Assembly (NCBI GenBank): GCA_963696385.1
Contig: CAVOKF010000006.1
Location: 64,001 to 128,000, forward strand
Source of the DNA: an uncultured delta proteobacterium
GTDB taxonomy: Bacteria; Myxococcota_A; Polyangia; Polyangiales; Polyangiaceae
Length of the DNA: 64,000 nt
Direction: 5' to 3'
Part shown: positions 1-64,000 of the stretch, piece after piece
How the letters are laid out: each line of letters opens with the position of its first letter
Numbering within the stretch: the first letter of the stretch is position 1
Position numbers and translations under genes: made by a program
Notes under the pieces: generated by a model
The model's database searches: none
What the model was told of the DNA's origin: nothing
The model's input: the letters and a program-made list of their open reading frames with translations, nothing else

Positions 1-460
1 GCAGCCGGTCGACCAGGACCGGGATCGCCCGAAGGTCACGCAGGCGACCCAGTGCGGTCGCGCACGCCGGGTACGCCTGGATTCGCAGCGCGGACATCAG
101 GGGCTCAACGGCCCTTCGATCGCCGATTTCGCCGAGGTTCTCGGCGATGCGATTGACGACCACGGACTCTGCCTGCGCCAGGACGGAGTCGAGTGGCCGC
201 TCGATCCCGTCTGCCAGCCCACGCAGCAGGGCGTCCACCGCAGACGGCGATCCGATGAGGCCGAGCGCGTCGGCGGCGAGGCTTCGTGGCTGGTCGGTGG
301 ACTCGGAGGGGCCGCGCAGGAGCCGCTCGAGCGGTGGGATTGCACGCGCCCCGAATGCGACCACTTGGGCCAGCTGCTTGGGACCGTCGTGCAGTGTGCG
401 AAGGGCCTCGACGGCTCGCGCGGGCGTGATGAGCTGGCCTGCTGATGACTCCTGAGACAA
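1..460 (-). CDS. HEAT/PBS-lyase repeat protein (runs off window edge)
   Basis: Own translation from TTG at 460 (GGAGG 6 nt upstream): ...AADALGLIGSPSAVDALL...IAENLGEIGDRRAVEPL...ATALGRLRDLRAIPVLV. Confidence 0.8.
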   Translation of the reverse strand, partial: MSQESSAGQLITPARAVEALRTLHDGPKQLAQVVAFGARAIPPLERLLRGPSESTDQPRSLAADALGLIGSPSAVDALLRGLADGIERPLDSVLAQAESVVVNRIAENLGEIGDRRAVEPLMSALRIQAYPACATALGRLRDLRAIPVLVDRL

Positions 461-489
461 GGCTCACCTCCGTGGTGATGACCAGGTCC

Positions 490-543
490 GTAGGAGTCAT
501 CAGCTCGCCTTGCGGTGAGCGATTTCGGTGAACTCCATCACCG
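490..543 (-). promoter_or_regulatory. Fluoride riboswitch (canonical crcB motif)
   Basis: Minus strand CGGTGATGGAGTTCACCGAAATCGCTCACCGCAAGGCGAGCTGATGACTCCTAC: P1, pseudoknot GGAGT/ACTCC, CTGATG. Confidence 0.93.
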
Positions 544-722
544 TGTGGGCGCGGCTTGAACCCACAACCAAAGCATAGCGGATCGGCGGGCCGGTTGCAC
601 TGCTTCGAGGCTGCGCCGCGACGCGACGAGGTCGCCCGCAAGGCCTGCTTCTGACCGCCAAGAGTCGGCGCTCGGTGACCTCTTGCCAGCCAAGTCGCTT
701 CGCGTTAGGCCGAGAACGTCGA

Positions 723-784
723 CGGTGGTGGAGTCCACCGAAACCGTCGCCTCGCACCGGGCGGGGTGAACCAATGACTCCTGC
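723..784 (+). promoter_or_regulatory. Fluoride riboswitch, G.C variant, upstream of antiporter
   Basis: CGGTGGTGGAGTCCACCGAAACCG-hairpin-ACCAATGACTCCTGC. Confidence 0.85.
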
Positions 785-908
785 GGCCTTGGTCTAGGTG
801 CTGCAGAGAGCGGCGCCTTGTCGCTGGAAGCGAGGCGCCCGTGATCCGTACAAAGCCGCGCGCGAAAAGAGGGAACGACGGGTCAGGACCCGTTATCGCG
901 GGGTGGAG

Positions 909-1773
909 GTGAGCTCGCCGTGGCTGCTGGCGGCTGTCTGGCTGGGGCTCGCGCTGCTGGCGACGCTCCTGGCCATTTGGCCGCGACGGTCGCACAGCTC
1001 ATCATTGGCGCCGCCGTGGGCCCTGAGGCGCTCGGTGCAAAACTCCGTGGATCGCGTTCCTTTCTGGGACCGGTGCGATCGTGCTCACATTCCTTGCGGG
1101 CGCCGAGCTCGACCCGGCGGTATTTCGCGCGAAGCTCAAGCCGGCGGCTGGCGCTCGGCCTCGCAGGCTTCTTTGCGCCGTTTTTCGGATGCGCGGCCTT
1201 CGCCCACTACGCGCTTCATTGGCCGACTTCGAGCGCGTGGCTCGTGGGCCGTCATGCTCGAGCTCGGCCTGAACGTGACCGAGTACGGCAAAATGCTGCT
1301 GGCGGCGTGCTTCGTGAACGACATCGGGACGGTGATCGCGCTGGAGCTCATTTTTGCGCCCTCGCTGGTCTCCCGTGGGTGACGCCGCGATTCTTCAAGC
1401 GTTACGGCGGACGGCCGTCGGAGCTCGAGGCCAAGTACCTGCTGCTCCTGCTTTTCGGCTTCGGCGCTCCGGCTTCCTGGGCAGACAGCGCCCCGGTGCT
1501 TCCCGCCTATGTCATCGGGATGATCCTGGCGGGCACCGTGGGCAAGGACCATGTGCTCATCCGGCGGCTCCGCACGCTGACGTTCGGCCTACTCACCCCT
1601 TTCTACTCCATCCGCGCCGGGTCGTTCGTCTCGATCCCCTCTGTGATCGCGGCGCCGCTCGTGTGCATCGCGCTCTTGGCGGTCAAGGTCGCGACCAAAT
1701 CGTGCGCGCTCGCACCGACGTCACACGCACTTGGCTTCCCGCACAGGGAGACGGCCTACACCATCTCGACACG
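909..1773 (+). pseudogene. Cation:proton (Kef/CPA2-type) antiporter, frameshifted and truncated
   Basis: Homologous segments spread over three frames (WLLAAVWLGLALLA; LTFLAGAELDP; YGKMLLAACFVNDIGT; RPSELEAKY; IRRLRTLTFGLLTPFY). Confidence 0.85.
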
Positions 1774-2017
1774 ATGAAGGAGCAATACGAGAAGGAGTTC
1801 GCCGCGCTTCGCGGGCGCGTCGCGGAGCCGAGTGGCCTGCGCACACGGGTCGAGGTCGGCCACCCGGCCGAGCACATCGTGGCCCTCGCGGAGAAGGAAA
1901 AGGCGGACCTCATCGTCATGGGCCGGCGGGGCATACGGCGTCGCCCGGTGGATGCTGGGCTCTGTGTCCGAGCGTGTGCTGCGCTACGCGCATTGCCCGG
2001 TCACCGTCATCAAGTGA
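1774..2017 (+). pseudogene. Universal stress protein, C-terminal half, frameshifted
   Basis: GHPAEHIVALAEKEKADLIVMGRRG then frame change to MLGSVSERVLRYAHCPVTVIK. Confidence 0.85.
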
Positions 2018-2072
2018 CGCCCGGACCCGAGGTTGCAGCGGTCAGTGGTTTGGGGTACGTAGAGTCACAAGC

Positions 2073-2128
2073 GGTGGTGGAGTCCACCCAAACCGCCGCC
2101 TCCGGCTGAGGCGGCCAATGACTCCTGC
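2073..2128 (+). promoter_or_regulatory. Fluoride riboswitch, G.C variant, upstream of crcB
   Basis: GGTGGTGGAGTCCACCCAAACC-GCCGCCTC/GAGGCGGC-CAATGACTCCTGC. Confidence 0.9.
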
Positions 2129-2191
2129 GGATGCGCCGTGGCACCGTAGGAAGTACGCCATCGGCGCCCCGAATCGTTGGAGGCGAGTGCG

Positions 2192-2575
2192 ATGGCGAGA
2201 GTGCTTCTTATCGGATTGGCGGGCGCGCTCGGAACGCTGGCGCGCTACGGCATCGGCCTTTGGTCGGGCAAGGCGCTCGGCACGGCCCTGCCGTATGGAA
2301 CGTTCATTGTGAACGTTACCGGGTGTTTTCTCATCGCGCTGGTCTCGCAGATCGCCATCTCGACCACGCTCATCTCGCCGACGCTGCGGCTCACGCTCAC
2401 GACGGGGTTCATGGGGGGCCTGACGACGTACTCGAGCTTCAACTACGAAACCACCAACCTGTTGCGTGAGCGCGGGCTTGGCGAGGGGCTCACGAATCTC
2501 GTGTTGACCCTGGTTGCCTGCTTCGTCGCAGGGATGCTGGGGTTGATGACGGCCCGGCGGCTGGTCGCCGAGTGA
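2192..2575 (+). CDS. crcB: Fluoride efflux channel Fluc/CrcB
   Basis: GALGTLARY, PYGTFIVNVTGCF, TGFMGGLTTYSSF motifs; 4 hydrophobic segments; riboswitch upstream. Confidence 0.95.
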   Translation: MARVLLIGLAGALGTLARYGIGLWSGKALGTALPYGTFIVNVTGCFLIALVSQIAISTTLISPTLRLTLTTGFMGGLTTYSSFNYETTNLLRERGLGEGLTNLVLTLVACFVAGMLGLMTARRLVAE

Positions 2576-2591
2576 GGGACTGGAGGGCACC

Positions 2592-2993
2592 ATGCGAGTG
2601 TTGGACGGAGAGCAACTGCTTGTGCGGATCTTCATTGGCGAGGATGCGAAGTGGCATCACACGCCTCTGGAACGGGCGCTGCTCGAGCGACTGCGCCGTG
2701 AGGGTTTCGCCGGAACGAGCGTGTTTCGGGGTATCGCGGGCTTCGGCGCCTCGAGCATCATTCACACGGCGCATCTCGTCGACCTGTCCTCCGACCTGCC
2801 CATCCTGATCGAAGTCGTGGACGACCAGGAGCACATCGACAAGCTGATCCCGATCCTCGACGAGATGGTGACGGGCGGCGCGCTCATCACGATGGAGCGG
2901 GTACGGGTCATCCGGTACGCGCCCGCCAAGCATGGATCGGACATCCCTCCTCCGCCGCCGAGCTCGGTGCCTGGCGCATTGCCCAAAGGCTAG
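2592..2993 (+). CDS. DUF190 (PII-like) protein
   Basis: RIFIGE, GTSVFRGIAGFG, LSSDLPILIEVVD; usual crcB neighbour. Confidence 0.9.
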   Translation: MRVLDGEQLLVRIFIGEDAKWHHTPLERALLERLRREGFAGTSVFRGIAGFGASSIIHTAHLVDLSSDLPILIEVVDDQEHIDKLIPILDEMVTGGALITMERVRVIRYAPAKHGSDIPPPPPSSVPGALPKG

Positions 2994-2996
2994 CGA

Positions 2997-3542
2997 ATGC
3001 ATCCTTGGCACGACGTCTCGCTGGGGGAAAGCGCCGGCCATGGCTTCACGGCGGTCGTGGAAACTCCGCGCGACTCGCGCGTGCAGTACGGCCTCGACCT
3101 GCGGAGAGGTCTCTTGCGCGTCAAGCGCGTGCTCTTCAGCGCCGTGCAGTACCCCGCCAACTACGGGTTCGCGCCCCGAACGCTGGCCGAACACGAGGAT
3201 CCCGTCGACGTCCTTGGGATGGGTCAGGAGCCGAGCCATCCGCTGAGCGTCGAGCGAGCGCGCGCCGTCGGTCTCTTGCGCATGGTTCAAAGCGGCGGTC
3301 GCGACGACAAGATCCTTACCGTTCACATCGACGATCCCGCGGTCGAATCGTACCGCGAATGTAAGCAGCTGCCGCCCTCCCAGCTCGCCGAGATCGAGAA
3401 GTTCTTCCGCGACTATCGGGCGCTGGAGCGGGTGGAGATCCGCACCCTCGGATTGGGCGATGCACGCGAGGCGATGCAGCACCTTGCCGAGGGTGCCTCG
3501 GCCTACGCGGCGCGCATGGAGCATGGGCGAGCGAGCGCCTGA
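2997..3542 (+). CDS. ppa: Family I inorganic pyrophosphatase homolog with degenerate active site
   Basis: HPWHD, YPANYGF, DPVD, DDKI, FFRDY motifs. Confidence 0.85.
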   Translation: MHPWHDVSLGESAGHGFTAVVETPRDSRVQYGLDLRRGLLRVKRVLFSAVQYPANYGFAPRTLAEHEDPVDVLGMGQEPSHPLSVERARAVGLLRMVQSGGRDDKILTVHIDDPAVESYRECKQLPPSQLAEIEKFFRDYRALERVEIRTLGLGDAREAMQHLAEGASAYAARMEHGRASA

Positions 3543-5226
3543 TCCGTTCGACGTGCTGGCCGAGGCCGCACGGGAGCTGGGCGACGACGCGACATTCGCC
3601 GACCTCGTGGCGCTCCGGCGTCGCCTGGACGAGGGCCGGTTCTTCGTGGCGTGCGTCGGTCAGTTCAAGCGGGGCAAGTCCACGCTGGTCAACGCGCTCG
3701 TGGAGGCGGCCGTCTTGCCCGTGGGCGTCGTCCCTGTGACGGCAGTCATCACGGTCGTTCGTCACGGCCCGGAGTTTCGTGCACGGGTGCGCACGGAGGA
3801 TGCTGCAGACTGGGTCAATGTTCGCGTGGGTTCCCTTGACGAGTACGTGACCGAGGCCAAAAACCCCCAGAACGAGAGGCGTGTTCGTGCCGTCGAGGTG
3901 GATGTGCCGGCCGCGCTGCTCGCGTCCGGGATGTGCCTGGTGGACACGCCCGGGCTCGGCTCCGTGTTCGCGGGCAACACGGCGGCCACGCGCGAATTCG
4001 TGCCGCACATCGACGCGGCTCTCGTCGTCCTCGGGGCCGACCCGCCCATCTCGGGACAGGAGCTCGACCTCGTCGCCGAAGTCGCACGGCAGGTCGAGCC
4101 CCTCGTGTTCGTCATCAACAAGGCCGACCGCCTGTCGGCGGCCGACATCGAGCAAGCTCAATCCTTCACCCGCGAGGTGGTCGCCAAGCGCCTTGGGCGT
4201 GCAGCGCCCGAAGTGCTCGTCGTGAGCGCCACCGAACGTCTCGCGGGCCACCGGTCGCGCGACTGGGACGCGCTCGAGGGCGTGCTCGGGGCGCTCGCGC
4301 GCGATGCAGGGGCCGATCTGGTGGAAGCCGCCAGGCGCCGCGGCCTTTTGCGGGCGACGACGCACCTTTCGGGTGGGATCGAGGAACACAGGGCGGCCCT
4401 GCTCCGGCCAATCGAAGAGTCGGAGCGACGTGTCGAAGCCCTATCGCGCGCGATCGCAGACGCCGAGCGCGCGCTAGGGGAACTGGAGCCGCTTTTTCGG
4501 GTCGAGGAAGAGGCATTGCGGCGCGGACTCGAAGCCCGGCGAGCGGCGTTTCTGCAGGGCGCGGCCGACAACGCCGTCCGAACGCTTCGCGCGCGCCTCG
4601 AGGCGACGGCAGAGCCAGCGGCCGCGCTGCACTCGAGAGTGTACGAGCTCGCGCAGGACCTCGCGCGAGAGCACGTCGAAGCGTGGGCGCATAGCGTGCG
4701 GCCCGATGCGGAGGTCGCCTACCGCAAGGTCACGGATCGCTTCGTAGCGCTGGGCAACGACTTCTTGCGCCGCCTGAAGTTGGCCGATCCCGACGCGTTC
4801 GCGGCTCTGCCCTCGGAGCTCGAGCCGGAAACGGGCCTCCGCGCTCGATCGGAATTCTTCTTCACCGAAATGCTCACGATCGCGGCGCCGCCCCCTGGCC
4901 TCGGGCTCCTTGACGCGCTGCGTTCCCGCGAACGGGCGCTCCGGGCCGCCCATAGGCGCGCTTCGCCGTATCTTCTGCGCCTGCTCGAGACGAACAGCGC
5001 GCGCGTCATCAACGATCTGGGCAGCCGCGTGCGCGAGAGCGGCCGAAGCCTTCGGAGCGACATCGCCTCGCGGCTTCGCGCGGTGGCGACCACCGCGAAG
5101 AAGAGTGCGGATTGGGCGCGAGCCTCGCAAGCACGTGGCGACGAGTCAGTCCGCGCCGAGCTCGCGCGACTCGACGCGCTTGCCCAGCATATCGCCACCG
5201 TCGAGCGACTCGGACGCGCAGTCTAG
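3523..5226 (+). CDS. Bacterial dynamin-like GTPase
   Basis: G1 GQFKRGKS, G2 VPVT, G3 DTPG, G4 NKAD, then long helical region. Confidence 0.85.
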   Translation: MGERAPDPFDVLAEAARELGDDATFADLVALRRRLDEGRFFVACVGQFKRGKSTLVNALVEAAVLPVGVVPVTAVITVVRHGPEFRARVRTEDAADWVNVRVGSLDEYVTEAKNPQNERRVRAVEVDVPAALLASGMCLVDTPGLGSVFAGNTAATREFVPHIDAALVVLGADPPISGQELDLVAEVARQVEPLVFVINKADRLSAADIEQAQSFTREVVAKRLGRAAPEVLVVSATERLAGHRSRDWDALEGVLGALARDAGADLVEAARRRGLLRATTHLSGGIEEHRAALLRPIEESERRVEALSRAIADAERALGELEPLFRVEEEALRRGLEARRAAFLQGAADNAVRTLRARLEATAEPAAALHSRVYELAQDLAREHVEAWAHSVRPDAEVAYRKVTDRFVALGNDFLRRLKLADPDAFAALPSELEPETGLRARSEFFFTEMLTIAAPPPGLGLLDALRSRERALRAAHRRASPYLLRLLETNSARVINDLGSRVRESGRSLRSDIASRLRAVATTAKKSADWARASQARGDESVRAELARLDALAQHIATVERLGRAV

Positions 5227-5253
5227 AGGTGGCCCCCGCGCATGCCGGAGGGA

Positions 5254-6498
5254 TCAGCATGGCGGCGTGGCGTCCGGAAGTGGCCCCGCTCGCCCCGAGG
5301 GTCCGCCGGACAGGATGACGACTGCACCAAGCAGCGACGTGGCCAGCACGAGCGACATCGCGGCGACCGGCTGGATCGCCCAAAGTGCGCCGACGAGGAC
5401 ACTGGAGACGAGATCGCCGATGCCGTTGACGGTGGCGAGGAGACCGAAACCGGTGCCGCGGATTGGCTCCGGCACAAGGCCGGCGGCGGTCGTGCTCTCT
5501 ACCGTTTCCCAGAACCCCATATAGAGGCCCGAGACGCCAAAGACGACGCCAAACTTGGAGAACGAATCGCCCGGCGCAAGCAAGGCAAGCGCCGGGACGG
5601 CCGCAATCAAATACCCCGCGGCGAGGACGCGGCGGGGGGGAAAGCGATCGGCCAGGGCCCCTGCGACGGAGCAGGCTGCCGTGTAGACGACGTTGTACCC
5701 GACGTAGTACGCCATCGCGAGAGTCGCCGCGTGGCCATGGCCTAGGCGAGGCGCCCACGCTTGCGTCGCGAACAGGATGAGCAAGGTCTTGGAGAAGTCC
5801 CCGAGACCGGCGATTCCAACGCCGAGGAGGAACCGACGGAAGACCGGTGGCAGCTCCTGCCAATCGCCGAGACGACGCGCGGAGGGGGCAGGCGCGTGGG
5901 GCTTTTCTTGGACCGCGAAGGTGATGAGAAATGCGGCGAGCAGGCCGGGGACAAGAGTGAGCGCGAATGTCATGCGCGTCCCGAGCGCGGTCGACACACC
6001 GAGCGCCAGAAGCGGGCCGACGACAGCCCCTGCGCTGTCCATCGAGCGTTCAAGGCCGAAGGCGCGCCCGCGCGTCTCGTTGGTCGTGGCTTCGGTGAGA
6101 AGGACGTTGCGGACCGGTGTCCGCATGCCTCGACCCAGCCAGCCGAAGACGCGACCGACCAGGACGTGCCAGGTGCTCGTCGCGAAGGCGAAACTGGCCA
6201 TGCCCGAAGCGGTCATGAAGTAGCCCACCACCGCGAGCGGCTTGCGGTGCTTGAGCCGGTCCGAGGTGACGCCGGACGCAAGCTTGGCAAAGCTCGAGAG
6301 ACCGTCGGCGAGGCCCTCGATGAGGCCCAGGGCGCCCGCGCCCGCGCCGAAACCGGCCAGCAGCGCGGGCATCACGGTCGTGGCCATCTCGTGGCCGACA
6401 TCGGACAGCAAGCTCGCGAGGCCGATGGCGAGAACGGTTCGGTTCAGCCAACCGGTGCGGGCGCGCGTGGGTGGGAGCCCGGCTTGCGTCGGAGCCAT
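5254..6498 (-). CDS. MFS transporter
   Basis: About 12 hydrophobic segments; SDRLKHRKP and GALADRF motif A. Confidence 0.9.
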   Translation of the reverse strand: MAPTQAGLPPTRARTGWLNRTVLAIGLASLLSDVGHEMATTVMPALLAGFGAGAGALGLIEGLADGLSSFAKLASGVTSDRLKHRKPLAVVGYFMTASGMASFAFATSTWHVLVGRVFGWLGRGMRTPVRNVLLTEATTNETRGRAFGLERSMDSAGAVVGPLLALGVSTALGTRMTFALTLVPGLLAAFLITFAVQEKPHAPAPSARRLGDWQELPPVFRRFLLGVGIAGLGDFSKTLLILFATQAWAPRLGHGHAATLAMAYYVGYNVVYTAACSVAGALADRFPPRRVLAAGYLIAAVPALALLAPGDSFSKFGVVFGVSGLYMGFWETVESTTAAGLVPEPIRGTGFGLLATVNGIGDLVSSVLVGALWAIQPVAAMSLVLATSLLGAVVILSGGPSGRAGPLPDATPPC

Positions 6499-6546
6499 GT
6501 CACCGATGGAAGGAGTCCTGCAGCCCTGCGGAAAGAGATTCCTACG

Positions 6547-7955
<1,409 letters not shown>

Positions 7956-8160
7956 AAGGCCCTCGCTACTGCAAACGGGAACGCACCGCAAGAGCCGCGG
8001 AGACGAAGCGACCTCATGGTTCGCGCGCATTGACGCGGCTCCACTCGTGATTGGCGCGGCACGACGCGCGCGTGCCCCGCGATGCTCGGGGCGCTCAGGG
8101 CTGGAGTCGAGCAGGGCAAGGGCCTGCCTGAGGACTTCAAGAGCGTCGGGTCGGGCGCGG

Positions 8161-8865
8161 TCATCGATAGCGCTCGGCGGCACGGATGACCGAGCCGGTA
8201 CGGAGCCAGTCGACTCGCGGTTGTCCGCCGCGCCACGAGCTCGGGTCCAAGAGTGCATCGGCGAAGTCGACCGCGCGCCCAGGAAGTCCCTCGGTCGCCG
8301 CGACGAGCGCTCGGAATTCTTCGCGGCCGAGAGCAAAGGGTAGCGAACGCGCCGTGAGGAGCGACCCGAGGAGCGCGCGAATCGAGCTTCCGTGCAGGGG
8401 TGTGAGCTCCATCTCGCGGTGGGATAGCGCGAGGCCGCGAACCCGATCGCGGTCCCGCGGCTGATCGACGTCGGCGGCCAATGCGATGCCGAGGCCCATT
8501 CCACGCACAGCTTTGAGAGCCCCTTTGAACGCGGTTCCCGTGCGGCCGAGATCGTCCAAGAGCAGCATTCCTGGGGCGCGCTCGGCGGCGATGCGCAACC
8601 GACCGCGCCACTGACGCTGCGTCGCTGCGGGAGCCACGGAGGGGTAGGCTCGGCCGAGGGCCTGGGTGAAATCGGCCAGCGAAGCGGTGCGGATGGCGAG
8701 CCCGCAGGGTCGCTCGCGCTGGCGCGCGCGGCGCTCGAGGGCGCGCAAGAGGGCGGACTTGCCCACGCCCACCGGACCATAAAGGACGACGACCTCGCCG
8801 TCGTCGAGCCACGCGCCGAGGGTCGCGAGCGATTGCTCGCGGCCAAGGAGAGTTTGGGCGGTCAT
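8161..8865 (-). CDS. Small P-loop (AAA-like) ATPase
   Basis: Walker A GPVGVGKS, Walker B LLLDD; ATGA overlap with upstream gene. Confidence 0.75.
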   Translation of the reverse strand: MTAQTLLGREQSLATLGAWLDDGEVVVLYGPVGVGKSALLRALERRARQRERPCGLAIRTASLADFTQALGRAYPSVAPAATQRQWRGRLRIAAERAPGMLLLDDLGRTGTAFKGALKAVRGMGLGIALAADVDQPRDRDRVRGLALSHREMELTPLHGSSIRALLGSLLTARSLPFALGREEFRALVAATEGLPGRAVDFADALLDPSSWRGGQPRVDWLRTGSVIRAAERYR

Positions 8866-10529
8866 CGGTCCGCGAGGATCCGCGCGTCGGCTTCGAGCGG
8901 ATCGTCGGAGACAAGGTGGACCCCGTGCTCGCCGAGTCGGCGCGCGGCCGCGGCCGCGCGGGGGTCGCTCGCATCGGTCCGTGCGGCGTGATCGACCAGG
9001 AGCGCGAGTTCGAGGGAACGGCCGAGCATCAGCGAGAATCGTCTCGCACCGGCCTCGAGCACCGCGGGACCCGCGGTATGGCCGCGTTCGAACCACGCGC
9101 GGGCGTGTGCGACGGCGCTCTGGGCCGCTCGCGCCGCTCGTGTGCAGCCGCTCGGGGCCCCATGCGACAGGCACCGGGTGATCTCGCGCTCGACCAGAGA
9201 AAGGCCCCCGAGTTTGGACAGCACGTGAACGACGTCGAGCGAGAGAACGTTGGTCGTGCCCTCCCAAATGGGGAGCACTTGCGCGTCGCGGAGGAGGTGC
9301 GGCACGCCCGTGTCTTCCACATACCCCGCACCGCCGAAGGCCTCGAGGACCTCGCTGGCCACCGCGACGGCTTGCTTCGCCGTGGTCAGCTTGGCGAGCG
9401 CCGTGAGGAGACGCAGGAGACTGCGCTCTTCCTCCTCGAGAAGGTTGGCCTCCTCGCGCCCGAGAAGCTCGACGACCCGGAATGCAAGGAGGAGCGCGCC
9501 GAACGCCTCGGCTTCCAGTCCTGGCAGCGTGTCGAGGTGAAGCGGCTTGTGCAAAAGGGGAGCGCCGAATGCGACGCGCCGATGTGCGTAGCCGCGAGCG
9601 AGATCGAGTCCGCGTCGCATCTCGGCGCAAGCCAAGACGGCATTCCACGTCCGAGTCACGTTGAGCATCGGCGCGATGTGGTTGATGCCACTCGAAAGCC
9701 CGACGACGGGGATGGCCGGCACGCCGTCAAGCGTGAGCTCCGCGGTAGGCAGCATGCGAGTGCCCAGCTTGTCTTTGAGCCGGTTGACGAAGATGTGGCA
9801 AAGGCGGCCCTCGTCGTCGCGGGGCTCGAGGTAAAAGAGCGCAAGACCCTCGCCGCCAGAGGGATTGCCTTGCGGCCTCGCGAGCGTCAGCGCGACCTCG
9901 GAGGTCGCGGCGCTGGTGAACCCTTTGGTCCCAAAGAGGCGCCAGTGCTCGCCGTCTTTGCGGGCGACGGTCTCGGAATTCGACACGTCGGAGCCGCCGA
10001 CGCGTTCGGTCATCCACTGCCCGCTCGTCCACGCGCGTGCGGGGTCGCGGCTCGTAAGTTGCGGGACGGCGCGATCGATGAGCGCGCGGTTGCGATGGAC
10101 GATGAGGGTTCTGGCGGCGCCGTCCGTCATCGCGAGCGGGCAGGCGTACATTTCCGTTGATCCGTGAAAAAGATAGGCGAGCGCGAACTGATGGATGCGC
10201 GCGTGGGCGCCGTGTCTTCGTTCGTAGGCGGTCGCCACGACGCCTCGCTCCGCCGCGATGCGCGCGGCTTCGTGCCAGACCGGCGTCACGTCGATGCGGT
10301 CGATTCGGCGACCCCAGGCGTCCCACGCCGTCAGCTTCGGTTCCGAACCGCGATGCTTCTGTTGCAGCTCGAAGAGAGGGCCGGCCGACAGCGCGCCCAT
10401 CTCGAGGAGCTCCGGTTCGACGGCGCGGTAGACGTCGTGCGGAAGGGCATGGCGCAGGTACGAGACGAGCGCGCAATCGGCCGTGTAGGCCTTGGCCAGC
10501 GCGGGAGGGCTTTGGAAGAACGGCTGCAT
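8862..10529 (-). CDS. Acyl-CoA dehydrogenase (AidB-like)
   Basis: GQWMTERVGGSDV, LKDKLG, FGGAGYVED, IWEGTTNV. Confidence 0.92.
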   Translation of the reverse strand: MQPFFQSPPALAKAYTADCALVSYLRHALPHDVYRAVEPELLEMGALSAGPLFELQQKHRGSEPKLTAWDAWGRRIDRIDVTPVWHEAARIAAERGVVATAYERRHGAHARIHQFALAYLFHGSTEMYACPLAMTDGAARTLIVHRNRALIDRAVPQLTSRDPARAWTSGQWMTERVGGSDVSNSETVARKDGEHWRLFGTKGFTSAATSEVALTLARPQGNPSGGEGLALFYLEPRDDEGRLCHIFVNRLKDKLGTRMLPTAELTLDGVPAIPVVGLSSGINHIAPMLNVTRTWNAVLACAEMRRGLDLARGYAHRRVAFGAPLLHKPLHLDTLPGLEAEAFGALLLAFRVVELLGREEANLLEEEERSLLRLLTALAKLTTAKQAVAVASEVLEAFGGAGYVEDTGVPHLLRDAQVLPIWEGTTNVLSLDVVHVLSKLGGLSLVEREITRCLSHGAPSGCTRAARAAQSAVAHARAWFERGHTAGPAVLEAGARRFSLMLGRSLELALLVDHAARTDASDPRAAAAARRLGEHGVHLVSDDPLEADARILADR

Positions 10530-10582
10530 GGCTCGGTCGCGCTGGGGTACGCCGGCACGGGGCGCCGGGTCCCGGGGTCCTT

Positions 10583-10958
10583 TCATGGGAGGTTCATCCA
10601 CAAGAGGCGGGGAGGATCGCAGAGAAGAGCTGTGGTCGAGGCATGCGCGACCGCGATGCGATGGATTGCGGCCACCGGCGCACCGAGCACCCTGCAGACG
10701 GCAACTCGGATGATGGCATCATGTGTGACCGCGAGCACGGTGGCGCCGGGATGCGCTCGGCTGGTGCGTGCGACGAAAGCCATGATGCGGTTGAGCGCCG
10801 TAAGGACGCTCTCGCCGCCAGGAAAATGCATGCCTCCTGGATCGCGCTGCCAGGTGGTGAACAGGGGTCGGCCACGCGGCAGCGGCCTGCTGCTCGGTCT
10901 TGCCTGCCCATTCGCCGTAGTCGAGGTCGTCGAGATCCGGCTCGACCTGGGCTTTGGG
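10583..10958 (-). pseudogene. Histidine phosphatase family, C-terminal remnant
   Basis: LDDLDYGEWAG, frameshift, FPGGES...AVTHDAIIR; RHG N-terminus missing. Confidence 0.75.
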
Positions 10959-11044
10959 GCATGGGCACGGTCTACGAGGCCAAAGACGAGCTGCTGCAAA
11001 AGGTCGTCGCGCTTCGCGCCATGGCCTGGTCGAGTCGGTCGAGA

Positions 11045-11216
11045 CGCCGCAAGATAAGCGCCCGTCGCTCGTGCCGTCGAGGTACTGGCGCAACGCGTCC
11101 TCGAGTACCGCGCGCTCCGAAAGCCCACTGGCGGCGGAGTATTTGCTGAGTCGGTCGCGAAGCGCAACGGTGAGACGCGTGCTGACCCGGACGCGCCGGA
11201 CTTTGGAGGGGACCAT
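11045..11216 (-). pseudogene. Ribbon-helix-helix (CopG-like) regulator fragment
   Basis: VRVSTRLTVALRDRLSKYSAASGLSERAVLEDALRQYL, next to relaxase remnant. Confidence 0.55.
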
Positions 11217-11253
11217 GGCGAAAACTCCGATGGGATTGCCCTGCGGTGGGCCG

Positions 11254-12268
11254 CTACAAGCCGCGGTCTCGGTCCGGCGAGCGCACGAGAACGTGACCTT
11301 TCGCGTCGCGTGACTGACCACCGTCTTGCCGACGTGGACGCGCAGCTCGGGCGACGCCGGCACCAGCACGAAGCGGGCGCCGTCGCTCACGACCGCGTAA
11401 GCGTCATGCTCCTGCAACGGCCGAAGGCGCCCTCGAAACGTCGAAGGAGCCTGAGCCAGAAACGCTTGCCCCAATCGCGCGGCGACTCCCTCTCCCACCG
11501 CCCTGCGTTGCAGCTCGCGCAGCTGGGTGACCCGGTCCGGGTCGCTCGGGGCGATCCCGAGCTGGTGCAACACGAGCCGCCGCTCTCCTAGGGCTTGCCG
11601 CACTGCGGCGCCGAACCCGTACGGAGCGAGTGGAGCCACCTCCGGCTGGTCGAGCCAAACAGGACCCGGATGACGCACCTGCTCGCGGAGCGACTGCGCC
11701 TCCCGACGCATAGCAACTCGTGACGCACCGGAGTCTGCACGGTGTCTCTCTTCGAGCGCACCCAGCAAGTCGGGCCGAACTCTCCATTGGCCGGGCGACT
11801 CGGCCGTGGGCGAGGCCCAGGCGCCCGAGCTCGCGCAGTCGGTGATGAGCCCATGGCGACTCGCCGTCGGCCGGGGCGGCGCCCGGGTCGAACGCGTAGA
11901 CACCGCCGTAGGCGCGCGCGACTGCGGCAATGTGGCGATCGATCGGACGCACGGCCGGCGAGATCCCCCGTTCAAAGCTCCTCGACCGAACGCATATCCA
12001 GCGGCACATGGTATTCGGCGCCCGTCGGCGTCTCGAGCACCGCGTAGAAGTCCCCCTCGAGTTCGTCCGAGAGTCCCTTGCTTGCGACGGCGCCGGCGGC
12101 GGCACGCCCCCGAGCCACACGGCCCCGCGCCACGCGCGCGAGGAGCGCGCCGCGAAACGAGCCTGAGCCGTCGCGCGAAGGCGCACGCCGACCCCGGCCC
12201 AGACGAGGCCTGAAAATAGGCAATTCTTCGGGGTCGGTCACAGTGGGCTCTACGTTTTCAGGTATCAA
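11254..12268 (-). pseudogene. DUF3363/VirD2-like relaxase remnant (Tn4371-type ICE)
   Basis: FRPRLGR, KGLSDEL..YAVLETPTG, RLRELGRLGLA, GPVWLD segments in several frames; central relaxase domain absent. Confidence 0.65.
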
Positions 12269-12406
12269 AACCGATACTTACCAATCGCGTGGATCCACGG
12301 CGAGTCGCCATGATGTCGAAAAGTAATCATGATTCCGGTCACATGCAACATTAAGGCGCCAGCCATTTATCTTGCCCTTCGCTTCGCTCCGGGTTTGCCC
12401 CCTCTC

Positions 12407-13105
12407 GACAGACACCACGGCAGACACTTTTCCGACTGTTGTTCCGTCACTCGAACGACACCACGGCAGACACTTTTCCGACTGTTGTTCCGTCACTCGA
12501 ACGACACCACGGCAGACACTTTTCCGACTGTTGTTCCGTCACTCGAACGACACCACGGCAGACACTTTTCCGACTGTTGTTCCGTCACTCGAACGACACC
12601 ACGGCAGACACTTTTCCGACTGTTGTTCCGTCACTCGAACGACACCACGGCAGACACTTTTCCGACTGTTGTTCCGTCACTCGAACGACACCACGGCGGA
12701 CACTTTGCCGACTGTTGTTCCGTCACTCGACGGACACGATGGTGGACACTTTGCCGACTGTTGTTCCGTCACTCGACGGACACGAGGGTGGACACTTCGC
12801 GTACTGTTGTCGCGTCACTCGGCGGACACGAGGGTCGACACTTTGCGGACCGTTGTTGCGTCACTCGACGGACACGAGGGCGGACACTTCGCGGACCGTT
12901 GTTGCGTCACTCGACGGACACGACGGCGGACACTTCGCGGACTGTTGTCGCGTCACACGGCGGACACGAGGGTGGACACTTCGCGGACCATTGTCGCATC
13001 ACTCGACGGACACGACGGCGGACACGTTGCGGACTGTGTTGCGTCACTCGACGGATACGACGGCGGACGCGTTGCGGGCGCCGCGCGGACGGTTGTTGCG
13101 TCCGC
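12407..13105. repeat. Tandem array of about 15 x 46-bp units
   Basis: CAGACACTTTTCCGACTGTTGTTCCGTCACTCGAACGACACCACGG at 12421, 12467, 12513...; six identical units, then increasingly divergent. Confidence 0.97.
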
Positions 13106-13530
13106 AACAGGCGGTTGCGCGGGCGGTCGCTAGCAAACCGACTGACAACGTTACGCCCGAGCTTGCTCGGTGGTCCATGAGGGCCGTATGCAACGCGGCG
13201 TATGCGCAAGAGTGTCGGCGTACCGGGCTGGGGTCCCCACCCCACCGTCTCGGCTGCGCACTCGGCAGTCAAACGCACTGACGTGCGCACGGGCAGGTGC
13301 AGCGCAGCCCTTACCGCCACCGCGTTCCCGGGCGGCGTGCCGCGACTTCCCTGCCCGGTGTCCCACCAGACCGGACGCGGTCTTTCGTCATGGCGCCGTA
13401 TCGCTGGCCGTCCTCGCGAACGTCTTGTCCGTGGCCCCGGGCAAGCAGTAGACCCCGTTCCTCCGATGACAGCGTGACGCGGCATGCTCAAGATAGTTCG
13501 TTGCGGAGCCTTGGATCCGGGACCGCCCCG

Positions 13531-13815
13531 ATGTCGATCGGTTCCTCCAAGCCCCGTTTCACGGACAAGCAGGGCCAGTATCCCGCGTTCATTCATACGT
13601 ACGTCCTGCTGCGCCGTCGACCTCCCGCCGAGGCCGACATGCAGCGCTACTTCGGCGTCACCCCCCCTTCCGTTCATCGCATGGTCGTGGAACTGGAACG
13701 ACGCGGACTGATTCGCCGTCTTCACAGACAGCCCAGAAGCATCGCCCTTCTCATTCACGTTGGGGAGATCCCTTCCCTACGGCCGCACACGATCGAAACG
13801 GGTGGGCGCGGATGA
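13531..13815 (+). CDS. LexA-DBD/MarR-like winged HTH protein
   Basis: FTDKQGQY...PPAEADMQRYFGVTPPSVHRMVVELERRGLI. Confidence 0.75.
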   Translation: MSIGSSKPRFTDKQGQYPAFIHTYVLLRRRPPAEADMQRYFGVTPPSVHRMVVELERRGLIRRLHRQPRSIALLIHVGEIPSLRPHTIETGGRG

Positions 13816-15506
13816 AGCATCAGCAGGTACCCTCGCTGCACGTCGCGGTGCGCGCCGGCGCGTCGGTGCATGAGGCGCTGAAGACGGCGCAGCTGTGGGA
13901 GCTGCGCGAGGCGCTCGAGATCGCGGTCGAGCGTGACGATCACGAGACCGCTCGGATCCTGCTCGCGCACGGCGCGTGGGTGGATCATGCCGGCCGGCGA
14001 TGGGGCCGGCGCGGCGGCGCGATGCACGCGGCACTGTTGCTCGGGCGCAGCGTGCCCATGCTCGAGGTACTGCTCGACGGCGGCGCGTCGATCGCCACGC
14101 GCGACATCGAGGGGCACACGCCGCTCGCGATCGCGGTGCGCGTCGCCCGCGACGATGCCGCGGCGCTGTTCCGCAGCCGCGGCGCACATGACACCGAGGC
14201 AAGCGACGCGGATCGCCGGATCGGCGCGTGCGTGCGGGGTGAGCGCCCGACCGGCACGGCGCGCTGGCGCCGCGGCGACCACCAGCACCTATGCTGGGCG
14301 GTGCGGACCCACCACATCGCCGCGATCCCGGCGCTGCTCGCGATCGGGCTCAACCCCGATGTGCCCGACGACGACGGAGAGACCGCGCTGCACCTCGCCG
14401 TGTCGGCCGGATCGATCGAGGCGGTCGACGCCCTGCTCGACGGCAACCCGCGTGTCGACGCGGTCGACTTCCGTAGCGAGACGCCGCTGACACGCGCGCT
14501 ACGCGACGGTCACGACGCGATCGCCGACCGGTTGCGGCGCGCCGGCGCGGTACCGCAGCAGCCGGTCAATCTGGCGGAGGCGTTCGAGGAGGCGGCCGAT
14601 GCCGTGGTCGACGGCGATGTGCCGCGACTGACCGCGCTGCTCGATGGCGAGCCGCGGCTCGTCCACGCACGGTCGCTGCGCGAGCATCGGTGCACGCTCC
14701 TTCATTATGTGGGTGCGAACGGCGTCGAGCCGGAGCGCCAGCGCTCTTCGCCCAACGCGCCGGCCGTGGCGGCGCTTCTCCTGGCGCGGGGCGCCGACCC
14801 CGACGCGCCGGCGCTCCTGTACGGCGGCGGGGACACGACACTTGGCCTCGCGATCACCAGCGCGTTTCCCGACCAGGCCGGCGTGATGGCCGACCTCGTG
14901 CGCGTTCTGGTTCGCGGCGGCGCGAGCGTCAACGGCCCCGACGGCGACGCCACGCCAATCCGCTACGCGCTGCCGTCCGCGTGGGCGGCGCTCATCGAGT
15001 GCGGCGCGATCGTCGATCTGTGTGCGGCCGCGTCGCTCGGCCTGTTGGATCGCGTCCGGCAATTCGTGGCGCCCGACGGTGGTGTGCAGGCGGGCGCGCG
15101 ACTCGGCCCGCCGCGGCCGGCTCAGGAGGTCAAGGACGAGGCGTTCTTGGCTGCGTGCAAGGCGGGCCAACCGGCGATCGCGGCGTACCTTGTCGACGCC
15201 GGGGCGCGCATCGACGTCCAAGGCAACCAGGGCATGACCGGCTTGCACGAGGCGGTGTGGCGCTGCGATCACCCGACGGTCCGGATGCTGCTCGAACGCG
15301 GCGCGCCGCTGGAGGTCCGCAACGACTACGGCGGCACCGTCCTCGATTTCACGGTGTGGGTCACTCGCCATCAGCCGGGCAAGGGCCGCAACTGGCGCAG
15401 CCTCGTCGACATGCTGATCGCAGCGGGGGCTGACGTCGAAGCCGCGGGCGGACCTGCCGCGATCGAAGCGGCGCTCCACCAGGTCGAGCTTTCTTCCCGA
15501 CACTGA
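13812..15506 (+). CDS. Ankyrin repeat protein
   Basis: Repeated GHTPL, GETALH, SETPL, GMTGLH motifs. Confidence 0.9.
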   Translation: MKHQQVPSLHVAVRAGASVHEALKTAQLWELREALEIAVERDDHETARILLAHGAWVDHAGRRWGRRGGAMHAALLLGRSVPMLEVLLDGGASIATRDIEGHTPLAIAVRVARDDAAALFRSRGAHDTEASDADRRIGACVRGERPTGTARWRRGDHQHLCWAVRTHHIAAIPALLAIGLNPDVPDDDGETALHLAVSAGSIEAVDALLDGNPRVDAVDFRSETPLTRALRDGHDAIADRLRRAGAVPQQPVNLAEAFEEAADAVVDGDVPRLTALLDGEPRLVHARSLREHRCTLLHYVGANGVEPERQRSSPNAPAVAALLLARGADPDAPALLYGGGDTTLGLAITSAFPDQAGVMADLVRVLVRGGASVNGPDGDATPIRYALPSAWAALIECGAIVDLCAAASLGLLDRVRQFVAPDGGVQAGARLGPPRPAQEVKDEAFLAACKAGQPAIAAYLVDAGARIDVQGNQGMTGLHEAVWRCDHPTVRMLLERGAPLEVRNDYGGTVLDFTVWVTRHQPGKGRNWRSLVDMLIAAGADVEAAGGPAAIEAALHQVELSSRH

Positions 15507-16074
15507 ATCGCGCTGCTCCCTGGGAATGGAGAGTCAGCGGTTACGCTCATTCGGCGCGGATCCGGCTCGAAACGCAGGCGTATGTCTTCTCTACCGAGCG
15601 AATGGGCGATCCGCCGTCGTGGACGCGAGCGTCGAGAACGACGCCGGATCATGGACCCCTTTACCGAGTGATCGTCGATTCGAAATGGCAACGATCTATT
15701 CGATGATGGAGAGCCGTTCGAGGGATGACGGTCTGTCGTAGGGGCCGTCAGCCATTTCGACCGCCCTCCCGATCGTTGACCCGTGGCCGCCGGCACGCCA
15801 CAACCATTATACAAATGATTGTAAGCACTTAGGTCGGATCATTCCTTTAGCGATTGCGCTGGCCCAATAATTGCGGTACGCGTTTGTTCGTGGACCTTCC
15901 TCTGCGCGTGTAGCGCCCTTTGGTCGAAGCCGCTTACGGAGCGCTGAGCCTATACGGCTAACGCGCTTTCGGTTGAGCCTTCGAGAGTACGCGCCGCACT
16001 CGGCACATCGGTGTCGTACGCCCGAAGACTCGCTTTCTTCATGGGTCTCACAATCCGCGATCGGGGTGGGCGTG

Positions 16075-16326
16075 ATGGACAGCCACAGTGATATTCTAGC
16101 GATGCTCGCCGAAGCGGCGGGGGTTGCGCTCGAGGGCGACGTGCTGACAGTGGAGGAGCTTGCCGCGCAGCTGCGGGTTAAGCCCAAGACCGTCTACGCG
16201 GCCATTCGACGCAAGCAAATCCCCGGCATCCTGCGCGTGGGAAGACTCATCCGCATCTCGCGATCGAGCGTGCTAGCTTGGCTTGCCGGCCAAGATCGCG
16301 AAGCTCGCTCACGGAGCCAACGATGA
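16075..16326 (+). CDS. Excisionase-family HTH protein
   Basis: LTVEELAAQLRVKPKTVY...IPGILRVGRLIRI; overlaps integrase start. Confidence 0.85.
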   Translation: MDSHSDILAMLAEAAGVALEGDVLTVEELAAQLRVKPKTVYAAIRRKQIPGILRVGRLIRISRSSVLAWLAGQDREARSRSQR

Positions 16327-17456
16327 GCGTGCGCAGCGAACGGCGCCGAGACAAGGTCTCGGGCAAAGTACGGGAATATTGGATGGTCCATGTCGTAATC
16401 CAACTGCCGGATGGACAGCTTGTGCAAGCGCGCAAGGCACTTTCGAAAACGAAGGTGAACAAGCGCGAGGCCGAGGCGTACGAACGGCGACTGCGGGCGG
16501 AGATGCTCAATCCGTCCGCGGTGAAGCCAAAGGAGGTCCCCACACTCAAACAGTTCTGGCCGACGTTCCTCGCATGGGCGAAGGGCGAGCGGCACAAGGC
16601 GAGCGGCATCCACTCGAAGGAGTCGATCTACCGGGTGCACCTGGCGCCCGCGTTCGACTCCAAGCGGCTCGATCAGATCGATGACGCAGCCATCACGCGC
16701 ATCAAGTGCAAGCTCGCTACCGCGGGCCGCAGCCGCAAGACCGCGAACAACATTCTGGGCGTGCTGTCGAAAGCCCTGCGGCTCGCGGTCAAGTGGAAGG
16801 TGCTCTCGCAGATGCCCTGCGAATTCAACCTGAAACCAGTCAAGAACATCCGCATCGACTTCTACGAGTTCGCCGACTACGACCGGCTCGTCGACGCCGC
16901 CGGCAAGGTCGGAAGCCGCTACGCGGCGCTCGTGCTTCTCGGCGGCGACGCAGGGCTACGACGCAGCGAGATCATCGGGCTTCGATGGTGCGACGTGGAC
17001 TTTGCAAGAGGTCAGCTGCGCATCGTGCAAGCGCAGTGGAAGGACACGGTCGACACCCCCAAGAGCGACAAGCCGCGCATCGTTCCGATGACCGACGCGC
17101 TGACCGATGCGCTCAAGAGGCACCGGCATCTTCGCAGCGAGCGGGTTCTATGCTTGGACGACGGCAAGCCGGCGCCCGGGCATGTGCTTCGCGACTGGCT
17201 GGAAGCGGTGCAGCGCCGGGGCGGGCTCGAGGTACGGGGGAGCCTTCATAAGCTCCGCCATACGTTCTGCTCGCACCTGGCGATGCGAGGCGCGCCCGCC
17301 AAGGCCATTCAGGAGCTGGCCGGGCACGCCGATCTGGCGACCACGATGCGGTACATGCACTTGTCGCCGGCGGCGCGCGACAGCGCCATCGCCCTGCTCA
17401 ACGTGCGCAACCACAGCAACATAGCAGCAACGATCGGTAGCGAAGTTCGTAACTAG
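16323..17456 (+). CDS. Tyrosine integrase
   Basis: GLRRSE, HKLRH, AGH, MRY catalytic residues intact. Confidence 0.95.
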   Translation: MSVRSERRRDKVSGKVREYWMVHVVIQLPDGQLVQARKALSKTKVNKREAEAYERRLRAEMLNPSAVKPKEVPTLKQFWPTFLAWAKGERHKASGIHSKESIYRVHLAPAFDSKRLDQIDDAAITRIKCKLATAGRSRKTANNILGVLSKALRLAVKWKVLSQMPCEFNLKPVKNIRIDFYEFADYDRLVDAAGKVGSRYAALVLLGGDAGLRRSEIIGLRWCDVDFARGQLRIVQAQWKDTVDTPKSDKPRIVPMTDALTDALKRHRHLRSERVLCLDDGKPAPGHVLRDWLEAVQRRGGLEVRGSLHKLRHTFCSHLAMRGAPAKAIQELAGHADLATTMRYMHLSPAARDSAIALLNVRNHSNIAATIGSEVRN

Positions 17457-17478
17457 CTGAATTGCTTATGGAAAGAGA

Positions 17479-17499
17479 GTGGAGCTGACGGGAATCGAA
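17479..17499 (-). other. tRNA-Ala/tmRNA 3'-end-like fragment (putative att core)
   Basis: Minus strand TTCGATTCCCGTCAGCTCCAC directly after the integrase. Confidence 0.55.
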
Positions 17500-17803
17500 A
17501 AGGTGGGCCAAAGCGCGACGAACCCCAACAAACATACGATAGTCGCAATTGGCTCCGATCGGTCAAGGTCCGAAAATGCGCCAGTTCGTGACCGTTCGAG
17601 CGCGTTGGCGTCAATTGGTGAATCCGAATCCGAAATAGTGAGCGATGCGGCCCTCGAGCGAGCGATCGTTGACGCCGTCACGATGGGGCTTGGGGACGTG
17701 GCGCGCACGCTCGCGACCCGACTCGAGGAGCGGCGGCGAGCACTCGTGCCGACGAACGCGGCGGACCTGGCGACGGCGCTTGTGGAACAAACGCCCAAAT
17801 GAC

Positions 17804-18142
17804 TCATACGGCTCGCCGCTTCTTGGGCCTCGGCGGCGCATCCAACGCCCGCACGGATCCTCCGCGCGCTGTTGCACGGCGTGGAGACGGGCGGTGGCTC
17901 TCCATCGCCAACCGCAGGATACGGTTGATGCGCGTCTGGTAACCCTTGCCCAGCGACTTGAGCCAAGCGAGAACGTCCGCGTCAAGACGAATGGTGAGTT
18001 GGCGTTTCGTCGGCGGCCAGGGCACGCGCATCGCATTGGCTAGAAACGCCTCGTCGAGCGGCGGAATGTCCGTATAGTCGAGGGTCTCGTCGGTGAGACG
18101 GTCAACTCTCTCCAAGTCGCTCTTGATAGACTTCTTGCTCAC
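17804..18142 (-). CDS. BrnA antitoxin
   Basis: DYTDIPPL...TIRLDADVLAWLK..GKGYQTRINRIL. Confidence 0.9.
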   Translation of the reverse strand: MSKKSIKSDLERVDRLTDETLDYTDIPPLDEAFLANAMRVPWPPTKRQLTIRLDADVLAWLKSLGKGYQTRINRILRLAMESHRPSPRRATARGGSVRALDAPPRPKKRRAV

Positions 18143-18383
18143 GGCGGTTCGCCTTTCTCATCGAGATGATGCGCGTCGCGTCGTCGCCGCGCGCGGTATG
18201 GGCGACGACGACCACGCGACCGGCGAGCACGCCCAGTGTGATGAACCGCTGCTCGCCATAGTCGAAGCGGTTATCTTCGAGGGTAACGGTCGGGCCGTCG
18301 AACACGAGCGGCGCGTCCTCAAAGCTGAGGCCGTGTTTTGCGAGGTTGTGGCGAGCTTTCGCTTCATCCCATTCGTAACGCAC
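18102..18383 (-). CDS. BrnT toxin
   Basis: YEWDEAKARHNLAKHGLSF...RIISMRKA. Confidence 0.92.
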   Translation of the reverse strand: MRYEWDEAKARHNLAKHGLSFEDAPLVFDGPTVTLEDNRFDYGEQRFITLGVLAGRVVVVAHTARGDDATRIISMRKANRREQEVYQERLGES

Positions 18384-18591
18384 GTGTAGCTCTTTTTGTA
18401 GTTACATTCAAGCGAGGGAAAGCGGATTGAACCGGGCTACGGTCACGTACGGTTTCGGCCAACGCTCGGCCCGGCACTGCGTACGGCATCGTCGGAATGA
18501 AGTCGTCCAACTCGTCGTGAAAACGACGCAGTCGTTCGAGTACCCGTCGATCCACGCGCGACCTGGCCCGTCGGAGAGCACGCGCAATTAG

Positions 18592-18789
18592 TTATACCGC
18601 AAGGAGTTCTTCGCGAACGAAGTGCAAGCGGACCATTTGGGTGCCTGATCCTCTTCGAAGTGACAGCGCACGGCATCGCGAATTTCGTCGTGAAGCTGAG
18701 CCACGGTATCCGCCTCCGTGAAGATCCCCAGGGCGCGCGGTATAGCCGCCCTCGGCGGCTTCTTCGACGACGAAAATGATCTCGCCCAT
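18592..18789 (-). pseudogene. HicB-like small antitoxin with compensating frameshifts
   Basis: EIIFVVEEAAEGGYTA...; IFTEADT..IRDAVRCHF lies in another frame; ends RLHFVREE. Confidence 0.7.
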
Positions 18790-19250
18790 GCTTAGCCTCA
18801 GTCAAGGTAGCTGACTTGCAGGCGAGCGACACGGCGCCTGCCGTCGCTCTGCCAGACGTTCTCTTGAATTCAGGGGTGCCGTCCAGTGTGCAACCCTTAT
18901 CGCGCTCTGACCCGTCGAGGGGACTGGCGCACGATATCGGCGAATCTAGTCGTGCGAGATCGCACTGTGATGCCCTCCGAGCAGATCTCGATCTGATCGC
19001 TCGCCGCCGCCGTCAGCGGCATCGCCACGAACGCCGGCGCAGTCGCTCAGCGCAGTCGGAGGTTGCCGTAGTGATGACCCGCGGCACATCGACCGCGCGA
19101 TCGACAGCTGCTCGGCGTGGGCGCGCTACAGCGACCGACCGGGCGGCGCTTCCGCGAGTCGGCGGACTGCACCACCGCGTATTCGAGGGCCGCGTTCACA
19201 AGCGACAATGGCCCTAGTGCGCGCGCGGAGCTACACTCGGTTGGATCCCC

Positions 19251-19520
19251 TTGAGCGCGCATACCGTGACCGTTAGCGTTGAACTCCCCGTAACCGGCGG
19301 CGCCACCGCGCCCGACTCCCGGCTCATCGGTGACGAGCTCCGCGTCCTCTGGATCATCGAACAGGTTCGGACGAAGCGCGTCGGCGTCGGCAAGGGCGCG
19401 GAGCTTGCCGGCATGCCGCGCGCGGCGTTCATGCAGGCGCTGGGCACGCACGGCGTGCCCGTGATCGACTACCCGCCCGCTGACCTGCAGGGCGAGCTTG
19501 ATATGCGGGAAATGGGTTGA
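19251..19520 (+). CDS. UPF0175 family antitoxin
   Basis: GKGAELAGMPRAAFMQALGTHGVP; coupled to PIN gene. Confidence 0.8.
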   Translation: MSAHTVTVSVELPVTGGATAPDSRLIGDELRVLWIIEQVRTKRVGVGKGAELAGMPRAAFMQALGTHGVPVIDYPPADLQGELDMREMG

Positions 19521-19993
19521 TCGTCGTCCCCGACGCGGGGCCGCTCATCTACCTGGGCGGAGCCGGACACCTCGATCTCCTCCGCCGCCTCTACACCGAA
19601 GTCGTTGTGCCTCGCATCGTTCTCGATGAGGTTGTCGTTGCGGGCGCGGGCATGACAGGAGCCGACGCCGTGGCGGCCGCGCACTGGCTGAGAATCGAGG
19701 ACGTCGCTCCCGACCCCGATCTGCTGGACGTGCTCGACCGCGGAGAGGCAGCCGCGCTTCCGCTTGCCGCGCGCCTTATGGCCACGCTTCTCGTCGACGA
19801 TAGCGCCGCGCGAGCCATCGCCGGCGCGAGAGGCATTCGGGTCGTCGGGACGATCGGCCTGTTGCTGCAAGCGAAGCGGAGGGAGTACCTCACCGCGGTG
19901 GGCCCCGTAATCGCGCAAATGGAGCAGCTTGGAATGTACCTGTCCGCGCTACTTCGCGAGGAAGTCGTCCGGCTCGCTGGCGAGGACGGCTAG
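19517..19993 (+). CDS. DUF3368 PIN-domain nuclease
   Basis: DAGPLI, LDRGEAAA, LLVDD, GTIGLL. Confidence 0.85.
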   Translation: MIVVPDAGPLIYLGGAGHLDLLRRLYTEVVVPRIVLDEVVVAGAGMTGADAVAAAHWLRIEDVAPDPDLLDVLDRGEAAALPLAARLMATLLVDDSAARAIAGARGIRVVGTIGLLLQAKRREYLTAVGPVIAQMEQLGMYLSALLREEVVRLAGEDG

Positions 19994-20086
19994 ACAAGTT
20001 CCGGGCTGAGTGATTCGGCGTCAACCGGTATAGGACCACGTGACGTAGCCAGGTACGTCGCGACCTCGATGAGGGGCACGACGCTC

Positions 20087-20177
20087 AGACTTCTTGCTCA
20101 CGGCGGTTCGCCTTTCTCATCGAGATGATGCGCATCGCGTCGTCCCCGCGCGCGGCATGGGCGACGACGACAACGCA
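20087..20177 (-). pseudogene. Duplicated brnT 3' fragment
   Basis: Near-identical direct repeat of about 18128-18217. Confidence 0.85.
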
Positions 20178-20350
20178 GCGGGTGAGGTGAAGCGCCGATT
20201 TTTCGGCTGGCCCCAGACGTGACCAGAAGGGCCAGCAGTGCCGTCTCAAAGGTCCGCCGGAGCGGACGCGCGCTTGGCTTAGCAATTCCGTCGAGCCGCG
20301 GCGATGCCAGGCGAGCGACCGTTCCAGCTTGCGCCCGGCGCGGTGTCCCT

Positions 20351-21253
20351 CTACCTCCGATTGCGACGATCCGCGACGCCCGAAGGATTGCCCGGCTCGA
20401 CGGCGAACAGTTCCTCGGTGCTTACGGCCGTGACGGCCTTGTCGAGCCAGTCTTCGAGGGTAGCGAGGTCGGGACAGCCAAGGATGCGCTCGTGTTGTGC
20501 GGCCGAAACGGCGAGTCCACGGCGCTCGAGAACGCGGAGGATCGATCGGGCTTCGCCCTCAGCCTTGCCCTGCGCGAACAATCGGCGTTGCGTCTCGCTA
20601 AAGAACTGCTGGCCTTGAGGAAGCATCTCGAAGCTCTTTCTGGCGGCTTCGCCGAGTGAGGACTCGATCAACGCGAAGCATAGCATCTTCAGCGACTCCG
20701 GCAGACCCGCGGCCCCCACCGCCGCGGCCGTCGCGACCCGAACCGCGGTGGGCACGTCGTCGTCCCGACCGTGCGCCATGACCGATAGCACGGCCAGGTG
20801 CGGCTCGCGCACGGCGACATCGACGTCTGTGATAACCGGGATGCCCTCCGGCCCGATGACGAACGCTCTCCACGCCAAGCCCCCGCCGAGGTCGACGGTC
20901 TTGGCCGCCCAGCGGGCCGTATCTGCGTCGGGGGTGACCACGAGCACCACGAAGGGGCACCGGTGTCGCGCTCGGGCGCTGACGGCGTACATCGGCCACG
21001 TGAAGGGCTTGTCCCGATCGACGTGGAGTTGCGCTTCGAGGATGATGCCGAAGACCGTTTGGCCCTCCACGAGCAAGACCACCGCATCGGCGTGGTACTC
21101 GGTGGGAACGAGAGCATTGAGCGAGGCCTCGGCAAGACGAGCCTCCGTGAACACCGGCAGCGAGACGTGCAGCAGTTCACGCAACAGGTCCGCCGCGAGC
21201 TCGGGCCTCTCGCGCACCAGCGCGATGATCCCTTCGTGGAGCAGCGACGGCAT
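20351..21253 (-). CDS. Rpn-like PD-(D/E)XK family protein
   Basis: YHADAVV...ILEAQL motif; C-terminal GKAEGEA...LEDWLD. Confidence 0.7.
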   Translation of the reverse strand: MPSLLHEGIIALVRERPELAADLLRELLHVSLPVFTEARLAEASLNALVPTEYHADAVVLLVEGQTVFGIILEAQLHVDRDKPFTWPMYAVSARARHRCPFVVLVVTPDADTARWAAKTVDLGGGLAWRAFVIGPEGIPVITDVDVAVREPHLAVLSVMAHGRDDDVPTAVRVATAAAVGAAGLPESLKMLCFALIESSLGEAARKSFEMLPQGQQFFSETQRRLFAQGKAEGEARSILRVLERRGLAVSAAQHERILGCPDLATLEDWLDKAVTAVSTEELFAVEPGNPSGVADRRNRR

Positions 21254-21355
21254 CGCCGCGACACTACCCGAGGGGACGAGCGAGCGCACCCCCGCGCCGC
21301 AGCGGCAGCACGTCCGGCTCAGCCCCGGCCTGGCCCGTCGCGATCGCCTCCGATT

Positions 21356-21502
21356 ACTCGTCTCCATTCTGGGCTGCGAATCCGTTCTCCCTACCGGGGG
21401 ATTACTCGTCCTCGTTACTCGTCTCGCTTAAGAAGCTCGGACGAGTAGACGAGTATTCGAGCGGCAGCCGTCCCGGACGAGTGAGGACGAGTGAGGACGA
21501 GT
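21356..21502. repeat. Iteron cluster, putative replication origin
   Basis: ACTCGTC at 21356, 21404, 21417; inverted GACGAGT at 21440, 21448, 21476, 21486, 21496. Confidence 0.75.
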
Positions 21503-21512
21503 GACGCGGTAC

Positions 21513-22655
21513 TCACGATTCTTCCGGGGGAGCCATGTGGGATAAGAAAAGGCGCACGCCCCGACCGCGGCCCCTCGCTTTGCGCGACACGACCGTGCCG
21601 GCATCGAGCAGGTCATGGATGGCCACTCGGACGACGGAAACGCGCCGGCCCATTTTGGCAGCGATGTTGTCGGCCCCCGGAGCGCCCGGGTGGGCCTCGA
21701 TGTGGCGGCGCACGTTTTCGGCCAGCTCCGCGAACTCGACCGAGGCTCGTGCGTCGGACTTCGCGCCCCACTCGGCCCGGTCCACGTGGACGACGCGCAG
21801 CCCCCAGCGTGGGTCGCGCTCGTCGGCCATGTCGTCGAACCGAAGGGCGAACGGAGCGACCGTGTGTCCGTGGACGCGTTCCTTCTTGTGTTCCACATGC
21901 GTCATCGACTTGCCTTCCTCGCCCGCGAAGACGAAGTGCGATTGCGCGGTCTCCGTTTTGGCCGTCGTGCCGTGCACGTCGTGCATCGACGAACGCATCG
22001 AGCTGCCGTCGCGCGGTGGCTTGACGTTGTGATCGATCGTCACGATGACGCATCCAGTCCGCGTACTGACCTGCTCGAGCCGGTCCGCGACGAGCTGCAC
22101 GGGCCCTCGCTTCCACTCGTCGGTGTTCGGGGTCGCCCCCCGCCATGAATCGATGACGCAAAGCGAGATCCCGTCGAGCAGCCGCAGCAAACGCTCGCAA
22201 GCGTCCGCATCATCCAAGTAGAAGCCTGGTCGGCGCAAATACCCGATGGACTTGTCGAGATCCCGGAGTTCCACGCCGCGCACGCGCGACAGCCGCTGCA
22301 ATCGCTCTTGACTGATGCGTTGCCCCTGGCCGTCGAAGTCCAGAGTCAGGACCCGCCCGCGCTTGCACTTGAATGTTGCCCAGGCGTCGCCCCCCGCGGC
22401 CACGGCAAGCGCCACGTCCGCCCAGGCGAGCGACTTGCCGGAATACGCATTGCCCGCGACCAGCGTACGGGCGCCGGCGGTGAGCAGCAGTCCCGGGCAA
22501 AGCCAGTCGACGGCCGGCAGCGGCTCGGCCAGCTCGGCACCCCAAAGCGGTTCGGACACCGGCGCGTCGCGAACGCCCTCGAGCTCGGGCCCGCTTCGCC
22601 CCTCGTCATTGCCGGGCGCCAGCAATTGCTCGAAGTCCCATCCCAGCTCGGTCAT
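21513..22655 (-). CDS. RepA-like (AAA_25) helicase
   Basis: Walker A GNAYSGKS, Walker B CVIDS, C-terminal HTH. Confidence 0.8.
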   Translation of the reverse strand: MTELGWDFEQLLAPGNDEGRSGPELEGVRDAPVSEPLWGAELAEPLPAVDWLCPGLLLTAGARTLVAGNAYSGKSLAWADVALAVAAGGDAWATFKCKRGRVLTLDFDGQGQRISQERLQRLSRVRGVELRDLDKSIGYLRRPGFYLDDADACERLLRLLDGISLCVIDSWRGATPNTDEWKRGPVQLVADRLEQVSTRTGCVIVTIDHNVKPPRDGSSMRSSMHDVHGTTAKTETAQSHFVFAGEEGKSMTHVEHKKERVHGHTVAPFALRFDDMADERDPRWGLRVVHVDRAEWGAKSDARASVEFAELAENVRRHIEAHPGAPGADNIAAKMGRRVSVVRVAIHDLLDAGTVVSRKARGRGRGVRLFLSHMAPPEES

Positions 22656-23590
22656 GCTCGCCCCCGTCGCGCGCTCAGAGCGCGGGTGATGGTCTTGCGC
22701 GCTTGCCGCTCCGGCAGTCCCGCGCGCACCGCCGCACGCAAGAGCGCTCCTGCAAGGTCGGCACTGCTGATCGGCAGTCTCGCAAGCGAGTCACAGGCTC
22801 GGTAGAGAGCGACATGCCGCGTCTCCTTGGACGCACAGGCGACGCGGTCGCAGTGGCGTTCGAGAGCCACGTTCATGTCCCGGTCGCCGGACGGTGGGGC
22901 CCCGCGGGGAGCCGGTGGGTTCATTCGTCTCGCACCGGCTATCGCCAGAATTCGATCGACATCGAGCGGCGAGCCCTCTCCAACCAGCACAACGTGCGTT
23001 GCGCCGGGCGGAAGGGTCGGCACCGACCAAAGGCGGCAGGGATCCTTGGTGGCGGCGTCGACCTTCGTGTCGTGTGCGACCACACGCGCGCACCGGTTCC
23101 AAACCAGTCCGTGCTCCTCGGGCGTCATCGCCCGCGAGACGACCAGGACCGCTCGCCAGCAAGGCGCGTCCGGGCGGCTCGACGCCGTCGAATAGACGAT
23201 GTGGCGATACCGTCGCAATCGCTCGTGCGCGCTCTCGGGGGTCATCGTGCCCGCGTCATGTTCCAGAGCGAGTGCCGAGACGCTCTCCACGTGATCGCTG
23301 GATCGAATCCCGTCTCGCAACGACGCCAAGACGAATGCGCCGGCGCTTGCCGGATCGGCGGTGACGATCGGATGCTCCACCCACCGCACGAGCTCGCGAA
23401 ACGTCACCTCGAGTCGGATGCCGCGCGGGGGACGGAGCGCGAGCCGTTCAGGGCCGAGCAACGTCATTGCGATCGCGGGCTCGCTCGCGCACGTGCACCC
23501 CTGCAGCGAGTGCTCGGGCAACGTCTCGCTGCCTTCGAGAGCCGCGCGCTCGGCGGCGTCGAACGCGCGGCAAGCCGGGCAGCGGCTCAT
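22652..23590 (-). CDS. Phage-type primase/polymerase-like protein
   Basis: LEHDAG, YSTASS, WRAVL, DAATKDPCRL; coupled to helicase. Confidence 0.6.
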   Translation of the reverse strand: MSRCPACRAFDAAERAALEGSETLPEHSLQGCTCASEPAIAMTLLGPERLALRPPRGIRLEVTFRELVRWVEHPIVTADPASAGAFVLASLRDGIRSSDHVESVSALALEHDAGTMTPESAHERLRRYRHIVYSTASSRPDAPCWRAVLVVSRAMTPEEHGLVWNRCARVVAHDTKVDAATKDPCRLWSVPTLPPGATHVVLVGEGSPLDVDRILAIAGARRMNPPAPRGAPPSGDRDMNVALERHCDRVACASKETRHVALYRACDSLARLPISSADLAGALLRAAVRAGLPERQARKTITRALSARRGRA

Positions 23591-24054
23591 CGACCCCCTC
23601 CCTTCGGTTGGTCCACGGCGCGCGACGTGCCCTCACCCGGCACGCGCAGCCCCAGGTCGCGCGCGACGTGGGCCGGAGACCACTCCGCCTCCTGGCGCGT
23701 CAGGCGCGCGCCGCTCGCGGGAGGTGCCTGCAAGTTCGAGCCTTGAGCGGCGAGCCACCTGTCGTAAGCCTCTCGCGGAACCGTCACCCAACGTCCGAGC
23801 CGCACCGCACCCGGAATCTGGGGCGCGAGCTGCCGCCACGCTCTCGGCCGCCGCGCATACTCGCGCGGCCGGGGACCGTCGCGGTGGGTCGAAAAGGCCG
23901 CCGGCTCGGCCGCCAATCCCGCCGAAAGGCGCGCGAGCACGATCTCCGCCGCGCGCTCGGCGACTTGCTCGAGATCGAGGGACGCCCGGCGCGACTCCGC
24001 GATCGCCGCCGAGTGAGCGCGCGCCGGCCGACGCCGCATCTGCTGCCGCGTCAT
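23587..24054 (-). CDS. Hypothetical protein, possible DNA-binding
   Basis: Translationally coupled to primase; IPGAVRLGRW resembles the xis wing. Confidence 0.45.
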   Translation of the reverse strand: MTRQQMRRRPARAHSAAIAESRRASLDLEQVAERAAEIVLARLSAGLAAEPAAFSTHRDGPRPREYARRPRAWRQLAPQIPGAVRLGRWVTVPREAYDRWLAAQGSNLQAPPASGARLTRQEAEWSPAHVARDLGLRVPGEGTSRAVDQPKGGGR

Positions 24055-25358
24055 GGCCCGCGCCCCGTGGACGGTACCTGGGGAGCGTCGGCTTCATCGG
24101 AGATCCGTCGACGGTTTGGACGCCCAGTTCCCCTTGTACCCGCCATCGGAAAGTCTCCAACTCCGAGCGGCCGTCGCACCCGCAACAGGGCTGGCGCAGA
24201 CGTCCGCTTCGCGATCGCGTGGGCGCCGCAGCTCAAAGGCCTCGCGCTGCGTGTCGCGGGCGTCTCCTCCAATGTCGCGAGGACTCGCGACTCGAAGGCA
24301 GGACCTGCGGAGGGACCAGTGCAATGATTCCGAGCGCTTTTCACGGGTGGACTCCGAATACTGAGATGGCGCGGTCGCACGCGGATGCTTGGCGGTAACA
24401 GCGGAATGCCCAACGGCGCTGGGCGCCGATGCGGGGCTGCGAACAAGGCGTTTCGTGCTACGGTCTAGGCAACCGGCGGGCCAGACCCTCAACCGCGGCT
24501 AAGTATTTGAAATGTGGCCTTTCGGAATCGAGTTTCGGCCCCAAATTCGGTCAATGATTGACCACTACCGGGAAGCCATTGACCAGTTTTCTTCGGCGCG
24601 TTGCTCGCATTCTCTGCCGGAGGCTGGAAGAAACGGTGTCTATCCAAGCGGACCCCCGACAAGGGCGCTGCGACGTCTTATCGCGCTAGCGATTCGAATT
24701 TTTGCAGCCGGTCTGTTCAGACCGTCGGTGAAGAGCCCGACGCGTGTGCGCTCGGCAATGCCCCAATCCGATTGGTTCACGCGAATGGGTACGTGGGTCA
24801 TGCGCCCCCTAACGCAACTCGCAGACCTGACGAGTCCGGAGGCCGTCATAGGTGTAAGTGCTGGGAATGACGGGCACTGTGGAATCGTTCAACGTGGGGG
24901 TGGTCAATCATGATTGACCCCGGGGGGTCGATATCCATTGACCCCCCAAAGGCGTTGAGGGGCACGGCTGGATTGGGGGTCAAGGGTCGGCAGCGTTGGG
25001 TCATGGACCCCGCTATCGCAACGGGCGCGCCAGCCTCCGATGGGAGGCGCGCGCTTGCGAACCGCTTGAAATGATGATGTTTTTAGCTCGTGTCTTCCGA
25101 GTGAACCCTGGGGAATGATTCACCAGGTGGTCAGCAATTCCTCACCACCCCCACTCACGACGCGTCCCTCCCGGATGGCCCGGACACCGGCGTCGCAATT
25201 GGTAGGTCGTGGCATCACCGGCACTGTCGAAAACGAGTCAAGCCAGGTACACGAGAGAACGCACGATGACCGCGAGCACGGAACGGGAACCCATGCATCC
25301 GCCGGGCGAGGGCCTCGACGTCGGCTTGTGGATCGCCCCGGGCCTCCTGGCGTTAACG

Positions 25359-26971
25359 GGGTGTGGACGCCATCCTGAGCGCGGAGAACGTCATGCCGCG
25401 ACGCGAATGACGACGCGGGGAGACTTGAGCGCGCGATCCATGGCAGCGTCCCAGCGATCACTGAGGGCCAGTGCTCGCAGATGGACGATGTGTTCTCCGG
25501 TTCGGCTTTTCCAGCGCGACCCCGACCGCTTCATACGGACGTTGAACAAGGTCTTGCCTGTCGCCTCGACGTTGCCACTGCCAATGGGCAGCTTCTGTCG
25601 GCGCGCGTCCGCATAGTCCATTCGCTCGGCGTTGTTCGTGAAGTAGGTGATGGCTTCGTGGACCGGCTTGTCGTGGCCGACAAGCACGTCTTCTTTCCCG
25701 GATTCGTGGAGCTGTTCGAGGATGGCCAGGCGCGCGCTACTGGTGTTGCAAAGCCGCATCTTCCAGCTGGCGAGCAGCGGCTTCACTTCCGTTTCTGCAG
25801 CGATGACTCTCGCTGCCGCTCCGAGCTTTTCGATGACGTGCCAAAAGTCGATGAGCAGCGCCACGACCTTGCCCGCGGCGCCAAACGGCTCCTTGGTAAA
25901 TTCCGCATCGAGCAGGTTCCACATTTCAGGGGCGCCGTCGCACAGAAGCATCACCTTGAGATCGGGGCGCTTGGCCAAGAGTTCCACCACGTCACCGGCC
26001 ATGCCCTCGCACAATCCCGCGGGGTCACCGGCCGCCATCGTCCCGTAGCGGATCGTGTAGAGGGACTCCCCATGCTCGTCGTGGAGCGTGACCGTCCCGC
26101 AATACGCCATCCGGTAGACCCGCTCAATCGGGCGTTTGGGGGCCCCTTGGGCAGGTCGGCCAGGCGGACGACTCCGTGGCTCCTCCATGGGTACCGAGAC
26201 ACGGTCAAGCGACACGCTCACACTTTTGGCTCCCTCCGGAACTTCGAAAACCTCGATCAACGCCTGCTCGATCTGTCGGTGCTGACCGACGTATCTCTCC
26301 CCAACGCTGTGAGCGACGTGCTCAAAGCTCGCGTGGCTGTACGGCAGGCGGCCGAGGCGCTTGCCGCTCGCTTCCGCCTCCCGCGAGGTTCGCTGCTGCA
26401 CTTCAAACGCCATTTCCCGCGCCGTGGCAGGCAGCCAGACGCCATCGACCGCACCCGCCCGCAGCGCCACCGGGTCGACGACTGGGCCATTGCGTTGCCC
26501 CGAAGGCCGATACAGCGACCGCTTCACGGCCACCGCGCCCGCCAGCGACATAAAACGGGTCTCCGTCTCGGCGAGAACGCGGTGGTGCAGCACCTTGTTG
26601 ATCATCACCCGGGGGGCGCTCACCGCCAAAGCCGACAAGGCGATCTGGTGCCCCACCTTCTCCACCTCGCCGCTCTTCTCCGCTATCCGACGTTCAAACG
26701 CGGCATAGTCCACCGCTCCACCGGTCCGAGCACGGTCGACCTCTGTTTTGACCACGTCAACCAACGCCTGCACTGCAGAAACCAGCCCGCTCAACTCTTC
26801 GGGAATCTCCAACACGATGTTCGCCATGGGTCGCCCACCTGAATCGGGCCGCGAAAGCGCGACCGGATGATCAGTAGATCCATCGGCTCGGCACATGCAC
26901 CCGTGTTCAGACATGCTCCGTGTCGATTGCCGTAAGGAAATACGATTCCGCTCAGGATCAAATCCACACCC
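25359..26971 (-). mobile_element. ISKra4-like insertion sequence
   Basis: IRs GGGTGTGGA....ATCCTGAGC at both ends; 8-bp duplication CGTTAACG (25351-25358, 26972-26979). Confidence 0.88.
25391..26827 (-). CDS. ISKra4/ISLre2-type DDE transposase
   Basis: SLDRV, CDGA, DFWH, PIGSGNVE, RMKRSG.RW. Confidence 0.88.
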   Translation of the reverse strand: MANIVLEIPEELSGLVSAVQALVDVVKTEVDRARTGGAVDYAAFERRIAEKSGEVEKVGHQIALSALAVSAPRVMINKVLHHRVLAETETRFMSLAGAVAVKRSLYRPSGQRNGPVVDPVALRAGAVDGVWLPATAREMAFEVQQRTSREAEASGKRLGRLPYSHASFEHVAHSVGERYVGQHRQIEQALIEVFEVPEGAKSVSVSLDRVSVPMEEPRSRPPGRPAQGAPKRPIERVYRMAYCGTVTLHDEHGESLYTIRYGTMAAGDPAGLCEGMAGDVVELLAKRPDLKVMLLCDGAPEMWNLLDAEFTKEPFGAAGKVVALLIDFWHVIEKLGAAARVIAAETEVKPLLASWKMRLCNTSSARLAILEQLHESGKEDVLVGHDKPVHEAITYFTNNAERMDYADARRQKLPIGSGNVEATGKTLFNVRMKRSGSRWKSRTGEHIVHLRALALSDRWDAAMDRALKSPRVVIRVAA

Positions 26972-27299
26972 CGTTAACGTTCGTCAGCGGCGGGCTCCGG
27001 AAGGTGGCCACGCCGGTCCCCGAGCTCGCCTCGAAGATGCCGGGCCCGTCGAGCAACAAGGACTGGCCGATCGGCGCTATCCGCAGATTTCTCTCGGTGC
27101 CCCTCCGTGTTCACAAGTTGGGTGCCACCGTCGGGAGCCAGCCCGGGCAGCCCGTTTTCACGGTTCGTGTACGCGCCTCAGCAAAGGCCTCGATCCGTAA
27201 GCGCTTGAGCGAGCTATTCGGCTACTCGCATTCGGTCCTGTTTCCAGACTACCCTGGATTCGCCACGTTCGGCGCGGGCCACGCACTGAGGAGCGTCAA

Positions 27300-28016
27300 G
27301 TGACAGAGCGTGGCGCAACGGGCGTGCCCGTCTACCAGGAGTACATGAACCCGATTCTGGACGTGCTGCGTCGAGAGGGACGACCTCTCACGATCGAGCA
27401 GCTCGATAGCCACGTCATTGCGGAAATGAAGTTGGCTCCCGACGTCGCGGCAATTCCTCATGACGCCGAGAAGCCCGATCGAAGCGAAGTAAGTTATCGA
27501 ATCGCGTGGTCCCGGACGTACCTGAAGAAGGCCGGTCTCCTCGACAATCCGACGCGCGGCCAATGGGGCGCTTCGGAGAAGGGCCGTAGCGCCGGAGCGA
27601 TCGACGCGTACGAGTTGGCCTCGGAGATCGCGCAGGCGTCGAAGGCGGCATCTGTCGCAAGGGCAGCCGCCGGTGAGTCGTCGGAGAGCGACGGCGAAGG
27701 GGAAGAGGACGAGGAGCTCCTCGCGGCGCGGGTAGGCGACGAGCTCGCGCGCCAGATCCGGTCCGCCCACGAGCAGCTCGCCGCGGACGGTCAGCTCCTC
27801 TCGGCCGACCAGGCGACACGCTGTTACGGACGCTTCCGCGATCTCTTTGGCCCCGACGTGCTCGGCGGCCTCGACGGCGAGGCGCTGCTCACGAAGATGC
27901 ATGGGCGCGGCACAAAGGACAGCCTGGTCTATTGGTTAGAGTTCAAAGACGACGACGAGTTCCCTGCACGTTTCGGGAGCATCGGCGGCGGCAGCGCGCT
28001 CAAGTTCGGGATCTAT
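27300..28016 (+). pseudogene. Mrr_N winged helix fused to McrB-like N-terminus, truncated by IS
   Basis: YMNPILDVL...YRIAWSRTYLKKAGLLDNPTRGQW; DSLVYWLEFKDDDEF..FGSIGGGSALKFGIY. Confidence 0.75.
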
Positions 28017-29158
28017 CACGCGTGGCTACTTCGGCGATCGGCTGGGATTCCCAGGGCTCGGCTATCTCTAGCGGAGCATGTTTGCCGTCATGACCATGCT
28101 CGCCGCCGCCGTCGTCGACTTGCTTCGGTCGCGACGGTCTTTGCTCGCTGAGGTCGCCTTGCTGCGCCACCAAGTCGCCATTCTGCAGCGGTCGGTCGCC
28201 AGGCCGAGGGTGACCCGACTCGACCGGATCGTGTTGGTCGCGCTCGCGGCCTTGACGCCGACGTGGAGGAATGCGCTGCGCATCGTCCAGCCCGAGACGC
28301 TTCTTCGCTGGCATCGCGCCGGCTTCAGGGCCCTGTGGCGCTGGCGGAGCCGACCGCGCTCCGCAAAGCGCCTCCCCGCCGAGACCGGCGCGTTGATTCG
28401 CTCGATGGCGTCCAACAACTCGACGTGGGGGGCGGAAAGAATTTGCGGAGAATTGCTCAAGCTCGGGATCAAAGTCAGCAAACGCACGATCCAGAGGTAC
28501 ATACGCGCAGCCCGGCCGGGCAGACCGCATGGGCAGCGCTGGTCCACGTTCTTGCGAAACCATGCCCGCGAAGTCTGGGCGTGCGACTTTCCGCAAGCCT
28601 ACGACGTGTTCTTCCGCGCGATCTTTGTGTTCGTGTTCATCGAACTGGCCTCGCGCAGAATCGTGTTCGCGGCGACGACCCGTGCGCCGTCCCAGGCGTG
28701 GGTCACGCAGCAGCTCCGCAATGCAACGCCGTTTGGCGAGGCCCCGAAGTTTTTGATTCGCGATCGAGACGACAAGTTCGGGCCCAACTTCGACGCCGTC
28801 GCTCGCGCGAGCGGCATCCGCGTCCTGCGCACGGCCATGCGCGCGCCGAACATGAACGCCATCTGCGAGCGTTTTCTCGGGTCGCTGCGTCGCGAGTGTC
28901 TCGACCACGTTATTGTGCTGGACGACGTCCACCTGCACGCGTCGTCACGGAGTACGTCCGCTACTACAACGCCGCTCGGCCGCACCAAGGGCTCCGCCAG
29001 CGGATCCCGGTGCCCCCGAACGGCTCCGCGGCCGCCGCTCGCACTACAGTGGAAGGAAAAGTCGTCGAACTCCCGGTGCTCGACGGCCTGCACCACGACT
29101 ATCGCCGGGCCGCCTGATCTCCGCGATCGTCCGTTGGATCCGTCAAGTAGCCAGCACG
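28017..29158 (+). mobile_element. Integrase-core (rve) transposase element, frameshifted
   Basis: WACDF, LIRDRD, NAICERF, then YYNAARPHQGL in another frame; TGGCTACTT inverted at ends. Confidence 0.8.
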
Positions 29159-29736
29159 ACCGCTTACGATCCGGTGGGACAGGCCAAGGCGAGCGCAAAG
29201 GGCACTCGCAGAGAGGCTCGTTCGAAAAACGCGAATGCGGAGGCGCTCGAACGCTCCGCCAAGAAACTCCAACGGCGGGCTCCTCGCCGCAACAAGATTT
29301 CGGAGGACGTCGCCGTGACATCAATCGTCACGGCCGTCTCCGATGCGCCTTGAGCGCGTAGCCTAAGAGCACCCCATCTGGAGGAACGTTGAACGCGACA
29401 AATTGGTAGAAGCTCTTGCGATCTCCGCTCCGGTGGAGACGTGACTGTACTTCGTGCGAAGAATTGCGTCTCGTTCCACCGCTTCGAATCCAAATCTACG
29501 TCTCGGGCCTTGGACGCGAACTTCGCTGCCCGATGAACGTGAAGAGTCAATCGAGAGGTAGCTCGCCAAGCCGCGCGTTCGGAGCGCTCCCCTTACTGTC
29601 ACCGTGCTCCGGCGCCCTCAAGCGCCGAGAAGGGAAACGTCCATTGCATTCTAAGAACCCAGCTCACTCCGAAACGAAAAATAGAAAACTCTCTGCGCGA
29701 AAACCCTTGCCCACGCCACCGGTTCAGAGTCCGATT
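29159..29736 (+). mobile_element. IS1111 3' fragment
   Basis: Near-identical to 42969-43546. Confidence 0.95.
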
Positions 29737-30137
29737 TGGACTGCATCGGAGCTCGGTCGCGCGGGTGTCTCGCTCGCCGATCTGGTCGTGACCCTGAAGG
29801 AGCTCGACGAGCTCGGCGTCGCTGCCGCGCATTCGTGACCATGCGCCGATTACGGTACTGCCGAACGAAGCGAAGACGAATCACGGCCTGACTGTGACGC
29901 CCGGACGCCCGGGGGGCGCCATCCTGCATTGAGCACGTGACGACTGTGGCGGAATTGCCAGAAGGACGCCCTTTTGATTCCGCGGAATCGAGGTACTACG
30001 CTTCGTTCGGCGCTTTTGCCGCGGCGGCGACACGGAGACGACCGAATGGACTCGCTTTCCACGGATGATGGGGCATCGACGCAGCGCGCCCACGAGGAGG
30101 CGCTTATTTCCGCTCATGGCTGCTCGGGTCCGACCCC

Positions 30138-31079
30138 GTGTTGATCGCGTCTCTCACCGCGGCTCAACCGGCTGCTCGACCGCTCGACGTCGGGTGGATC
30201 GGGCCCGAAGATTGCGAACGACGGGATGCCTTTGTGAGCGAGATCGGTCAAGTCCTGGGCGGCTCCCAGCCGCACGAGCCCTTGACCGCTCGCGTCGAAG
30301 TCACTCGTGAAGCGACGGGACGATGGCACGTCGTCTTGGTGGTCGACCGAGACAACATCCAGAGCCAGCGCGCATTCGAGACCGCCAGTTGCGACGCCGC
30401 CGTGTCGGCCGCTGCGCTCATCACGGCGATTGCATCCGACGAAGGCGTGCTGCCGCAGTCGCCCCCTGTTCTCGTCATTCCCCGACGGCTTGCGAACGAA
30501 GCACCGTCGCCGGCTTGGCCGCGCGTCTTGAACGGGCTCCAGGTCGACATCGCCGTGGCGGGCGCCGGCGAGTACGGATTGTCGCCCGCCTTTGCACCCG
30601 GCGCGGAAGTCTCGATAGGAGGATCGCTGCCGCGGTTGGGCGGTGTTGTCCACTTGCGCGCGCTGGTGACGGGCGCTTACTTCGCCCCGCAGACCGACGC
30701 TTTGCCCGGGCACGTCGAAAGCGCCGAGTTCCAGCTCGTCGCCATCTCCGGACGGGCGTGCACCTCTTTCGGGACCGGGCGGTTCGACGTCGGGCCATGC
30801 GTCGGCGGTGAACTCGACCGAATGTCGGGAACGGGAGTAGGAAGCCCGACCGTCTTTACGCCCGGTAAGGGCGGCGCGACCTGGGGCACCCTCGTGGGCT
30901 CCCTGCTCGCGTCCGTGCGCCTGACGGGGGATGTCGGCCTCTTCGCTCGTTTCGACGCAAACGTCTCGACGGCGCCTCCCCGCTTTGATGTACAGACCCC
31001 GAGCGGGCGACAACTCGCGGAGCGGCCCTCGCCGGTTGCGGCCCGTGCTGCTGCCGGTGTCGAGTTGCTTTTTTTTTGA
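30138..31079 (+). CDS. Hypothetical exported/outer-membrane protein
   Basis: Beta-strand-rich, terminal Phe, first gene of ECF operon; start uncertain. Confidence 0.6.
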   Translation: MLIASLTAAQPAARPLDVGWIGPEDCERRDAFVSEIGQVLGGSQPHEPLTARVEVTREATGRWHVVLVVDRDNIQSQRAFETASCDAAVSAAALITAIASDEGVLPQSPPVLVIPRRLANEAPSPAWPRVLNGLQVDIAVAGAGEYGLSPAFAPGAEVSIGGSLPRLGGVVHLRALVTGAYFAPQTDALPGHVESAEFQLVAISGRACTSFGTGRFDVGPCVGGELDRMSGTGVGSPTVFTPGKGGATWGTLVGSLLASVRLTGDVGLFARFDANVSTAPPRFDVQTPSGRQLAERPSPVAARAAAGVELLFF

Positions 31080-31116
31080 CGGAAGCGCCACCCAACGCGC
31101 ACCAGCATGACCGAGG

Positions 31117-31719
31117 ATGACCGCACTCCGTCCAGCGCTCGATGCCGCAGCCGCTTCGCTCGGAGCGCGCCAAGATGTCGCCGACCCTCTCGCGTTCGCA
31201 AACGTCTACGAGGAGCAGTTCGCGTTCGTATGGCGAAGCGCCTGCCGGCTCGGCGTCGACCCATCTCATCGGGATGACGTCGTTCAGGAGACGTTCGTCG
31301 TCTTTCACCGCCGCCTGTCGGAGTTCGAGGGCCGGTCGTCCGTCAAGACGTGGCTTTTCGGGATTCTCGTCAACGTCGTTCGAGCCCACCGGCGAACCTT
31401 CCGCAAGGGACACGAACGTCGGCCCCCGGCTGCAGCCGGTCCCGATCTCGAGACTGTCGTGGACACGTCCGCCAGCCCGCATGAATGCGCCGCTCGTGCC
31501 GAAGCTGCGCGTCTGGTCATGCAGCTTCTCGCCGCTCTCGACGACGACAAGCGAGCGGTGTTCGTGCTCGCCGAGCTCGAGCAGATGAGTGCGCCCGACA
31601 TCGCGCTCGCCCTCGGAGTGCCATTCAATACGGTGTATTCGCGCCTGCGTTTGGCCCGACGGGAATTTGCCGCGGCCGCTGCGCGCCACCGTGCGCGCGA
31701 CGAATGGAGAACCGGATGA
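31117..31719 (+). CDS. ECF sigma factor
   Basis: DDVVQETF, KTWLFGI, NTVYSRLRLAR. Confidence 0.93.
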   Translation: MTALRPALDAAAASLGARQDVADPLAFANVYEEQFAFVWRSACRLGVDPSHRDDVVQETFVVFHRRLSEFEGRSSVKTWLFGILVNVVRAHRRTFRKGHERRPPAAAGPDLETVVDTSASPHECAARAEAARLVMQLLAALDDDKRAVFVLAELEQMSAPDIALALGVPFNTVYSRLRLARREFAAAAARHRARDEWRTG

Positions 31720-32696
31720 CCGATCTGCATCCCGAGGACATCGCACTGTTGGACCTGGCGCGCGCCGGGCATGAGCCCAGCGAAGCCGATCGGGCACGGG
31801 TGCGCAAGGCGCTCGCCGCCAGCCTCGGCGCGGGCGCGGGATTGAGCGTTATGGCCGCGGCCGGCGCCGCGGGCGGGGGCGCTCCCGCGACGGCGGCATC
31901 GAGCCTTCTCGGTATGGGGAAGGTCTTGGCCGCCGCGGCGATCCTCGTGGGCACCTTGGGCGGGGGAGTCTTGATATACCACGAGGTGCGCAGGCCTCAG
32001 CCGCTAGCGCACCGTGCAAAAACGGGATCGCCGCGCGATCCCCTTGCCGAGGCTTCGAGCGAAGGTTCGAAGGCGTCGCCGCCTGACCGGGGTGCGCGCG
32101 CGAGCTCGGTCGGGGCGCTCGCGCCATCCGGCCGCGTCGGCGCTGCCGATGACCTGCTTCGCGACGTGCGGCCCAAGGCATCGACCGACTTGGCGCCGAC
32201 GGCAGCGCCGGTCGCGGGCTCCGCACAGTCTCGGAGCGCCGCTCCCGGGGGACTGCTCGCGGCGTCTTCGGCGGCAGCGAGCCCCTCGCCCCCGGCTCGG
32301 ATAGCCAACGTGCCGGGCGGCGAGAGCCCTCCGGCTGCTCGCGACGCCCTAGCGACACTCGAGGCCGCACCGGTTGCGGCCCGCTTGGTCGAAACACCCC
32401 TCGCGCCGGCCGAACCGACGACAATCGAAGCCGAAACGCGACTCGTTCGCAGTGCATTGCAGGCCCGCCGTGCCGGCGATGGCGCCCGAGCGCTTCGGCT
32501 GCTTGACGAATATGCACACGCGTATCCGAACGGTGTGCTCGCCGAGGAGGGCGCGGCCGAGCGCGTCTTCGCATTGTGTGATCTCGGCCGGATCCAAGAA
32601 GCCCGAGCGGCATCCGCCGAATTCACGCGCACTCGGCCCCGCTCGATGCTGAGCGAGCGTGTGCGCGCTTCGTGCTCGGCCCGTGCGAACCCTTAA
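31716..32696 (+). CDS. Membrane-anchored anti-sigma-like protein with TPR-like C-terminus
   Basis: ATGA overlap with sigma; one TM, Ala/Pro linker, YPNGVLAEE. Confidence 0.7.
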   Translation: MTDLHPEDIALLDLARAGHEPSEADRARVRKALAASLGAGAGLSVMAAAGAAGGGAPATAASSLLGMGKVLAAAAILVGTLGGGVLIYHEVRRPQPLAHRAKTGSPRDPLAEASSEGSKASPPDRGARASSVGALAPSGRVGAADDLLRDVRPKASTDLAPTAAPVAGSAQSRSAAPGGLLAASSAAASPSPPARIANVPGGESPPAARDALATLEAAPVAARLVETPLAPAEPTTIEAETRLVRSALQARRAGDGARALRLLDEYAHAYPNGVLAEEGAAERVFALCDLGRIQEARAASAEFTRTRPRSMLSERVRASCSARANP

Positions 32697-32748
32697 CGGA
32701 TCGCGGAGGAGGGCGACACTCACGAGGCAACGCGAAGGAGGCCCACCG

Positions 32749-33057
32749 ATGCGCCATCAACGGACGATCGTTTCGATGTACTTGTCAGGAGTTGCAGCCG
32801 TGGCAGCTGGCCAGGGATGCGGCGGTTCGGTTCTGATCGGCGTGGAGAACTCCAGTGCATCAAGCGCCGGAACTTCGGGCTTACCAAGCGAAGACGGCGG
32901 TTCAGGCGCCAATGGCGTCAGCGCGAGCGCTTCCAGTTCGAACGCTTCCCGATGCACTACCTCCAGCCAATGCCTCATTCCGTGCCCACTTTCAGCGGCG
33001 CCGTATTGCCGTTCCGATGGCACCTGCATATGTGCCAGCACCGGCGGGTGCAACTGA
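32749..33057 (+). CDS. Small Cys-rich putative lipoprotein
   Basis: AAGQGC lipobox-like, Ser linker, Cys cluster. Confidence 0.55.
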   Translation: MRHQRTIVSMYLSGVAAVAAGQGCGGSVLIGVENSSASSAGTSGLPSEDGGSGANGVSASASSSNASRCTTSSQCLIPCPLSAAPYCRSDGTCICASTGGCN

Positions 33058-33079
33058 CCGGTACGCCGTCGCGACTTTA

Positions 33080-33155
33080 GGCGAGTAGTTAGCCCAAAGC
33101 ACGTCGGTCGACGAAGAGCCGCGGAAGAGGGCGCGGAAACATATCGCGTCTTAGG
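33080..33155 (+). repeat. ~115-bp dispersed repeat, copy A 5' part
   Basis: GGCGAGTAG..AAAGCACGTCGGTCGACGAAGAGCC..GGAAACATATCGCGTCTTAGG; continues at 35073-35111. Confidence 0.9.
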
Positions 33156-35072
33156 CTGAAGTTCCTGAACCAAAATCGCCGAAGTTCGCGATCTTGCTGT
33201 GGAATCGGCAAAATTGACCCGAAATGTAGGCATGTACGACGATAGAAATAGCTTTCCATTATCGATTCGATGTGCATGATGCGGAGGCATGTACATCGCA
33301 ACCGTGCCGAACCGCGGCTCTCCACCGGCGATCCTGCTGCGCGAGTCGTATCGAGAGGGCGGACGGGTCAAGTCGCGCACGCTGGCGAACCTGTCGTCGT
33401 TGACGGAAAAGCAGGTGGAGGGGATGCGGCGAGCGCTCCGCGGGGAGCCCTTGTTTGGCCCGGACGGGCCGATCCGAAAGGTGCGCGACCAAAGCCACGG
33501 TGCGGTCGACGCCGTTCGGCAAGTCATTCGCAAGTTGGGGCTCGAGGTCCTCATCGACCGACAACCAAGCCGCCAGCGCGATCTGGTGATGGCCCTGTTG
33601 GTGGCGCGCATCACCGATGCCCAGAGCAAGCTCGCGACGACGAGGGCCTGGAAGACCACGACCCTGCCCGAAGACCTCGGGATCGCGGATGCGACCGAAG
33701 ATGACCTGTATGACGCCATGGATTGGCTCTTCGAGCGGCAGGACGCGATCGAGAAGAAGTTGGCGACGCGTCACCTGCGCCAGCAAGGGTTGGTGCTCTA
33801 CGATCTGTCATCGAGCTATTTTGAAGGACACCAATGTCCGCTTGCCAAGCTCGGATACAACCGCGATGGCAAGAAGGGCAAGCTGCAGGTCAACTATGGC
33901 CTTCTCACCGATGAACGGGGCTGTCCCATTGCGGTCCAGGTTTACGAGGGAAACGCATCCGATTCGACGACGCTCCTCGACCAGGTGGAGCGTGTTCGAT
34001 CCGACTTCGGGATTGACGGATTCGTGATTGTGGGTGACCGCGGGATGATCACGGAGAAACAGATTTCGTCGCTTCGCAAAACCGGTGGGATGACCTGGGT
34101 TACCGCGCTCAAGAGCGGTCGCATTCGATCCCTCGTGCACTCGGGCGTTCTGCAACTCGGACTCTTCGACGAACGCAATCTGTTTTCCGTGCGGGACCCA
34201 AAACTTGCCGGTGAGCGGTTGATCGCATGCAAGAACCACGATCTCGCACGATTGCGCGCACACAAGCGCCAGAGCCTTGTCGACGCGACACGCAAAGAAC
34301 TCGACGCGGTGCAGAGAATTGTGGCTCGCGGAAAGCTGGTGGGCAAAGCAGCGATCGGGCTACGGATCGGAAAAGTGATCAACAAGCATAAGGTGGCCAA
34401 GCACTTCTTACTCGACATCCATGATTCCACATTCGAGTATCGCCTCCGCGAGGATCGCATCGCAGAGGAGGCAGCACTCGACGGCGTATACGTGATTCGT
34501 ACGTCCTTGAGCCAAGAGTCGACCAGCGACGAACAGGCCGTTCGCCATTACAAGAAGCTCGCGAATGTCGAACGCGCATTCCGATCCATCAAGACGATCG
34601 ACTTGAAGGTGCGCCCCATTCACCACCACTTGGAAAACCGAGTCCGAGCGCACATCTTCCTGTGCACGCTCGCTTTCTACGTGGAGTGGCACATGCGCGA
34701 AGCGTGGCGACCGGTCCTCTTCTCGGACGAGGACCAGGCTGCCAAGAACACGAGAGACCCGGTCGCGCCGGCCACCCGGTCGCCCGGTGCACTCGATAAG
34801 GTCGCCACCAAGCGAAGCGAGGACGGGGCGCCCGTCCACAGCTTCCGTACCCTGCTCGCCGATCTCGCCACGATCACGCGAAGCACCTTCGCGCCCGTCG
34901 GAGCCGACAACGAAGGCCAGACTTTCACTATGCTGACCGTCCCGTCACCCGAGCAAGCGAGAGCCCTCCAGCTACTCGAAGCCATCGCCGTGTAGGCAGT
35001 AACTCAGGCCACGATTTCGACGAATCCAGGGAAAATACGCCGAATTGTGTCCCGGCGGGCGGGGAACTTCAG
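33156..35072 (+). mobile_element. IS1634-family element
   Basis: IR CTGAAGTTCC/GGAACTTCAG; 6-bp duplication CTTAGG. Confidence 0.93.
33289..34995 (+). CDS. IS1634 transposase
   Basis: YDLSSSYFEG, GYNRDGK, GDRGM, VERAFRSIK. Confidence 0.93.
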   Translation: MYIATVPNRGSPPAILLRESYREGGRVKSRTLANLSSLTEKQVEGMRRALRGEPLFGPDGPIRKVRDQSHGAVDAVRQVIRKLGLEVLIDRQPSRQRDLVMALLVARITDAQSKLATTRAWKTTTLPEDLGIADATEDDLYDAMDWLFERQDAIEKKLATRHLRQQGLVLYDLSSSYFEGHQCPLAKLGYNRDGKKGKLQVNYGLLTDERGCPIAVQVYEGNASDSTTLLDQVERVRSDFGIDGFVIVGDRGMITEKQISSLRKTGGMTWVTALKSGRIRSLVHSGVLQLGLFDERNLFSVRDPKLAGERLIACKNHDLARLRAHKRQSLVDATRKELDAVQRIVARGKLVGKAAIGLRIGKVINKHKVAKHFLLDIHDSTFEYRLREDRIAEEAALDGVYVIRTSLSQESTSDEQAVRHYKKLANVERAFRSIKTIDLKVRPIHHHLENRVRAHIFLCTLAFYVEWHMREAWRPVLFSDEDQAAKNTRDPVAPATRSPGALDKVATKRSEDGAPVHSFRTLLADLATITRSTFAPVGADNEGQTFTMLTVPSPEQARALQLLEAIAV

Positions 35073-35111
35073 CTTAGGGGCTTCCGTTGTCACCGAGCGG
35101 CGAAAGATTGG
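35073..35111 (+). repeat. ~115-bp repeat, copy A 3' part
   Basis: CTTAGGGGCTTCCGTTGTCACCGAGCGGCGAAAGATTGG. Confidence 0.9.
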
Positions 35112-35614
35112 ATGGGGCGGCGGACGCGGGCGGGGACTGAACGAAGCGCGGGGCTACGACGGTACGAACGCGGAGGGTGCCCATGGAAGCGATCTCACGG
35201 ACGATCCAGGTGGACGGTGCCGACATCTACGTCGCGGAGCGTGGGACCGGTGAGCCGCTCCTCCTGCATCACCGAACACCGCGACGACACGCGCAAGGAA
35301 GCGATCGAACACCAAGAGCTTCTTCTCGGGTCGCTTCGGGTCGGAGCTCAAATCGATTCGCCGTTCAGCGACGCTGGCCATACGGGACTGGCGCACCGTT
35401 ACCGGTCAGCGAAGACGCCGTCCGAACCCCTGCTTTCCCGACCCCGACCCCGACCCGCCAGTACGCCCGTAGCCGGACGCAATTCCTGCGGACGTCGGCA
35501 GATCGTTCGCGGAGTGCGGGCTCTGCGGAAAGCCGACCGCCACGAACGGCTCGCCCGATCGGGTCCCTCTCGTCTGCTCTCGCAGGCCCGACTCGTGCTT
35601 CGTTGCAGATCGAC

Positions 35615-36181
35615 ATGGCGCCGGGGCAGACGCGCACTCGCAAGGATCCGGCAGAGCGCGGCCACCTGCGTCTCTTCTACCGGGATTGGCGCCCTACGCG
35701 CCTCGGGCGGATCGTGAACGGAGCCTGGGCCTGGCTCTCCGGGATGGGCCTGACGTCGCAAATCTTGCTCGCACTGCAGGTGAGGGGCCGCAACACCGGT
35801 CTCGTTCGTACGACGGTACTCGTGCCTGTCGACTGCGATGGCCGGCGCTATCTCGTGTCGATGCTCGGCGAGGCTTCGGAGTGGGTGCGGAACGTCCGCG
35901 CCGCGGACGGAGAGGCCTTCATCAAGCGAGGCGCTCGCCGGCCGGTGCGACTCACCGAAGTGCCTCCTGGAGAGCGAGGTCCCATCCTCAAGGCCTACTG
36001 CCGCGTGGCTACCAGTGGGCGCCACCATTTCCCCGTTCCCGAGGACGCACCCCTCTCTGCGTTCGAGGAAATTGCCTCCGAGTATCCGGTCTTCCGCATC
36101 GACCCCGGATCGACCGTGACCCCAACTACCCAATCCCGACCCCGTGAACGCCGGCTGCCCCGCTTCCTGGCGGACCCGTGA
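35615..36181 (+). CDS. Deazaflavin-dependent nitroreductase-like (DUF385) protein
   Basis: VRGRNTG, EWVRNVRA, YPVFRI; preceded by an alpha/beta-hydrolase N-terminal stub at 35183-35275. Confidence 0.75.
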   Translation: MAPGQTRTRKDPAERGHLRLFYRDWRPTRLGRIVNGAWAWLSGMGLTSQILLALQVRGRNTGLVRTTVLVPVDCDGRRYLVSMLGEASEWVRNVRAADGEAFIKRGARRPVRLTEVPPGERGPILKAYCRVATSGRHHFPVPEDAPLSAFEEIASEYPVFRIDPGSTVTPTTQSRPRERRLPRFLADP

Positions 36182-36344
36182 CTTCAAAGACGCTGCAGGT
36201 TCCGCGCAACCCGAAGAGGTCCTCCGGACAGGCACAGCCATCGAACGTCGAGCCACCGCCTTCCGACTCGGGGCTTGGTCGCCTTCCGGTGCCGGACGGC
36301 ACGACCCCGACCCCGACCCCCGACCCTTTTTTCCCGATCCGCCG

Positions 36345-36716
36345 CTACGGCCCCATGCCCGGGTCGAAGATCGGGCGCAACTCGGACTCGCCCTCGAACT
36401 CCGGCCAGTGCTTCCGGTGGAGCTCCATGAACTCGGTCGCGACGCGGATCGCTTCGGCTTTCGAGTCCGTCTGGAGGATCGCCCAGCCGCCGATGACCTC
36501 CTTCATCTCGGTAAACGGGCCGTCGGTCACGGTGAGCTTGCCGCCGGCGAGGCGGATGCGAACGCCCTCCTTGCTCGGGAGGAGCCCGCCCGTCTCGACG
36601 AGCGTTCCGTCCTTCAGGGACTTCTGGACGAACTGGCCCATCGCCTCCATGAGCGCGCGTGGCGGCCCGGCCTTTCGATACGACTCCGCGTGGCGAATGA
36701 ACGTCAGGTATTTCAC
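36345..36716 (-). CDS. YciI/DGPF-domain protein
   Basis: TDGPFTEMKEVIGG. Confidence 0.9.
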   Translation of the reverse strand: MKYLTFIRHAESYRKAGPPRALMEAMGQFVQKSLKDGTLVETGGLLPSKEGVRIRLAGGKLTVTDGPFTEMKEVIGGWAILQTDSKAEAIRVATEFMELHRKHWPEFEGESELRPIFDPGMGP

Positions 36717-36729
36717 GGTTTCTCTCCTT

Positions 36730-37224
36730 TCAGTTGCCTCTGTAGGCGCGATCGAGCGTCGCGATGTCCAGCTTGACCATCTTGAGCATGGCGTCGGTGA
36801 CCCTCTTCGTGCGGGTCACATCGCGGTCGCGCATCATCTCTTCGAAGACCGCCGGGACGATCTGCCACCGGACGCCGAAGCGATCGATGAGCCACCCGCA
36901 CGCCTGCGCCTTGCCCCCCGCCTCTAGGAGCCCGTTCCAGTAGCGATCGAGCTCCGCCTGATCGTCGCAGCACACGACGAGCGACATGGCGTCGTTGAAG
37001 TCGTGGTGCGGACCCGCGCTTATGGCCCGCAGCCGCTGTCCGAAGAGGGTGAAGTCCACGACCTTCACCGAGCCGGCCGGTCCGCTCGGCGAGTCGCTCG
37101 GCAGCGCGGTCACGTGGTCGATCCGCGAATCTGGGAAGAGGGACGTGTAGAGCTTGGCCGCCTCCTCGGCCTCTTTCGCGTACCAGAGATGCGTCAGAAT
37201 CTTCGTGCGTCGTGCTTCTGTCAT
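36730..37224 (-). CDS. VOC/PhnB-family protein
   Basis: AEEAAKLYTSLF, CGWLIDRFGVRWQIVP. Confidence 0.9.
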   Translation of the reverse strand: MTEARRTKILTHLWYAKEAEEAAKLYTSLFPDSRIDHVTALPSDSPSGPAGSVKVVDFTLFGQRLRAISAGPHHDFNDAMSLVVCCDDQAELDRYWNGLLEAGGKAQACGWLIDRFGVRWQIVPAVFEEMMRDRDVTRTKRVTDAMLKMVKLDIATLDRAYRGN

Positions 37225-37310
37225 GACCGGCCTCCTCTCAGGCATCTTCGATCCAAGGACGAACGTGCGGGCACCGAGCCGACACGCCGGCAACGTTTTT
37301 CTCGCAGACC

Positions 37311-38213
37311 CTACCCGGCCTCCTTCCTTCGCGTCAGCCGGTCGATTTGCAGCCGAATGTGCGCCGCTTCCGCCGGGGACTTGGCGAGGGCGAGCGCGCG
37401 ATCGAACGCCTCGCGCGCCTCGTCGCGTCGGCCGAGGTCCACAAGCAGAGCGCCGCGGACGCCGAAGAAGTAGAAGTACCCGGACAGGTCCTTTGCCAGC
37501 GCGTCGAGCATCGCCAGCGCCGCGGCCGGACCGCGCAGCTTGGCCACCGCGACGGCGCGGTTGAGCGAGACCACCGGCGACGGCTGGAGGCGCTCGAGCA
37601 CGGCGTAGAGCTGTTCGATCTCCGCCCAGTCCGTGTCTTCGAAGCAGGGCGCGCGCGCATGGATCGCGGCCACGGCGGCCTGCACCTGGTACGGCCCTGG
37701 GCGGGCGTGGCGGAGTGCCTTGTCGAGCAGCGCGAGGGCCTCCGCGATGCGGTCGCGGTCCCACAGGCCACGGTCCTGATCTTCGAGGAGAACGAACGCA
37801 CCCTGCGCGTCGAGCCGCGCCTTCGATCGCGAGTGCTGAAGGAGCATGAGCGCGTTGAGCCCGAGCATCTCGGGCTCTCCCGGAAACAGTCGGAGGAGGA
37901 GCCGGGCTAGACGGATGGCTTCGTCGCACAGCGGGACGCGCACGTGGGCGCCGCCGCCCGTCGCCGAGTACCCCTCGTTGAAGAGGAGGTAGAGGACGGC
38001 CGCCACGGCCGCCAACCGCTCTGCGCGCTCCGGCGCGCCCGGCGTCTCGAAGGGGATGTCCTCCGCGGCAACGCGGTTCTTGGCCCTTGTGATCGGCTGC
38101 TCCATCGCGACGTCGGTCACCAGGAACGCGCGGGCGATCTCCGGGACGGTGAGGCCGCAGACGATCCGCAACGCGAGAGCGATCTGCTGGGTGGCGAGAG
38201 GGCGAGAATGTGC
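37311..38213 (-). pseudogene. ECF sigma factor with long C-terminal extension, N-terminally truncated
   Basis: ALRIVCGLTVPEIARAFLV, LYLLFNEGY, GPYQVQAA; region 2 absent. Confidence 0.8.
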
Positions 38214-38379
38214 GCCGTACTCGGGCTCGAACCGTGGCTTCTTGCGCGGTTCGATATGTTGTTTCGGCAAACCGAAGCAAACGCTGAAGACGAGAGACGA
38301 GTCGCGCGCGCCTGTCGAGCCGAGCGTCGCCGGTCCTTGCGCTTGATCTCGACTCACGGCACATTGGTCAGCAAGGGAA

Positions 38380-39694
38380 ATGTTCCAAAGGCGGGTGCGG
38401 GTGATCACGGCCGCGATCTGGGTCGTTGCCGCCTTGGATGAATGCGGAGGACGAGTCGAGCCGAATGGCGGCACGTCGGCGTCGGAGTTGGAAGGCGGCG
38501 TGCTCGGCCAGAGCGTGGCAGTCAGCTCGACCCAAAGCAGTTCGGGCGCCACCGAGGCCGGTTCAAGCGGTTCCTCGGTCACGATCGTTTCAGGCGTAAA
38601 CGAAGCCAGTTCAAGCGCTTCCAGTTCGAGCGCTCTCAGTTCGGGTCCGTCGACTTCGAGTCGTTCCTCCGGTCCAGCAATCATCCCACCCAGCTGCCAG
38701 GTGGGCGGGCCGGGAATGACCGATTGCGGACCCGGGGGAAGCGGCAGCGAGAGCTGCTGCATGAGCTTGGAGGTTACGGGCGGGACCTATTACCGAACCT
38801 ACGATGAACCGATCGTGTTCGGCACGCCCGACGGCGGTCCGACCCTCGCCGCCGACGGAGGTCCCGCCGGGTTGGCCGACCCGGCGACGGTGAGTGGACT
38901 GCGCCTGGACAAGTATCTCGTGACGGTGGGACGGTTCCGGCAATATGTTAGCTATTTTAACGGGCCCTACGGGGGCGCCACCCGCGAACGGCAGCGGCAT
39001 CCATACGCACTTGAGTGGGGGCCTTGGACTGGCCAACAGCGCAAGCTCGGCGACGTACGAGACGGGCTGGGACGCGGCGGACTGGAACACGCAAATCGGA
39101 GCGGGGGCCCGCGCGGCGGGCACATGGAACACGAACCTGGCGTGTGGGGCGCCGGTCTTCCTGTCCAACGACACGTGGACGAGCACGGCGGGCGGTCAGG
39201 AGAACCTTCCGATCAACTGCGTGACTTGGTATGAGGCGTACGCGTTCTGTATTTGGGACGGGGGCTTTTTGCCGAGCGAAGCGGAGTGGGAGTACGTGGC
39301 GGCGGCGGGAAGCCAGCAGCGTGAGTATCCGTGGGGCTCGACGGATCCGGGGACTGCGAACCAATATGCGATTTACCAAGACTATTATACGGCCAATCTC
39401 ACCCACATCGCACCGGCGGGAACGGCGACACTGGGAGCGGGTTACTGGGGTCAACTGGATATGGCGGGGGAAGTCTGGGAATGGGCCTTGGATTGGTACA
39501 TGCCCTACGTGAATCCGTGCACAGATTGCGCCTTTGTTCCTACATCCTCCGTACCAGGAAACCCGAACCGGGTGATCCGGGGCTGCTCCTGGGGGAACGG
39601 TCCGGCAGGCCTCCTGCTGCCCCCTTGGCGCGACCAGATCGACCCGGCGACGCGCAGCGTTTCCACGGGGTTCCGGTGCGCGAGGACGCCCTGA
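38380..39694 (+). pseudogene. SUMF1/FGE-sulfatase domain exported protein, frameshift near 38955
   Basis: LDKYLVTVGRFRQY then, in another frame, PINCVTWYEAYAFC, LPSEAEWE, DMAGEVWEW, GFRCAR. Confidence 0.85.
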
Positions 39695-40066
39695 ACGCAA
39701 TCCGCAACTGCCGTGCGGCGAAGCCGTGCTCGGCGACCTCGACGAGTCGGGCAATCTGCGGGTGGGCAGCGCGCTCACGGCGAAGTACTGACGTTCGGAT
39801 CGCGGTTGCGCGCGAGCTCTTCGACCGCATCCGGTTGGACGCGGGCTTGCCTTAGCCATCGTATGTCGGGTCCCACGCGTCGCGCCCGTCTGTTACCGTG
39901 GACAACATCGAGCATCTTGGGAGGAAAGGTCGAACGATGATCCGGACAGACACGATGGCCCGCGCGAATTGTGGGATCGCCGCGCTCCCCGCAAGAAGCG
40001 TTGCGCGCGTTTCTTCGTTGAGAACGATCATCGGCTCGGCATCGGCGCATACCGTGCCGATCGACT

Positions 40067-41206
40067 TTACGGGCTGAGGGGCATAGCGGCCGGCAAGACG
40101 CACGTGTTGCCCACGCAGGAAGGCGCTATTTCGAGAGGGCAAGCGCACTCGCCAAATGCGATTCCGCTCGTGGCCTCTTCGTAGCGAGCCTGCTCGGCGG
40201 CATTCACGGGAGAACCGCCGCAGGCGCACTCCGAGCTGCAAACCTGTCCCGTAAGGATGACGATGCAGTCGGTCGCGACGACACACGATTGATCGTAGGT
40301 CGACAGATCGATGTCGACGCACAGGCCCCCGTCTGCCGCAGGAGGCGTGGTGGCCGCGTCGGCGCAGCCCGCAGGCTGAGTGCTTCCGGCCGCGCAAAGC
40401 GTGCACTGACCGGCCAGGCAGCGGGCTTCTCCCTGGAAGGCGCACGGGCAGCTCTCCAACTTCAAGGGCGCCGTATCGGACGCGAAGCGCGCGGCCGCGC
40501 CCGCGTTGACGGGCGTATCGCCGCATGAGCACTGGCCTATGCAGACTGCGCCCGAGCGGACGAGCTCACAATCTTGATCGCTGCCGCAGGTGAGGTCCGA
40601 TGGGGCCGGTTCGAAGTCGATGCACTGCGATCCCCCGTCGGTCGTCCCCGCGTCGACGCCCGAATCGGCGGTTTTGACTCCCGAGTCCCTGTCGCCTGCT
40701 TCCTCGACGCTGCCGTCCACGACGCCGCCGTCGGCTCCACCCTCCTTGGCCAATGGGGTGCCGGAGTCGGAGCAACCCGACGGCTGATTCGTGATGTCCA
40801 GCCCGCAAAGCGTGCACTGACCGGCTAGACAACGCGGTTCTCCGTCGAAGGCGCAAGGGCAGCTCTCCAAGTTCAAGGTCGCCGTATCGGACACGAAGCG
40901 CGCGGCCGCGCCCGCGTTGACGGGCGTATCGCCGCAGGCGCATCCGCCCTGGCAGACCTGCCCCGTGCGCACGACCGTGCAATCCTGGTCTTGCTCACAA
41001 ACCAAGTCGGCCGCGGTGGCTTCGAAATCAACGCATGCGGCACCGCTGTCGGTCGTGCCGGCCTCGGCGCCCGAATCGGCGGTTTGGGGTCCCGAGTCCT
41101 TGCCGGAGGGCGCTGCTGCGCTGAAAGCGTTGCCCCCACATCCGGCGCCAAGCCACGTCACGAAAAGGATGCGAGCGATGCGGTGAAGAGTGGCGGAGAG
41201 GGGCAT
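40067..41206 (-). CDS. Cys-rich lipoprotein with three internal repeats
   Basis: LGAGC lipobox; three C..D.DC...G.VC...C.CG.P units. Confidence 0.8.
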   Translation of the reverse strand: MPLSATLHRIARILFVTWLGAGCGGNAFSAAAPSGKDSGPQTADSGAEAGTTDSGAACVDFEATAADLVCEQDQDCTVVRTGQVCQGGCACGDTPVNAGAAARFVSDTATLNLESCPCAFDGEPRCLAGQCTLCGLDITNQPSGCSDSGTPLAKEGGADGGVVDGSVEEAGDRDSGVKTADSGVDAGTTDGGSQCIDFEPAPSDLTCGSDQDCELVRSGAVCIGQCSCGDTPVNAGAAARFASDTAPLKLESCPCAFQGEARCLAGQCTLCAAGSTQPAGCADAATTPPAADGGLCVDIDLSTYDQSCVVATDCIVILTGQVCSSECACGGSPVNAAEQARYEEATSGIAFGECACPLEIAPSCVGNTCVLPAAMPLSP

Positions 41207-41441
41207 TGCCCGTGAACGGCAGCAAGATCAGCGCCACAACCTAGAGCGTCGGGAAAGAGCCTTTGAATCGTGGGTTCCCCGGCCGATGGCACAGTCGAAG
41301 TGGCGCAACATGGGCGCAACTGTCGCGGGGCTCGCCCCGTTGTTCCGTTCCGCGCGTCGTGTCGAGTGCGACGGTTTCCCACTCGCGTCGAGCGCTGTCC
41401 AAGCGGGAGCCGAGGTGATCACCCTTGCGCGCCGGGAACTT

Positions 41442-41675
41442 TTACCGTCGAAAGCGCCCGGGGGAAAAATGCCCTCGTCGACCCTCGTGAGCCCAAGCAG
41501 CAGCCGCCCAATGCCTGCCGGGCCGCTCGAGCTCCCAGCGCCCTCCGTACCACACGCGACCGCGCGGTCCCCATGCCCAGTAGCCGGGGATCCAAAAGTG
41601 ATTCGGGGACGGGCGAAGAGGGGCGACTTCCAGCCGGCGAGGGCCCCGGGGCCAGTAAGCGCCCGGGGCTACTCG
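41442..41675 (-). pseudogene. YXWGXW-repeat protein, C-terminal fragment
   Basis: FWIPGYWAW..VWYGGRW; 5' end replaced by repeat copy B. Confidence 0.65.
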
Positions 41676-41677
41676 AC

Positions 41678-41767
41678 AAGTGCGTCGGTCGACGAAAAGC
41701 CGCGGAAGCGGGCGCGGAAACATATCGCGTCTTAGGGGCTTCCGTTGTCACCGAGCGGCGAAAGATT
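41678..41767 (+). repeat. ~115-bp repeat, copy B (IS1111 target)
   Basis: ...GGAAACATATCGCGTCTTAGGGGCTTCCGTTGTCACCGAGCGGCGAAAGATT. Confidence 0.92.
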
Positions 41768-41981
41768 AGATGAACCGGTGGCGGCGCGTCCTGGACCGCC
41801 CGGCACGCCGCCCGGCACGGGTGCCGCAGCCTCGAGATCGATCGCGGGGCGTCTCGAGAGCAGCCCCCGTGCCGGTCGTCGGTCATCGAAAATAGCGACC
41901 GACCTCCCGCTGGATTATCCATCCGACACCCCCGCGTGCTCAAAGGCACAAAGCGAAGTGGGGGCCGAAGGGAGATCGATC

Positions 41982-43133
41982 ATGCGGAGCATAGGATTGG
42001 ATCTTGGAGCGCGCCACATTGCGTATTGCGAGATACGGAACGGAGAGGTCATCGATCGGACCTCTGTGAAGAGGCTGGACCAACTCAAGTCGCGAATCGG
42101 CCCCGACTGTCCACCTGCGCGGATTGCGTTTGATGCGTCGCGTGAAGGATGGCACGTGCACGATACCCTCACGTCGTGGGGGCACGATGCGAAGATGATC
42201 GATACGACGCGGGTGCGTGCGATGGGCGTCGCGCATCACAAGCGCAAAAACGATGCTCTCGATGCTGAGGCGGCCGCACGTGCCGTAGACCAAGGACGGA
42301 TCCCCGAGGCGCACATTCTGTCTCCCGCCCGCCGAGCCCTGCGCGCGCAGTTGAGCGTGCGCGGCGCGCTGGTCGAAACACGTGCGCAGTATGTGACGAC
42401 GATACGCGGGCTCGGGCGCGCGGCAGGCGTGCTCCTTCCCACATGCACAACCGAGAACTTTGTGAACAAGGTTCGCGAGAGCTCGCTCGACGACGCGACG
42501 AGCACGCTCATCGCGCCGCTCCTTGCCGTGCTCGTCGGAGTCGAAGAAGAGCTCACCAAGGTCGAACGGACGCTTTCGGAAATGGCGATGCGTGAGCCCA
42601 TCACGAAACTTCTCGCCACCGCTCCTGGCGTCGGCCTTATCGTGGCGTCCACCTTCGTTTCGGTGATCGACGAGGCGAAGCGCTTTCGCAATGCGCAGGC
42701 AGTCGGAGCGTACCTTGGTTTGGTGCCGTCGGAGTTGACGACAGGCGGACCTGAAAAGCGGCGCCTGGGCTCGATCACCAAGCAGGGCAACACGTATGCG
42801 AGAAAAATGCTCGTCCAAGCGGCGTGGCTCATCCTCAGGTCACGCGACATGGACGACCCGATTCGCCAGTGGGGCGACCGCATCGCCAAGACGCGAGGCA
42901 AGAGAATCGCCGTCATCGCCATCGCACGAAAACTCGCCGGCGTCCTCTGGGCGATGTGGCGCGACGGCACCGCTTACGATCCGGTGGGACAGGCCAAGGC
43001 GAGCGCAAAGGGCACTCGCAGAGAGGCTCGTTCGAAAAACGCGAATGCGGAGGCGCTCGAACGCTCCGCCAAGAAACTCCAACGGCGGGCTCCTCGCCGC
43101 AACAAGATTTCGGAGGACGTCGCCATGACATGA
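41982..43133 (+). CDS. IS110-family recombinase
   Basis: GLDLG, KNDALDA, PGVG, YLGLVP, ARKL. Confidence 0.95.
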   Translation: MRSIGLDLGARHIAYCEIRNGEVIDRTSVKRLDQLKSRIGPDCPPARIAFDASREGWHVHDTLTSWGHDAKMIDTTRVRAMGVAHHKRKNDALDAEAAARAVDQGRIPEAHILSPARRALRAQLSVRGALVETRAQYVTTIRGLGRAAGVLLPTCTTENFVNKVRESSLDDATSTLIAPLLAVLVGVEEELTKVERTLSEMAMREPITKLLATAPGVGLIVASTFVSVIDEAKRFRNAQAVGAYLGLVPSELTTGGPEKRRLGSITKQGNTYARKMLVQAAWLILRSRDMDDPIRQWGDRIAKTRGKRIAVIAIARKLAGVLWAMWRDGTAYDPVGQAKASAKGTRREARSKNANAEALERSAKKLQRRAPRRNKISEDVAMT

Positions 43134-43520
43134 ATCGTCACGACTGTCTCCGATGCGCCTTGAGCGCGTAGCCTAAGAGCACCCCATCTGGAGGAACGTT
43201 GAACGCGACAAATTGGTAGAAGCTCTTGCGATCTCCGCTCCGGTGGAGACGTGACTGTACTTCGTGCGAAAAATTGCGTCTCGTTCCACCGCTTCGAATC
43301 CAAATCTACGTCTCGGGCCTTGGACGCGAACTTCGCTGCCCGATGAACGTGAAGAGTCAATCGAGAGGTAGCTCGCCAAGCCGCGCGTTCGGAGCGCTCC
43401 CCTTACTGTCACCGTGCTCCGGCGCCCTCAAGCGCCGAGAAGGGAAACGTCCATTGAATTCTAAGAACCCAGCTCACTCCGAAACGAAAAAAAGAAAACT
43501 CTCTGCGCGAAAACCCTTGC
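43134..43520 (+). ncRNA. Putative bridge/seek RNA
   Basis: Position expected for IS1111; stem GAGACGT/ACGTCTC encloses target-matching segments; boundaries approximate. Confidence 0.6.
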
Positions 43521-43547
43521 CCACGCCACCGGTTCAGAGTCCGATTT

Positions 43548-43810
43548 GGCGGCATCACCTTGCGCACTCGCCGTAGCCAGCCGCTACGTCTCGCGATCGC
43601 GGTCACCTGCTCCTCGCCGAGTACTTCCGTAAGCCGTTTCGCATACACGCCGACTCCGGCGCGTGTACTGTTTGATCCGTGCATCGGGGGTCTCCTTTCG
43701 CGTTGTCTCACAACAGCGTCTAGAGAATCCCCGATGCCTTTGACTATCCAATTCGTGCACTATGCACGTAAGTGATCGAGATCACTCGGGAAATAAAGAT
43801 CCTACCTATG
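43548..43810 (-). mobile_element. IS4 end fragment
   Basis: Near-identical to about 45962-46223. Confidence 0.92.
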
Positions 43811-43857
43811 ATCGCGTCTTAGGGGCTTCCGTTGTCACCGAGCGGCGAAAGATTTGG
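43811..43857 (+). repeat. ~115-bp repeat, copy C 3' half (empty IS1111 site)
   Basis: ATCGCGTCTTAGGGG...GAAAGATTTGG. Confidence 0.92.
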
Positions 43858-43921
43858 CCAGCCCGGGACGCGAACGCGCGGGCGCTTGATCTTTCCCTCA
43901 ACGGGTCCGATGCTAGCCGCC

Positions 43922-44122
43922 ATGACTGGCAGCCCAGTTCCGTCGTATGAGCACGAGGACTCACCCGAGGTGGCGGCCCTGCGTAAGCGCATCCGTGGCG
44001 AGCCGCTCTCAGCGGCGGAAGACGCCCTCCTCGCGTCCGCGACGCGCAAGCCGTCCGGGCCCGGTGTACTGCACGCCGAGGTAATGGCCGAGCTCGCCGA
44101 GCGCGAACGCCGCGGCGAATGA
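43922..44122 (+). CDS. Small putative antitoxin
   Basis: 66 aa, ATGA-coupled to next gene; VLHAEVMAEL-type tail. Confidence 0.5.
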   Translation: MTGSPVPSYEHEDSPEVAALRKRIRGEPLSAAEDALLASATRKPSGPGVLHAEVMAELAERERRGE

Positions 44123-44337
44123 TCGTAGTTTGGGACGAGTCCGCCCTCGAGAGCTGGCGCCGCTTGTCGCTGAGCGATGCGAGGGCGGTCGCCGAGGCTG
44201 TCGAGCGATGGGCGCAGACGGGACAGGGTCTCGTCGTAGCCGTCGACGGGGAGTTCCAGCTCTTCGTCGGTCAACACGTCGTCGTGATGCTCGTGGCCCG
44301 CGATACGCTCTACATCGACCGCGTGCGCCGGGCTTAG
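44119..44337 (+). CDS. Small RelE/ParE-like putative toxin
   Basis: MIVVWDESALESWRRL...LFVG..VV...LYIDRV pattern. Confidence 0.5.
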   Translation: MIVVWDESALESWRRLSLSDARAVAEAVERWAQTGQGLVVAVDGEFQLFVGQHVVVMLVARDTLYIDRVRRA

Positions 44338-44674
44338 GCCCTCAGCAGCTCCGGGGGAGCCCTGCCGCCATCCGCCGGAAGCAGTATCGGCTTCGTGAAT
44401 GGTCAGTCGGCGTGTCTCAGCGCGTCCAACTTCCGCTCGGAGGCTCGCGCCGAATCGCGTTGATCAGTCGCCCGGCGAGGCGAAACGGGCGGCCCGAGCT
44501 GCTGCCCATTACGCTTGAAGGATGTGGTGCGAGCGATCCGCGCGGCGGTGCCCATGGCGCGCGGTTCGTGCAGGAGGCATCGCCGTCCTCTTGGCACTCG
44601 TTGCCTTGGCTGTTTCCGGCGCGGTCTACAACTGGTTGGCAGTTCGACATCTTCGCAGCATCTACCCGCCTCCG

Positions 44675-44747
44675 GGCGAGTAGGAAACGAAAAGCGTGTC
44701 GGGCGATGAAGAGTCGCCGAAACCACCGCGGTCACATATAACCCGTT
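44675..44747 (+). repeat. ~115-bp repeat, divergent copy D 5' part (3' part 46224-46267)
   Basis: GGCGAGTAG..AAAGCGTGTCGGGCGATGAAGAG..ACATATAACCCGTT then AGGGGCTTTCG..GATTTGG. Confidence 0.85.
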
Positions 44748-46223
44748 CATAAGTTGGTACTTAGAGATTCGGGATGGCGCTCGCTATCACACAAGTGCGA
44801 GTGGCTCGAGGCCCATAGCGAGACGTCCGCGCTTTCGATCGCGAGCAGGATGAGCGCGGCGCGCGTTGGAATCGAGGAACTTGAGCGTTTCGGCGAGGGC
44901 ACGACGTAGTTGGCGCGGCGAGTCGAGAAGGCCGCGGAGGACATCGTCGAAGTAATGCTTGCCGGACGCGGCGGCTCGCTGGGTCGAAAGCTCCACCCCC
45001 AGCGACGCTTCCGCGAAGTGTGCGAGCGAGCGTTTCAGAAGGGCTGCGAGCAGGCTCGCCCATATCATCGCTTTCGCGATAGCGGCCTTGCCCGTATCGA
45101 AGGCATGAAGGTTGGCGTGGGATTTGAACTCTTTGAACAGGAGTTCCACCTGCCAGCGGAGGCGATACAAGCCGGCCACGTCGGCGGCGGAGAAGCGCTT
45201 GCGAGCGAGGTTGCTGTGCAGGTACACGAACGTCTTCGCGTTGCGCTTGCCGCGCTTGTAGATCGCCACAATTCGGCCGCGATACACGAATGAATTCGCC
45301 TGCCATTCGATGTCGAGATCGACCGTCTGGGCCGGAAGCAGGTCCCAGTTCAACTTCTGGCCGAGCAACTTGGGGATGGATTTGCCGGCGCTGTCGAAAG
45401 CGGCCCGAATGGTGGGTCGAATGTTTTTGGTTCCGCGGACGATGAAGGCGCCGCCCGCTTGGTCGACGTCGAAAAAGAATGTTCGCTCCTCGTACCCTCG
45501 GTCGGCCAGAAAGAGCCGCTCGCGAAGACTCGCGGCCTCGGGACGGTAGGTTCGCTCGGTCTCCTTGTCGGCCGTCAGGGCGACGATGCGCACATCGTCT
45601 TGGAGCAGACTCATCGTGACGTGCAGTTCCACGGCGGCAGGCGAGATTTTTGTAAAGCGGCCCGGCCATGTGCCTTTCAAGTCGTCCTTGAGCGCGAACG
45701 ACGTCCCGTCGTGAATGACGATGTCCCGAAAGGTCGACAGTTTGGGGGACACGGCGTGCAGAACCGGCTGGCTCATCTTCTGTACCGTCGCTTCCAGCAG
45801 CATCCGAAACATCTCTGGAAAGGACGCTTGCGCGAGCCGGTTGTGAAAGGGCTTATATCGCAGCGAAAGGCCCGCGAATTTCCGGAACGTCCGCAGAATA
45901 TCGGCCAACCACTTGGCGTGGCCCGACCCGAGCGTCGACAGCACCGCCACGACCATCGCCAGCGGCATCACCTTGCGCACGCGCCGTAGCCAGCCGCTAC
46001 GTCTCGCGATCGCGGTCACCTGCTCCTCGCCGAGTACTTCCGTAAGCCGTTTCGCATACACGCCGACTCCGGCGCGTGTACTGTTTGATCCGTGCATCGG
46101 GGGTCTCCTTTCGCGTTGTCTCACAACAGCGTCTAGAGAATCCCCGATGCCTTTGACTACCCAATTCGTGCACTATGCACGTAAGTGATCGAGATCACTC
46201 GGGAAATAAAGATCCTACCTATG
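44748..46223 (-). mobile_element. IS4-family element
   Basis: CATA-starting imperfect IRs; 10-bp duplication ATAACCCGTT. Confidence 0.92.
44787..46097 (-). CDS. IS4 transposase
   Basis: HDGTSF, ADRGY, YRLRWQVELLFKEFK. Confidence 0.92.
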   Translation of the reverse strand: MHGSNSTRAGVGVYAKRLTEVLGEEQVTAIARRSGWLRRVRKVMPLAMVVAVLSTLGSGHAKWLADILRTFRKFAGLSLRYKPFHNRLAQASFPEMFRMLLEATVQKMSQPVLHAVSPKLSTFRDIVIHDGTSFALKDDLKGTWPGRFTKISPAAVELHVTMSLLQDDVRIVALTADKETERTYRPEAASLRERLFLADRGYEERTFFFDVDQAGGAFIVRGTKNIRPTIRAAFDSAGKSIPKLLGQKLNWDLLPAQTVDLDIEWQANSFVYRGRIVAIYKRGKRNAKTFVYLHSNLARKRFSAADVAGLYRLRWQVELLFKEFKSHANLHAFDTGKAAIAKAMIWASLLAALLKRSLAHFAEASLGVELSTQRAAASGKHYFDDVLRGLLDSPRQLRRALAETLKFLDSNARRAHPARDRKRGRLAMGLEPLALV

Positions 46224-46429
46224 ATAACCCGTTAGGGGCTTTCGTGGTCCGTGCAACGGCGATTTGGCATCTCCCCGCCCATCTTAGGCTCACACGCAGA
46301 ACGCGTCTTGTCGATCGGTCTGCCGCGAGCACTGCCCCGCGCCTTGTGGAGCCGGCGCCCGCAAGGGATTGCGAGCGCTCTTCTTGCGTGTCCCGCGGCT
46401 GGTCGAGGAGCTCGGGGGCGTGCGCGCAG

Positions 46430-46825
46430 ACTCTCGCGCCCATCGAAAAGATCGACGTGCTCGTACTCGACGACTTGTTGCTCACGCCTATGAAGGACGC
46501 GGAGCGCCGCGATCTCCTCGAAGTGCTCGAAGACCGTTACGACCGATGCTCGACGGTCATCACATCGCAATCACCGACCAAAAGTTGGCACGCAGCGCTC
46601 GGTGATCCGACGATCGCCGACGCGATTTGCGATCGCCTGGTGCACAACGCCCACGTGCTCGCGTTACGCGGACCCTCCATGCGGAAGAAGAAGGGCCTTT
46701 CGCCCAACCAGGAAACCGAACCCACCTGACCACCCCTCGTCGCTTCGCTCCGATCGTGATCGGGTGCGTCGGAACGGTTGATCGGGTCCGTCCGGAATGA
46801 GCGATCGGGTCGACCGGAATACGCA
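46430..46825 (+). mobile_element. istB: IS21 remnant (IstB C-terminus and right end)
   Basis: VLVLDD, ADAICDRLVHNAH; GATCGGGT..GGAA repeats ending ATACGCA. Confidence 0.88.
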
Positions 46826-46880
46826 ACCGACGTCGATCTCGGCGCCGAGTACGCCTACTGAACCCATCGCGTCGAGAACT

Positions 46881-46976
46881 CCAAATGGGACTCTGAACCG
46901 GCAGTGGACGCCCCTAAAACGCGATATGTTTCCGTGGCTCTTCGTCGGCCGACACGCTTTGCTTGTCCTATCCGCC
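46881..46976 (-). repeat. ~115-bp repeat copy E fused to an IS1111-like right tip
   Basis: Minus: AAAGCGTGTCGGCCGACGAAGAGCCACGGAAACATATCGCGTTTTAGGGGC + CCGGTTCAGAGTCCCATTTGG. Confidence 0.85.
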
Positions 46977-47773
46977 CATTGCGTATCCGGAAACGGGCAC
47001 ACCGCAGGGCGGGGTGATTTCGCCGATTCTGGCGAACATTTTCCTGCACGAGGTGCTCGACGTCTGGTTTGAGCGCGAAGTTAAACCAAGGCTTTCGGGC
47101 AAGGCGCTGCTCGTCCGCTACGCGGACGATGCAGTGCTTTTGTTTTCGCATGAAGTGGATGCCCGCAAGGTGCTGGACGTGCTGCCGAAGCGATTGGGTG
47201 CGTACGGCCTGGCGCTGCATCCCGAGAAGACGCGGTTGGTGGAGTTTCAGCGCCCTGACCGTCGCTCATCGAAAGTCGATGGCGGCGACCGAGGTCCTGG
47301 CAGCTTCGACCTACTCGGCTTCACGCACTACTGGGGCAAAGCTCGCTCTGGCAAGTGGATTGTCATGCGCAAAACAGCCAAAGACCGCTTCCGGAGAGCG
47401 GTGTCGCGGGTCGCGCAATGGTGCAGGGAGCACCGGCACGACGCCATCCGCGAGCAGCAGAAGGCACTTGGGCAAAAGCTGCGTGGTCACTACGGATATT
47501 ACGGAATCACCGGGAATTTCCGCGCCATCGCGCTCTTCTGCCGCAAGACTATTGCGTTGTGGCGCCGGTGGCTCAACCGCCGGTCGCAACGACGCCATAT
47601 GCCTTGGAAGCGAATGCGGCTTCTGCTGGAGCGCTACCCGCTCCCGCCGCCTCGCATCGCTCACCCATTTCTCCCGCGCGCAGCGAACCCGTGACCGAAG
47701 AGCCGGATGCGTGAATTGCGCACGTCCGGATCCGAAGGGGGGCCGGGGAGACAACCTCCCCGGCCTACCCGAC
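46977..47773 (+). mobile_element. Group II intron 3' half (RT4 to maturase X, DV, DVI)
   Basis: PQGGVISP, RYADD, FDLLGF, LRGHYGYY; DV GAGCCGGATGCG..CACGTCCGGATC; ends CCTACCCGAC. Confidence 0.93.
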
Positions 47774-47863
47774 TGACAACGAGCGCCCCAAAGGCCTTTT
47801 ATGTGACCGCGGCGGTTTCCGCGTCTCTTCGTCGGCCGACAAGCTTTGCGCCGCCTACTCCCC
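47774..47863 (-). repeat. ~115-bp repeat, divergent copy F, interrupted by intron
   Basis: Minus: GGGGAGTAG..AAAGCTTGTCGGCCGACGAAGAG..ACATAAAAGGCCTTTGGGGCGCTCGTTGTCA. Confidence 0.85.
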
Positions 47864-47942
47864 CGACTTCTCGTGGTCCCGGCGTTGCTCACTTCTCGCT
47901 CTGCTCCGCCGTTCCAGCAGGTCGCTGGAGACCACGAGACCT

Positions 47943-48111
47943 GTTGCGGTAGGGACGGCCCTCGCCCTGAGGTTCGGGCCGCCCCCCGCGCGGATCCCGG
48001 CGTGCGGAACTACCGCACCGGGCTCTTGCCTTGGGTTCTGACGCGCATGGGCAGCGATGGAAAGTTTCAGCTTTCCTTGACCTCCTCTTTCCCCAAGCTT
48101 GCTTGGCGCAC
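47943..48111 (-). mobile_element. Second group II intron remnant (DV-DVI, possible 5' end)
   Basis: Minus: GAGCCCGGTGCGGTAGTTCCGCACGCCGGGATC...CCCTACCGCAAC. Confidence 0.8.
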
Positions 48112-48122
48112 TGAAAATCCAG

Positions 48123-48225
48123 GCTAGCCGAGCCGGCACGCTCTGCGCGCCGATGGCATTCACGATCTGCTGCGCGGCCCACGCGGCGTACGGGTGCGCC
48201 GTCACGTTGACGTGAACTGGTCGCC
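48123..48225 (-). pseudogene. Integrase-core transposase fragment
   Basis: VHVNVTAHPYAAWAAQQI. Confidence 0.65.
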
Positions 48226-48497
48226 GACCGCTTCCACGATGGGCACTCGATAGACGCCGGACTTGAGAGGACAACCTCCAGTCGCTCCTCGACCGCCCGG
48301 AAGGTCACAAAACACCTTGCTTAGTCGAAGCACCGGCCATATAGTCCGCATGTAGCGGGGTGGAGCCCCAGGTGTCCGTTCCGCGGACGCGAAGGTGGCT
48401 CTGAAGGGCCATGCACACACGCTAAAAGACAATCATCAGTAGATGGGAAGATCGAAATTCCGGGTCACATCCAGCTAACCCGTATAGAGAGGCTACA

Positions 48498-49493
48498 ATG
48501 CGCAACCAGTGCTACGTGACGATCGCCACCGTATTTTTCGCGGCGCTCTTTGGCCAAGAGTCCTCTGCGTCCGCGTGCACCTGGGGGGATCCCAATTGCG
48601 AATGGGTCCAAATGAACAACCCCACTGGCGTGGACAAAAATAGCTTGATCGCCGTCAGCGTGAATTCGGGACCCAGCCAGAGTAGTGTATTCTATTTCGT
48701 GGCCACATCTACCGGCGTTTACGAGGGGATCGTCAGCACTCCCCAATTGAGCAGCGTAAATTGGGGCTCGGTGGGCACCCTTAGCGAATTTAACGAGTCG
48801 GATATGAGGCAAATCACCGCCGACAGTAATCCTGGTGGAGATCTTTACTTGATCGACAGCATCGGTAACCCTCTTTTTTACATAGTCAACGGCTCACTCG
48901 GCCAGGGCCCGAACTACAACCATGGCCCTATGGGCACCATTATTGGCATTAGCAGTGAGACCCCCTACGAGCCGGCTCCGGGTTACCCGTTTAAAGTGTG
49001 TCAATTTCCTACCGATATAGCCGTCGATGAAGAGTTGAATGTCTATGTTGTCGGCTGCGGCAACAACTCGTTTTGGGTCGCACCACATACGGGTTCCAAC
49101 ACCTGGGGACGGTGGGCCTCGTATGCCGTCGGAGGGGCTGCAAACCTAGTTGCCGTTGGAGCAAATGCGAATTTTGCGGAGCAGGGCCCATGGGTTGTCG
49201 ACGCAAACGGACTCACGTTTCAAGTGCAGTCGAACGGCAACTCCGCTGCAATTGCGCGGCCCGAGTGGATCAGCAACACTGCGCACTCAATCGGCGTGTA
49301 TGGTCAGAATAACCAGGCTACCGCGATTGGCGGGGAATCCGAAGTATGCCAATGGACCTCGGGGTCCGGGGGGGGGTGGAACTGCCCGTTTCTCGGTGGC
49401 CAATCAGTCCAAATATCTGTGCAAGGGTACACCGTGTTTGTCGAAAATTCGGCCAGCAACCTATTTACTTACTCGAACGACATCGTCTTTTAA
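48498..49493 (+). CDS. Secreted beta-rich (propeller/lectin-like) hypothetical protein
   Basis: Signal peptide; Asn/Ser/Gly/Trp-rich; visibly lower GC. Confidence 0.7.
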   Translation: MRNQCYVTIATVFFAALFGQESSASACTWGDPNCEWVQMNNPTGVDKNSLIAVSVNSGPSQSSVFYFVATSTGVYEGIVSTPQLSSVNWGSVGTLSEFNESDMRQITADSNPGGDLYLIDSIGNPLFYIVNGSLGQGPNYNHGPMGTIIGISSETPYEPAPGYPFKVCQFPTDIAVDEELNVYVVGCGNNSFWVAPHTGSNTWGRWASYAVGGAANLVAVGANANFAEQGPWVVDANGLTFQVQSNGNSAAIARPEWISNTAHSIGVYGQNNQATAIGGESEVCQWTSGSGGGWNCPFLGGQSVQISVQGYTVFVENSASNLFTYSNDIVF

Positions 49494-49582
49494 CTAGGAT
49501 TGGCGTGCGAAGCTGCTGGCTCCGTGCGTCCTTGTGAATTCCCTTGGCGCTCTCGAGGGCCTGAAAACCAGGTCGTACACCA

Positions 49583-50105
49583 AATGGGACTCTGAACCGG
49601 TGGCGTGGGCAAGGGTTTTCGCGCAGAGAGTTTCTATTTTTCGTTTCGGAGTGAGCTGGGTTCTTAGAATTCAATGGACGTTTCCCTTGTCGGCGCTTGA
49701 GGGCGCCGGAGCACGGTGACAGTAAGGGGAGCGCTCCGAACGCGCCGCTTGGCGAGCTACCTCTCGATTGACTCTTCACGTTCATCGGGCAGCGAAGTTC
49801 GCGTCCAAGGCCCGAGACGTAGATTTGGATTCGAAGCGGTGGAACGAGACGCAATTCTTCGCACGAAGTACAGTCACGTCTCCACCGGAGCGGAGATCGC
49901 AAGAGCTTCTACCAATTTGTCGCGTTCAACGTTCCTCCAGATGGGGTGCTCTTAGGCTACGCGCTCAAGGCGCATCGGAGACAGTCGTGACGATTCATGT
50001 CATGGCGACGTCCTCCGAAATCTTGTTGCGGCGAGGAGCCCGCCGTTGGAGTTTCTTGGCGGAGCGTTCGAGCGCCTCCGCATTCGCGTTTTTCGAACGA
50101 GCCTC
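49583..50105 (-). mobile_element. IS1111 3' fragment, inverted
   Basis: Reverse complement of about 43023-43546 with a few SNPs. Confidence 0.93.
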
Positions 50106-50304
50106 CCACAGACGCAGAGGACCCGCTGCTGTGAAGAACGTTCTCTGCGCGCCATCAATGGAGGCGCAACGATAGCTGCTCTCCAAGTCTCTCCGGTGCG
50201 CCCTCGCCCGCAAAGTGATCGACGAGCCGATCGGCGAGGAGTGCGATCGTCTCACTCGTCACATCCTCCCCGAAGAGTGGGGCGTCGAGGAATCGCGCGA
50301 GCGC

Positions 50305-50411
50305 GGCGAGTAGTAAGCCCAAAGCACGTCGGTCGACGAAGAGCCGCGCAAGCCGCGGTGGAAACATATCGCGTCTTAGGGGCTTCCGTTGTCACCGAGC
50401 GGCGAAAGATT
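50305..50411 (+). repeat. ~115-bp repeat, copy G (IS1111 target)
   Basis: GGCGAGTAGTAAGCCCAAAGCACGTC...GAAAGATT. Confidence 0.92.
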
Positions 50412-52190
50412 AGATGAACCGGTGGCGGCGCGTCCTGGACCGCCCGGCACGCCGCCCGGCACGGGTGCCGCAGCCTCGAGATCGATCGCGGGGCGTCTCG
50501 AGAGCAGCCCCCGTGCCGGTCGTCGGTCATCGAAAATAGCGACCGACCTCCCGCTGGATTATCCATCCGACACCCCCGCGTGCTCAAAGGCACAAAGCGA
50601 AGTGGGGGCCGAAGGGAGATCGATCATGCGGAGCATAGGATTGGATCTTGGAGCGCGCCACATTGCGTATTGCGAGATACGGAACGGAGAGGTCATCGAT
50701 CGGACCTCTGTGAAGAGGCTGGACCAACTCAAGTCGCGAATCGGCCCCGACTGTCCACCTGCGCGGATTGCGTTTGATGCGTCGCGTGAAGGATGGCACG
50801 TGCACGATACCCTCACGTCGTGGGGGCACGATGCGAAGATGATCGATACGACGCGGGTGCGTGCGATGGGCGTCGCGCATCACAAGCGCAAAAACGATGC
50901 TCTCGATGCTGAGGCGGCCGCACGTGCCGTAGACCAAGGACGGATCCCCGAGGCGCACATTCTGTCTCCCGCCCGCCGAGCCCTGCGCGCGCAGTTGAGC
51001 GTGCGCGGCGCGCTGGTCGAAACACGTGCGCAGTATGTGACGACGATACGCGGGCTCGGGCGCGCGGCAGGCGTGCTCCTTCCCACATGCACAACCGAGA
51101 ACTTTGTGAACAAGGTTCGCGAGAGCTCGCTCGACGACGCGACGAGCACGCTCATCGCGCCGCTCCTTGCCGTGCTCGTCGGAGTCGAAGAAGAGCTCAC
51201 CAAGGTCGAACGGACGCTTTCGGAAATGGCGATGCGTGAGCCCATCACGAAACTTCTCGCCACCGCTCCTGGCGTCGGCCTTATCGTGGCGTCCACCTTC
51301 GTTTCGGTGATCGACGAGGCGAAGCGCTTTCGCAATGCGCAGGCAGTCGGAGCGTACCTTGGTTTGGTGCCGTCGGAGTTGACGACAGGCGGACCTGAAA
51401 AGCGGCGCCTGGGCTCGATCACCAAGCAGGGCAACACGTATGCGAGAAAAATGCTCGTCCAAGCGGCGTGGCTCATCCTCAGGTCACGCGACATGGACGA
51501 CCCGATTCGCCAGTGGGGCGACCGCATCGCCAAGACGCGAGGCAAGAGAATCGCCGTCATCGCCATCGCACGAAAACTCGCCGGCGTCCTCTGGGCGATG
51601 TGGCGCGACGGCACCGCTTACGATCCGGTGGGACAGGCCAAGGCGAGCGCAAAGGGCACTCGCAGAGAGGCTCGTTCGAAAAACGCGAATGCGGAGGCGC
51701 TCGAACGCTCCGCCAAGAAACTCCAACGGCGGGCTCCTCGCCGCAACAAGATTTCGGAGGACGTCGCCATGACATGAATCGTCACGACTGTCTCCGATGC
51801 GCCTTGAGCGCGTAGCCTAAGAGCACCCCATCTGGAGGAACGTTGAACGCGACAAATTGGTAGAAGCTCTTGCGATCTCCGCTCCGGTGGAGACGTGACT
51901 GTACTTCGTGCGAAAAATTGCGTCTCGTTCCACCGCTTCGAATCCAAATCTACGTCTCGGGCCTTGGACGCGAACTTCGCTGCCCGATGAACGTGAAGAG
52001 TCAATCGAGAGGTAGCTCGCCAAGCCGCGCGTTCGGAGCGCTCCCCTTACTGTCACCGTGCTCCGGCGCCCTCAAGCGCCGAGAAGGGAAACGTCCATTG
52101 AATTCTAAGAACCCAGCTCACTCCGAAACGAAAAAAAGAAAACTCTCTGCGCGAAAACCCTTGCCCACGCCACCGGTTCAGAGTCCGATT
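50412..52190 (+). mobile_element. IS1111-type element, copy 2
   Basis: Appears identical to 41768-43546. Confidence 0.95.
50626..51777 (+). CDS. IS110-family recombinase
   Basis: Same protein as 41982-43133. Confidence 0.95.
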   Translation: MRSIGLDLGARHIAYCEIRNGEVIDRTSVKRLDQLKSRIGPDCPPARIAFDASREGWHVHDTLTSWGHDAKMIDTTRVRAMGVAHHKRKNDALDAEAAARAVDQGRIPEAHILSPARRALRAQLSVRGALVETRAQYVTTIRGLGRAAGVLLPTCTTENFVNKVRESSLDDATSTLIAPLLAVLVGVEEELTKVERTLSEMAMREPITKLLATAPGVGLIVASTFVSVIDEAKRFRNAQAVGAYLGLVPSELTTGGPEKRRLGSITKQGNTYARKMLVQAAWLILRSRDMDDPIRQWGDRIAKTRGKRIAVIAIARKLAGVLWAMWRDGTAYDPVGQAKASAKGTRREARSKNANAEALERSAKKLQRRAPRRNKISEDVAMT

Positions 52191-52800
52191 TGGCCACCGC
52201 TTGGGGGGGCTCGCCCCAGGTCAAGTAGACGTCGACCTCGCGCGCCGCGACGTCGTGCCCCGCGTCCGACGAGCCTCCGATGTAGATCGGCGGGTGGGGG
52301 CGCTGCACCGGTGGATAGAGAATCTTGGCGCCGCGTACCGAAATATGTCGACCTTCGAAGTCAACGGTTTCGCCGCCCAGAACGCGTTTGAAAATCTGCA
52401 AGAACTCGGAGGTCGCCACGTAGCGCTCGTCGCGTCGCAAGTAGACGCCATCGCCCTCGGACTCGGCCGGATCGCCTCCGGTGACCACGTTGAGCAAGAC
52501 GCGCCCCCGGGAGATGCGGTCGAGTGATGCCGTCATGCGCGCGGCGAGGGTCGGTGAAAGGATCCCGGGGCGCAGAGCGACGAGAAAACGAAGCCGGTCG
52601 GTCACGGGCACCATGGCGGAGGCCACCACCCATGCGTCTTCGCAGGATCGTCCAGTGGGCAAAAGGACCCCGTAAAACCCTAACGCATCGACCGCCTGCG
52701 CGATCTGCCGCAGATACGGTAGGTCGACGGCCCGAGCGCCGTCGGCGCTTGCCAGAAAGTGACCGTCACCGTGGGTGGGAAGAAACCAAAAAATGTCCAT
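52191..52800 (-). pseudogene. ssuD: Alkanesulfonate monooxygenase, truncated at IS1111 end
   Basis: [33 protein letters not shown] then IS junction. Confidence 0.92.
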
Positions 52801-52818
52801 CACTCTCGTGGCCGCCCC

Positions 52819-52833
52819 GCAAGTCTCGCGCCC
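52819..52833 (-). promoter_or_regulatory. sigma54 -24/-12 promoter (ssuD)
   Basis: GGGCGC-GAGAC-TTGC. Confidence 0.55.
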
Positions 52834-53052
52834 GCGGCGGCCACCCTCGAAAAGGGGGGGAAAGCGGATTCGGGGCTGCTGCCCACGCAGCAGGGCTCCA
52901 GCAACGGAGTTCGCTGCGCAACACGTGTCCGGGCGGGGGCGACGTCCGCCACGTGTCGCAGCGGACCGGACCTGTCGTGGTGGACAGGACCTTCGACATC
53001 CCCCCGAGGCTCCACAGCCAGGCTTGTCCGCAACCCGCGCGACCGCTCGCAC

Positions 53053-53067
53053 CGGCATGTGGCCTGC
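53053..53067 (+). promoter_or_regulatory. sigma54 -24/-12 promoter
   Basis: CGGCAT-GTGGC-CTGC. Confidence 0.45.
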
Positions 53068-53079
53068 ACGTGGTCCGGC

Positions 53080-54240
53080 ATGACCGACCTGCTCGCTATA
53101 GCCGACGGCCTGGCCCGGACCTTCGCGGCGACTGCGATCGAGCGCGACCGCACCGGAGGGACCCCGAAGCGCGAGCGCGATGCCCTGCGCGCAAGCGATC
53201 TCTTGACCATGACCATTCCCGTCCGCCTCGGCGGCAGCGGGGCGGACTGGGCGACGACACTGCGCGCGGTGCGGACAATCTCGCGCGCGGACGGATCGCT
53301 CGGACACGTTTTCGGCTTCCAGCACCTGTTGCTTGCCACCGTTCGCCTCTTCGGCACGCCCACCCAGTTCGATGCCCTGGCGCGCGACACGGTGAAACAG
53401 CGGTGGTTCTGGGGCAACGCCCTCAACCCGCTCGACACGCGAACCAGGCTCGTGCAGCGCGGAGACGAGTTCGCGATCTCGGGCACGAAGAGCTTTTGCT
53501 CCGGTGCAAGGGATGCGGACATGCTCGTCGTGTCGGCGACCGATGCCGTCAACGGTCAGCTCATCGTCGCGGTCGTGCCCGCTTCGCGCCCCGGAATCGC
53601 CGCTCACGGCGATTGGGACAACATGGGGCAACGACAGACCGATAGCGGCACAGTCGTCTTCGACAACGCCCGCGTGCTCGAGAGCGAGATCCTCGCGCAT
53701 CCGGGACCGCTCGGCAGCCCGTTCGCCTCGCTTCGGCCTCTCGTCGCCCAGCTCACACTCGTCAACGTCTATATCGGGCTGGCCGAGGGTGCCTTCGAGG
53801 CCGCCCGGACGCTCACTCGCGAGCGAGGCAAAGGTTGGTTTGCCAGTGGGGTCGAACGGATCGTCGACGATCCGTACGTCCTCGCCTCGTTCGGTGACCT
53901 GTACTGCGAGCTCGAGGGCGCACGGTTGCTCGCAGACGCGGCCGCGGCGAAGCTCGACGGGGCGTGGACCCGCGGGGACGAGCTCACGACCCACGGGCGC
54001 GGCGAAGTGGCGGTCGCCGTGGCCGCCGCCAAGGTGGCCGCGACGCGCGCGGGCTTGGAGGTGACCAGCCGGATCTTCGACGCGACCGGTGCGCGTGCGA
54101 CGACGGCGCGTCTCGGACTCAATCGCTTCTGGCGCAACCTGCGGACCCATACCCTGCATGACCCGGTCGACTACAAGCGCCGAGACTTGGGGCGCTGGCT
54201 TCTCACCGATGAGTGGCCGGCCCCCTCTTTCTACTCGTGA
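53080..54240 (+). CDS. Acyl-CoA-dehydrogenase-fold flavin monooxygenase (DszC/MsuC-like)
   Basis: [29 protein letters not shown]. Confidence 0.88.
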
Positions 54241-54360
54241 GGCGATGGGCTCGCACCCGCGTGTGCTGCTGTAGCAGCAGGAACCCCGCAGCCGGTGCAC
54301 CCCTCGGCGCAGACGACGCGACGTGGGGTCGAGTCGCCTTCTTTTTGCGGCGATTGGGGC

Positions 54361-54375
54361 CGGCACAAAGCCTGC
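54361..54375 (+). promoter_or_regulatory. sigma54 -24/-12 promoter (sfnG)
   Basis: CGGCAC-AAAGC-CTGC. Confidence 0.55.
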
Positions 54376-54427
54376 TACTGAGGCAGGGCGAAGGCGAGTG
54401 AACCGGACCTATCCGAAGGAGCGCACG

Positions 54428-55537
54428 ATGAGTACCGAGACGAGCACACGCGTAAACGAACCCATCAAGTTCGCCTACTGGGTTCCCAACGTGAGCGGGG
54501 GCCTGGTGATTAGCACGATCGAGCAGCGGACCGACTGGAGCCTCGACTACAACGTGAAGCTCGCCCGGCTCGCCGAAAACAATGGGTTCGACTACGCGCT
54601 GAGCCAGGTCCGTTACATGGCAAGCTACGGGGCGGAGTTCCAGCACGAGTCGACGACCTTCAGCTTCGCACTGCTCCAGGCGACGCAGCGGCTCAAGGTC
54701 ATCGCGGCCATCCACCCGGGCCTCTGGCATCCGGCCGTGCTCGCCAAACTCGTTGCCACGCAGGACCAGCTGAGCGGGGGCCAATCGGCCGTGAACGTCG
54801 TCAGCGGGTGGTTCAAAGGTGAATTCACCGCGCTCGGAGAGCCTTGGCTCGAGCACGATGAACGCTACCGGCGGTCGGAGGAATTCATCCGCGTGCTCCG
54901 GGGCAGTTGGACCGAGGACCATTTTTCATTCTCCGGCGACTTCTATCGCATCCATGGGTACAACTTGAAGCCGAAGCCCATCCAGTCCCCACACCCGGAG
55001 ATCTTCCAGGGCGGCACCTCTCGAGCGGCGCGCGACATGGCCGCTCGGGTCTCCGATTGGTACTTTTGCAACGGCAACACGGTCGAAGCGATCCAGGCAC
55101 AGGTCGACGACATCCGACGCAAAGCCGTCGAGGTCGGTCGGCGTCCGCCGAAGATTGGGATGAACGCGTTCGTCATCGCCCGCGACACGGAAGCCGAAGC
55201 GAAGAAGGTCCTCGACGACATCGTCAAGCATGCCGACCGCGAAGCGGTCAACGCGTTCGGCGACGCCGTGAAGCAAGCGGGCAGGGCGTCTCCCGAGGGT
55301 CAGGGCAATTGGGCCAATTCGACGTTCGAAGATCTCGTGCAATACAATGACGGCTTTCGGCCGGGATTGGTCGGTACACCGGATCAAATTGCCGATCGGA
55401 TAGCCGAATACAAATCCGTCGGGGTCGATCTGGTGCTCGCGGGATTTCTTCATTACCTGGAAGACGTCGAATACTTCGGCAAACGAATCCTACCGTTGGT
55501 GCGCGCGGCCGAGTCCAAGAATCGCGTCGCTGCTTAA
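54428..55537 (+). CDS. sfnG: Dimethylsulfone monooxygenase
   Basis: KFAYWVPNVSGGLVISTIEQRT, DLVQYNDGF. Confidence 0.93.
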   Translation: MSTETSTRVNEPIKFAYWVPNVSGGLVISTIEQRTDWSLDYNVKLARLAENNGFDYALSQVRYMASYGAEFQHESTTFSFALLQATQRLKVIAAIHPGLWHPAVLAKLVATQDQLSGGQSAVNVVSGWFKGEFTALGEPWLEHDERYRRSEEFIRVLRGSWTEDHFSFSGDFYRIHGYNLKPKPIQSPHPEIFQGGTSRAARDMAARVSDWYFCNGNTVEAIQAQVDDIRRKAVEVGRRPPKIGMNAFVIARDTEAEAKKVLDDIVKHADREAVNAFGDAVKQAGRASPEGQGNWANSTFEDLVQYNDGFRPGLVGTPDQIADRIAEYKSVGVDLVLAGFLHYLEDVEYFGKRILPLVRAAESKNRVAA

Positions 55538-55558
55538 GGTCCGGACGGCTTTTTGTTC

Positions 55559-56326
55559 ATGACCACCGCGCTGCTCGACGTTCAGAACGTATCGCTCGCA
55601 TTCGACGGCATTCTCGCCCTGGACGACGTGAGTTTCCGTGTCGCCCGGGGCGAGGTCTGCGCGCTCATCGGCCCCAACGGGGCGGGCAAGAGTTCGATGC
55701 TCAATGTCGTGAGCGGGCTCTACACGGCCAATGCCGGGGACGTCCTCTTCGAAGGCGAGCGACTCACGGGCGTCGGGGAGCTCGCGCGGCGAGGCATCGC
55801 CCGAACCTTTCAGAACATCGCTCTCTTTCGAGGTATGACCGTCCTCGAGAACGTGGCGCTCGGAACCGACTTCCGCGGTCGGGCGAGCTTTTTCGAGCAG
55901 GCTCTGCGAATCGGGCGAGCGCCGCGCGAGGAGCGCCGGATGCGGGAGGAAGCGGCCGTGGTCATGGACTTGCTCGACATCGCGAGCCACCGCACCGACG
56001 TGGTCGGACGGCTTCCGTACGGCCTGCAAAAGCGCGTGGAGCTTGCGCGCGCCCTCGTGCCGCGACCCAAGATGCTCCTGTTGGACGAGCCGATGGCGGG
56101 AATGACCGTCCACGAAAAGCGGGACATGTGCGGCTACCTCCTAGGTGCCCACGAGAAGCTCGGAACGACGGTCGTGCTCATCGAACACGACCTCGGGGTC
56201 GTGATGGACCTGTCGGATCACGTCATCGTGCTCGACTACGGCAAAAAGCTCGCGGACGGCACGCCCGACCACGTTCGTGCCGATCCCGCCGTCATCGAAG
56301 CGTACGTCGGTTCGTTCGCAACCTGA
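55559..56326 (+). CDS. Liv-type ABC ATPase (LivG-like)
   Basis: GPNGAGKS, LPYG, LLLDEP. Confidence 0.93.
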   Translation: MTTALLDVQNVSLAFDGILALDDVSFRVARGEVCALIGPNGAGKSSMLNVVSGLYTANAGDVLFEGERLTGVGELARRGIARTFQNIALFRGMTVLENVALGTDFRGRASFFEQALRIGRAPREERRMREEAAVVMDLLDIASHRTDVVGRLPYGLQKRVELARALVPRPKMLLLDEPMAGMTVHEKRDMCGYLLGAHEKLGTTVVLIEHDLGVVMDLSDHVIVLDYGKKLADGTPDHVRADPAVIEAYVGSFAT

Positions 56327-56336
56327 GGACCCGCGG

Positions 56337-57218
56337 ATGTCGTTTTTCATCGAAGTGCTCCTCGGCGGCCTGCTCTCGGGCGTGATGTACACCATGGTCG
56401 CGATCGGGTTCGTGCTCATCTACAAGGCGTCGGGCGTGTTCAACTTTGCGCAGGGCGCGATGGTGTTGTTCGCGGCATTGACATTCGTGTCGTTGACGGA
56501 GCGTGGCTTTGCCTTTCCCCTCGCATTCATCGCGACGCTGGCCGCCATGCTCCTGCTCGCTCTGGCGATCGAGCGTATCGTGCTCCGCCCGCTCGTGAAC
56601 GCGCCACCCCTGTCGCTCTTTCTGGCGACACTTGGGCTCGCGTACATCCTGGAAGGTCTTGCCCAGACCCTGTGGGGCACGCAAGTGCACGGTTTGGACA
56701 TCGGGGTGTCGGACGCGCCCATCTCCGCGGCCGGTGTATCGGTCAGCCGATTCGATCTGTTCGCGGCGGGCACAGCGGCGACTCTCGTGGCCACACTCGC
56801 ACTCTTTTTTCGCCTGACGCGTTCGGGCGTCGCCCTCCGCGCCGTGGCCGACGACCCTCTCGCCGCCATCGCGGTCGGAATCGACTTGCGACGCCTTCTC
56901 GCGCTCGTGTGGGGCGTCGCAGGAGTCGTAGCCCTCGTGGCCGGCCTGCTTTGGGGGGCGCGCGTGGGGGTGCAGTTCTCTCTGTCGCTCGTCGTCCTCA
57001 AAGCGTTGCCCGTCCTCATCATCGGAGGCTTCTCGTCGATTCCCGGGGCGATCGTCGGTGGCCTCATCGTGGGCGCCTCGGAGAAGCTGGCCGAAGTCTA
57101 CGCAGGCCCGTGGGTGAACGGCGGCATCGAAACCTGGTTTCCGTATTTCATTGCGCTCGCGTTTCTCCTCGTTCGTCCGGCGGGGCTTTTTGGCGAGCGA
57201 TCGGTGCAGCGAGTCTGA
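56337..57218 (+). CDS. Liv-type ABC permease (LivH-like)
   Basis: GVFNFAQG, RPAGLFG. Confidence 0.93.
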   Translation: MSFFIEVLLGGLLSGVMYTMVAIGFVLIYKASGVFNFAQGAMVLFAALTFVSLTERGFAFPLAFIATLAAMLLLALAIERIVLRPLVNAPPLSLFLATLGLAYILEGLAQTLWGTQVHGLDIGVSDAPISAAGVSVSRFDLFAAGTAATLVATLALFFRLTRSGVALRAVADDPLAAIAVGIDLRRLLALVWGVAGVVALVAGLLWGARVGVQFSLSLVVLKALPVLIIGGFSSIPGAIVGGLIVGASEKLAEVYAGPWVNGGIETWFPYFIALAFLLVRPAGLFGERSVQRV

Positions 57219-57220
57219 TC

Positions 57221-58312
57221 ATGCGGATCGAAGCGACCCCCTGGTCCGAACCGAACACGTCGACGCCTCCGCCGCGCACCAGCCTGTTCGCGAGAGCGTC
57301 CGGGCGCGCCGTCGTCCGGATTGCATTGGCGGCGGGGGGGACCGGCCTCCTGCTGGTGCTGCCACTTCTCGTCGACGACTACGTGCTGAGCGCCGTCCTC
57401 GTGCCGCTTCTCGCCCTGTCGCTCGCTGGCATCGGGCAAAACTTCGTGACCGGCTACGCCGGGCAGCTGTCGGTCGGGTCAGCCGCATTCATGTCCGTGG
57501 GCGCATTCGCGGCATACGACCTGCATCTGCACCTACACGGTACGCCTCTGCTCGTGTCTTTGGCGTTCGGCGGCGTCTCGGCAGCCGCTGCGGGTGCCTT
57601 GTTCGGCTTGCCGAGCCTGCGTATCCGGGGCTTTTACCTGGTCGCGTCCACGCTCGCGGCGCAGTTCTTCGTCGAATGGTTGTTCACGAAGGTCGGCTGG
57701 TTTTCGGGCAACAGCGCATCCGGCGTGATCACGGCCCCCCCGCTTTCCATCGCCACGGTCGACCTGTCGTCACCCGGGGGTCACTACTGGCTGTCGCTTC
57801 TCGTCGTCGCCCCGTTGACGGCTGCTGCCTACAACCTGGCTCGCGGGCGCATTGGACGTGCGTGGATGGCGGTACGCGACATGGAGACGGCCGCCGCCGT
57901 GGTCGGCGTCCGCACCGGTCAGGCCAAGCTGCTCGCCTTCGCCATCGGCTCGTTTTATTGCGGCGTGGCCGGGGGACTTTGGGCGTTTGCGTATCTCGGC
58001 ACGGTGGAGCCCCACGGCTTCGACCTCGATCGTTCGTTTCAAATTCTATTCATCGTGATTGTGGGGGGTCTCGGCAGTATCGCGGGCAGCTTTCTGGGGG
58101 CCGCGTTCATCGTGTTGTTTCCGATCTTCTTGGACCAACTGGCAACGTTCGTAATGGGCGGGTCGGTCGATCCGGGCGTATTGCAAAATATCGACAAAAT
58201 CATCTTCGGTGGGCTCGTGATTGCTCTTTTGGCAAAACAGCCCGCCGGCCTCGCCCGCCTGATCGAGATCGCGTGGCTGCGCGCTCGTCGCTGGACGCTG
58301 CGATCCGCCTGA
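57221..58312 (+). CDS. Liv-type ABC permease (LivM-like)
   Basis: GYAGQLSVG, LRIRGFYL, GRAWMAVRD. Confidence 0.93.
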   Translation: MRIEATPWSEPNTSTPPPRTSLFARASGRAVVRIALAAGGTGLLLVLPLLVDDYVLSAVLVPLLALSLAGIGQNFVTGYAGQLSVGSAAFMSVGAFAAYDLHLHLHGTPLLVSLAFGGVSAAAAGALFGLPSLRIRGFYLVASTLAAQFFVEWLFTKVGWFSGNSASGVITAPPLSIATVDLSSPGGHYWLSLLVVAPLTAAAYNLARGRIGRAWMAVRDMETAAAVVGVRTGQAKLLAFAIGSFYCGVAGGLWAFAYLGTVEPHGFDLDRSFQILFIVIVGGLGSIAGSFLGAAFIVLFPIFLDQLATFVMGGSVDPGVLQNIDKIIFGGLVIALLAKQPAGLARLIEIAWLRARRWTLRSA

Positions 58313-58396
58313 CGTCATCCTAAAACAATAGACCCTCAAAGTCCTCGTGACGAAAACCGTGATAGCGCGCCGCAAGGCGCGTTCGGAGGTCCATCC

Positions 58397-59803
58397 ATGC
58401 TTCGTACCCGCGCACCTGGTTTTGTCCCTTTCCTCGCGGCGGCACTGCTGACCACAGCATGCCGGTCGCGCTCGGAGAACGCGTCGGCTGCCGTCCTCGC
58501 GAGCCCGGCGCCGGGCACCGTGAGCCCCGGGAAGGAGTCAGCGGGCAAAGAGCAATATTTTCCGCTTCAGAGCTATCGCGTCGGGCCGTATGCCGCCGGT
58601 GGAAGTGGATTCTTCGGCGGCTTCATCGACTACATGCAGCTCGTCAACATTCGCGACGGAGGCGTCAATGGCATCAAGCTGACCTGGTCGGAATGCGAGA
58701 CCGAATACGTGGTCGAGCGCGGGGTCGAGTGCTACGAGCGACTGAAGGGCGGTCTCAACGGAGCGCCCGCCGCGGCGATGAATCCACTCAGTGTAGGGAT
58801 CGCGTACGCGCTCATCGACAAGGCCACGACGGACAAGATTCCCCTGATCACGATCAATCACGGAAGAACGGATTCGACCGACGGACGAGTCTTTCCCTAC
58901 GTGTTTCCCTTGTCGCTCAACCCCTACAGCGAAATCTCGGCGATCGTCAACTACATCGGTCAACGTTCGGGCGGCCTCGACCACCTGCGGGGCAAGAAGA
59001 TCGCGGTTCTCTATCACGGCTCCCCTTATGGCAAGGAGACCCAGCCGATCGTCGAACTCCTCGCGCAGAAATACGGATTCGCGTCCACTCACCTCGAGGT
59101 GCCCCACCCTGGCACCGAGCAAGAGTCGCAGTGGCTGCAGATCAAGAAGCTCGCCCCTGACTGGATCATCTTGCGCGGGTGGGGAATCATGAACCCCGTC
59201 GCGCTCAAGAACGCCGCCAAGATCGGATATCCGGTCGACCATATCATCGGCAACATCTGGAGCAACTCCGAGGAAGACGTCATTCCGGCCGGCGCAGCCG
59301 CAACGGGGTTCATCGCCATTACGACGCATCCCTCGGGACGCCAGTTTCCCGTCCTCCAGGACGTGGACAAGTACGTCCTTTCGGCGGGCAAAGGGAATAT
59401 GACCGACCCGAAGCGGGTGGGCACCGGGTATTATAATCTGGGGATCAACAACGGCATCTTGAACGTCGAAGCCGTGCGCGTGGCTCAAGCGAAGTTCGGC
59501 AACAAGCCTCTGACCGGAGAGCAGGTTCGGTGGGGGTTCGAGCACATTCACATCGACGACGCGCGTCTCAAGGAATTGGGTGCCGTGGGGCTGCTCCAGC
59601 CGATCGAACTGTCGTGCTCCGATCACGAAGGCGGGGGGGCGGTACGGTTCGAGCAATGGGATGGCAAGGAGTTCAAGGTCATCAGCGATTGGATCAAAGC
59701 CGATCGCGCTCTGTTGCGTCCGATCATCGAAGCCTCGTCCACCAAATACGCCACTGAAAAGGGTATTGCGGTTCGCGACTGCGATGCCGAAGCTCGACTC
59801 TGA
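58397..59803 (+). CDS. ABC substrate-binding lipoprotein
   Basis: LTTAC lipobox; RDGGVNG, YHGSPYGKE. Confidence 0.92.
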   Translation: MLRTRAPGFVPFLAAALLTTACRSRSENASAAVLASPAPGTVSPGKESAGKEQYFPLQSYRVGPYAAGGSGFFGGFIDYMQLVNIRDGGVNGIKLTWSECETEYVVERGVECYERLKGGLNGAPAAAMNPLSVGIAYALIDKATTDKIPLITINHGRTDSTDGRVFPYVFPLSLNPYSEISAIVNYIGQRSGGLDHLRGKKIAVLYHGSPYGKETQPIVELLAQKYGFASTHLEVPHPGTEQESQWLQIKKLAPDWIILRGWGIMNPVALKNAAKIGYPVDHIIGNIWSNSEEDVIPAGAAATGFIAITTHPSGRQFPVLQDVDKYVLSAGKGNMTDPKRVGTGYYNLGINNGILNVEAVRVAQAKFGNKPLTGEQVRWGFEHIHIDDARLKELGAVGLLQPIELSCSDHEGGGAVRFEQWDGKEFKVISDWIKADRALLRPIIEASSTKYATEKGIAVRDCDAEARL

Positions 59804-59871
59804 GACGGAGCTCCGGAGACGAAGCGGAACCGAGGGCCGTCCGCCCTCCACCCATAAAGAGGGTAAGGCCC

Positions 59872-60681
59872 ATGGTCGCAGAGGATCCGTTGCTCGCACT
59901 CAACGCGGTCGAAGTCGTGTACGACGAGATTGTCGTCGCTCTTCGCGGCGTTTCTCTCGAGGTTCCCGAGCACGGCATCGTGGCTTTGCTCGGGGCGAAC
60001 GGTGCCGGCAAGAGCACGACGCTCAAGGCTGCGTCGGGGTTGCTGACGGCCGAGCGGGGACGCGTCCGGGCGGGGTCCATTTCGTTTTTGGGCCGACCGA
60101 TCGCGGCGCGCAGCCCCGTACAACTCGTGCGTGAGGGCCTCGTGCAGGTGTTGGAAGGAAGGCACTGCTTTCCGCATCTGACCGTCGACGAAAACCTGGC
60201 CACCGGCACGTATGCGCGCCGTCCGTCGCGCGCAGCGTTGCGCCAGTCGCTCGACCGGGTCTACGCGCGCTTCCCACGACTCCGAGAGCGGAGAACGAGC
60301 GCGGCTGGCCATCTCTCCGGGGGCGAGCAGCAGATGCTGGCCATCGGTCGGGCACTCGTGGCCGAGCCCCGCCTCGTGCTGCTCGACGAACCCTCGATGG
60401 GCCTTGCGCCCAAGGTAGTGGAGGAAATTTTCGTTCTCGTGCGGCAGCTGCATGAACAGGATGGGGTGGCCTTCCTGCTTGCGGAGCAAAACGCCGCGGC
60501 GGCGCTCGCCGTCGCCGACACCGCGTACGTTCTCGAGACCGGCCGCGTCGTCACCGGGGGCACCGTCGCGGAGATTCGGGCACGGGACGACGTCCGGGAC
60601 CTGTACCTGGGGGGCAGCAGCGGACAGCGAGCCAGCTTCCGCCCGAGAGTCGAGGGGTCTGCACTGCAGTCCCCGCATTGA
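59872..60681 (+). CDS. Liv-type ABC ATPase (LivF-like)
   Basis: GANGAGKS, LSGGEQQM, DEPSMGLAP. Confidence 0.93.
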   Translation: MVAEDPLLALNAVEVVYDEIVVALRGVSLEVPEHGIVALLGANGAGKSTTLKAASGLLTAERGRVRAGSISFLGRPIAARSPVQLVREGLVQVLEGRHCFPHLTVDENLATGTYARRPSRAALRQSLDRVYARFPRLRERRTSAAGHLSGGEQQMLAIGRALVAEPRLVLLDEPSMGLAPKVVEEIFVLVRQLHEQDGVAFLLAEQNAAAALAVADTAYVLETGRVVTGGTVAEIRARDDVRDLYLGGSSGQRASFRPRVEGSALQSPH

Positions 60682-60726
60682 GCCGGGCCCCGCATCGTAG
60701 CGGGGATCCGGCAAGGAGAGGAATCG

Positions 60727-62112
60727 ATGACCATTCGTCACAAGGCGATCGCGCCCATCGCGATCGCAGGGGCAATCTCCATGTGCGCGCACGCCGCGCG
60801 AGCCCAAACCTCTTCGGCCGGCGCCGAGGCACCAGCGCGCGAGCCCGCGAGCACGCCGCAGGCGACGCCGGGGCCCACGAGCCCCGTGGAGGCGACGCCG
60901 ACGCCGTCGAGCTCCGGAGGCGCGACACCGACGGGCGCACCGGCGGCGATCCCCGCGCCCACGAGCCCCGCCGCGGCTCCAGGGGTCAAAACGGCAACCG
61001 CACCTGCATCGGGGCCAGCGTCGCCTGGCCAGCCGACGGCCACCGCAGCCGAGCCGACGGTTCACGCCAACGAGCACGAGGGACTGAGTAGTCAGGGAGC
61101 TGCGCCCGCATTGGCCACTCCTGCCGTTCCCGAATGGATGAAGTGGATGAGAGGGGTGACGATCGGAGCGGGCGTACTTCTCTGGTACTACCAACCAATT
61201 CACGTCCCTGGCGTAGAAAACGACGTGAGTGTCTTCTGGGCCAGGCTCCTCGTCGACGGCAAGTGGGGCATCTTCGGCCTGCACCTCGAACCGCGCTTTC
61301 GCGACACCAAGCTGCGTCCCTTTTTCGACGGACCCGCATGGCTTCAGGAGGCGTACGCATCCGCCGATTTCGGGAACACGCAGCTGCGGGTGGGCAAGAC
61401 CTACAGCCGATTGGGACTCTTCTGGTACACGTCTTTCTACGGAAATGTCCAGGTGTACGACGGGCTCAAATTGGACCCCGATTATGGGGCGACGCTCCAG
61501 GGCGATCTGGGAAAGGCAACCGATCCGGTCAGCCTAGGCTGGTGGCTTCAATACTTCGTCGTCGATGGCTCGACGAACGTGTCGCTCGAGAATCGGGACA
61601 CGATCTCCTACGCAGGGGCTCGCCGCCGCAATCAAGTCATCGGTCGAGTGGAGCCGCGATTTGCATTCGGCCCGGCCAAGCTCGCGCTGGGTGCCTCCGG
61701 GGAGTACCTGGAGGCGACGGGCCTGCCGTCGCTCGATGCCCAAAATGTCTGGCGTGCGGCCGCCGACGCCACGTTCACGGTCGGTGACCTTGTGGTACGA
61801 GGCGAATACCTCCATCAGGGAGGTCTCACCGTAGCCAACTTCCCGTACACGGGTCGGCCGTCGGGCAACAACGATTACGTTTTGGCGGGAGCTGAATACA
61901 CGATCGGGCCGGTGACCGGCGTTTATACGTTCAGCCTGGGCAGCTACAACGATGTCTCGTATAAGGAGACGATGCACGTGCCCGCGATCAGCGTCGCCGT
62001 GAGCTCGAACATTTCGCTCCTCGGCGAGCTCGTGTTCTGGTCGAGCACGTCGCCGACGGGCAGCTCGCTCATCGATCGGAGTTTCAACGTCACGCTGCAT
62101 GCCCATCTTTAG
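60727..62112 (+). CDS. Putative outer-membrane beta-barrel protein
   Basis: Signal peptide, Pro/Ala/Thr linker, amphipathic strands (LQEAY..LRVGK). Confidence 0.7.
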   Translation: MTIRHKAIAPIAIAGAISMCAHAARAQTSSAGAEAPAREPASTPQATPGPTSPVEATPTPSSSGGATPTGAPAAIPAPTSPAAAPGVKTATAPASGPASPGQPTATAAEPTVHANEHEGLSSQGAAPALATPAVPEWMKWMRGVTIGAGVLLWYYQPIHVPGVENDVSVFWARLLVDGKWGIFGLHLEPRFRDTKLRPFFDGPAWLQEAYASADFGNTQLRVGKTYSRLGLFWYTSFYGNVQVYDGLKLDPDYGATLQGDLGKATDPVSLGWWLQYFVVDGSTNVSLENRDTISYAGARRRNQVIGRVEPRFAFGPAKLALGASGEYLEATGLPSLDAQNVWRAAADATFTVGDLVVRGEYLHQGGLTVANFPYTGRPSGNNDYVLAGAEYTIGPVTGVYTFSLGSYNDVSYKETMHVPAISVAVSSNISLLGELVFWSSTSPTGSSLIDRSFNVTLHAHL

Positions 62113-62641
62113 GTGAATCGCGCACTCGGCCCTTGCGGGACACAGACAGCCCTTTCGCTGGCGGGTGGATGCCGACTTCTTGCAAGAAGACGACTCCGCG
62201 CGCCGGCGAGAGGCGCTTCAGGCGGGGGCCGCACTCGCTGACGCGCACGGTTTCCGGGGCGCGAGCCCTGGGTCGCCCGCACCGTGCTGGAGCTCGTGAC
62301 CGTACAGCCCGAGGCCCGCCGTCCCGCGAAACGACGGCACGTATGCAAGCCGTTTTCCCCTGAGGGGCCCGGCTGTTTCGGCCATCGATGCCGACGGGAA
62401 CCCCTCGGAGGGTCCTCGCCGTTGGCGAGGCCGCAGGCCAGGGCCACCCACGGCGCCGTACGGGGTCAGAACCCAGCGGCCGGCCGTTTCGGGGCGGGTG
62501 CAGTACACCCGAAGGATGCACCCCGACGACCGACTCGTGGGGGACGACCGGTCGGGTGCTTCCGACCTTTCAGATTGAGATCCGGGGTGGTTGCGCGGTC
62601 AACGGACCCCTTCCCTGCCCGGCGCAGCGCGACTGACCGCC

Positions 62642-63883
62642 TCAACTCCATGCGTGAAGCGGCGGATTGACCCCGTTGAGGTAGTAATTGCCGAGGATTG
62701 CGTACTTCCAGCGGACCGGATCGTGAAGGGTGTGCGTGCGAGCGTTTCGCCAATGCCGATCGAGGGCGTGCTCGGCCAGCGTCGATCGGGTGCCGGCGAG
62801 CTCGAAAATCTTGTTGGTGGCCAGAATGGCCAAGTCGGTCGAAAAAATCTTGGCTTTGGCCACTTCGATTTGCGCTTCGGCGACCGTTTGGGTAGTGGGC
62901 TCCGCCACGGCGCGGTCCACCGCGCGCCCCGCCCCGTCGAGCAACGCCTGGGTCGCGCTCAATCGGAGCTCGAGGTCGCCAATCGCCTGAATCGTGTACG
63001 GATCGGCGGTCGCCGCCTCCACACCGCTATCGACCCAGGCTCGAGTTTTCGTCTTCACGAATTCGATCGTGTCCTCGATGGCGGCCCGAGCGATGCCGGT
63101 GTCGACGGCGGCCTGGATAATCTGGAAGATCGCGCCGTCGGCGGTCGGGTGGTCGTACCCTTTGTAGCCGGGAACCAGGTGCGTCTTTGGTACCTTGACG
63201 TCTTTGAGCAGCACCGTTCCGCTGAGGGTGGTGCGCTGTCCAAAACTCGACCAATCGTCGATGACGCTCAAGCCGGGCGCATCCCGCTCGGCGATCGCGT
63301 ACCAGGCCCTACCCTGATCATCGAGCGCCACAATGGGCACGAGGTGCGCGAGTAGCGCGCCGGTCGCGTAAAACTTCCGGCCGTTGACGAGCACGTGGTC
63401 GCCCTTGTCGTCGAAGTGCGTCTCGAAGTCGACCGCGCGCTTCGACCCGTATTCGGAAAACGCGTTGCCGAACCGAAGGCCGCGGAGGACTGCGGCAAAC
63501 AAGAGCTTCTGCTGGGCCGGATCCGAAACGGTACGAATCGCGGCCACAACGCCGAGATGATTCTGCGGAATCTGACCGAGCGACGGGTCTGCGGCCGAGA
63601 TGATTTCGATGACGCGCGAGAGTGTGACGTACGACACTTCGGGCCCGCCGAACGTCTTTGGCACATTGATGGACCAGAGACCGCTCTGCGAAAAATCATC
63701 GAGTTCTTCGAGCGGTCGCCGCCGTGTTCGGTCCCGCTCGGCGGCGCCTTTGGCAAACTTCTGGGCGAGCTCCCGCGCGACGGCGATGGCTTCTCGATCG
63801 TCACGAATGATGTGCGCGGGGTGTTTGGGGCGGGCCACCGCCGGCACGGGCTCGGTGGCATTCTGCGAGGAAGCGCTGGTCAT
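62642..63883 (-). CDS. sfnB: SfnB-family sulfur-acquisition oxidoreductase
   Basis: [37 protein letters not shown]. Confidence 0.9.
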   Translation of the reverse strand: MTSASSQNATEPVPAVARPKHPAHIIRDDREAIAVARELAQKFAKGAAERDRTRRRPLEELDDFSQSGLWSINVPKTFGGPEVSYVTLSRVIEIISAADPSLGQIPQNHLGVVAAIRTVSDPAQQKLLFAAVLRGLRFGNAFSEYGSKRAVDFETHFDDKGDHVLVNGRKFYATGALLAHLVPIVALDDQGRAWYAIAERDAPGLSVIDDWSSFGQRTTLSGTVLLKDVKVPKTHLVPGYKGYDHPTADGAIFQIIQAAVDTGIARAAIEDTIEFVKTKTRAWVDSGVEAATADPYTIQAIGDLELRLSATQALLDGAGRAVDRAVAEPTTQTVAEAQIEVAKAKIFSTDLAILATNKIFELAGTRSTLAEHALDRHWRNARTHTLHDPVRWKYAILGNYYLNGVNPPLHAWS

Positions 63884-63907
63884 GGAACGTCTCCGCAACG
63901 GACGCAA

Positions 63908-63922
63908 GCATCGGCCGTGCCA
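63908..63922 (-). promoter_or_regulatory. sigma54 -24/-12 promoter (sfnB)
   Basis: TGGCAC-GGCCG-ATGC. Confidence 0.65.
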
Positions 63923-64000
63923 CGGCAACTGGATACGGCGACGCACGAAAAGGCGGGCCCTGGGCGTTGCTGTGCACCCGCAGGTGATGAGCCTCGAGCA

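Follow-up and report, generated by a model that had tools for sequence, protein, structure and literature searches.

A ~110-nt repeat, probably the terminal module of an IS91-type rolling-circle element and a favoured target of other mobile elements

The ~110-nt repeat that recurs in the window (the whole 64,000-nt stretch of DNA that was analysed) is probably the terminal module of a rolling-circle insertion sequence of the IS91/ISCR family. In this genome the IS91-type element persists mainly as mini copies that lack its gene, and several other mobile elements appear to favour these as targets. As the outer end of an IS91-type element, the repeat would be a known kind of element and no new recombination site. 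The original prediction, which described a structured landing pad and read it as either an attC-like recombination site or a non-autonomous element, was partly confirmed in its observation and partly supported in its interpretation: the second of its two readings stands.

The repeat module and its linkage to a Y2-HUH transposase gene

A profile built from 37 near-full copies was used to search the contigs of the 6.94-Mb genome, which is 96.4% complete. The search gave 99 matches, far above the number expected by chance. In total, 46 of the 99 matches were near-full and uninterrupted, spanning the model from position 3 or lower to at least position 108. Most copies were solo units of ~110 nt with two sharp boundaries. 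Alignments showed that the two ends are dissimilar to each other, with GAGTAG... at one end and ...GATTTG or CAATTG at the other. The seven copies predicted in the window were all recovered at their positions, both in the sequence itself and by the genome-wide profile search, and the predicted consensus was reproduced.

Profile searches for PF04986 (Y2_Tnp) gave matches at four loci in the genome. The module was present at all four Y2-HUH transposase genes, at a constant distance 3' of the stop codon, and the last bases shared by the four loci were ...CTTACTACTCGC(C/T). One of these genes lies 1.1 kb past the right end of the window. The module follows the stop codon of the 569-585-aa transposase gene by ~70 bp, antisense to the orientation in which it was first described. 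What had been called its 5' end (R-G-C followed by GAGTAG...) is the outer tip of the full element, the place of oriIS in IS91. The translated transposase contains an HFH motif, a YRLKY motif and zinc ribbons, and scored 62.3 bits with PF14319 (cut-off 26.3) and 85.2 bits with PF04986 (cut-off 20.9). It is 37-41% identical to IS91/ISCR transposases of plasmids, and remained under the curated NCBIfam cut-offs for IS91 (96.9 vs 125 bits) and ISCR clade Ia (285.7 vs 925 bits). The suggested search for a co-occurring HUH recombinase was positive, and the repeat matches a known insertion sequence end at the family level, an outcome that the original prediction had named as evidence against itself. 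Transposase-gene remnants were found on the inner side of seven modules, with lengths of 800 nt or more in four copies and ~620, ~400 and ~265 nt in the others. No left end (terIS) was identified for the full element.

Homologues of the transposase occurred in 25 of the 41 genomes searched. Most of the 14 relatives' loci that were inspected had a tip of the ...GTAGG type and a motif of the TTGAGC...CAAAGCGCAC type 3' of the gene. One relative carried its own 112-nt module, with a second, 100% identical copy 2492 nt away; the 11-kb locus of this relative contained no inverted module copy upstream of the transposase gene.

The attachment to a Y2 gene bears on whether the repeat is a REP/BIME-like or IS200/IS605-derived palindromic element moved by a Y1 HUH transposase. 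Such an element would likewise be short, palindromic and without terminal inverted repeats, and REP sequences are also targets of IS110/IS1111-type elements (PMC11187229). However, a search for Y1_Tnp (PF01797) gave no match in the 96.4% complete genome, and we attach next to no weight to this explanation.

Gene order at the transposase loci is relevant to another possibility, namely that the module is the origin of transfer of a conjugative or mobilisable element. The IS91-like HUH protein would then be a relaxase working with coupling and ribbon-helix-helix (RHH) proteins, and the solo copies would be orphan transfer origins. A gene for a TraG/VirD4 coupling protein (PF02534, 197.8 and 152.6 bits), an RHH gene, the Y2-HUH gene and the module do follow each other in this order at contig C4:33.6-38.3 kb; the same order is found in decayed form at C7:1397-1402 kb, and also in one relative with a 69% identical transposase. 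Moreover, a complete RHH gene precedes both transposase genes of this genome that have an uncut 5' side, and a third transposase gene, cut by an E-type module copy, retains the 3' part of the RHH gene. Conversely, neither gene was present upstream at six of eight relatives' loci inspected, plasmid relatives of the HUH protein are annotated as transposases, and some 100 dispersed copies with a target motif suit transposition better. We consider it improbable that the module is a transfer origin.

The pairing of the module arms bears on the comparison of the repeat with attC, i.e. with a site that folds as single-stranded DNA, is used by a tyrosine recombinase and separates integron-like cassettes. 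The arms do constitute an inverted repeat, imperfect and with some unpaired bases. It comprises 15 pairs and shows 88.0% standard pairing, versus 30-49% when the arms are slid against each other. Covariation, however, was not recovered. Shuffled arms gave 87.5% and 129 of 500 shuffles reached the observed value, while arm pairs changed on both sides numbered one, versus 1.1 expected. In copy D, which was said to keep its pairing through compensatory changes, pairing CGATG with CGTGG by hand left one G.G mismatch. Furthermore, single-strand DNA folds of eight copies were not better than those of shuffled sequences (z from +1.10 to -1.66). Because the arms do not covary, they represent a fixed palindrome rather than a proven structure.

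Several other features fit an attC-like site. The module copies lie in a cassette-like region, some of their clusters contain tyrosine recombinase genes (424-458 aa) or have them nearby, and attC sites are visited by group II introns. They are known to be visited by IS1111-family elements as well (PMC11187229). Yet no integron integrase was detected in the 96.4% complete genome; the best matches to TIGR02249 reached 68.5 bits, against a cut-off of 265, and resemble Xer proteins. Module copies occur on both strands within each cluster and often stand tail to tail. The attC boxes (R''/L''...L'/R') end in GTTRRRY, whereas the module has GATTTG or CAATTG at its 3' end. The repeat also physically belongs to a HUH transposon, and an attC-like site is very improbable.

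Copies in the window and the elements that land in them

Copy A is split in two. Its outer (5') part, recognised in the sequence and by a profile match to model positions 1-76, lies at 33080..33155 (+), and its inner (3') part, terminating in GAAAGATTGG, at 35073..35111 (+). The interruption is an IS1634-family insertion sequence (33156..35072, +) with a 571-aa DDE transposase (NF033559, 327.7 bits, cut-off 100), flanked by the 6-bp target duplication CTTAGG at 33150-33155 and 35073-35078.

Copy B (41636..41767, +) is a variant with a segment of ~35 nt after GGCGAG, which it has in common with three other copies. The standard module runs from 41678 onward, which had been taken as the start of this copy; the true start is near 41636. 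An IS1111-family element with a DEDD transposase gene (41765..43538, +; NF033542, 216.6 bits for IS110/IS1111, cut-off 140) sits at the inner end of this copy. Non-coding DNA of ~410 nt lies 3' of its transposase gene, and 12-bp subterminal inverted repeats, GAACCGGTGGCG, are present near both of its ends. The family criteria were taken from PMC11187229, and the ends of the element were placed by the 7/3-bp rule of the family, with an uncertainty of up to ~10 bp. Past the element, the tail of the copy B module (GTCCGATTTG, 43539-43548) is followed by a 262-bp right-end remnant of an IS4-family element (43549..43810, -). The left junction of this remnant joins an internal IS4 position to the tail of copy B, while its right junction, with copy C, is the usual IS4 insertion point. 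Copy C (43811..43856, +) consists of the inner part alone (model 64-111), and the 800 nt downstream of it are 99.75% identical to the 800 nt downstream of the copy at C4:1023128.

Copy D belongs to a divergent subfamily. Its outer part (44675..44746, +) comes after a short open frame that ends in YPPPGE and stops at the copy, as predicted, and its inner part (46225..46267, +) terminates in CGATTTGG. The two parts are separated by an IS4-family insertion sequence (44747..46224, -; 181.3 bits, cut-off 115) with the 8-bp duplication TAACCCGT. This element is missing from one metagenome contig, which joins 44737 to 46224. Metagenome contigs break at the module repeat.

Between copies D and E, which face inward, an IS21-type IstB helper gene is represented by a C-terminal fragment (46409..46726, +). 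Copy E (46881..46977, -) has its outer tip at 46977, and the 21 nt at its inner end (46881-46901) correspond to the right-end tip of an IS1111-family element; this hybrid recurs in one other copy, at C4:1135639. Next to the tip follows a truncated group II intron, of which the 3'-terminal 796 nt remain (46978..47773, +); these comprise the C-terminus of the reverse transcriptase and domains V-VI. Comparison with a full intron copy showed that copy E cut the 5' side of the intron at 46977/46978, in line with the predicted contact between outer ends and truncated genes. Full copies of the intron are ~1.96 kb long and start with GTGCG, which fits the GUGYG expected at the beginning of a group II intron. 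The 3' end scored 39 bits with RF00029, versus an Rfam gathering score of 40, and the fragment 132.9 bits with TIGR04416, cut-off 300. The intron is located in copy F (47774..47865, -; model 4-93), after GTTGTCA and on the strand opposite to the module. Farther to the right are the last 525 nt of an IS1111-family element (right-end fragment, 49581..50105, -), copy G (50305..50411, +), which is complete up to model position 109, and a second full IS1111-family element (50409..52192, +), inserted at the module position that is also used in copy B. The profile scores agree with all predicted families (IS1634, IS4, IS1111 and group II intron).

The claim that every copy is hit holds for the window, where all seven copies are interrupted or abutted, but not for the genome, given the 46 near-full uninterrupted copies. 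The landing-pad observation itself extends to the whole genome, and the module is probably a preferred target of other mobile elements. All six copies of the IS1111-family element with an intact left end were at module position 109, and the group II intron was inside modules in all three of its near-identical copies, in two module subfamilies. The IS4-family element was inside modules at nine of 20 loci and the IS1634-type element at two of ten. In addition, a MITE-like insert of ~165 nt recurred in five module copies. A comparison for a guide (seek) RNA of the IS1111-family element that is complementary to both target strands gave just one 8-mer and one 7-mer match, which by estimate is about chance level.

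Flanks, boundaries and the spread of solo modules

The outer tip (GAGTAG) was preceded by R-G-C in 59 of the 64 distinct outer flanks, with R at -3 in 59, G at -2 in 62 and C at -1 in 58 of them. After the inner ...TTG, (A)GC was found in just 28 of 51 distinct inner flanks. Four junctions were compared with an uninterrupted homologue: R-G-C was already present in two homologues, absent in one, and ambiguous in one, where it was off by a base. The case of absence is a junction within an IS4 copy, which carries GAGC, whereas the intact IS4 does not. Given this junction and the one that is off by a base, R-G-C is no more than putatively target-derived.

At all three junctions compared with relatives, colinearity was confined to the outer flank. 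None of the solo copies examined in this genome, and none of 26 module copies of two relatives that were compared with it, had a matching empty site in which the two flanks are contiguous. Since no empty site was recovered, we infer rather than observe that the 110-nt unit moves autonomously.

The solo modules might instead be immobile as 110-nt units, i.e. scars of deleted or recombined full elements that spread via segmental duplication and homologous recombination only. The missing empty sites are in line with this, as are the graded series of transposase-gene remnants beside modules and the mosaic composition of the 5' and 3' halves of modules among copies. Moreover, two copy pairs have an 800-nt outer flank in common and one further pair ~106 nt, and non-IS DNA on the inner side is common to only two copy pairs. 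Bardaji et al. drew the same conclusion for most IS801 fragments in genomes (PMC3189936). However, the same two sharp boundaries recur throughout the distinct flanks, 64 outer and 51 inner ones, and random deletions would not all end at a single base. Also against scars are the R-G-C rule at the outer tip and a second lineage, whose solo 112-nt copy matches the end of the full element at 100% identity. We therefore judge this explanation unlikely, though deserving of some weight.

If the modules are mobile IS91-type ends, the transposase would nick between the target R-G-C and the tip, and peel off the strand that reads as the repeat was originally written. Transfer would often terminate ~110 nt inward, at ...TTG, yielding gene-less mini copies, which the transposase could re-mobilise in trans, as experimentally shown for IS801. 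Recombination among the ~100 copies may swap flanks, and could thereby produce truncated genes at tips, mosaic modules and the cassette-like patchwork. The IS1111-family element, putatively RNA-guided, would use one fixed position at the inner end of the module, the IS4-family and IS1634-family elements and the small MITE-like insert would use the stretch ACATATCGCGTCTTAGG, and the group II intron would home after GTTG(T/C)CA.

A more speculative possibility, to which we give little credence, joins several of these readings. The ~110-nt unit would be a self-sufficient mini rolling-circle element that contains both an origin and its own stop, and its autonomous form would be accompanied by a type IV coupling protein and an RHH gene. 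One HUH enzyme would both transpose modules and pass the DNA linked to them into a conjugation channel. As portable start sites, the modules would assemble and exchange gene cassettes, and an RNA-guided IS1111 element and a group II intron would use them as their dedicated address. If true, this would be an integron-like shuffling system driven by a HUH enzyme.

Comparison with known systems

The module shares its architecture with oriIS of IS91/ISCR elements, as described in PMC13181058, where the right end of IS91 (82 bp plus the adjacent target tetranucleotide) is the origin and contains subterminal palindromes. Both lie downstream of a Y2-HUH transposase gene, measure ~80-110 bp and have imperfect subterminal palindromes. 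A specific short target adjoins oriIS, with no duplication seen, and the R-G-C in front of the module tip may be such a target. An accessory small gene precedes the transposase gene in each case, orf121 in IS91 and the RHH gene here. In contrast, the transposase reaches only 37-41% identity with its plasmid counterparts and falls below the curated cut-offs given above.

The target preference of the IS1111-family element resembles that of IS4321/IS5075 in Tn21 inverted repeats, ISKpn4/ISPst6 in attC and ISPa11 in REP sequences (PMC11187229). As in that family, the element studied here encodes a DEDD transposase, bears subterminal repeats (12 bp) and has a long stretch of non-coding DNA behind the gene, and it uses one fixed position in six of six cases. 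In contrast, the end of an IS91-type element is not among the targets in the available part of PMC11187229.

The resemblance to attC consists of an imperfect inverted repeat that lies between gene-sized blocks and receives insertions of both an IS1111-type element and a group II intron. The module differs in that no integrase was found, its copies have mixed orientation, R/L boxes are missing and it is attached to a HUH transposon.

Non-autonomous Helitrons of eukaryotes are a further parallel. They move by a rolling-circle mechanism with a Y2-HUH protein, their gene-less copies outnumber the autonomous ones, and they sit at junctions of captured gene fragments. The modules may be compared with them in these three respects by analogy only, as Helitrons are eukaryotic, have a helicase domain and carry other end motifs.

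The closest precedent of the solo modules is formed by the miniature right-end derivatives of IS801, for which PMC3189936 (Bardaji et al. 2011) describes lengths of 229, 360 and 679 nt and an origin via one-ended transposition. Like these, the modules are gene-less, retain just the end downstream of the transposase gene, have a short motif on their inner side and would be moved by the transposase in trans. However, the unit of ~110 nt is shorter than the 229-679 nt of the IS801 derivatives and is bounded on the inside at one fixed position, R-G-C takes the place of GAAC/CAAG as the motif, and the modules are far commoner than full copies, with ~99 matches versus four transposase genes. The IS801 derivatives were regarded by the authors of that study as seeds of homologous recombination, a role that the modules may share.

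A delimited module in about a hundred copies

The original prediction described seven copies (A-G) of a repeat, here called the module (~110 nt), at 33080..50411 of the window, and all seven were found at the predicted positions. With copy G as the BLAST query, 77 matches were obtained in the genome (6.94 Mb, 8 contigs, 66% G+C), of which 37 were near full length. A profile built from these 37 copies yielded 99 matches on both strands (E <= 0.01), concentrated in a few IS-rich regions and often near contig ends. At ~110 nt each, these matches make up about 0.16% of the genome. Positions <=3 to >=108 of the profile were spanned by 46 matches, all distinct in sequence. The borders were sharp, with ...R-G-C|GAGTAG on one side (the outer tip) and ...GATTTG or ...CAATTG on the other (the inner end), and the flanks were unrelated to one another. 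At least three subfamilies were distinguished, with halves combined in mixed ways. The module is a real, abundant and well-delimited element.

Copy B shows no truncation at 41678; its start is near 41636, where GGCGAG precedes a ~35-nt variant segment common to three other module copies. This segment (window 41636-41677; C6:22245, C7:1370153 and C7:1434088 on other contigs) is G+C-rich and palindromic, GGCCCCGGGGCC...GCCCGGGGC, and, following GGCGAG, replaces the usual TAGTAAGCCCA. At C2:140842-140877 (minus strand), the first 18 nt of the module (CGAGTAGTAAGCCCAAAG) occur in tandem, directly before a full module.

The outer tip was preceded by a clear motif: of 64 distinct outer flanks, 62 had G at -2, 58 had C at -1 and 59 had R at -3, without bias at positions beyond -3. 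We compared four outer junctions with uninterrupted homologues. At the first, a relative's module follows ...GGCGGAAGC, where this genome has ...GGCGGGAGC and continues uninterrupted. At the second, the gene of another relative reads ...GTCGC|GAGCG versus ...GTCGC|GAATAGG here, with the rare flank CGC. The third junction, in the intron cut by copy E, fits the R-G-C comparison only with one extra G, and at the fourth, inside an IS4 copy, GAGC is present without a counterpart in intact IS4. By these comparisons, the R-G-C motif is probably the target, as in IS91; a motif that is always target-derived was rejected at one of the four junctions (GAGC at the IS4 junction). The inner border was as sharp as the outer one, with (A)GC next in 28 of 51 distinct flanks, and an inner end that always finishes in GC would fit these 28 flanks only. 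The GC at the inner end of copy B is part of the neighbouring IS4 sequence.

The module as an IS91-family end

Four loci in the genome matched the IS91 transposases in Pfam (PF04986), one of them starting 1.1 kb past the right end of the window. In all four, the alignment begins inside or upstream of the gene, passes the stop codon and a ~70 bp spacer, and runs into the module. Here the module lies antisense to the orientation of the original prediction, and the similarity stops at ...CTTACTACTCGC(C/T). Hence, the supposed 5' end of the module is the outer tip of the element. The transposase protein has an IS91 zinc domain, a Y2 domain and the motifs HFH and YRLKY, and is 37-41% identical to plasmid IS91/ISCR transposases. 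Because it scores below the NCBIfam curated cut-offs, we regard it as a distant member of the IS91 family. Inward of seven modules, transposase-gene sequence extends over 800+ nt (four copies), ~620, ~400 and ~265 nt. The module is the origin-side end of an IS91-family rolling-circle transposon, an element of a known kind, and is mostly present as orphan mini copies (solo copies, which lack the transposase gene).

In the description of IS91 in PMC13181058, the right end, downstream of the gene, is the origin, and 82 bp plus the adjacent target tetranucleotide are enough for its function. This end carries imperfect subterminal palindromes, the active strand is antisense to the gene, and a small upstream gene, orf121, improves termination (PMC13181058). 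Fixed imperfect palindromes are likewise found in the module, where the predicted arms were paired in 88.0% of the cells, compared with 30-49% in slid controls; a separate count on 46 copies gave 82.8%. The compensatory evolution that had been read into this pairing found no support: shuffling of partners among sequences left 87.5% paired, the observed value was reached by 129 of 500 shuffles, and a change on both sides was seen in one arm pair only. Single-strand DNA folds of eight copies had z-scores from +1.10 to -1.66, and in RNAalifold-type folding of 46 copies, a consensus structure was absent under DNA parameters and almost absent under RNA parameters. An Rfam scan of 30000-54000 at E <= 1 returned the intron and one chance match only, and no family fits the module.

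The comparison of the module with attC does not hold, and an integron-like system is disfavoured, since no integron integrase was found in the genome, the module orientations are mixed and the module is linked to an HUH transposase. A REP/RAYT-type origin is excluded as far as the 96%-complete genome allows. For the IS91-family element, the search for a left end gave no common border: the two copies with intact 5' parts already diverge inside the ribbon-helix-helix (RHH) gene upstream of the transposase gene. About 100 bp upstream of the RHH gene, one of them has an IS3-type element and the other a coupling-protein gene. No inverted module was present in the relative's locus examined for the left end.

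Homologous transposases occurred in 25 of the 41 related genomes searched, a tally that takes in the unpublished genome G010, which was used for no other result. Most of 14 relatives' loci inspected have kept, downstream of the gene, a tip of the ...GTAGG type and a motif of the TTGAGC...CAAAGCGCAC type; the sequence in between has diverged, and the module profile matches only four of the 14. A relative with a 69% identical transposase has its own 112-nt module, with a second, solo copy 2492 nt away at 100% identity. A search with one subfamily as query found the module family of this genome in two of 31 genomes of the genus, and copies of the subfamily-3 type are present in a third genome too. 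Around three modules, the flanks in locus L069 (contig C245 of the relative G003) and at C7:1355.4-1357.1 kb are 100% identical between two genomes filed as different species, which points to recent exchange or a shared mobile region.

The open point of greatest interest is the linkage of the transposase to a coupling protein. At two loci in this genome (C4:33.6-38.3 kb, L012; C7:1397-1402 kb, L051) and at one locus of a relative (L050/L018; transposase 69% identical), the transposase gene is immediately preceded by genes for a TraG/VirD4 coupling protein and a 145-aa RHH protein, and both genes are missing at six of eight relatives' loci. None of the titles from a literature search dealt with IS91-type enzymes working with coupling proteins. 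The coupling-protein unit has an exact starting base (GCGAAGCCATACGG...) that is the same in at least three upstream contexts unrelated to one another (L039 from 922 onward, contig C3:483321; C8:3786; C3:14679; L052 in a relative), one of them a module's inner end. Such a common start suggests that the unit may itself be the end of a mobile unit.

Three further features of the window were recorded. A fragment of the RHH gene with its ~100 bp upstream region (11011-11314, minus strand) and a 424-aa open frame for a tyrosine recombinase (about 17205-17363) both lack an adjoining module. A 386-aa minus-strand open frame (40070-41227), without a Pfam match, contains direct repeats of 187 and 100 nt at a spacing of 411 nt (40180-41105).

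Other mobile elements within the modules

The original prediction that the module is a landing pad for other mobile elements was borne out and extends genome-wide, to IS1111-, IS4- and IS1634-type elements, a group II intron and a ~165-nt insert. In the window, an IS1634-family element, with a 6-bp duplication, interrupts copy A, and copies B and G each contain the same IS110/IS1111-family element at the same point. The two parts of copy D are separated by a complete IS4-family element, with an 8-bp duplication; the module position is that of the IS4 sequence in copy C, of which only the inner part is present, after a 262-bp IS4 remnant. The final 21 nt of the IS1111-type right end lie in copy E, and the 3' end of the group II intron in copy F.

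The IS1111-type element has an intact left end in six copies, all of which abut the module at profile position 109; the nine remaining matches are fragments that lack this end. The element's subterminal repeats are 12 bp long, and its gene is followed by a ~410-nt non-coding region. Such a region encodes a guide RNA in the IS1111 family, as described in PMC11187229; a search for guide-target complementarity in the present element gave matches no better than chance. The IS4-type element lies in modules at nine of 20 loci, at positions 64-73 and in both orientations, and one further fragment borders on a module tip. For the IS1634-type element, two of 10 loci are in modules. The ~165-nt insert was found at position 65/66 in five module copies and is complete in one relative. 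All three near-identical copies of the group II intron (full length ~1.96 kb, starting with GTGCG) follow GTTG(T/C)CA, in at least two module subfamilies. Because modules occupy only about 0.16% of the genome, these insertion frequencies would, by simple proportion, be far above chance. What stands out in these results, and is moderately new, is that several other mobile elements target the module in a nested fashion.

A related group II intron was also seen at locus L036 of the relative G020. It lies in the terminal module of an IS91-type element that is likewise related, but its orientation relative to the transposase gene is the opposite one. Of an IS1111-type right end, 25 nt (CGCCACCGGTTCACAGTCCGATTTG) remain at C1:323760-323790. 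They precede a gene that, in a relative, follows a complete module, joined at the same base.

Origin and probable movement of the solo copies

Since no pair of filled and empty sites was found, we infer movement of the 110-nt unit from one fixed inner border across dozens of unrelated contexts, the outer flank motif and an identical solo copy in a second lineage. Three observations indicate heavy later recombination. Module halves are mosaic. Some modules form inward-facing pairs, for example D and E, which enclose an IS21 fragment, and a pair on contig C4 only 29 bp apart. In comparisons with relatives, the outer flank alone was colinear in all three cases, and the rest of the cut gene was missing from the genome. 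In one case, the inner border and the next gene were common to a relative and this genome, which would fit a module that carried its downstream DNA along.

The flanks of solo copies (profile positions <=3 to >=100) gave no adjacent flank-match pair in this genome, and those of 26 module copies from two relatives matched filled sites only, on a 100% identical segment. Public metagenome contigs over 43500-50420 break at the module, and no module-free site was readable among them. One contig from one run joins 44737 to 46224 and thus has an IS4-free module, and loose ends were consistent with intron-free modules, IS1111-free modules and full intron copies. A 936-nt contig (two runs) continues for 87 letters past 44677, unlike copy D.

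The modules fit both halves of the picture drawn for IS801 by Bardaji et al. (PMC3189936). In their account, one-ended transposition of IS801 gave trapped right-end fragments of 229, 360 and 679 nt, and most genomic fragments look like rearrangement products and serve as recombination substrates.

The striking patchwork region of this soil and peat myxobacterium is thereby explained, and no new mechanism is needed. About a hundred gene-less end modules have been left across the genome by an IS91-type rolling-circle element; they mark breakpoints, truncate genes and offer a common address to recombination and to other mobile elements. In annotation, they should be masked as IS91-family ends, not as RNA genes, attC sites or new repeats. 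The system goes slightly beyond the textbook in that the mini copies heavily outnumber the autonomous ones and are of fixed size, that at least five other types of mobile element occur at fixed positions of the same 110 bases, and that the gene for the transposase has a conjugative coupling protein linked to it.

Follow-up and report, generated by a model that had tools for sequence, protein, structure and literature searches.

Introduction

RNA-guided recombinases of the IS110 and IS1111 groups are under development as programmable tools for genome rearrangement, the IS1111 branch being the less characterised of the two. Siddiquee et al. (2024) described RNAs of 82-96 nt that derive from the downstream region of four IS1111-family elements (PMC11187229). 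In the seekRNAs of this group, as described in that report, a segment complementary to the target's top strand lies 5' of the one that complements the bottom strand and both matches overlap within the target, while the guide order of IS110-type elements is reversed relative to IS1111 (PMC11187229). According to Durrant et al. (2024), donor guides are built like target guides, with the core included in all four, and bridge RNAs were predicted in 93.0% of IS1111 elements, at the right end and in many cases with a multi-loop that holds the donor-binding bases (PMC11208160). The IS1111 group is set apart in these accounts by subterminal inverted repeats and a long non-coding region downstream of the gene (PMC11187229, PMC11208160), with repeat lengths quoted as 7-17 bp (PMC11208160).

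The locus analysed here is an insertion sequence in a window of 64,000 nucleotides, by which we mean the whole stretch of DNA that was analysed. With ISEc11, ISKpn4, ISPst6 and ISPa11, whose seekRNAs have been described (PMC11187229), it shares a DEDD transposase, a downstream non-coding region and subterminal inverted repeats. The likeness to IS1111 seekRNAs extends to the order of the candidate guides, with the reader of the top strand 5'; to size, with 89 nt predicted here against 82-96 nt; to two matches that meet at the insertion point, the registers here overlapping at positions 9-10; and to relatives that have been naturally re-directed through their guide segments, with repeats as targets (PMC11187229). 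It is a likeness drawn from description, and the host here belongs to the Myxococcales/Polyangiaceae. A point of difference is that each putative target guide of the window element includes one IS-borne base, a C on the right and an A on the left.

A second comparison is with the bridge RNA of IS621, as presented in two reports (PMC11208160, PMC11208158). As there, the bottom strand would be bound by left guides and the top strand by right guides, separate modules would serve target and donor, the central dinucleotide falls within the guides and the putative right-donor guide would pair discontinuously. In contrast to IS621, the guide order is reversed (right guide 5'), the RNA is predicted at the 3' end of the element and not at the 5' end, the subterminal repeats are long, and the central positions of the flanks are not bound to the CA of the donor, from which 16 of 29 types differ. 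ISPpu9 and Ssr9 of Pseudomonas putida, as reported (PMC12288879), likewise combine an IS110-family element that resides in repeats with a small-RNA gene downstream of the transposase; their extra copies of the RNA gene at other genomic sites, which lack a transposase, would have counterparts in the fragments at 29159-29736 and 49583-50105, a parallel drawn by description only.

Our results suggest that the 413-nt region very likely encodes a guide RNA of the seekRNA or bridge type, on the strand of the transposase, that targets insertion by the recombinase. An earlier note on this DNA had proposed a guide-RNA module of the IS110/IS1111 type in the 3' non-coding region; the conserved fold and the covariation of guides with flanks that we describe below bear this out, although the layout of the module differs from that proposed.

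Results

An IS1111-group element and its copies

Judged by its gene and its ends, the element at 41768-43546 is a member of the IS1111 group of the IS110 family (Table 1). The translated transposase matches PF01548 (E 2.4e-8) and PF02371 (E 1.1e-18), the DEDD RuvC-like N-terminal and Transposase_20 C-terminal domains of Pfam, and scores 217.6 bits, against a cut-off of 140, with the NCBIfam model NF033542 ('IS110 family RNA-guided transposase'). The string GLVPSELTTG in its C-terminal domain fits the motif GL-P----S/TG that has been described for IS110/IS1111-type enzymes (PMC11187229). At 383 aa the protein falls outside the descriptive range of 330-350 aa given for the IS1111 group (PMC11187229); its closest relatives have 383-396 aa, and the excess is a basic C-terminal tail. 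The downstream non-coding region measures 413 nt (43134-43546), compared with 214 nt upstream (41768-41981).

A BLAST search of the source genome found five full or near-full copies and several 5'-truncated fragments. Three of the full copies are 100% identical and two are 99.5% identical, and the 383-aa frame is open in all five. The closest public relatives of the element are in Myxococcales and Polyangiaceae MAGs.

Table 1. Positions in the window of the element, its predicted guide-RNA features and its target repeat
Feature	Position	Strand	Remarks
IS1111-group insertion sequence	41768..43546	+	1779 bp, boundaries as in the earlier note
Alternative frame for the same 1779-bp unit	41763-43541	+	AGATT...CAGAGTC, family geometry
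Left subterminal inverted repeat	41772..41783	+	GAACCGGTGGCG, 12 bp
Right subterminal inverted repeat	43524..43535	+	CGCCACCGGTTC, 12 bp, reverse complement of left repeat
Transposase/recombinase gene	41982..43133	+	ORF, 383 aa
Downstream non-coding region	43134..43546	+	413 nt
Second complete identical copy in the window	50412..52190	+	BLAST
3' fragment, IS positions 1202-1779	29159..29736	+	Keeps guide-RNA region and right end; V3 = GCGAAG
3' fragment, IS positions 1256-1779	49583..50105	-	Keeps guide-RNA region and right end; V3 = GCGAAG
Target-repeat copy abutting IS left end	41728..41767	+	
Unoccupied target-repeat copy	43815..43857	+	Ends GGCGAAAGATTTGG (43844-43857)
Small 5' hairpin	43155-43158 with 43164-43167	+	Consensus fold
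Predicted long guide RNA body	43177..43374	+	Closed by GAGC 43177-43180 / GCUC 43371-43374
Predicted target-binding stem-loop, candidate short seekRNA	43196..43284	+	89 nt
Outer stem of this stem-loop	43196-43207 with 43275-43284	+	Consensus fold
Inner stem of this stem-loop	GAAG 43219-43222 with CUUC 43260-43263	+	Consensus fold
V2, putative right-target guide	43209..43216	+	CAAATTGG; complements top strand CCGATTTG at right junction, one G.U
V3, putative left-target guide	43266..43275	+	GCGAAA 43266-43271 and conserved AAUU; left flank and first IS base, same sense
V4, right-donor-guide-like	43297..43308	+	AATCCAAATCTA, contains TCCAAATC; family position complements left-end motif CAGATKGGGAT
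Conserved hairpin between V4 and C2	43307..43351 (43307-43318 with 43338-43351)	+	12 pairs, 7 compensated
C2, left-donor-guide-like segment	43353..43359	+	AGAGTCA; same sense as right-end AGAGTC + A (positions 4-9 + A)

Insertion at one spot of a genomic repeat

Both complete copies in the window have the junctions that had been quoted for them, with ...GGCGAAAGATT followed by AGATG on the left and ...AGTCCGATT followed by TGG on the right. The other strings that had been pointed out are also in place, namely GAGACGT at 43246, GCGAAAAATT at 43266, TCCAAATC at 43299, ACGTCTC at 43308, AGAGTC at 43353 and GGCGAAAGATTTGG at 43844-43857, and the 3' fragments at 29159 and 49583 do carry GCGAAGAATT. 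Genome-wide, every copy with a left end is preceded by ...GGCGAAAGATT, and every right end reads ...CAGAGTCCGATT and then TGG. A small deletion is present in the right end at C4:1017825.

The target repeat was found 39 times in the genome by a regular-expression match, and six of these copies have an IS left junction and count as occupied. None of the 15 copies that end in GCGAACCGATTTG is occupied; five are empty with GCGAAAGATTTGG, two read GGCGAACGATTTGG and 11 have other variants exactly at the insertion spot. The string CAGAGTCCGATTTG occurs 9 times in the genome. Insertion is site-specific, in one orientation and without target duplication, all six left junctions following GGCGAAAGATT, and the sole bases repeated at the junctions are the 4 nt GATT, which are common to the IS left-end region and the target.

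Because GATT is present at both junctions, the two readings of the boundaries (41768-43546 and 41763-43541) are indistinguishable from the junctions. The target before insertion is similarly ambiguous, as five empty copies correspond to GGCGAAAGATT joined to TGG and two to GGCGAA joined to CGATTTGG: the family geometry (41763-43541) would make the target GGCGAA/CGATTTGG and the earlier boundaries would make it GGCGAAAGATT/TGG. The circle junction is predicted to read ...CAGAGTC and then AGATTAGATG in the family geometry, or ...CAGAGTCCGATT and then AGATGAACC with the earlier boundaries, a difference of a single base (A or C after CAGAGTC). Words for either predicted form had 0 matches in the assembly, as is expected for a chromosome assembly.

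A conserved RNA fold downstream of the gene

Relatives of the transposase were found in 22 of 41 related genomes, and we fetched 20 regions from related genomes and 80 loci from public genome contigs; none of our conclusions depends on genome G010 (L037), which is flagged as unpublished. Downstream of the gene the relatives align over about 230 nt, as a conserved scaffold that is broken by short variable segments. RNAalifold, run on an alignment of 14 non-redundant homologous sequences, gave a fold of 43 pairs in which 93.6% of cells are paired, compared with 85.4% in shuffles and 25-49% when the partners are slid by 1-3 columns. Compensatory changes on both sides were present in 19 of the 43 pairs and in 48 cells, and each of these figures was reached by 0 of 500 shuffles, in a comparison that somewhat favours the fold as it was tested on the alignment from which it was derived. 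Invariant U.G and G.U pairs, including a U.G in 14 of 14 sequences, fit the transposase strand only. The closing helix GAGC/GCUC is invariant in all 14 homologues and hence uninformative for covariation.

The single-sequence MFE fold of 43177-43374 gives the same layout (-67.1 kcal/mol, z -1.84). Folding energy is ordinary for the whole 413 nt when compared with shuffles (z -0.38), and its sub-regions fold just slightly more stably than shuffled sequence (z -2.19 and -1.84). Rfam returned no family at its gathering score, and 43100-43560 was without a match even at E values up to 10; a scan of 42700-43650 detected neither a sigma-70-like promoter nor an intrinsic terminator.

A different target-binding loop had been proposed in the earlier note, closed by a stem of GAGACGT (43246-43252) with ACGTCTC (43308-43314), in which GCGAAAAAUU would read the left target and UCCAAAUC (43299) the right target. 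Folded in isolation, the 69-nt segment does form this stem (-15.8 kcal/mol, z -1.59). Among the 14 homologues, however, only 29.5% of its cells are paired, which is at or below the controls (31.2% in shuffles, 38-53% with slid partners), a test that is limited by a 5' arm which lies in a length-variable hairpin and aligns poorly. In the MFE fold of 43177-43374, moreover, the 3' arm pairs with 43338-43351, in the helix that has 7 compensated pairs.

Two segments that track the flanks

Guides and junctions were compared in a frame made up of the 21 bases that separate one CCGG of the subterminal repeats from the other, numbered as in the joined ends. V2 comprises 8 nt, two bases before the inner stem, and its reverse complement was compared with right-junction positions 9-16; V3 comprises the 6 nt directly before the conserved AAUUGCG and was compared with left-junction positions 5-10. 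The two face each other across the internal loop of the 89-nt stem-loop, with V2 5' of V3. In a first set, V2 agreed at 85 of 88 bases in the 11 distinct types that 13 elements represent (L024 lacks a right end), against a permuted mean of 41.3, and V3 at 55 of 60 bases in the 10 types that 12 elements represent (L007 and L040 lack a left end, and the junction of L028 was set by hand), against a permuted mean of 29.7; neither value was reached in 20000 permutations.

As the registers of V2 and V3 had been chosen on these very sequences, an independent set was needed, for which we used 80 metagenome loci with rules fixed beforehand and with the same alignment columns and junction regular expressions. 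The profile matched downstream of the gene in 60 of the 80 loci, 53 of these matches being near-complete. A right junction was located in 46 loci, where V2 fitted at 8/8 in 32, at 7/8 in 9 and at 6 or fewer in 5; among 36 loci with a left junction, V3 fitted at 6/6 in 23, at 5/6 in 8 and at 4 or fewer in 5. For V2 this amounts to 206 of 232 bases over 29 new types (permuted mean 104.3) and for V3 to 105 of 126 bases over 21 new types (permuted mean 56.9), again with 0 of 20000 permutations reaching either value. The poorly fitting loci (5 of 46 for V2 and 5 of 36 for V3) are included in these counts, and some of them probably represent junctions mislocated by the regular expressions. The proposal that GCGAAA(AATT) at 43266 is the left-target guide agrees with the tracking of left flanks by V3 in both sets. 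V2 is identical in all 10 genomic copies of the stem-loop.

Uninterrupted repeats in the source genome contain the guide-matched flank bases. For the related element of G005, whose copies are flanked by a repeat, AAACCG-CA-GGACGCC stands within that repeat in 5 of the 6 fetched matches; the bare 13-mer shows no excess over its reversed control (7 versus 7), and only the contexts count. To judge from such repeats, the guide-matched flank bases are target sequence and not part of the element. A role of V2 as a donor guide for a terminal extension of the IS itself was considered and dropped, because the uninterrupted repeats show those bases to be target.

The earlier candidate for the right guide, TCCAAATC at 43299, lies about 90 nt downstream of the segment that does track the right flank (43209-43216), which shares another, well-supported stem-loop with 43266-43271. 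Both strings of the earlier model are present in the sequence, and UCCAAAUCU complements AGATTTGG(A) over 8-9 nt, a longer match than the 7 of 8 with one G.U of V2; a related type (L109, L170) also has a 7-nt match of the 43299 position to its right flank. Over 48 types, however, the longest match of this position to its own right flank averaged 2.92, compared with 2.81 to the right flanks of others, and it was at least 7 nt in 2 types only. L001, L002 and L007 are identical at V4, and L028 is one base off, despite their differing right flanks. When the non-coding region was shuffled by dinucleotides, 307 of 1000 shuffles had an exact match of at least 8 nt to either strand of the 21-nt target, so that the 8-nt match CCAAATCT at 43300 is unremarkable by itself, and GCGAAA has a second occurrence at 43507. 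Since such matches are common in shuffles, GCGAAA occurs twice and the fold energy is ordinary, significance can come only from comparison with relatives. V4 of the window element is also one or two substitutions away from a family consensus that complements the left-end motif. We therefore consider it very unlikely that the target is read through the loop closed at 43246/43308: the left guide at 43266 stands, whereas the enclosing stem and the right guide at 43299 are not supported. The 8-nt fit of V4 to AGATTTGG seems best explained by a resemblance of the right half of the target to the left end of the family, and V4 may conceivably contact the target as well in the window element.

A candidate donor-binding module

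The reverse complement of V4 reads CAG..TGGG(G)AT in the family, resembling the conserved left end CAGATKGGAT, and V4 of the window element also complements AGATTTGG of the target. V4 does not track variants of the left end (own 4.38 versus others 4.61). Its reverse complement is TAGATTTGGATT in the window element and TAGATTGGGATT in L109, L170 and L110, one base apart. C2 varies together with the right end, being AGAGTTA in L006 and ATAGTCG in L009 and L040, as would be expected if the donor-type match that the earlier note suggested for AGAGTC at 43353, and rated as weaker, is a real one. It equals the right-end sequence in every type, although these are 4 types only and the agreement was reached by 1649 of 20000 permutations; in more distant elements C2 and the right end also agree by eye (AGACTGG, ACAGAAG, ATACTCG). 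The MFE fold places V4 opposite AGAGUCA in an internal loop; the helix that closes this loop, 43293-43297 with 43361-43365, by eye looks compatible in most homologues. We have moderate confidence in V4, the hairpin and C2 as a candidate donor-binding module.

Two further segments were considered and rejected. GATGAAC (43341-43347) shares its sense with the left end and reads GATGAG in L009, which would suit a left-end guide, but it is the 3' strand of a compensated helix and does not agree with the left end in L023. CCCCATCT (43182-43189) complements AGATGGG, the family consensus for the left end, and is altered in L005 and L022; it has no fit in the window element, L021, L006 and L009.

Contigs from RNA libraries

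Peat metatranscriptomes from three studies contain contigs that cover 42868-43553 (X1), 42986-43386 (X2) and 42916-43393 (X3). These derive from a variant that is about 98% identical, with 8-12 differences, among them a T>C at 43214 that turns the G.U of V2 into a G-C and yields a perfect complement of CCGATTTG. As RNA-library contigs of a close variant, they may include DNA and show neither the ends, the strand nor the level of an RNA. The X2 contig ends at 43386 and the X3 contig at 43393, where 14 extra letters follow that are presumably Illumina adapter; at best, these stops hint weakly at an RNA end 12-19 nt beyond the closing helix. In other contigs the match is confined to the conserved 43336-43375 and the sequence goes on with the group-A form of V4, indicating that related RNAs are also present. 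Depth in X1 and X3 is 64-70 in the non-coding region and 2-4 within the gene; this contrast was discarded as evidence of level, since contig depth cannot rank parts of a gene.

It could be argued that the segments resembling flanks and ends are features of the DNA, either protein-binding sites or copies of junctions captured in past recombination, and not guides in an RNA. The RNA contigs come from the close variant only and none from the source organism, the promoter scan of 42700-43650 was empty, and same-sense copies of an end, such as AGAGTCA, could in principle arise by duplication. Against this, the segments lie in the single-stranded sides of helices that have compensatory changes and strand-specific G.U pairs, a combination that is expected of RNA and not of sites in duplex DNA. 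V2 is antisense and V3 sense, in registers fixed over 29 and 21 independent types, which is the guide arrangement described in the published reports (PMC11187229, PMC11208160), and contigs from RNA libraries span the region. We regard an explanation at the level of DNA as extremely improbable and continue with the guide RNA.

The bases at the crossover

The crossover was examined in 29 distinct well-fitting types, out of 35 with both junctions. Position 10 of the left junction is A in 28 of the 29 and position 9 of the right junction is C in 28 of the 29; being nearly invariant, these would be the first and the last base of the element itself. In every case V3 ends in A and the V2 complement begins with C. 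In 13 types the flanks have CA at the two central positions; in the other 16 they have different bases there, to which the guides conform in 12 of 16 and 16 of 16 cases; in the subclade of the window element these flank bases are AC or AA. That the guides follow the flank bases suggests that each target guide matches the product junction, i.e., flank plus one IS base, and not a shared dinucleotide. At the central positions the window element reads AA in its left junction and CC in its right junction, and the same is true of L108, L109 and L170. The idea that target and donor have a two-base core in common at fixed positions was accordingly rejected, as it fails in the window element and in 16 of the 29 types.

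A bolder reading, to which we give only a small chance, is that the donor always supplies the C that ends the IS and the A that begins it while the flank bases are free, so that recombination of the IS1111 bridge type would need no identity of cores between donor and target. Insertion of an IS110 element has been proposed, in a preprint, to proceed mainly through transfer of the top strand (bioRxiv 10.1101/2025.10.25.684509). If this is true, insertion without a shared core would be expected, in keeping with the bases observed here, with only the top strand being transferred and the other copied (bioRxiv 10.1101/2025.10.25.684509).

The disagreement of the guides at these positions (V3 ends in AA and the V2 complement starts with CC) also bears on whether the RNA module, while real in the family, is in the window copy a decaying relic that no longer guides transposition. 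The G.U of V2 where the environmental variant has G-C and the several 5'-truncated fragments in the genome would be in keeping with decay. However, three full copies are 100% identical and two 99.5% identical, the 383-aa frame is open in 5 of 5 and the same V2 is present in 10 of 10 copies of the stem-loop; moreover, the AA/CC pattern recurs in L108, L109 and L170, whose transposases are 79-87% identical and whose guides match perfectly. Loss of function in the window copy is thus highly improbable, and we retain a working guide as the more probable state.

Discussion

The family of this element combines a conserved fold, covariation of guide segments with flanks and copies inserted at a specific site. 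Within it, V3 has the behaviour of a left target guide and V2 that of a right one, and the two come in the order of IS1111, an arrangement that, as read from the sequence, fits the published points. By analogy with IS621, ISEc11, ISKpn4 and ISPa11, the predicted RNA would be made, would bind the recombinase and would direct recombination. The target would be read by the 89-nt stem-loop (43196-43284) with its internal loop, where V2 and V3 may jointly specify the insertion point in a genomic repeat of about 50 bp that ends GGCGAA..GATTTGG, while a second module, formed by V4 (43297-43308), the hairpin and AGAGUCA (43353-43359), would hold the joined IS ends. Such guides would explain why the element occupies only one variant of the repeat family in its genome.

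The seekRNA or bridge RNA of the IS1111 group is a known kind of molecule, to which the window element very probably adds a further member. Together with about 50 relatives, the locus makes up a clean set of natural sequences from the IS1111 branch, which fixes the registers of both target guides (8 nt and 6 nt), yields a consensus fold and holds many natural re-targetings as well as cases in which the flank bases at the crossover are unlike those of the donor. Hence, these sequences could inform the design of guides and the debate on strand exchange.

Probable guide-RNA region and truncated copies

The genome holding the window contains, besides complete copies of the IS1111-group insertion sequence (IS), several fragments truncated at their 5' ends, which lack the transposase gene but retain the right end together with the guide-RNA region (see table). 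In both fragments of the window the left guide reads GCGAAG, as opposed to GCGAAA. Copies of an IS-linked small-RNA gene that are without a transposase have been reported for ISPpu9 (PMC12288879).

Immediately 5' of the target stem-loop lies CCCCATCT (43182-43189), which is complementary to the left-end consensus of the family, AGATGGG, and whose counterpart is CCAATT where the left end is AGATTGG (related elements L005 and L022). The complementarity of this segment to the left end did not fit in the window element, L021, L006 or L009. Environmental variants of the IS, found in peat RNA libraries from three studies (runs X1-X3), carry C rather than T at position 43214, so that the right-target guide has a G-C pair in place of G.U. 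A near-palindrome, GCAGCCTCGAGATCGATCGCGGGGCGTCTCGAGAGCAGC (41826-41864), lies in the 5' untranslated region of the IS; it is found likewise in L021, L022 and L043 and is positioned downstream of the gene in L016.

Features of the window and fragments elsewhere in the genome
Feature	Location	Strand	Remark
5'-truncated IS fragment	29159-29736	+	window
5'-truncated IS fragment	49583-50105	-	window
5'-truncated IS fragment	C4:1163147-1164493		contig 4
5'-truncated IS fragment	C6:502-807		contig 6
5'-truncated IS fragment	C7:2659-2965		contig 7
Target repeat	35070-35109		
Target repeat	41728-41767		
Target repeat	43815-43857		
Target repeat	50372-50411		
IS4-like DDE transposase gene	44787-46124	-	PF01609, E 6.9e-17
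Second IS4-like transposase gene copy, 5' fragment	43409-43711	-	directly right of IS
Fluoride riboswitch aptamer RF01734	484-551	-	52.7 bits
Fluoride riboswitch aptamer RF01734	2064-2134	+	42.1 bits
Fluoride riboswitch aptamer RF01734	7895-7964	-	40.1 bits

Neighboring features

A 288-bp stretch is duplicated at 43549-43836 and 45962-46249. The target repeat often adjoins the upstream region of the IS4-like transposase gene but does not appear to be its inverted terminal repeat.

Three fluoride riboswitch aptamers (gathering score, 34) are packed into 8 kb of the window. Separately, an open reading frame of 379 aa (40067-41206, minus strand) has a lipoprotein-like start and three internal cysteine-rich repeats; the DNA repeat period is 411 bp, with paired segments at 40393-40579 and 40804-40990 (83%) and at 40595-40694 and 41006-41105 (73%).

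Target repeat family

The target of the IS is a repeat family, ...CGCGTCTTAGGGGCTTCCGTTGTCACCGAGCGGCGAA..GATTTGG, for which a regular-expression match returned 39 copies genome-wide. The final 26 nt of the repeat resemble the right end of the IS together with its flank, and the two are spaced alike (CACCG, 9 nt, CCGATTTGG). One copy runs on, at 35100-35125, into GCGAAAGATT GGATGGGGCGGCGG, which is similar to the left end of the element family, GATTGGATGAACCGG; the stretch may be what is left of a related element that was inserted at this site. Hypervariability of the repeat falls exactly at the insertion point of the IS: 15 copies have GCGAACCGATTTG, 5 have GCGAAAGATTTGG, 2 have GGCGAACGATTTGG, 6 are occupied, and 11 are other variants. 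These variants may be footprints of insertion and excision.
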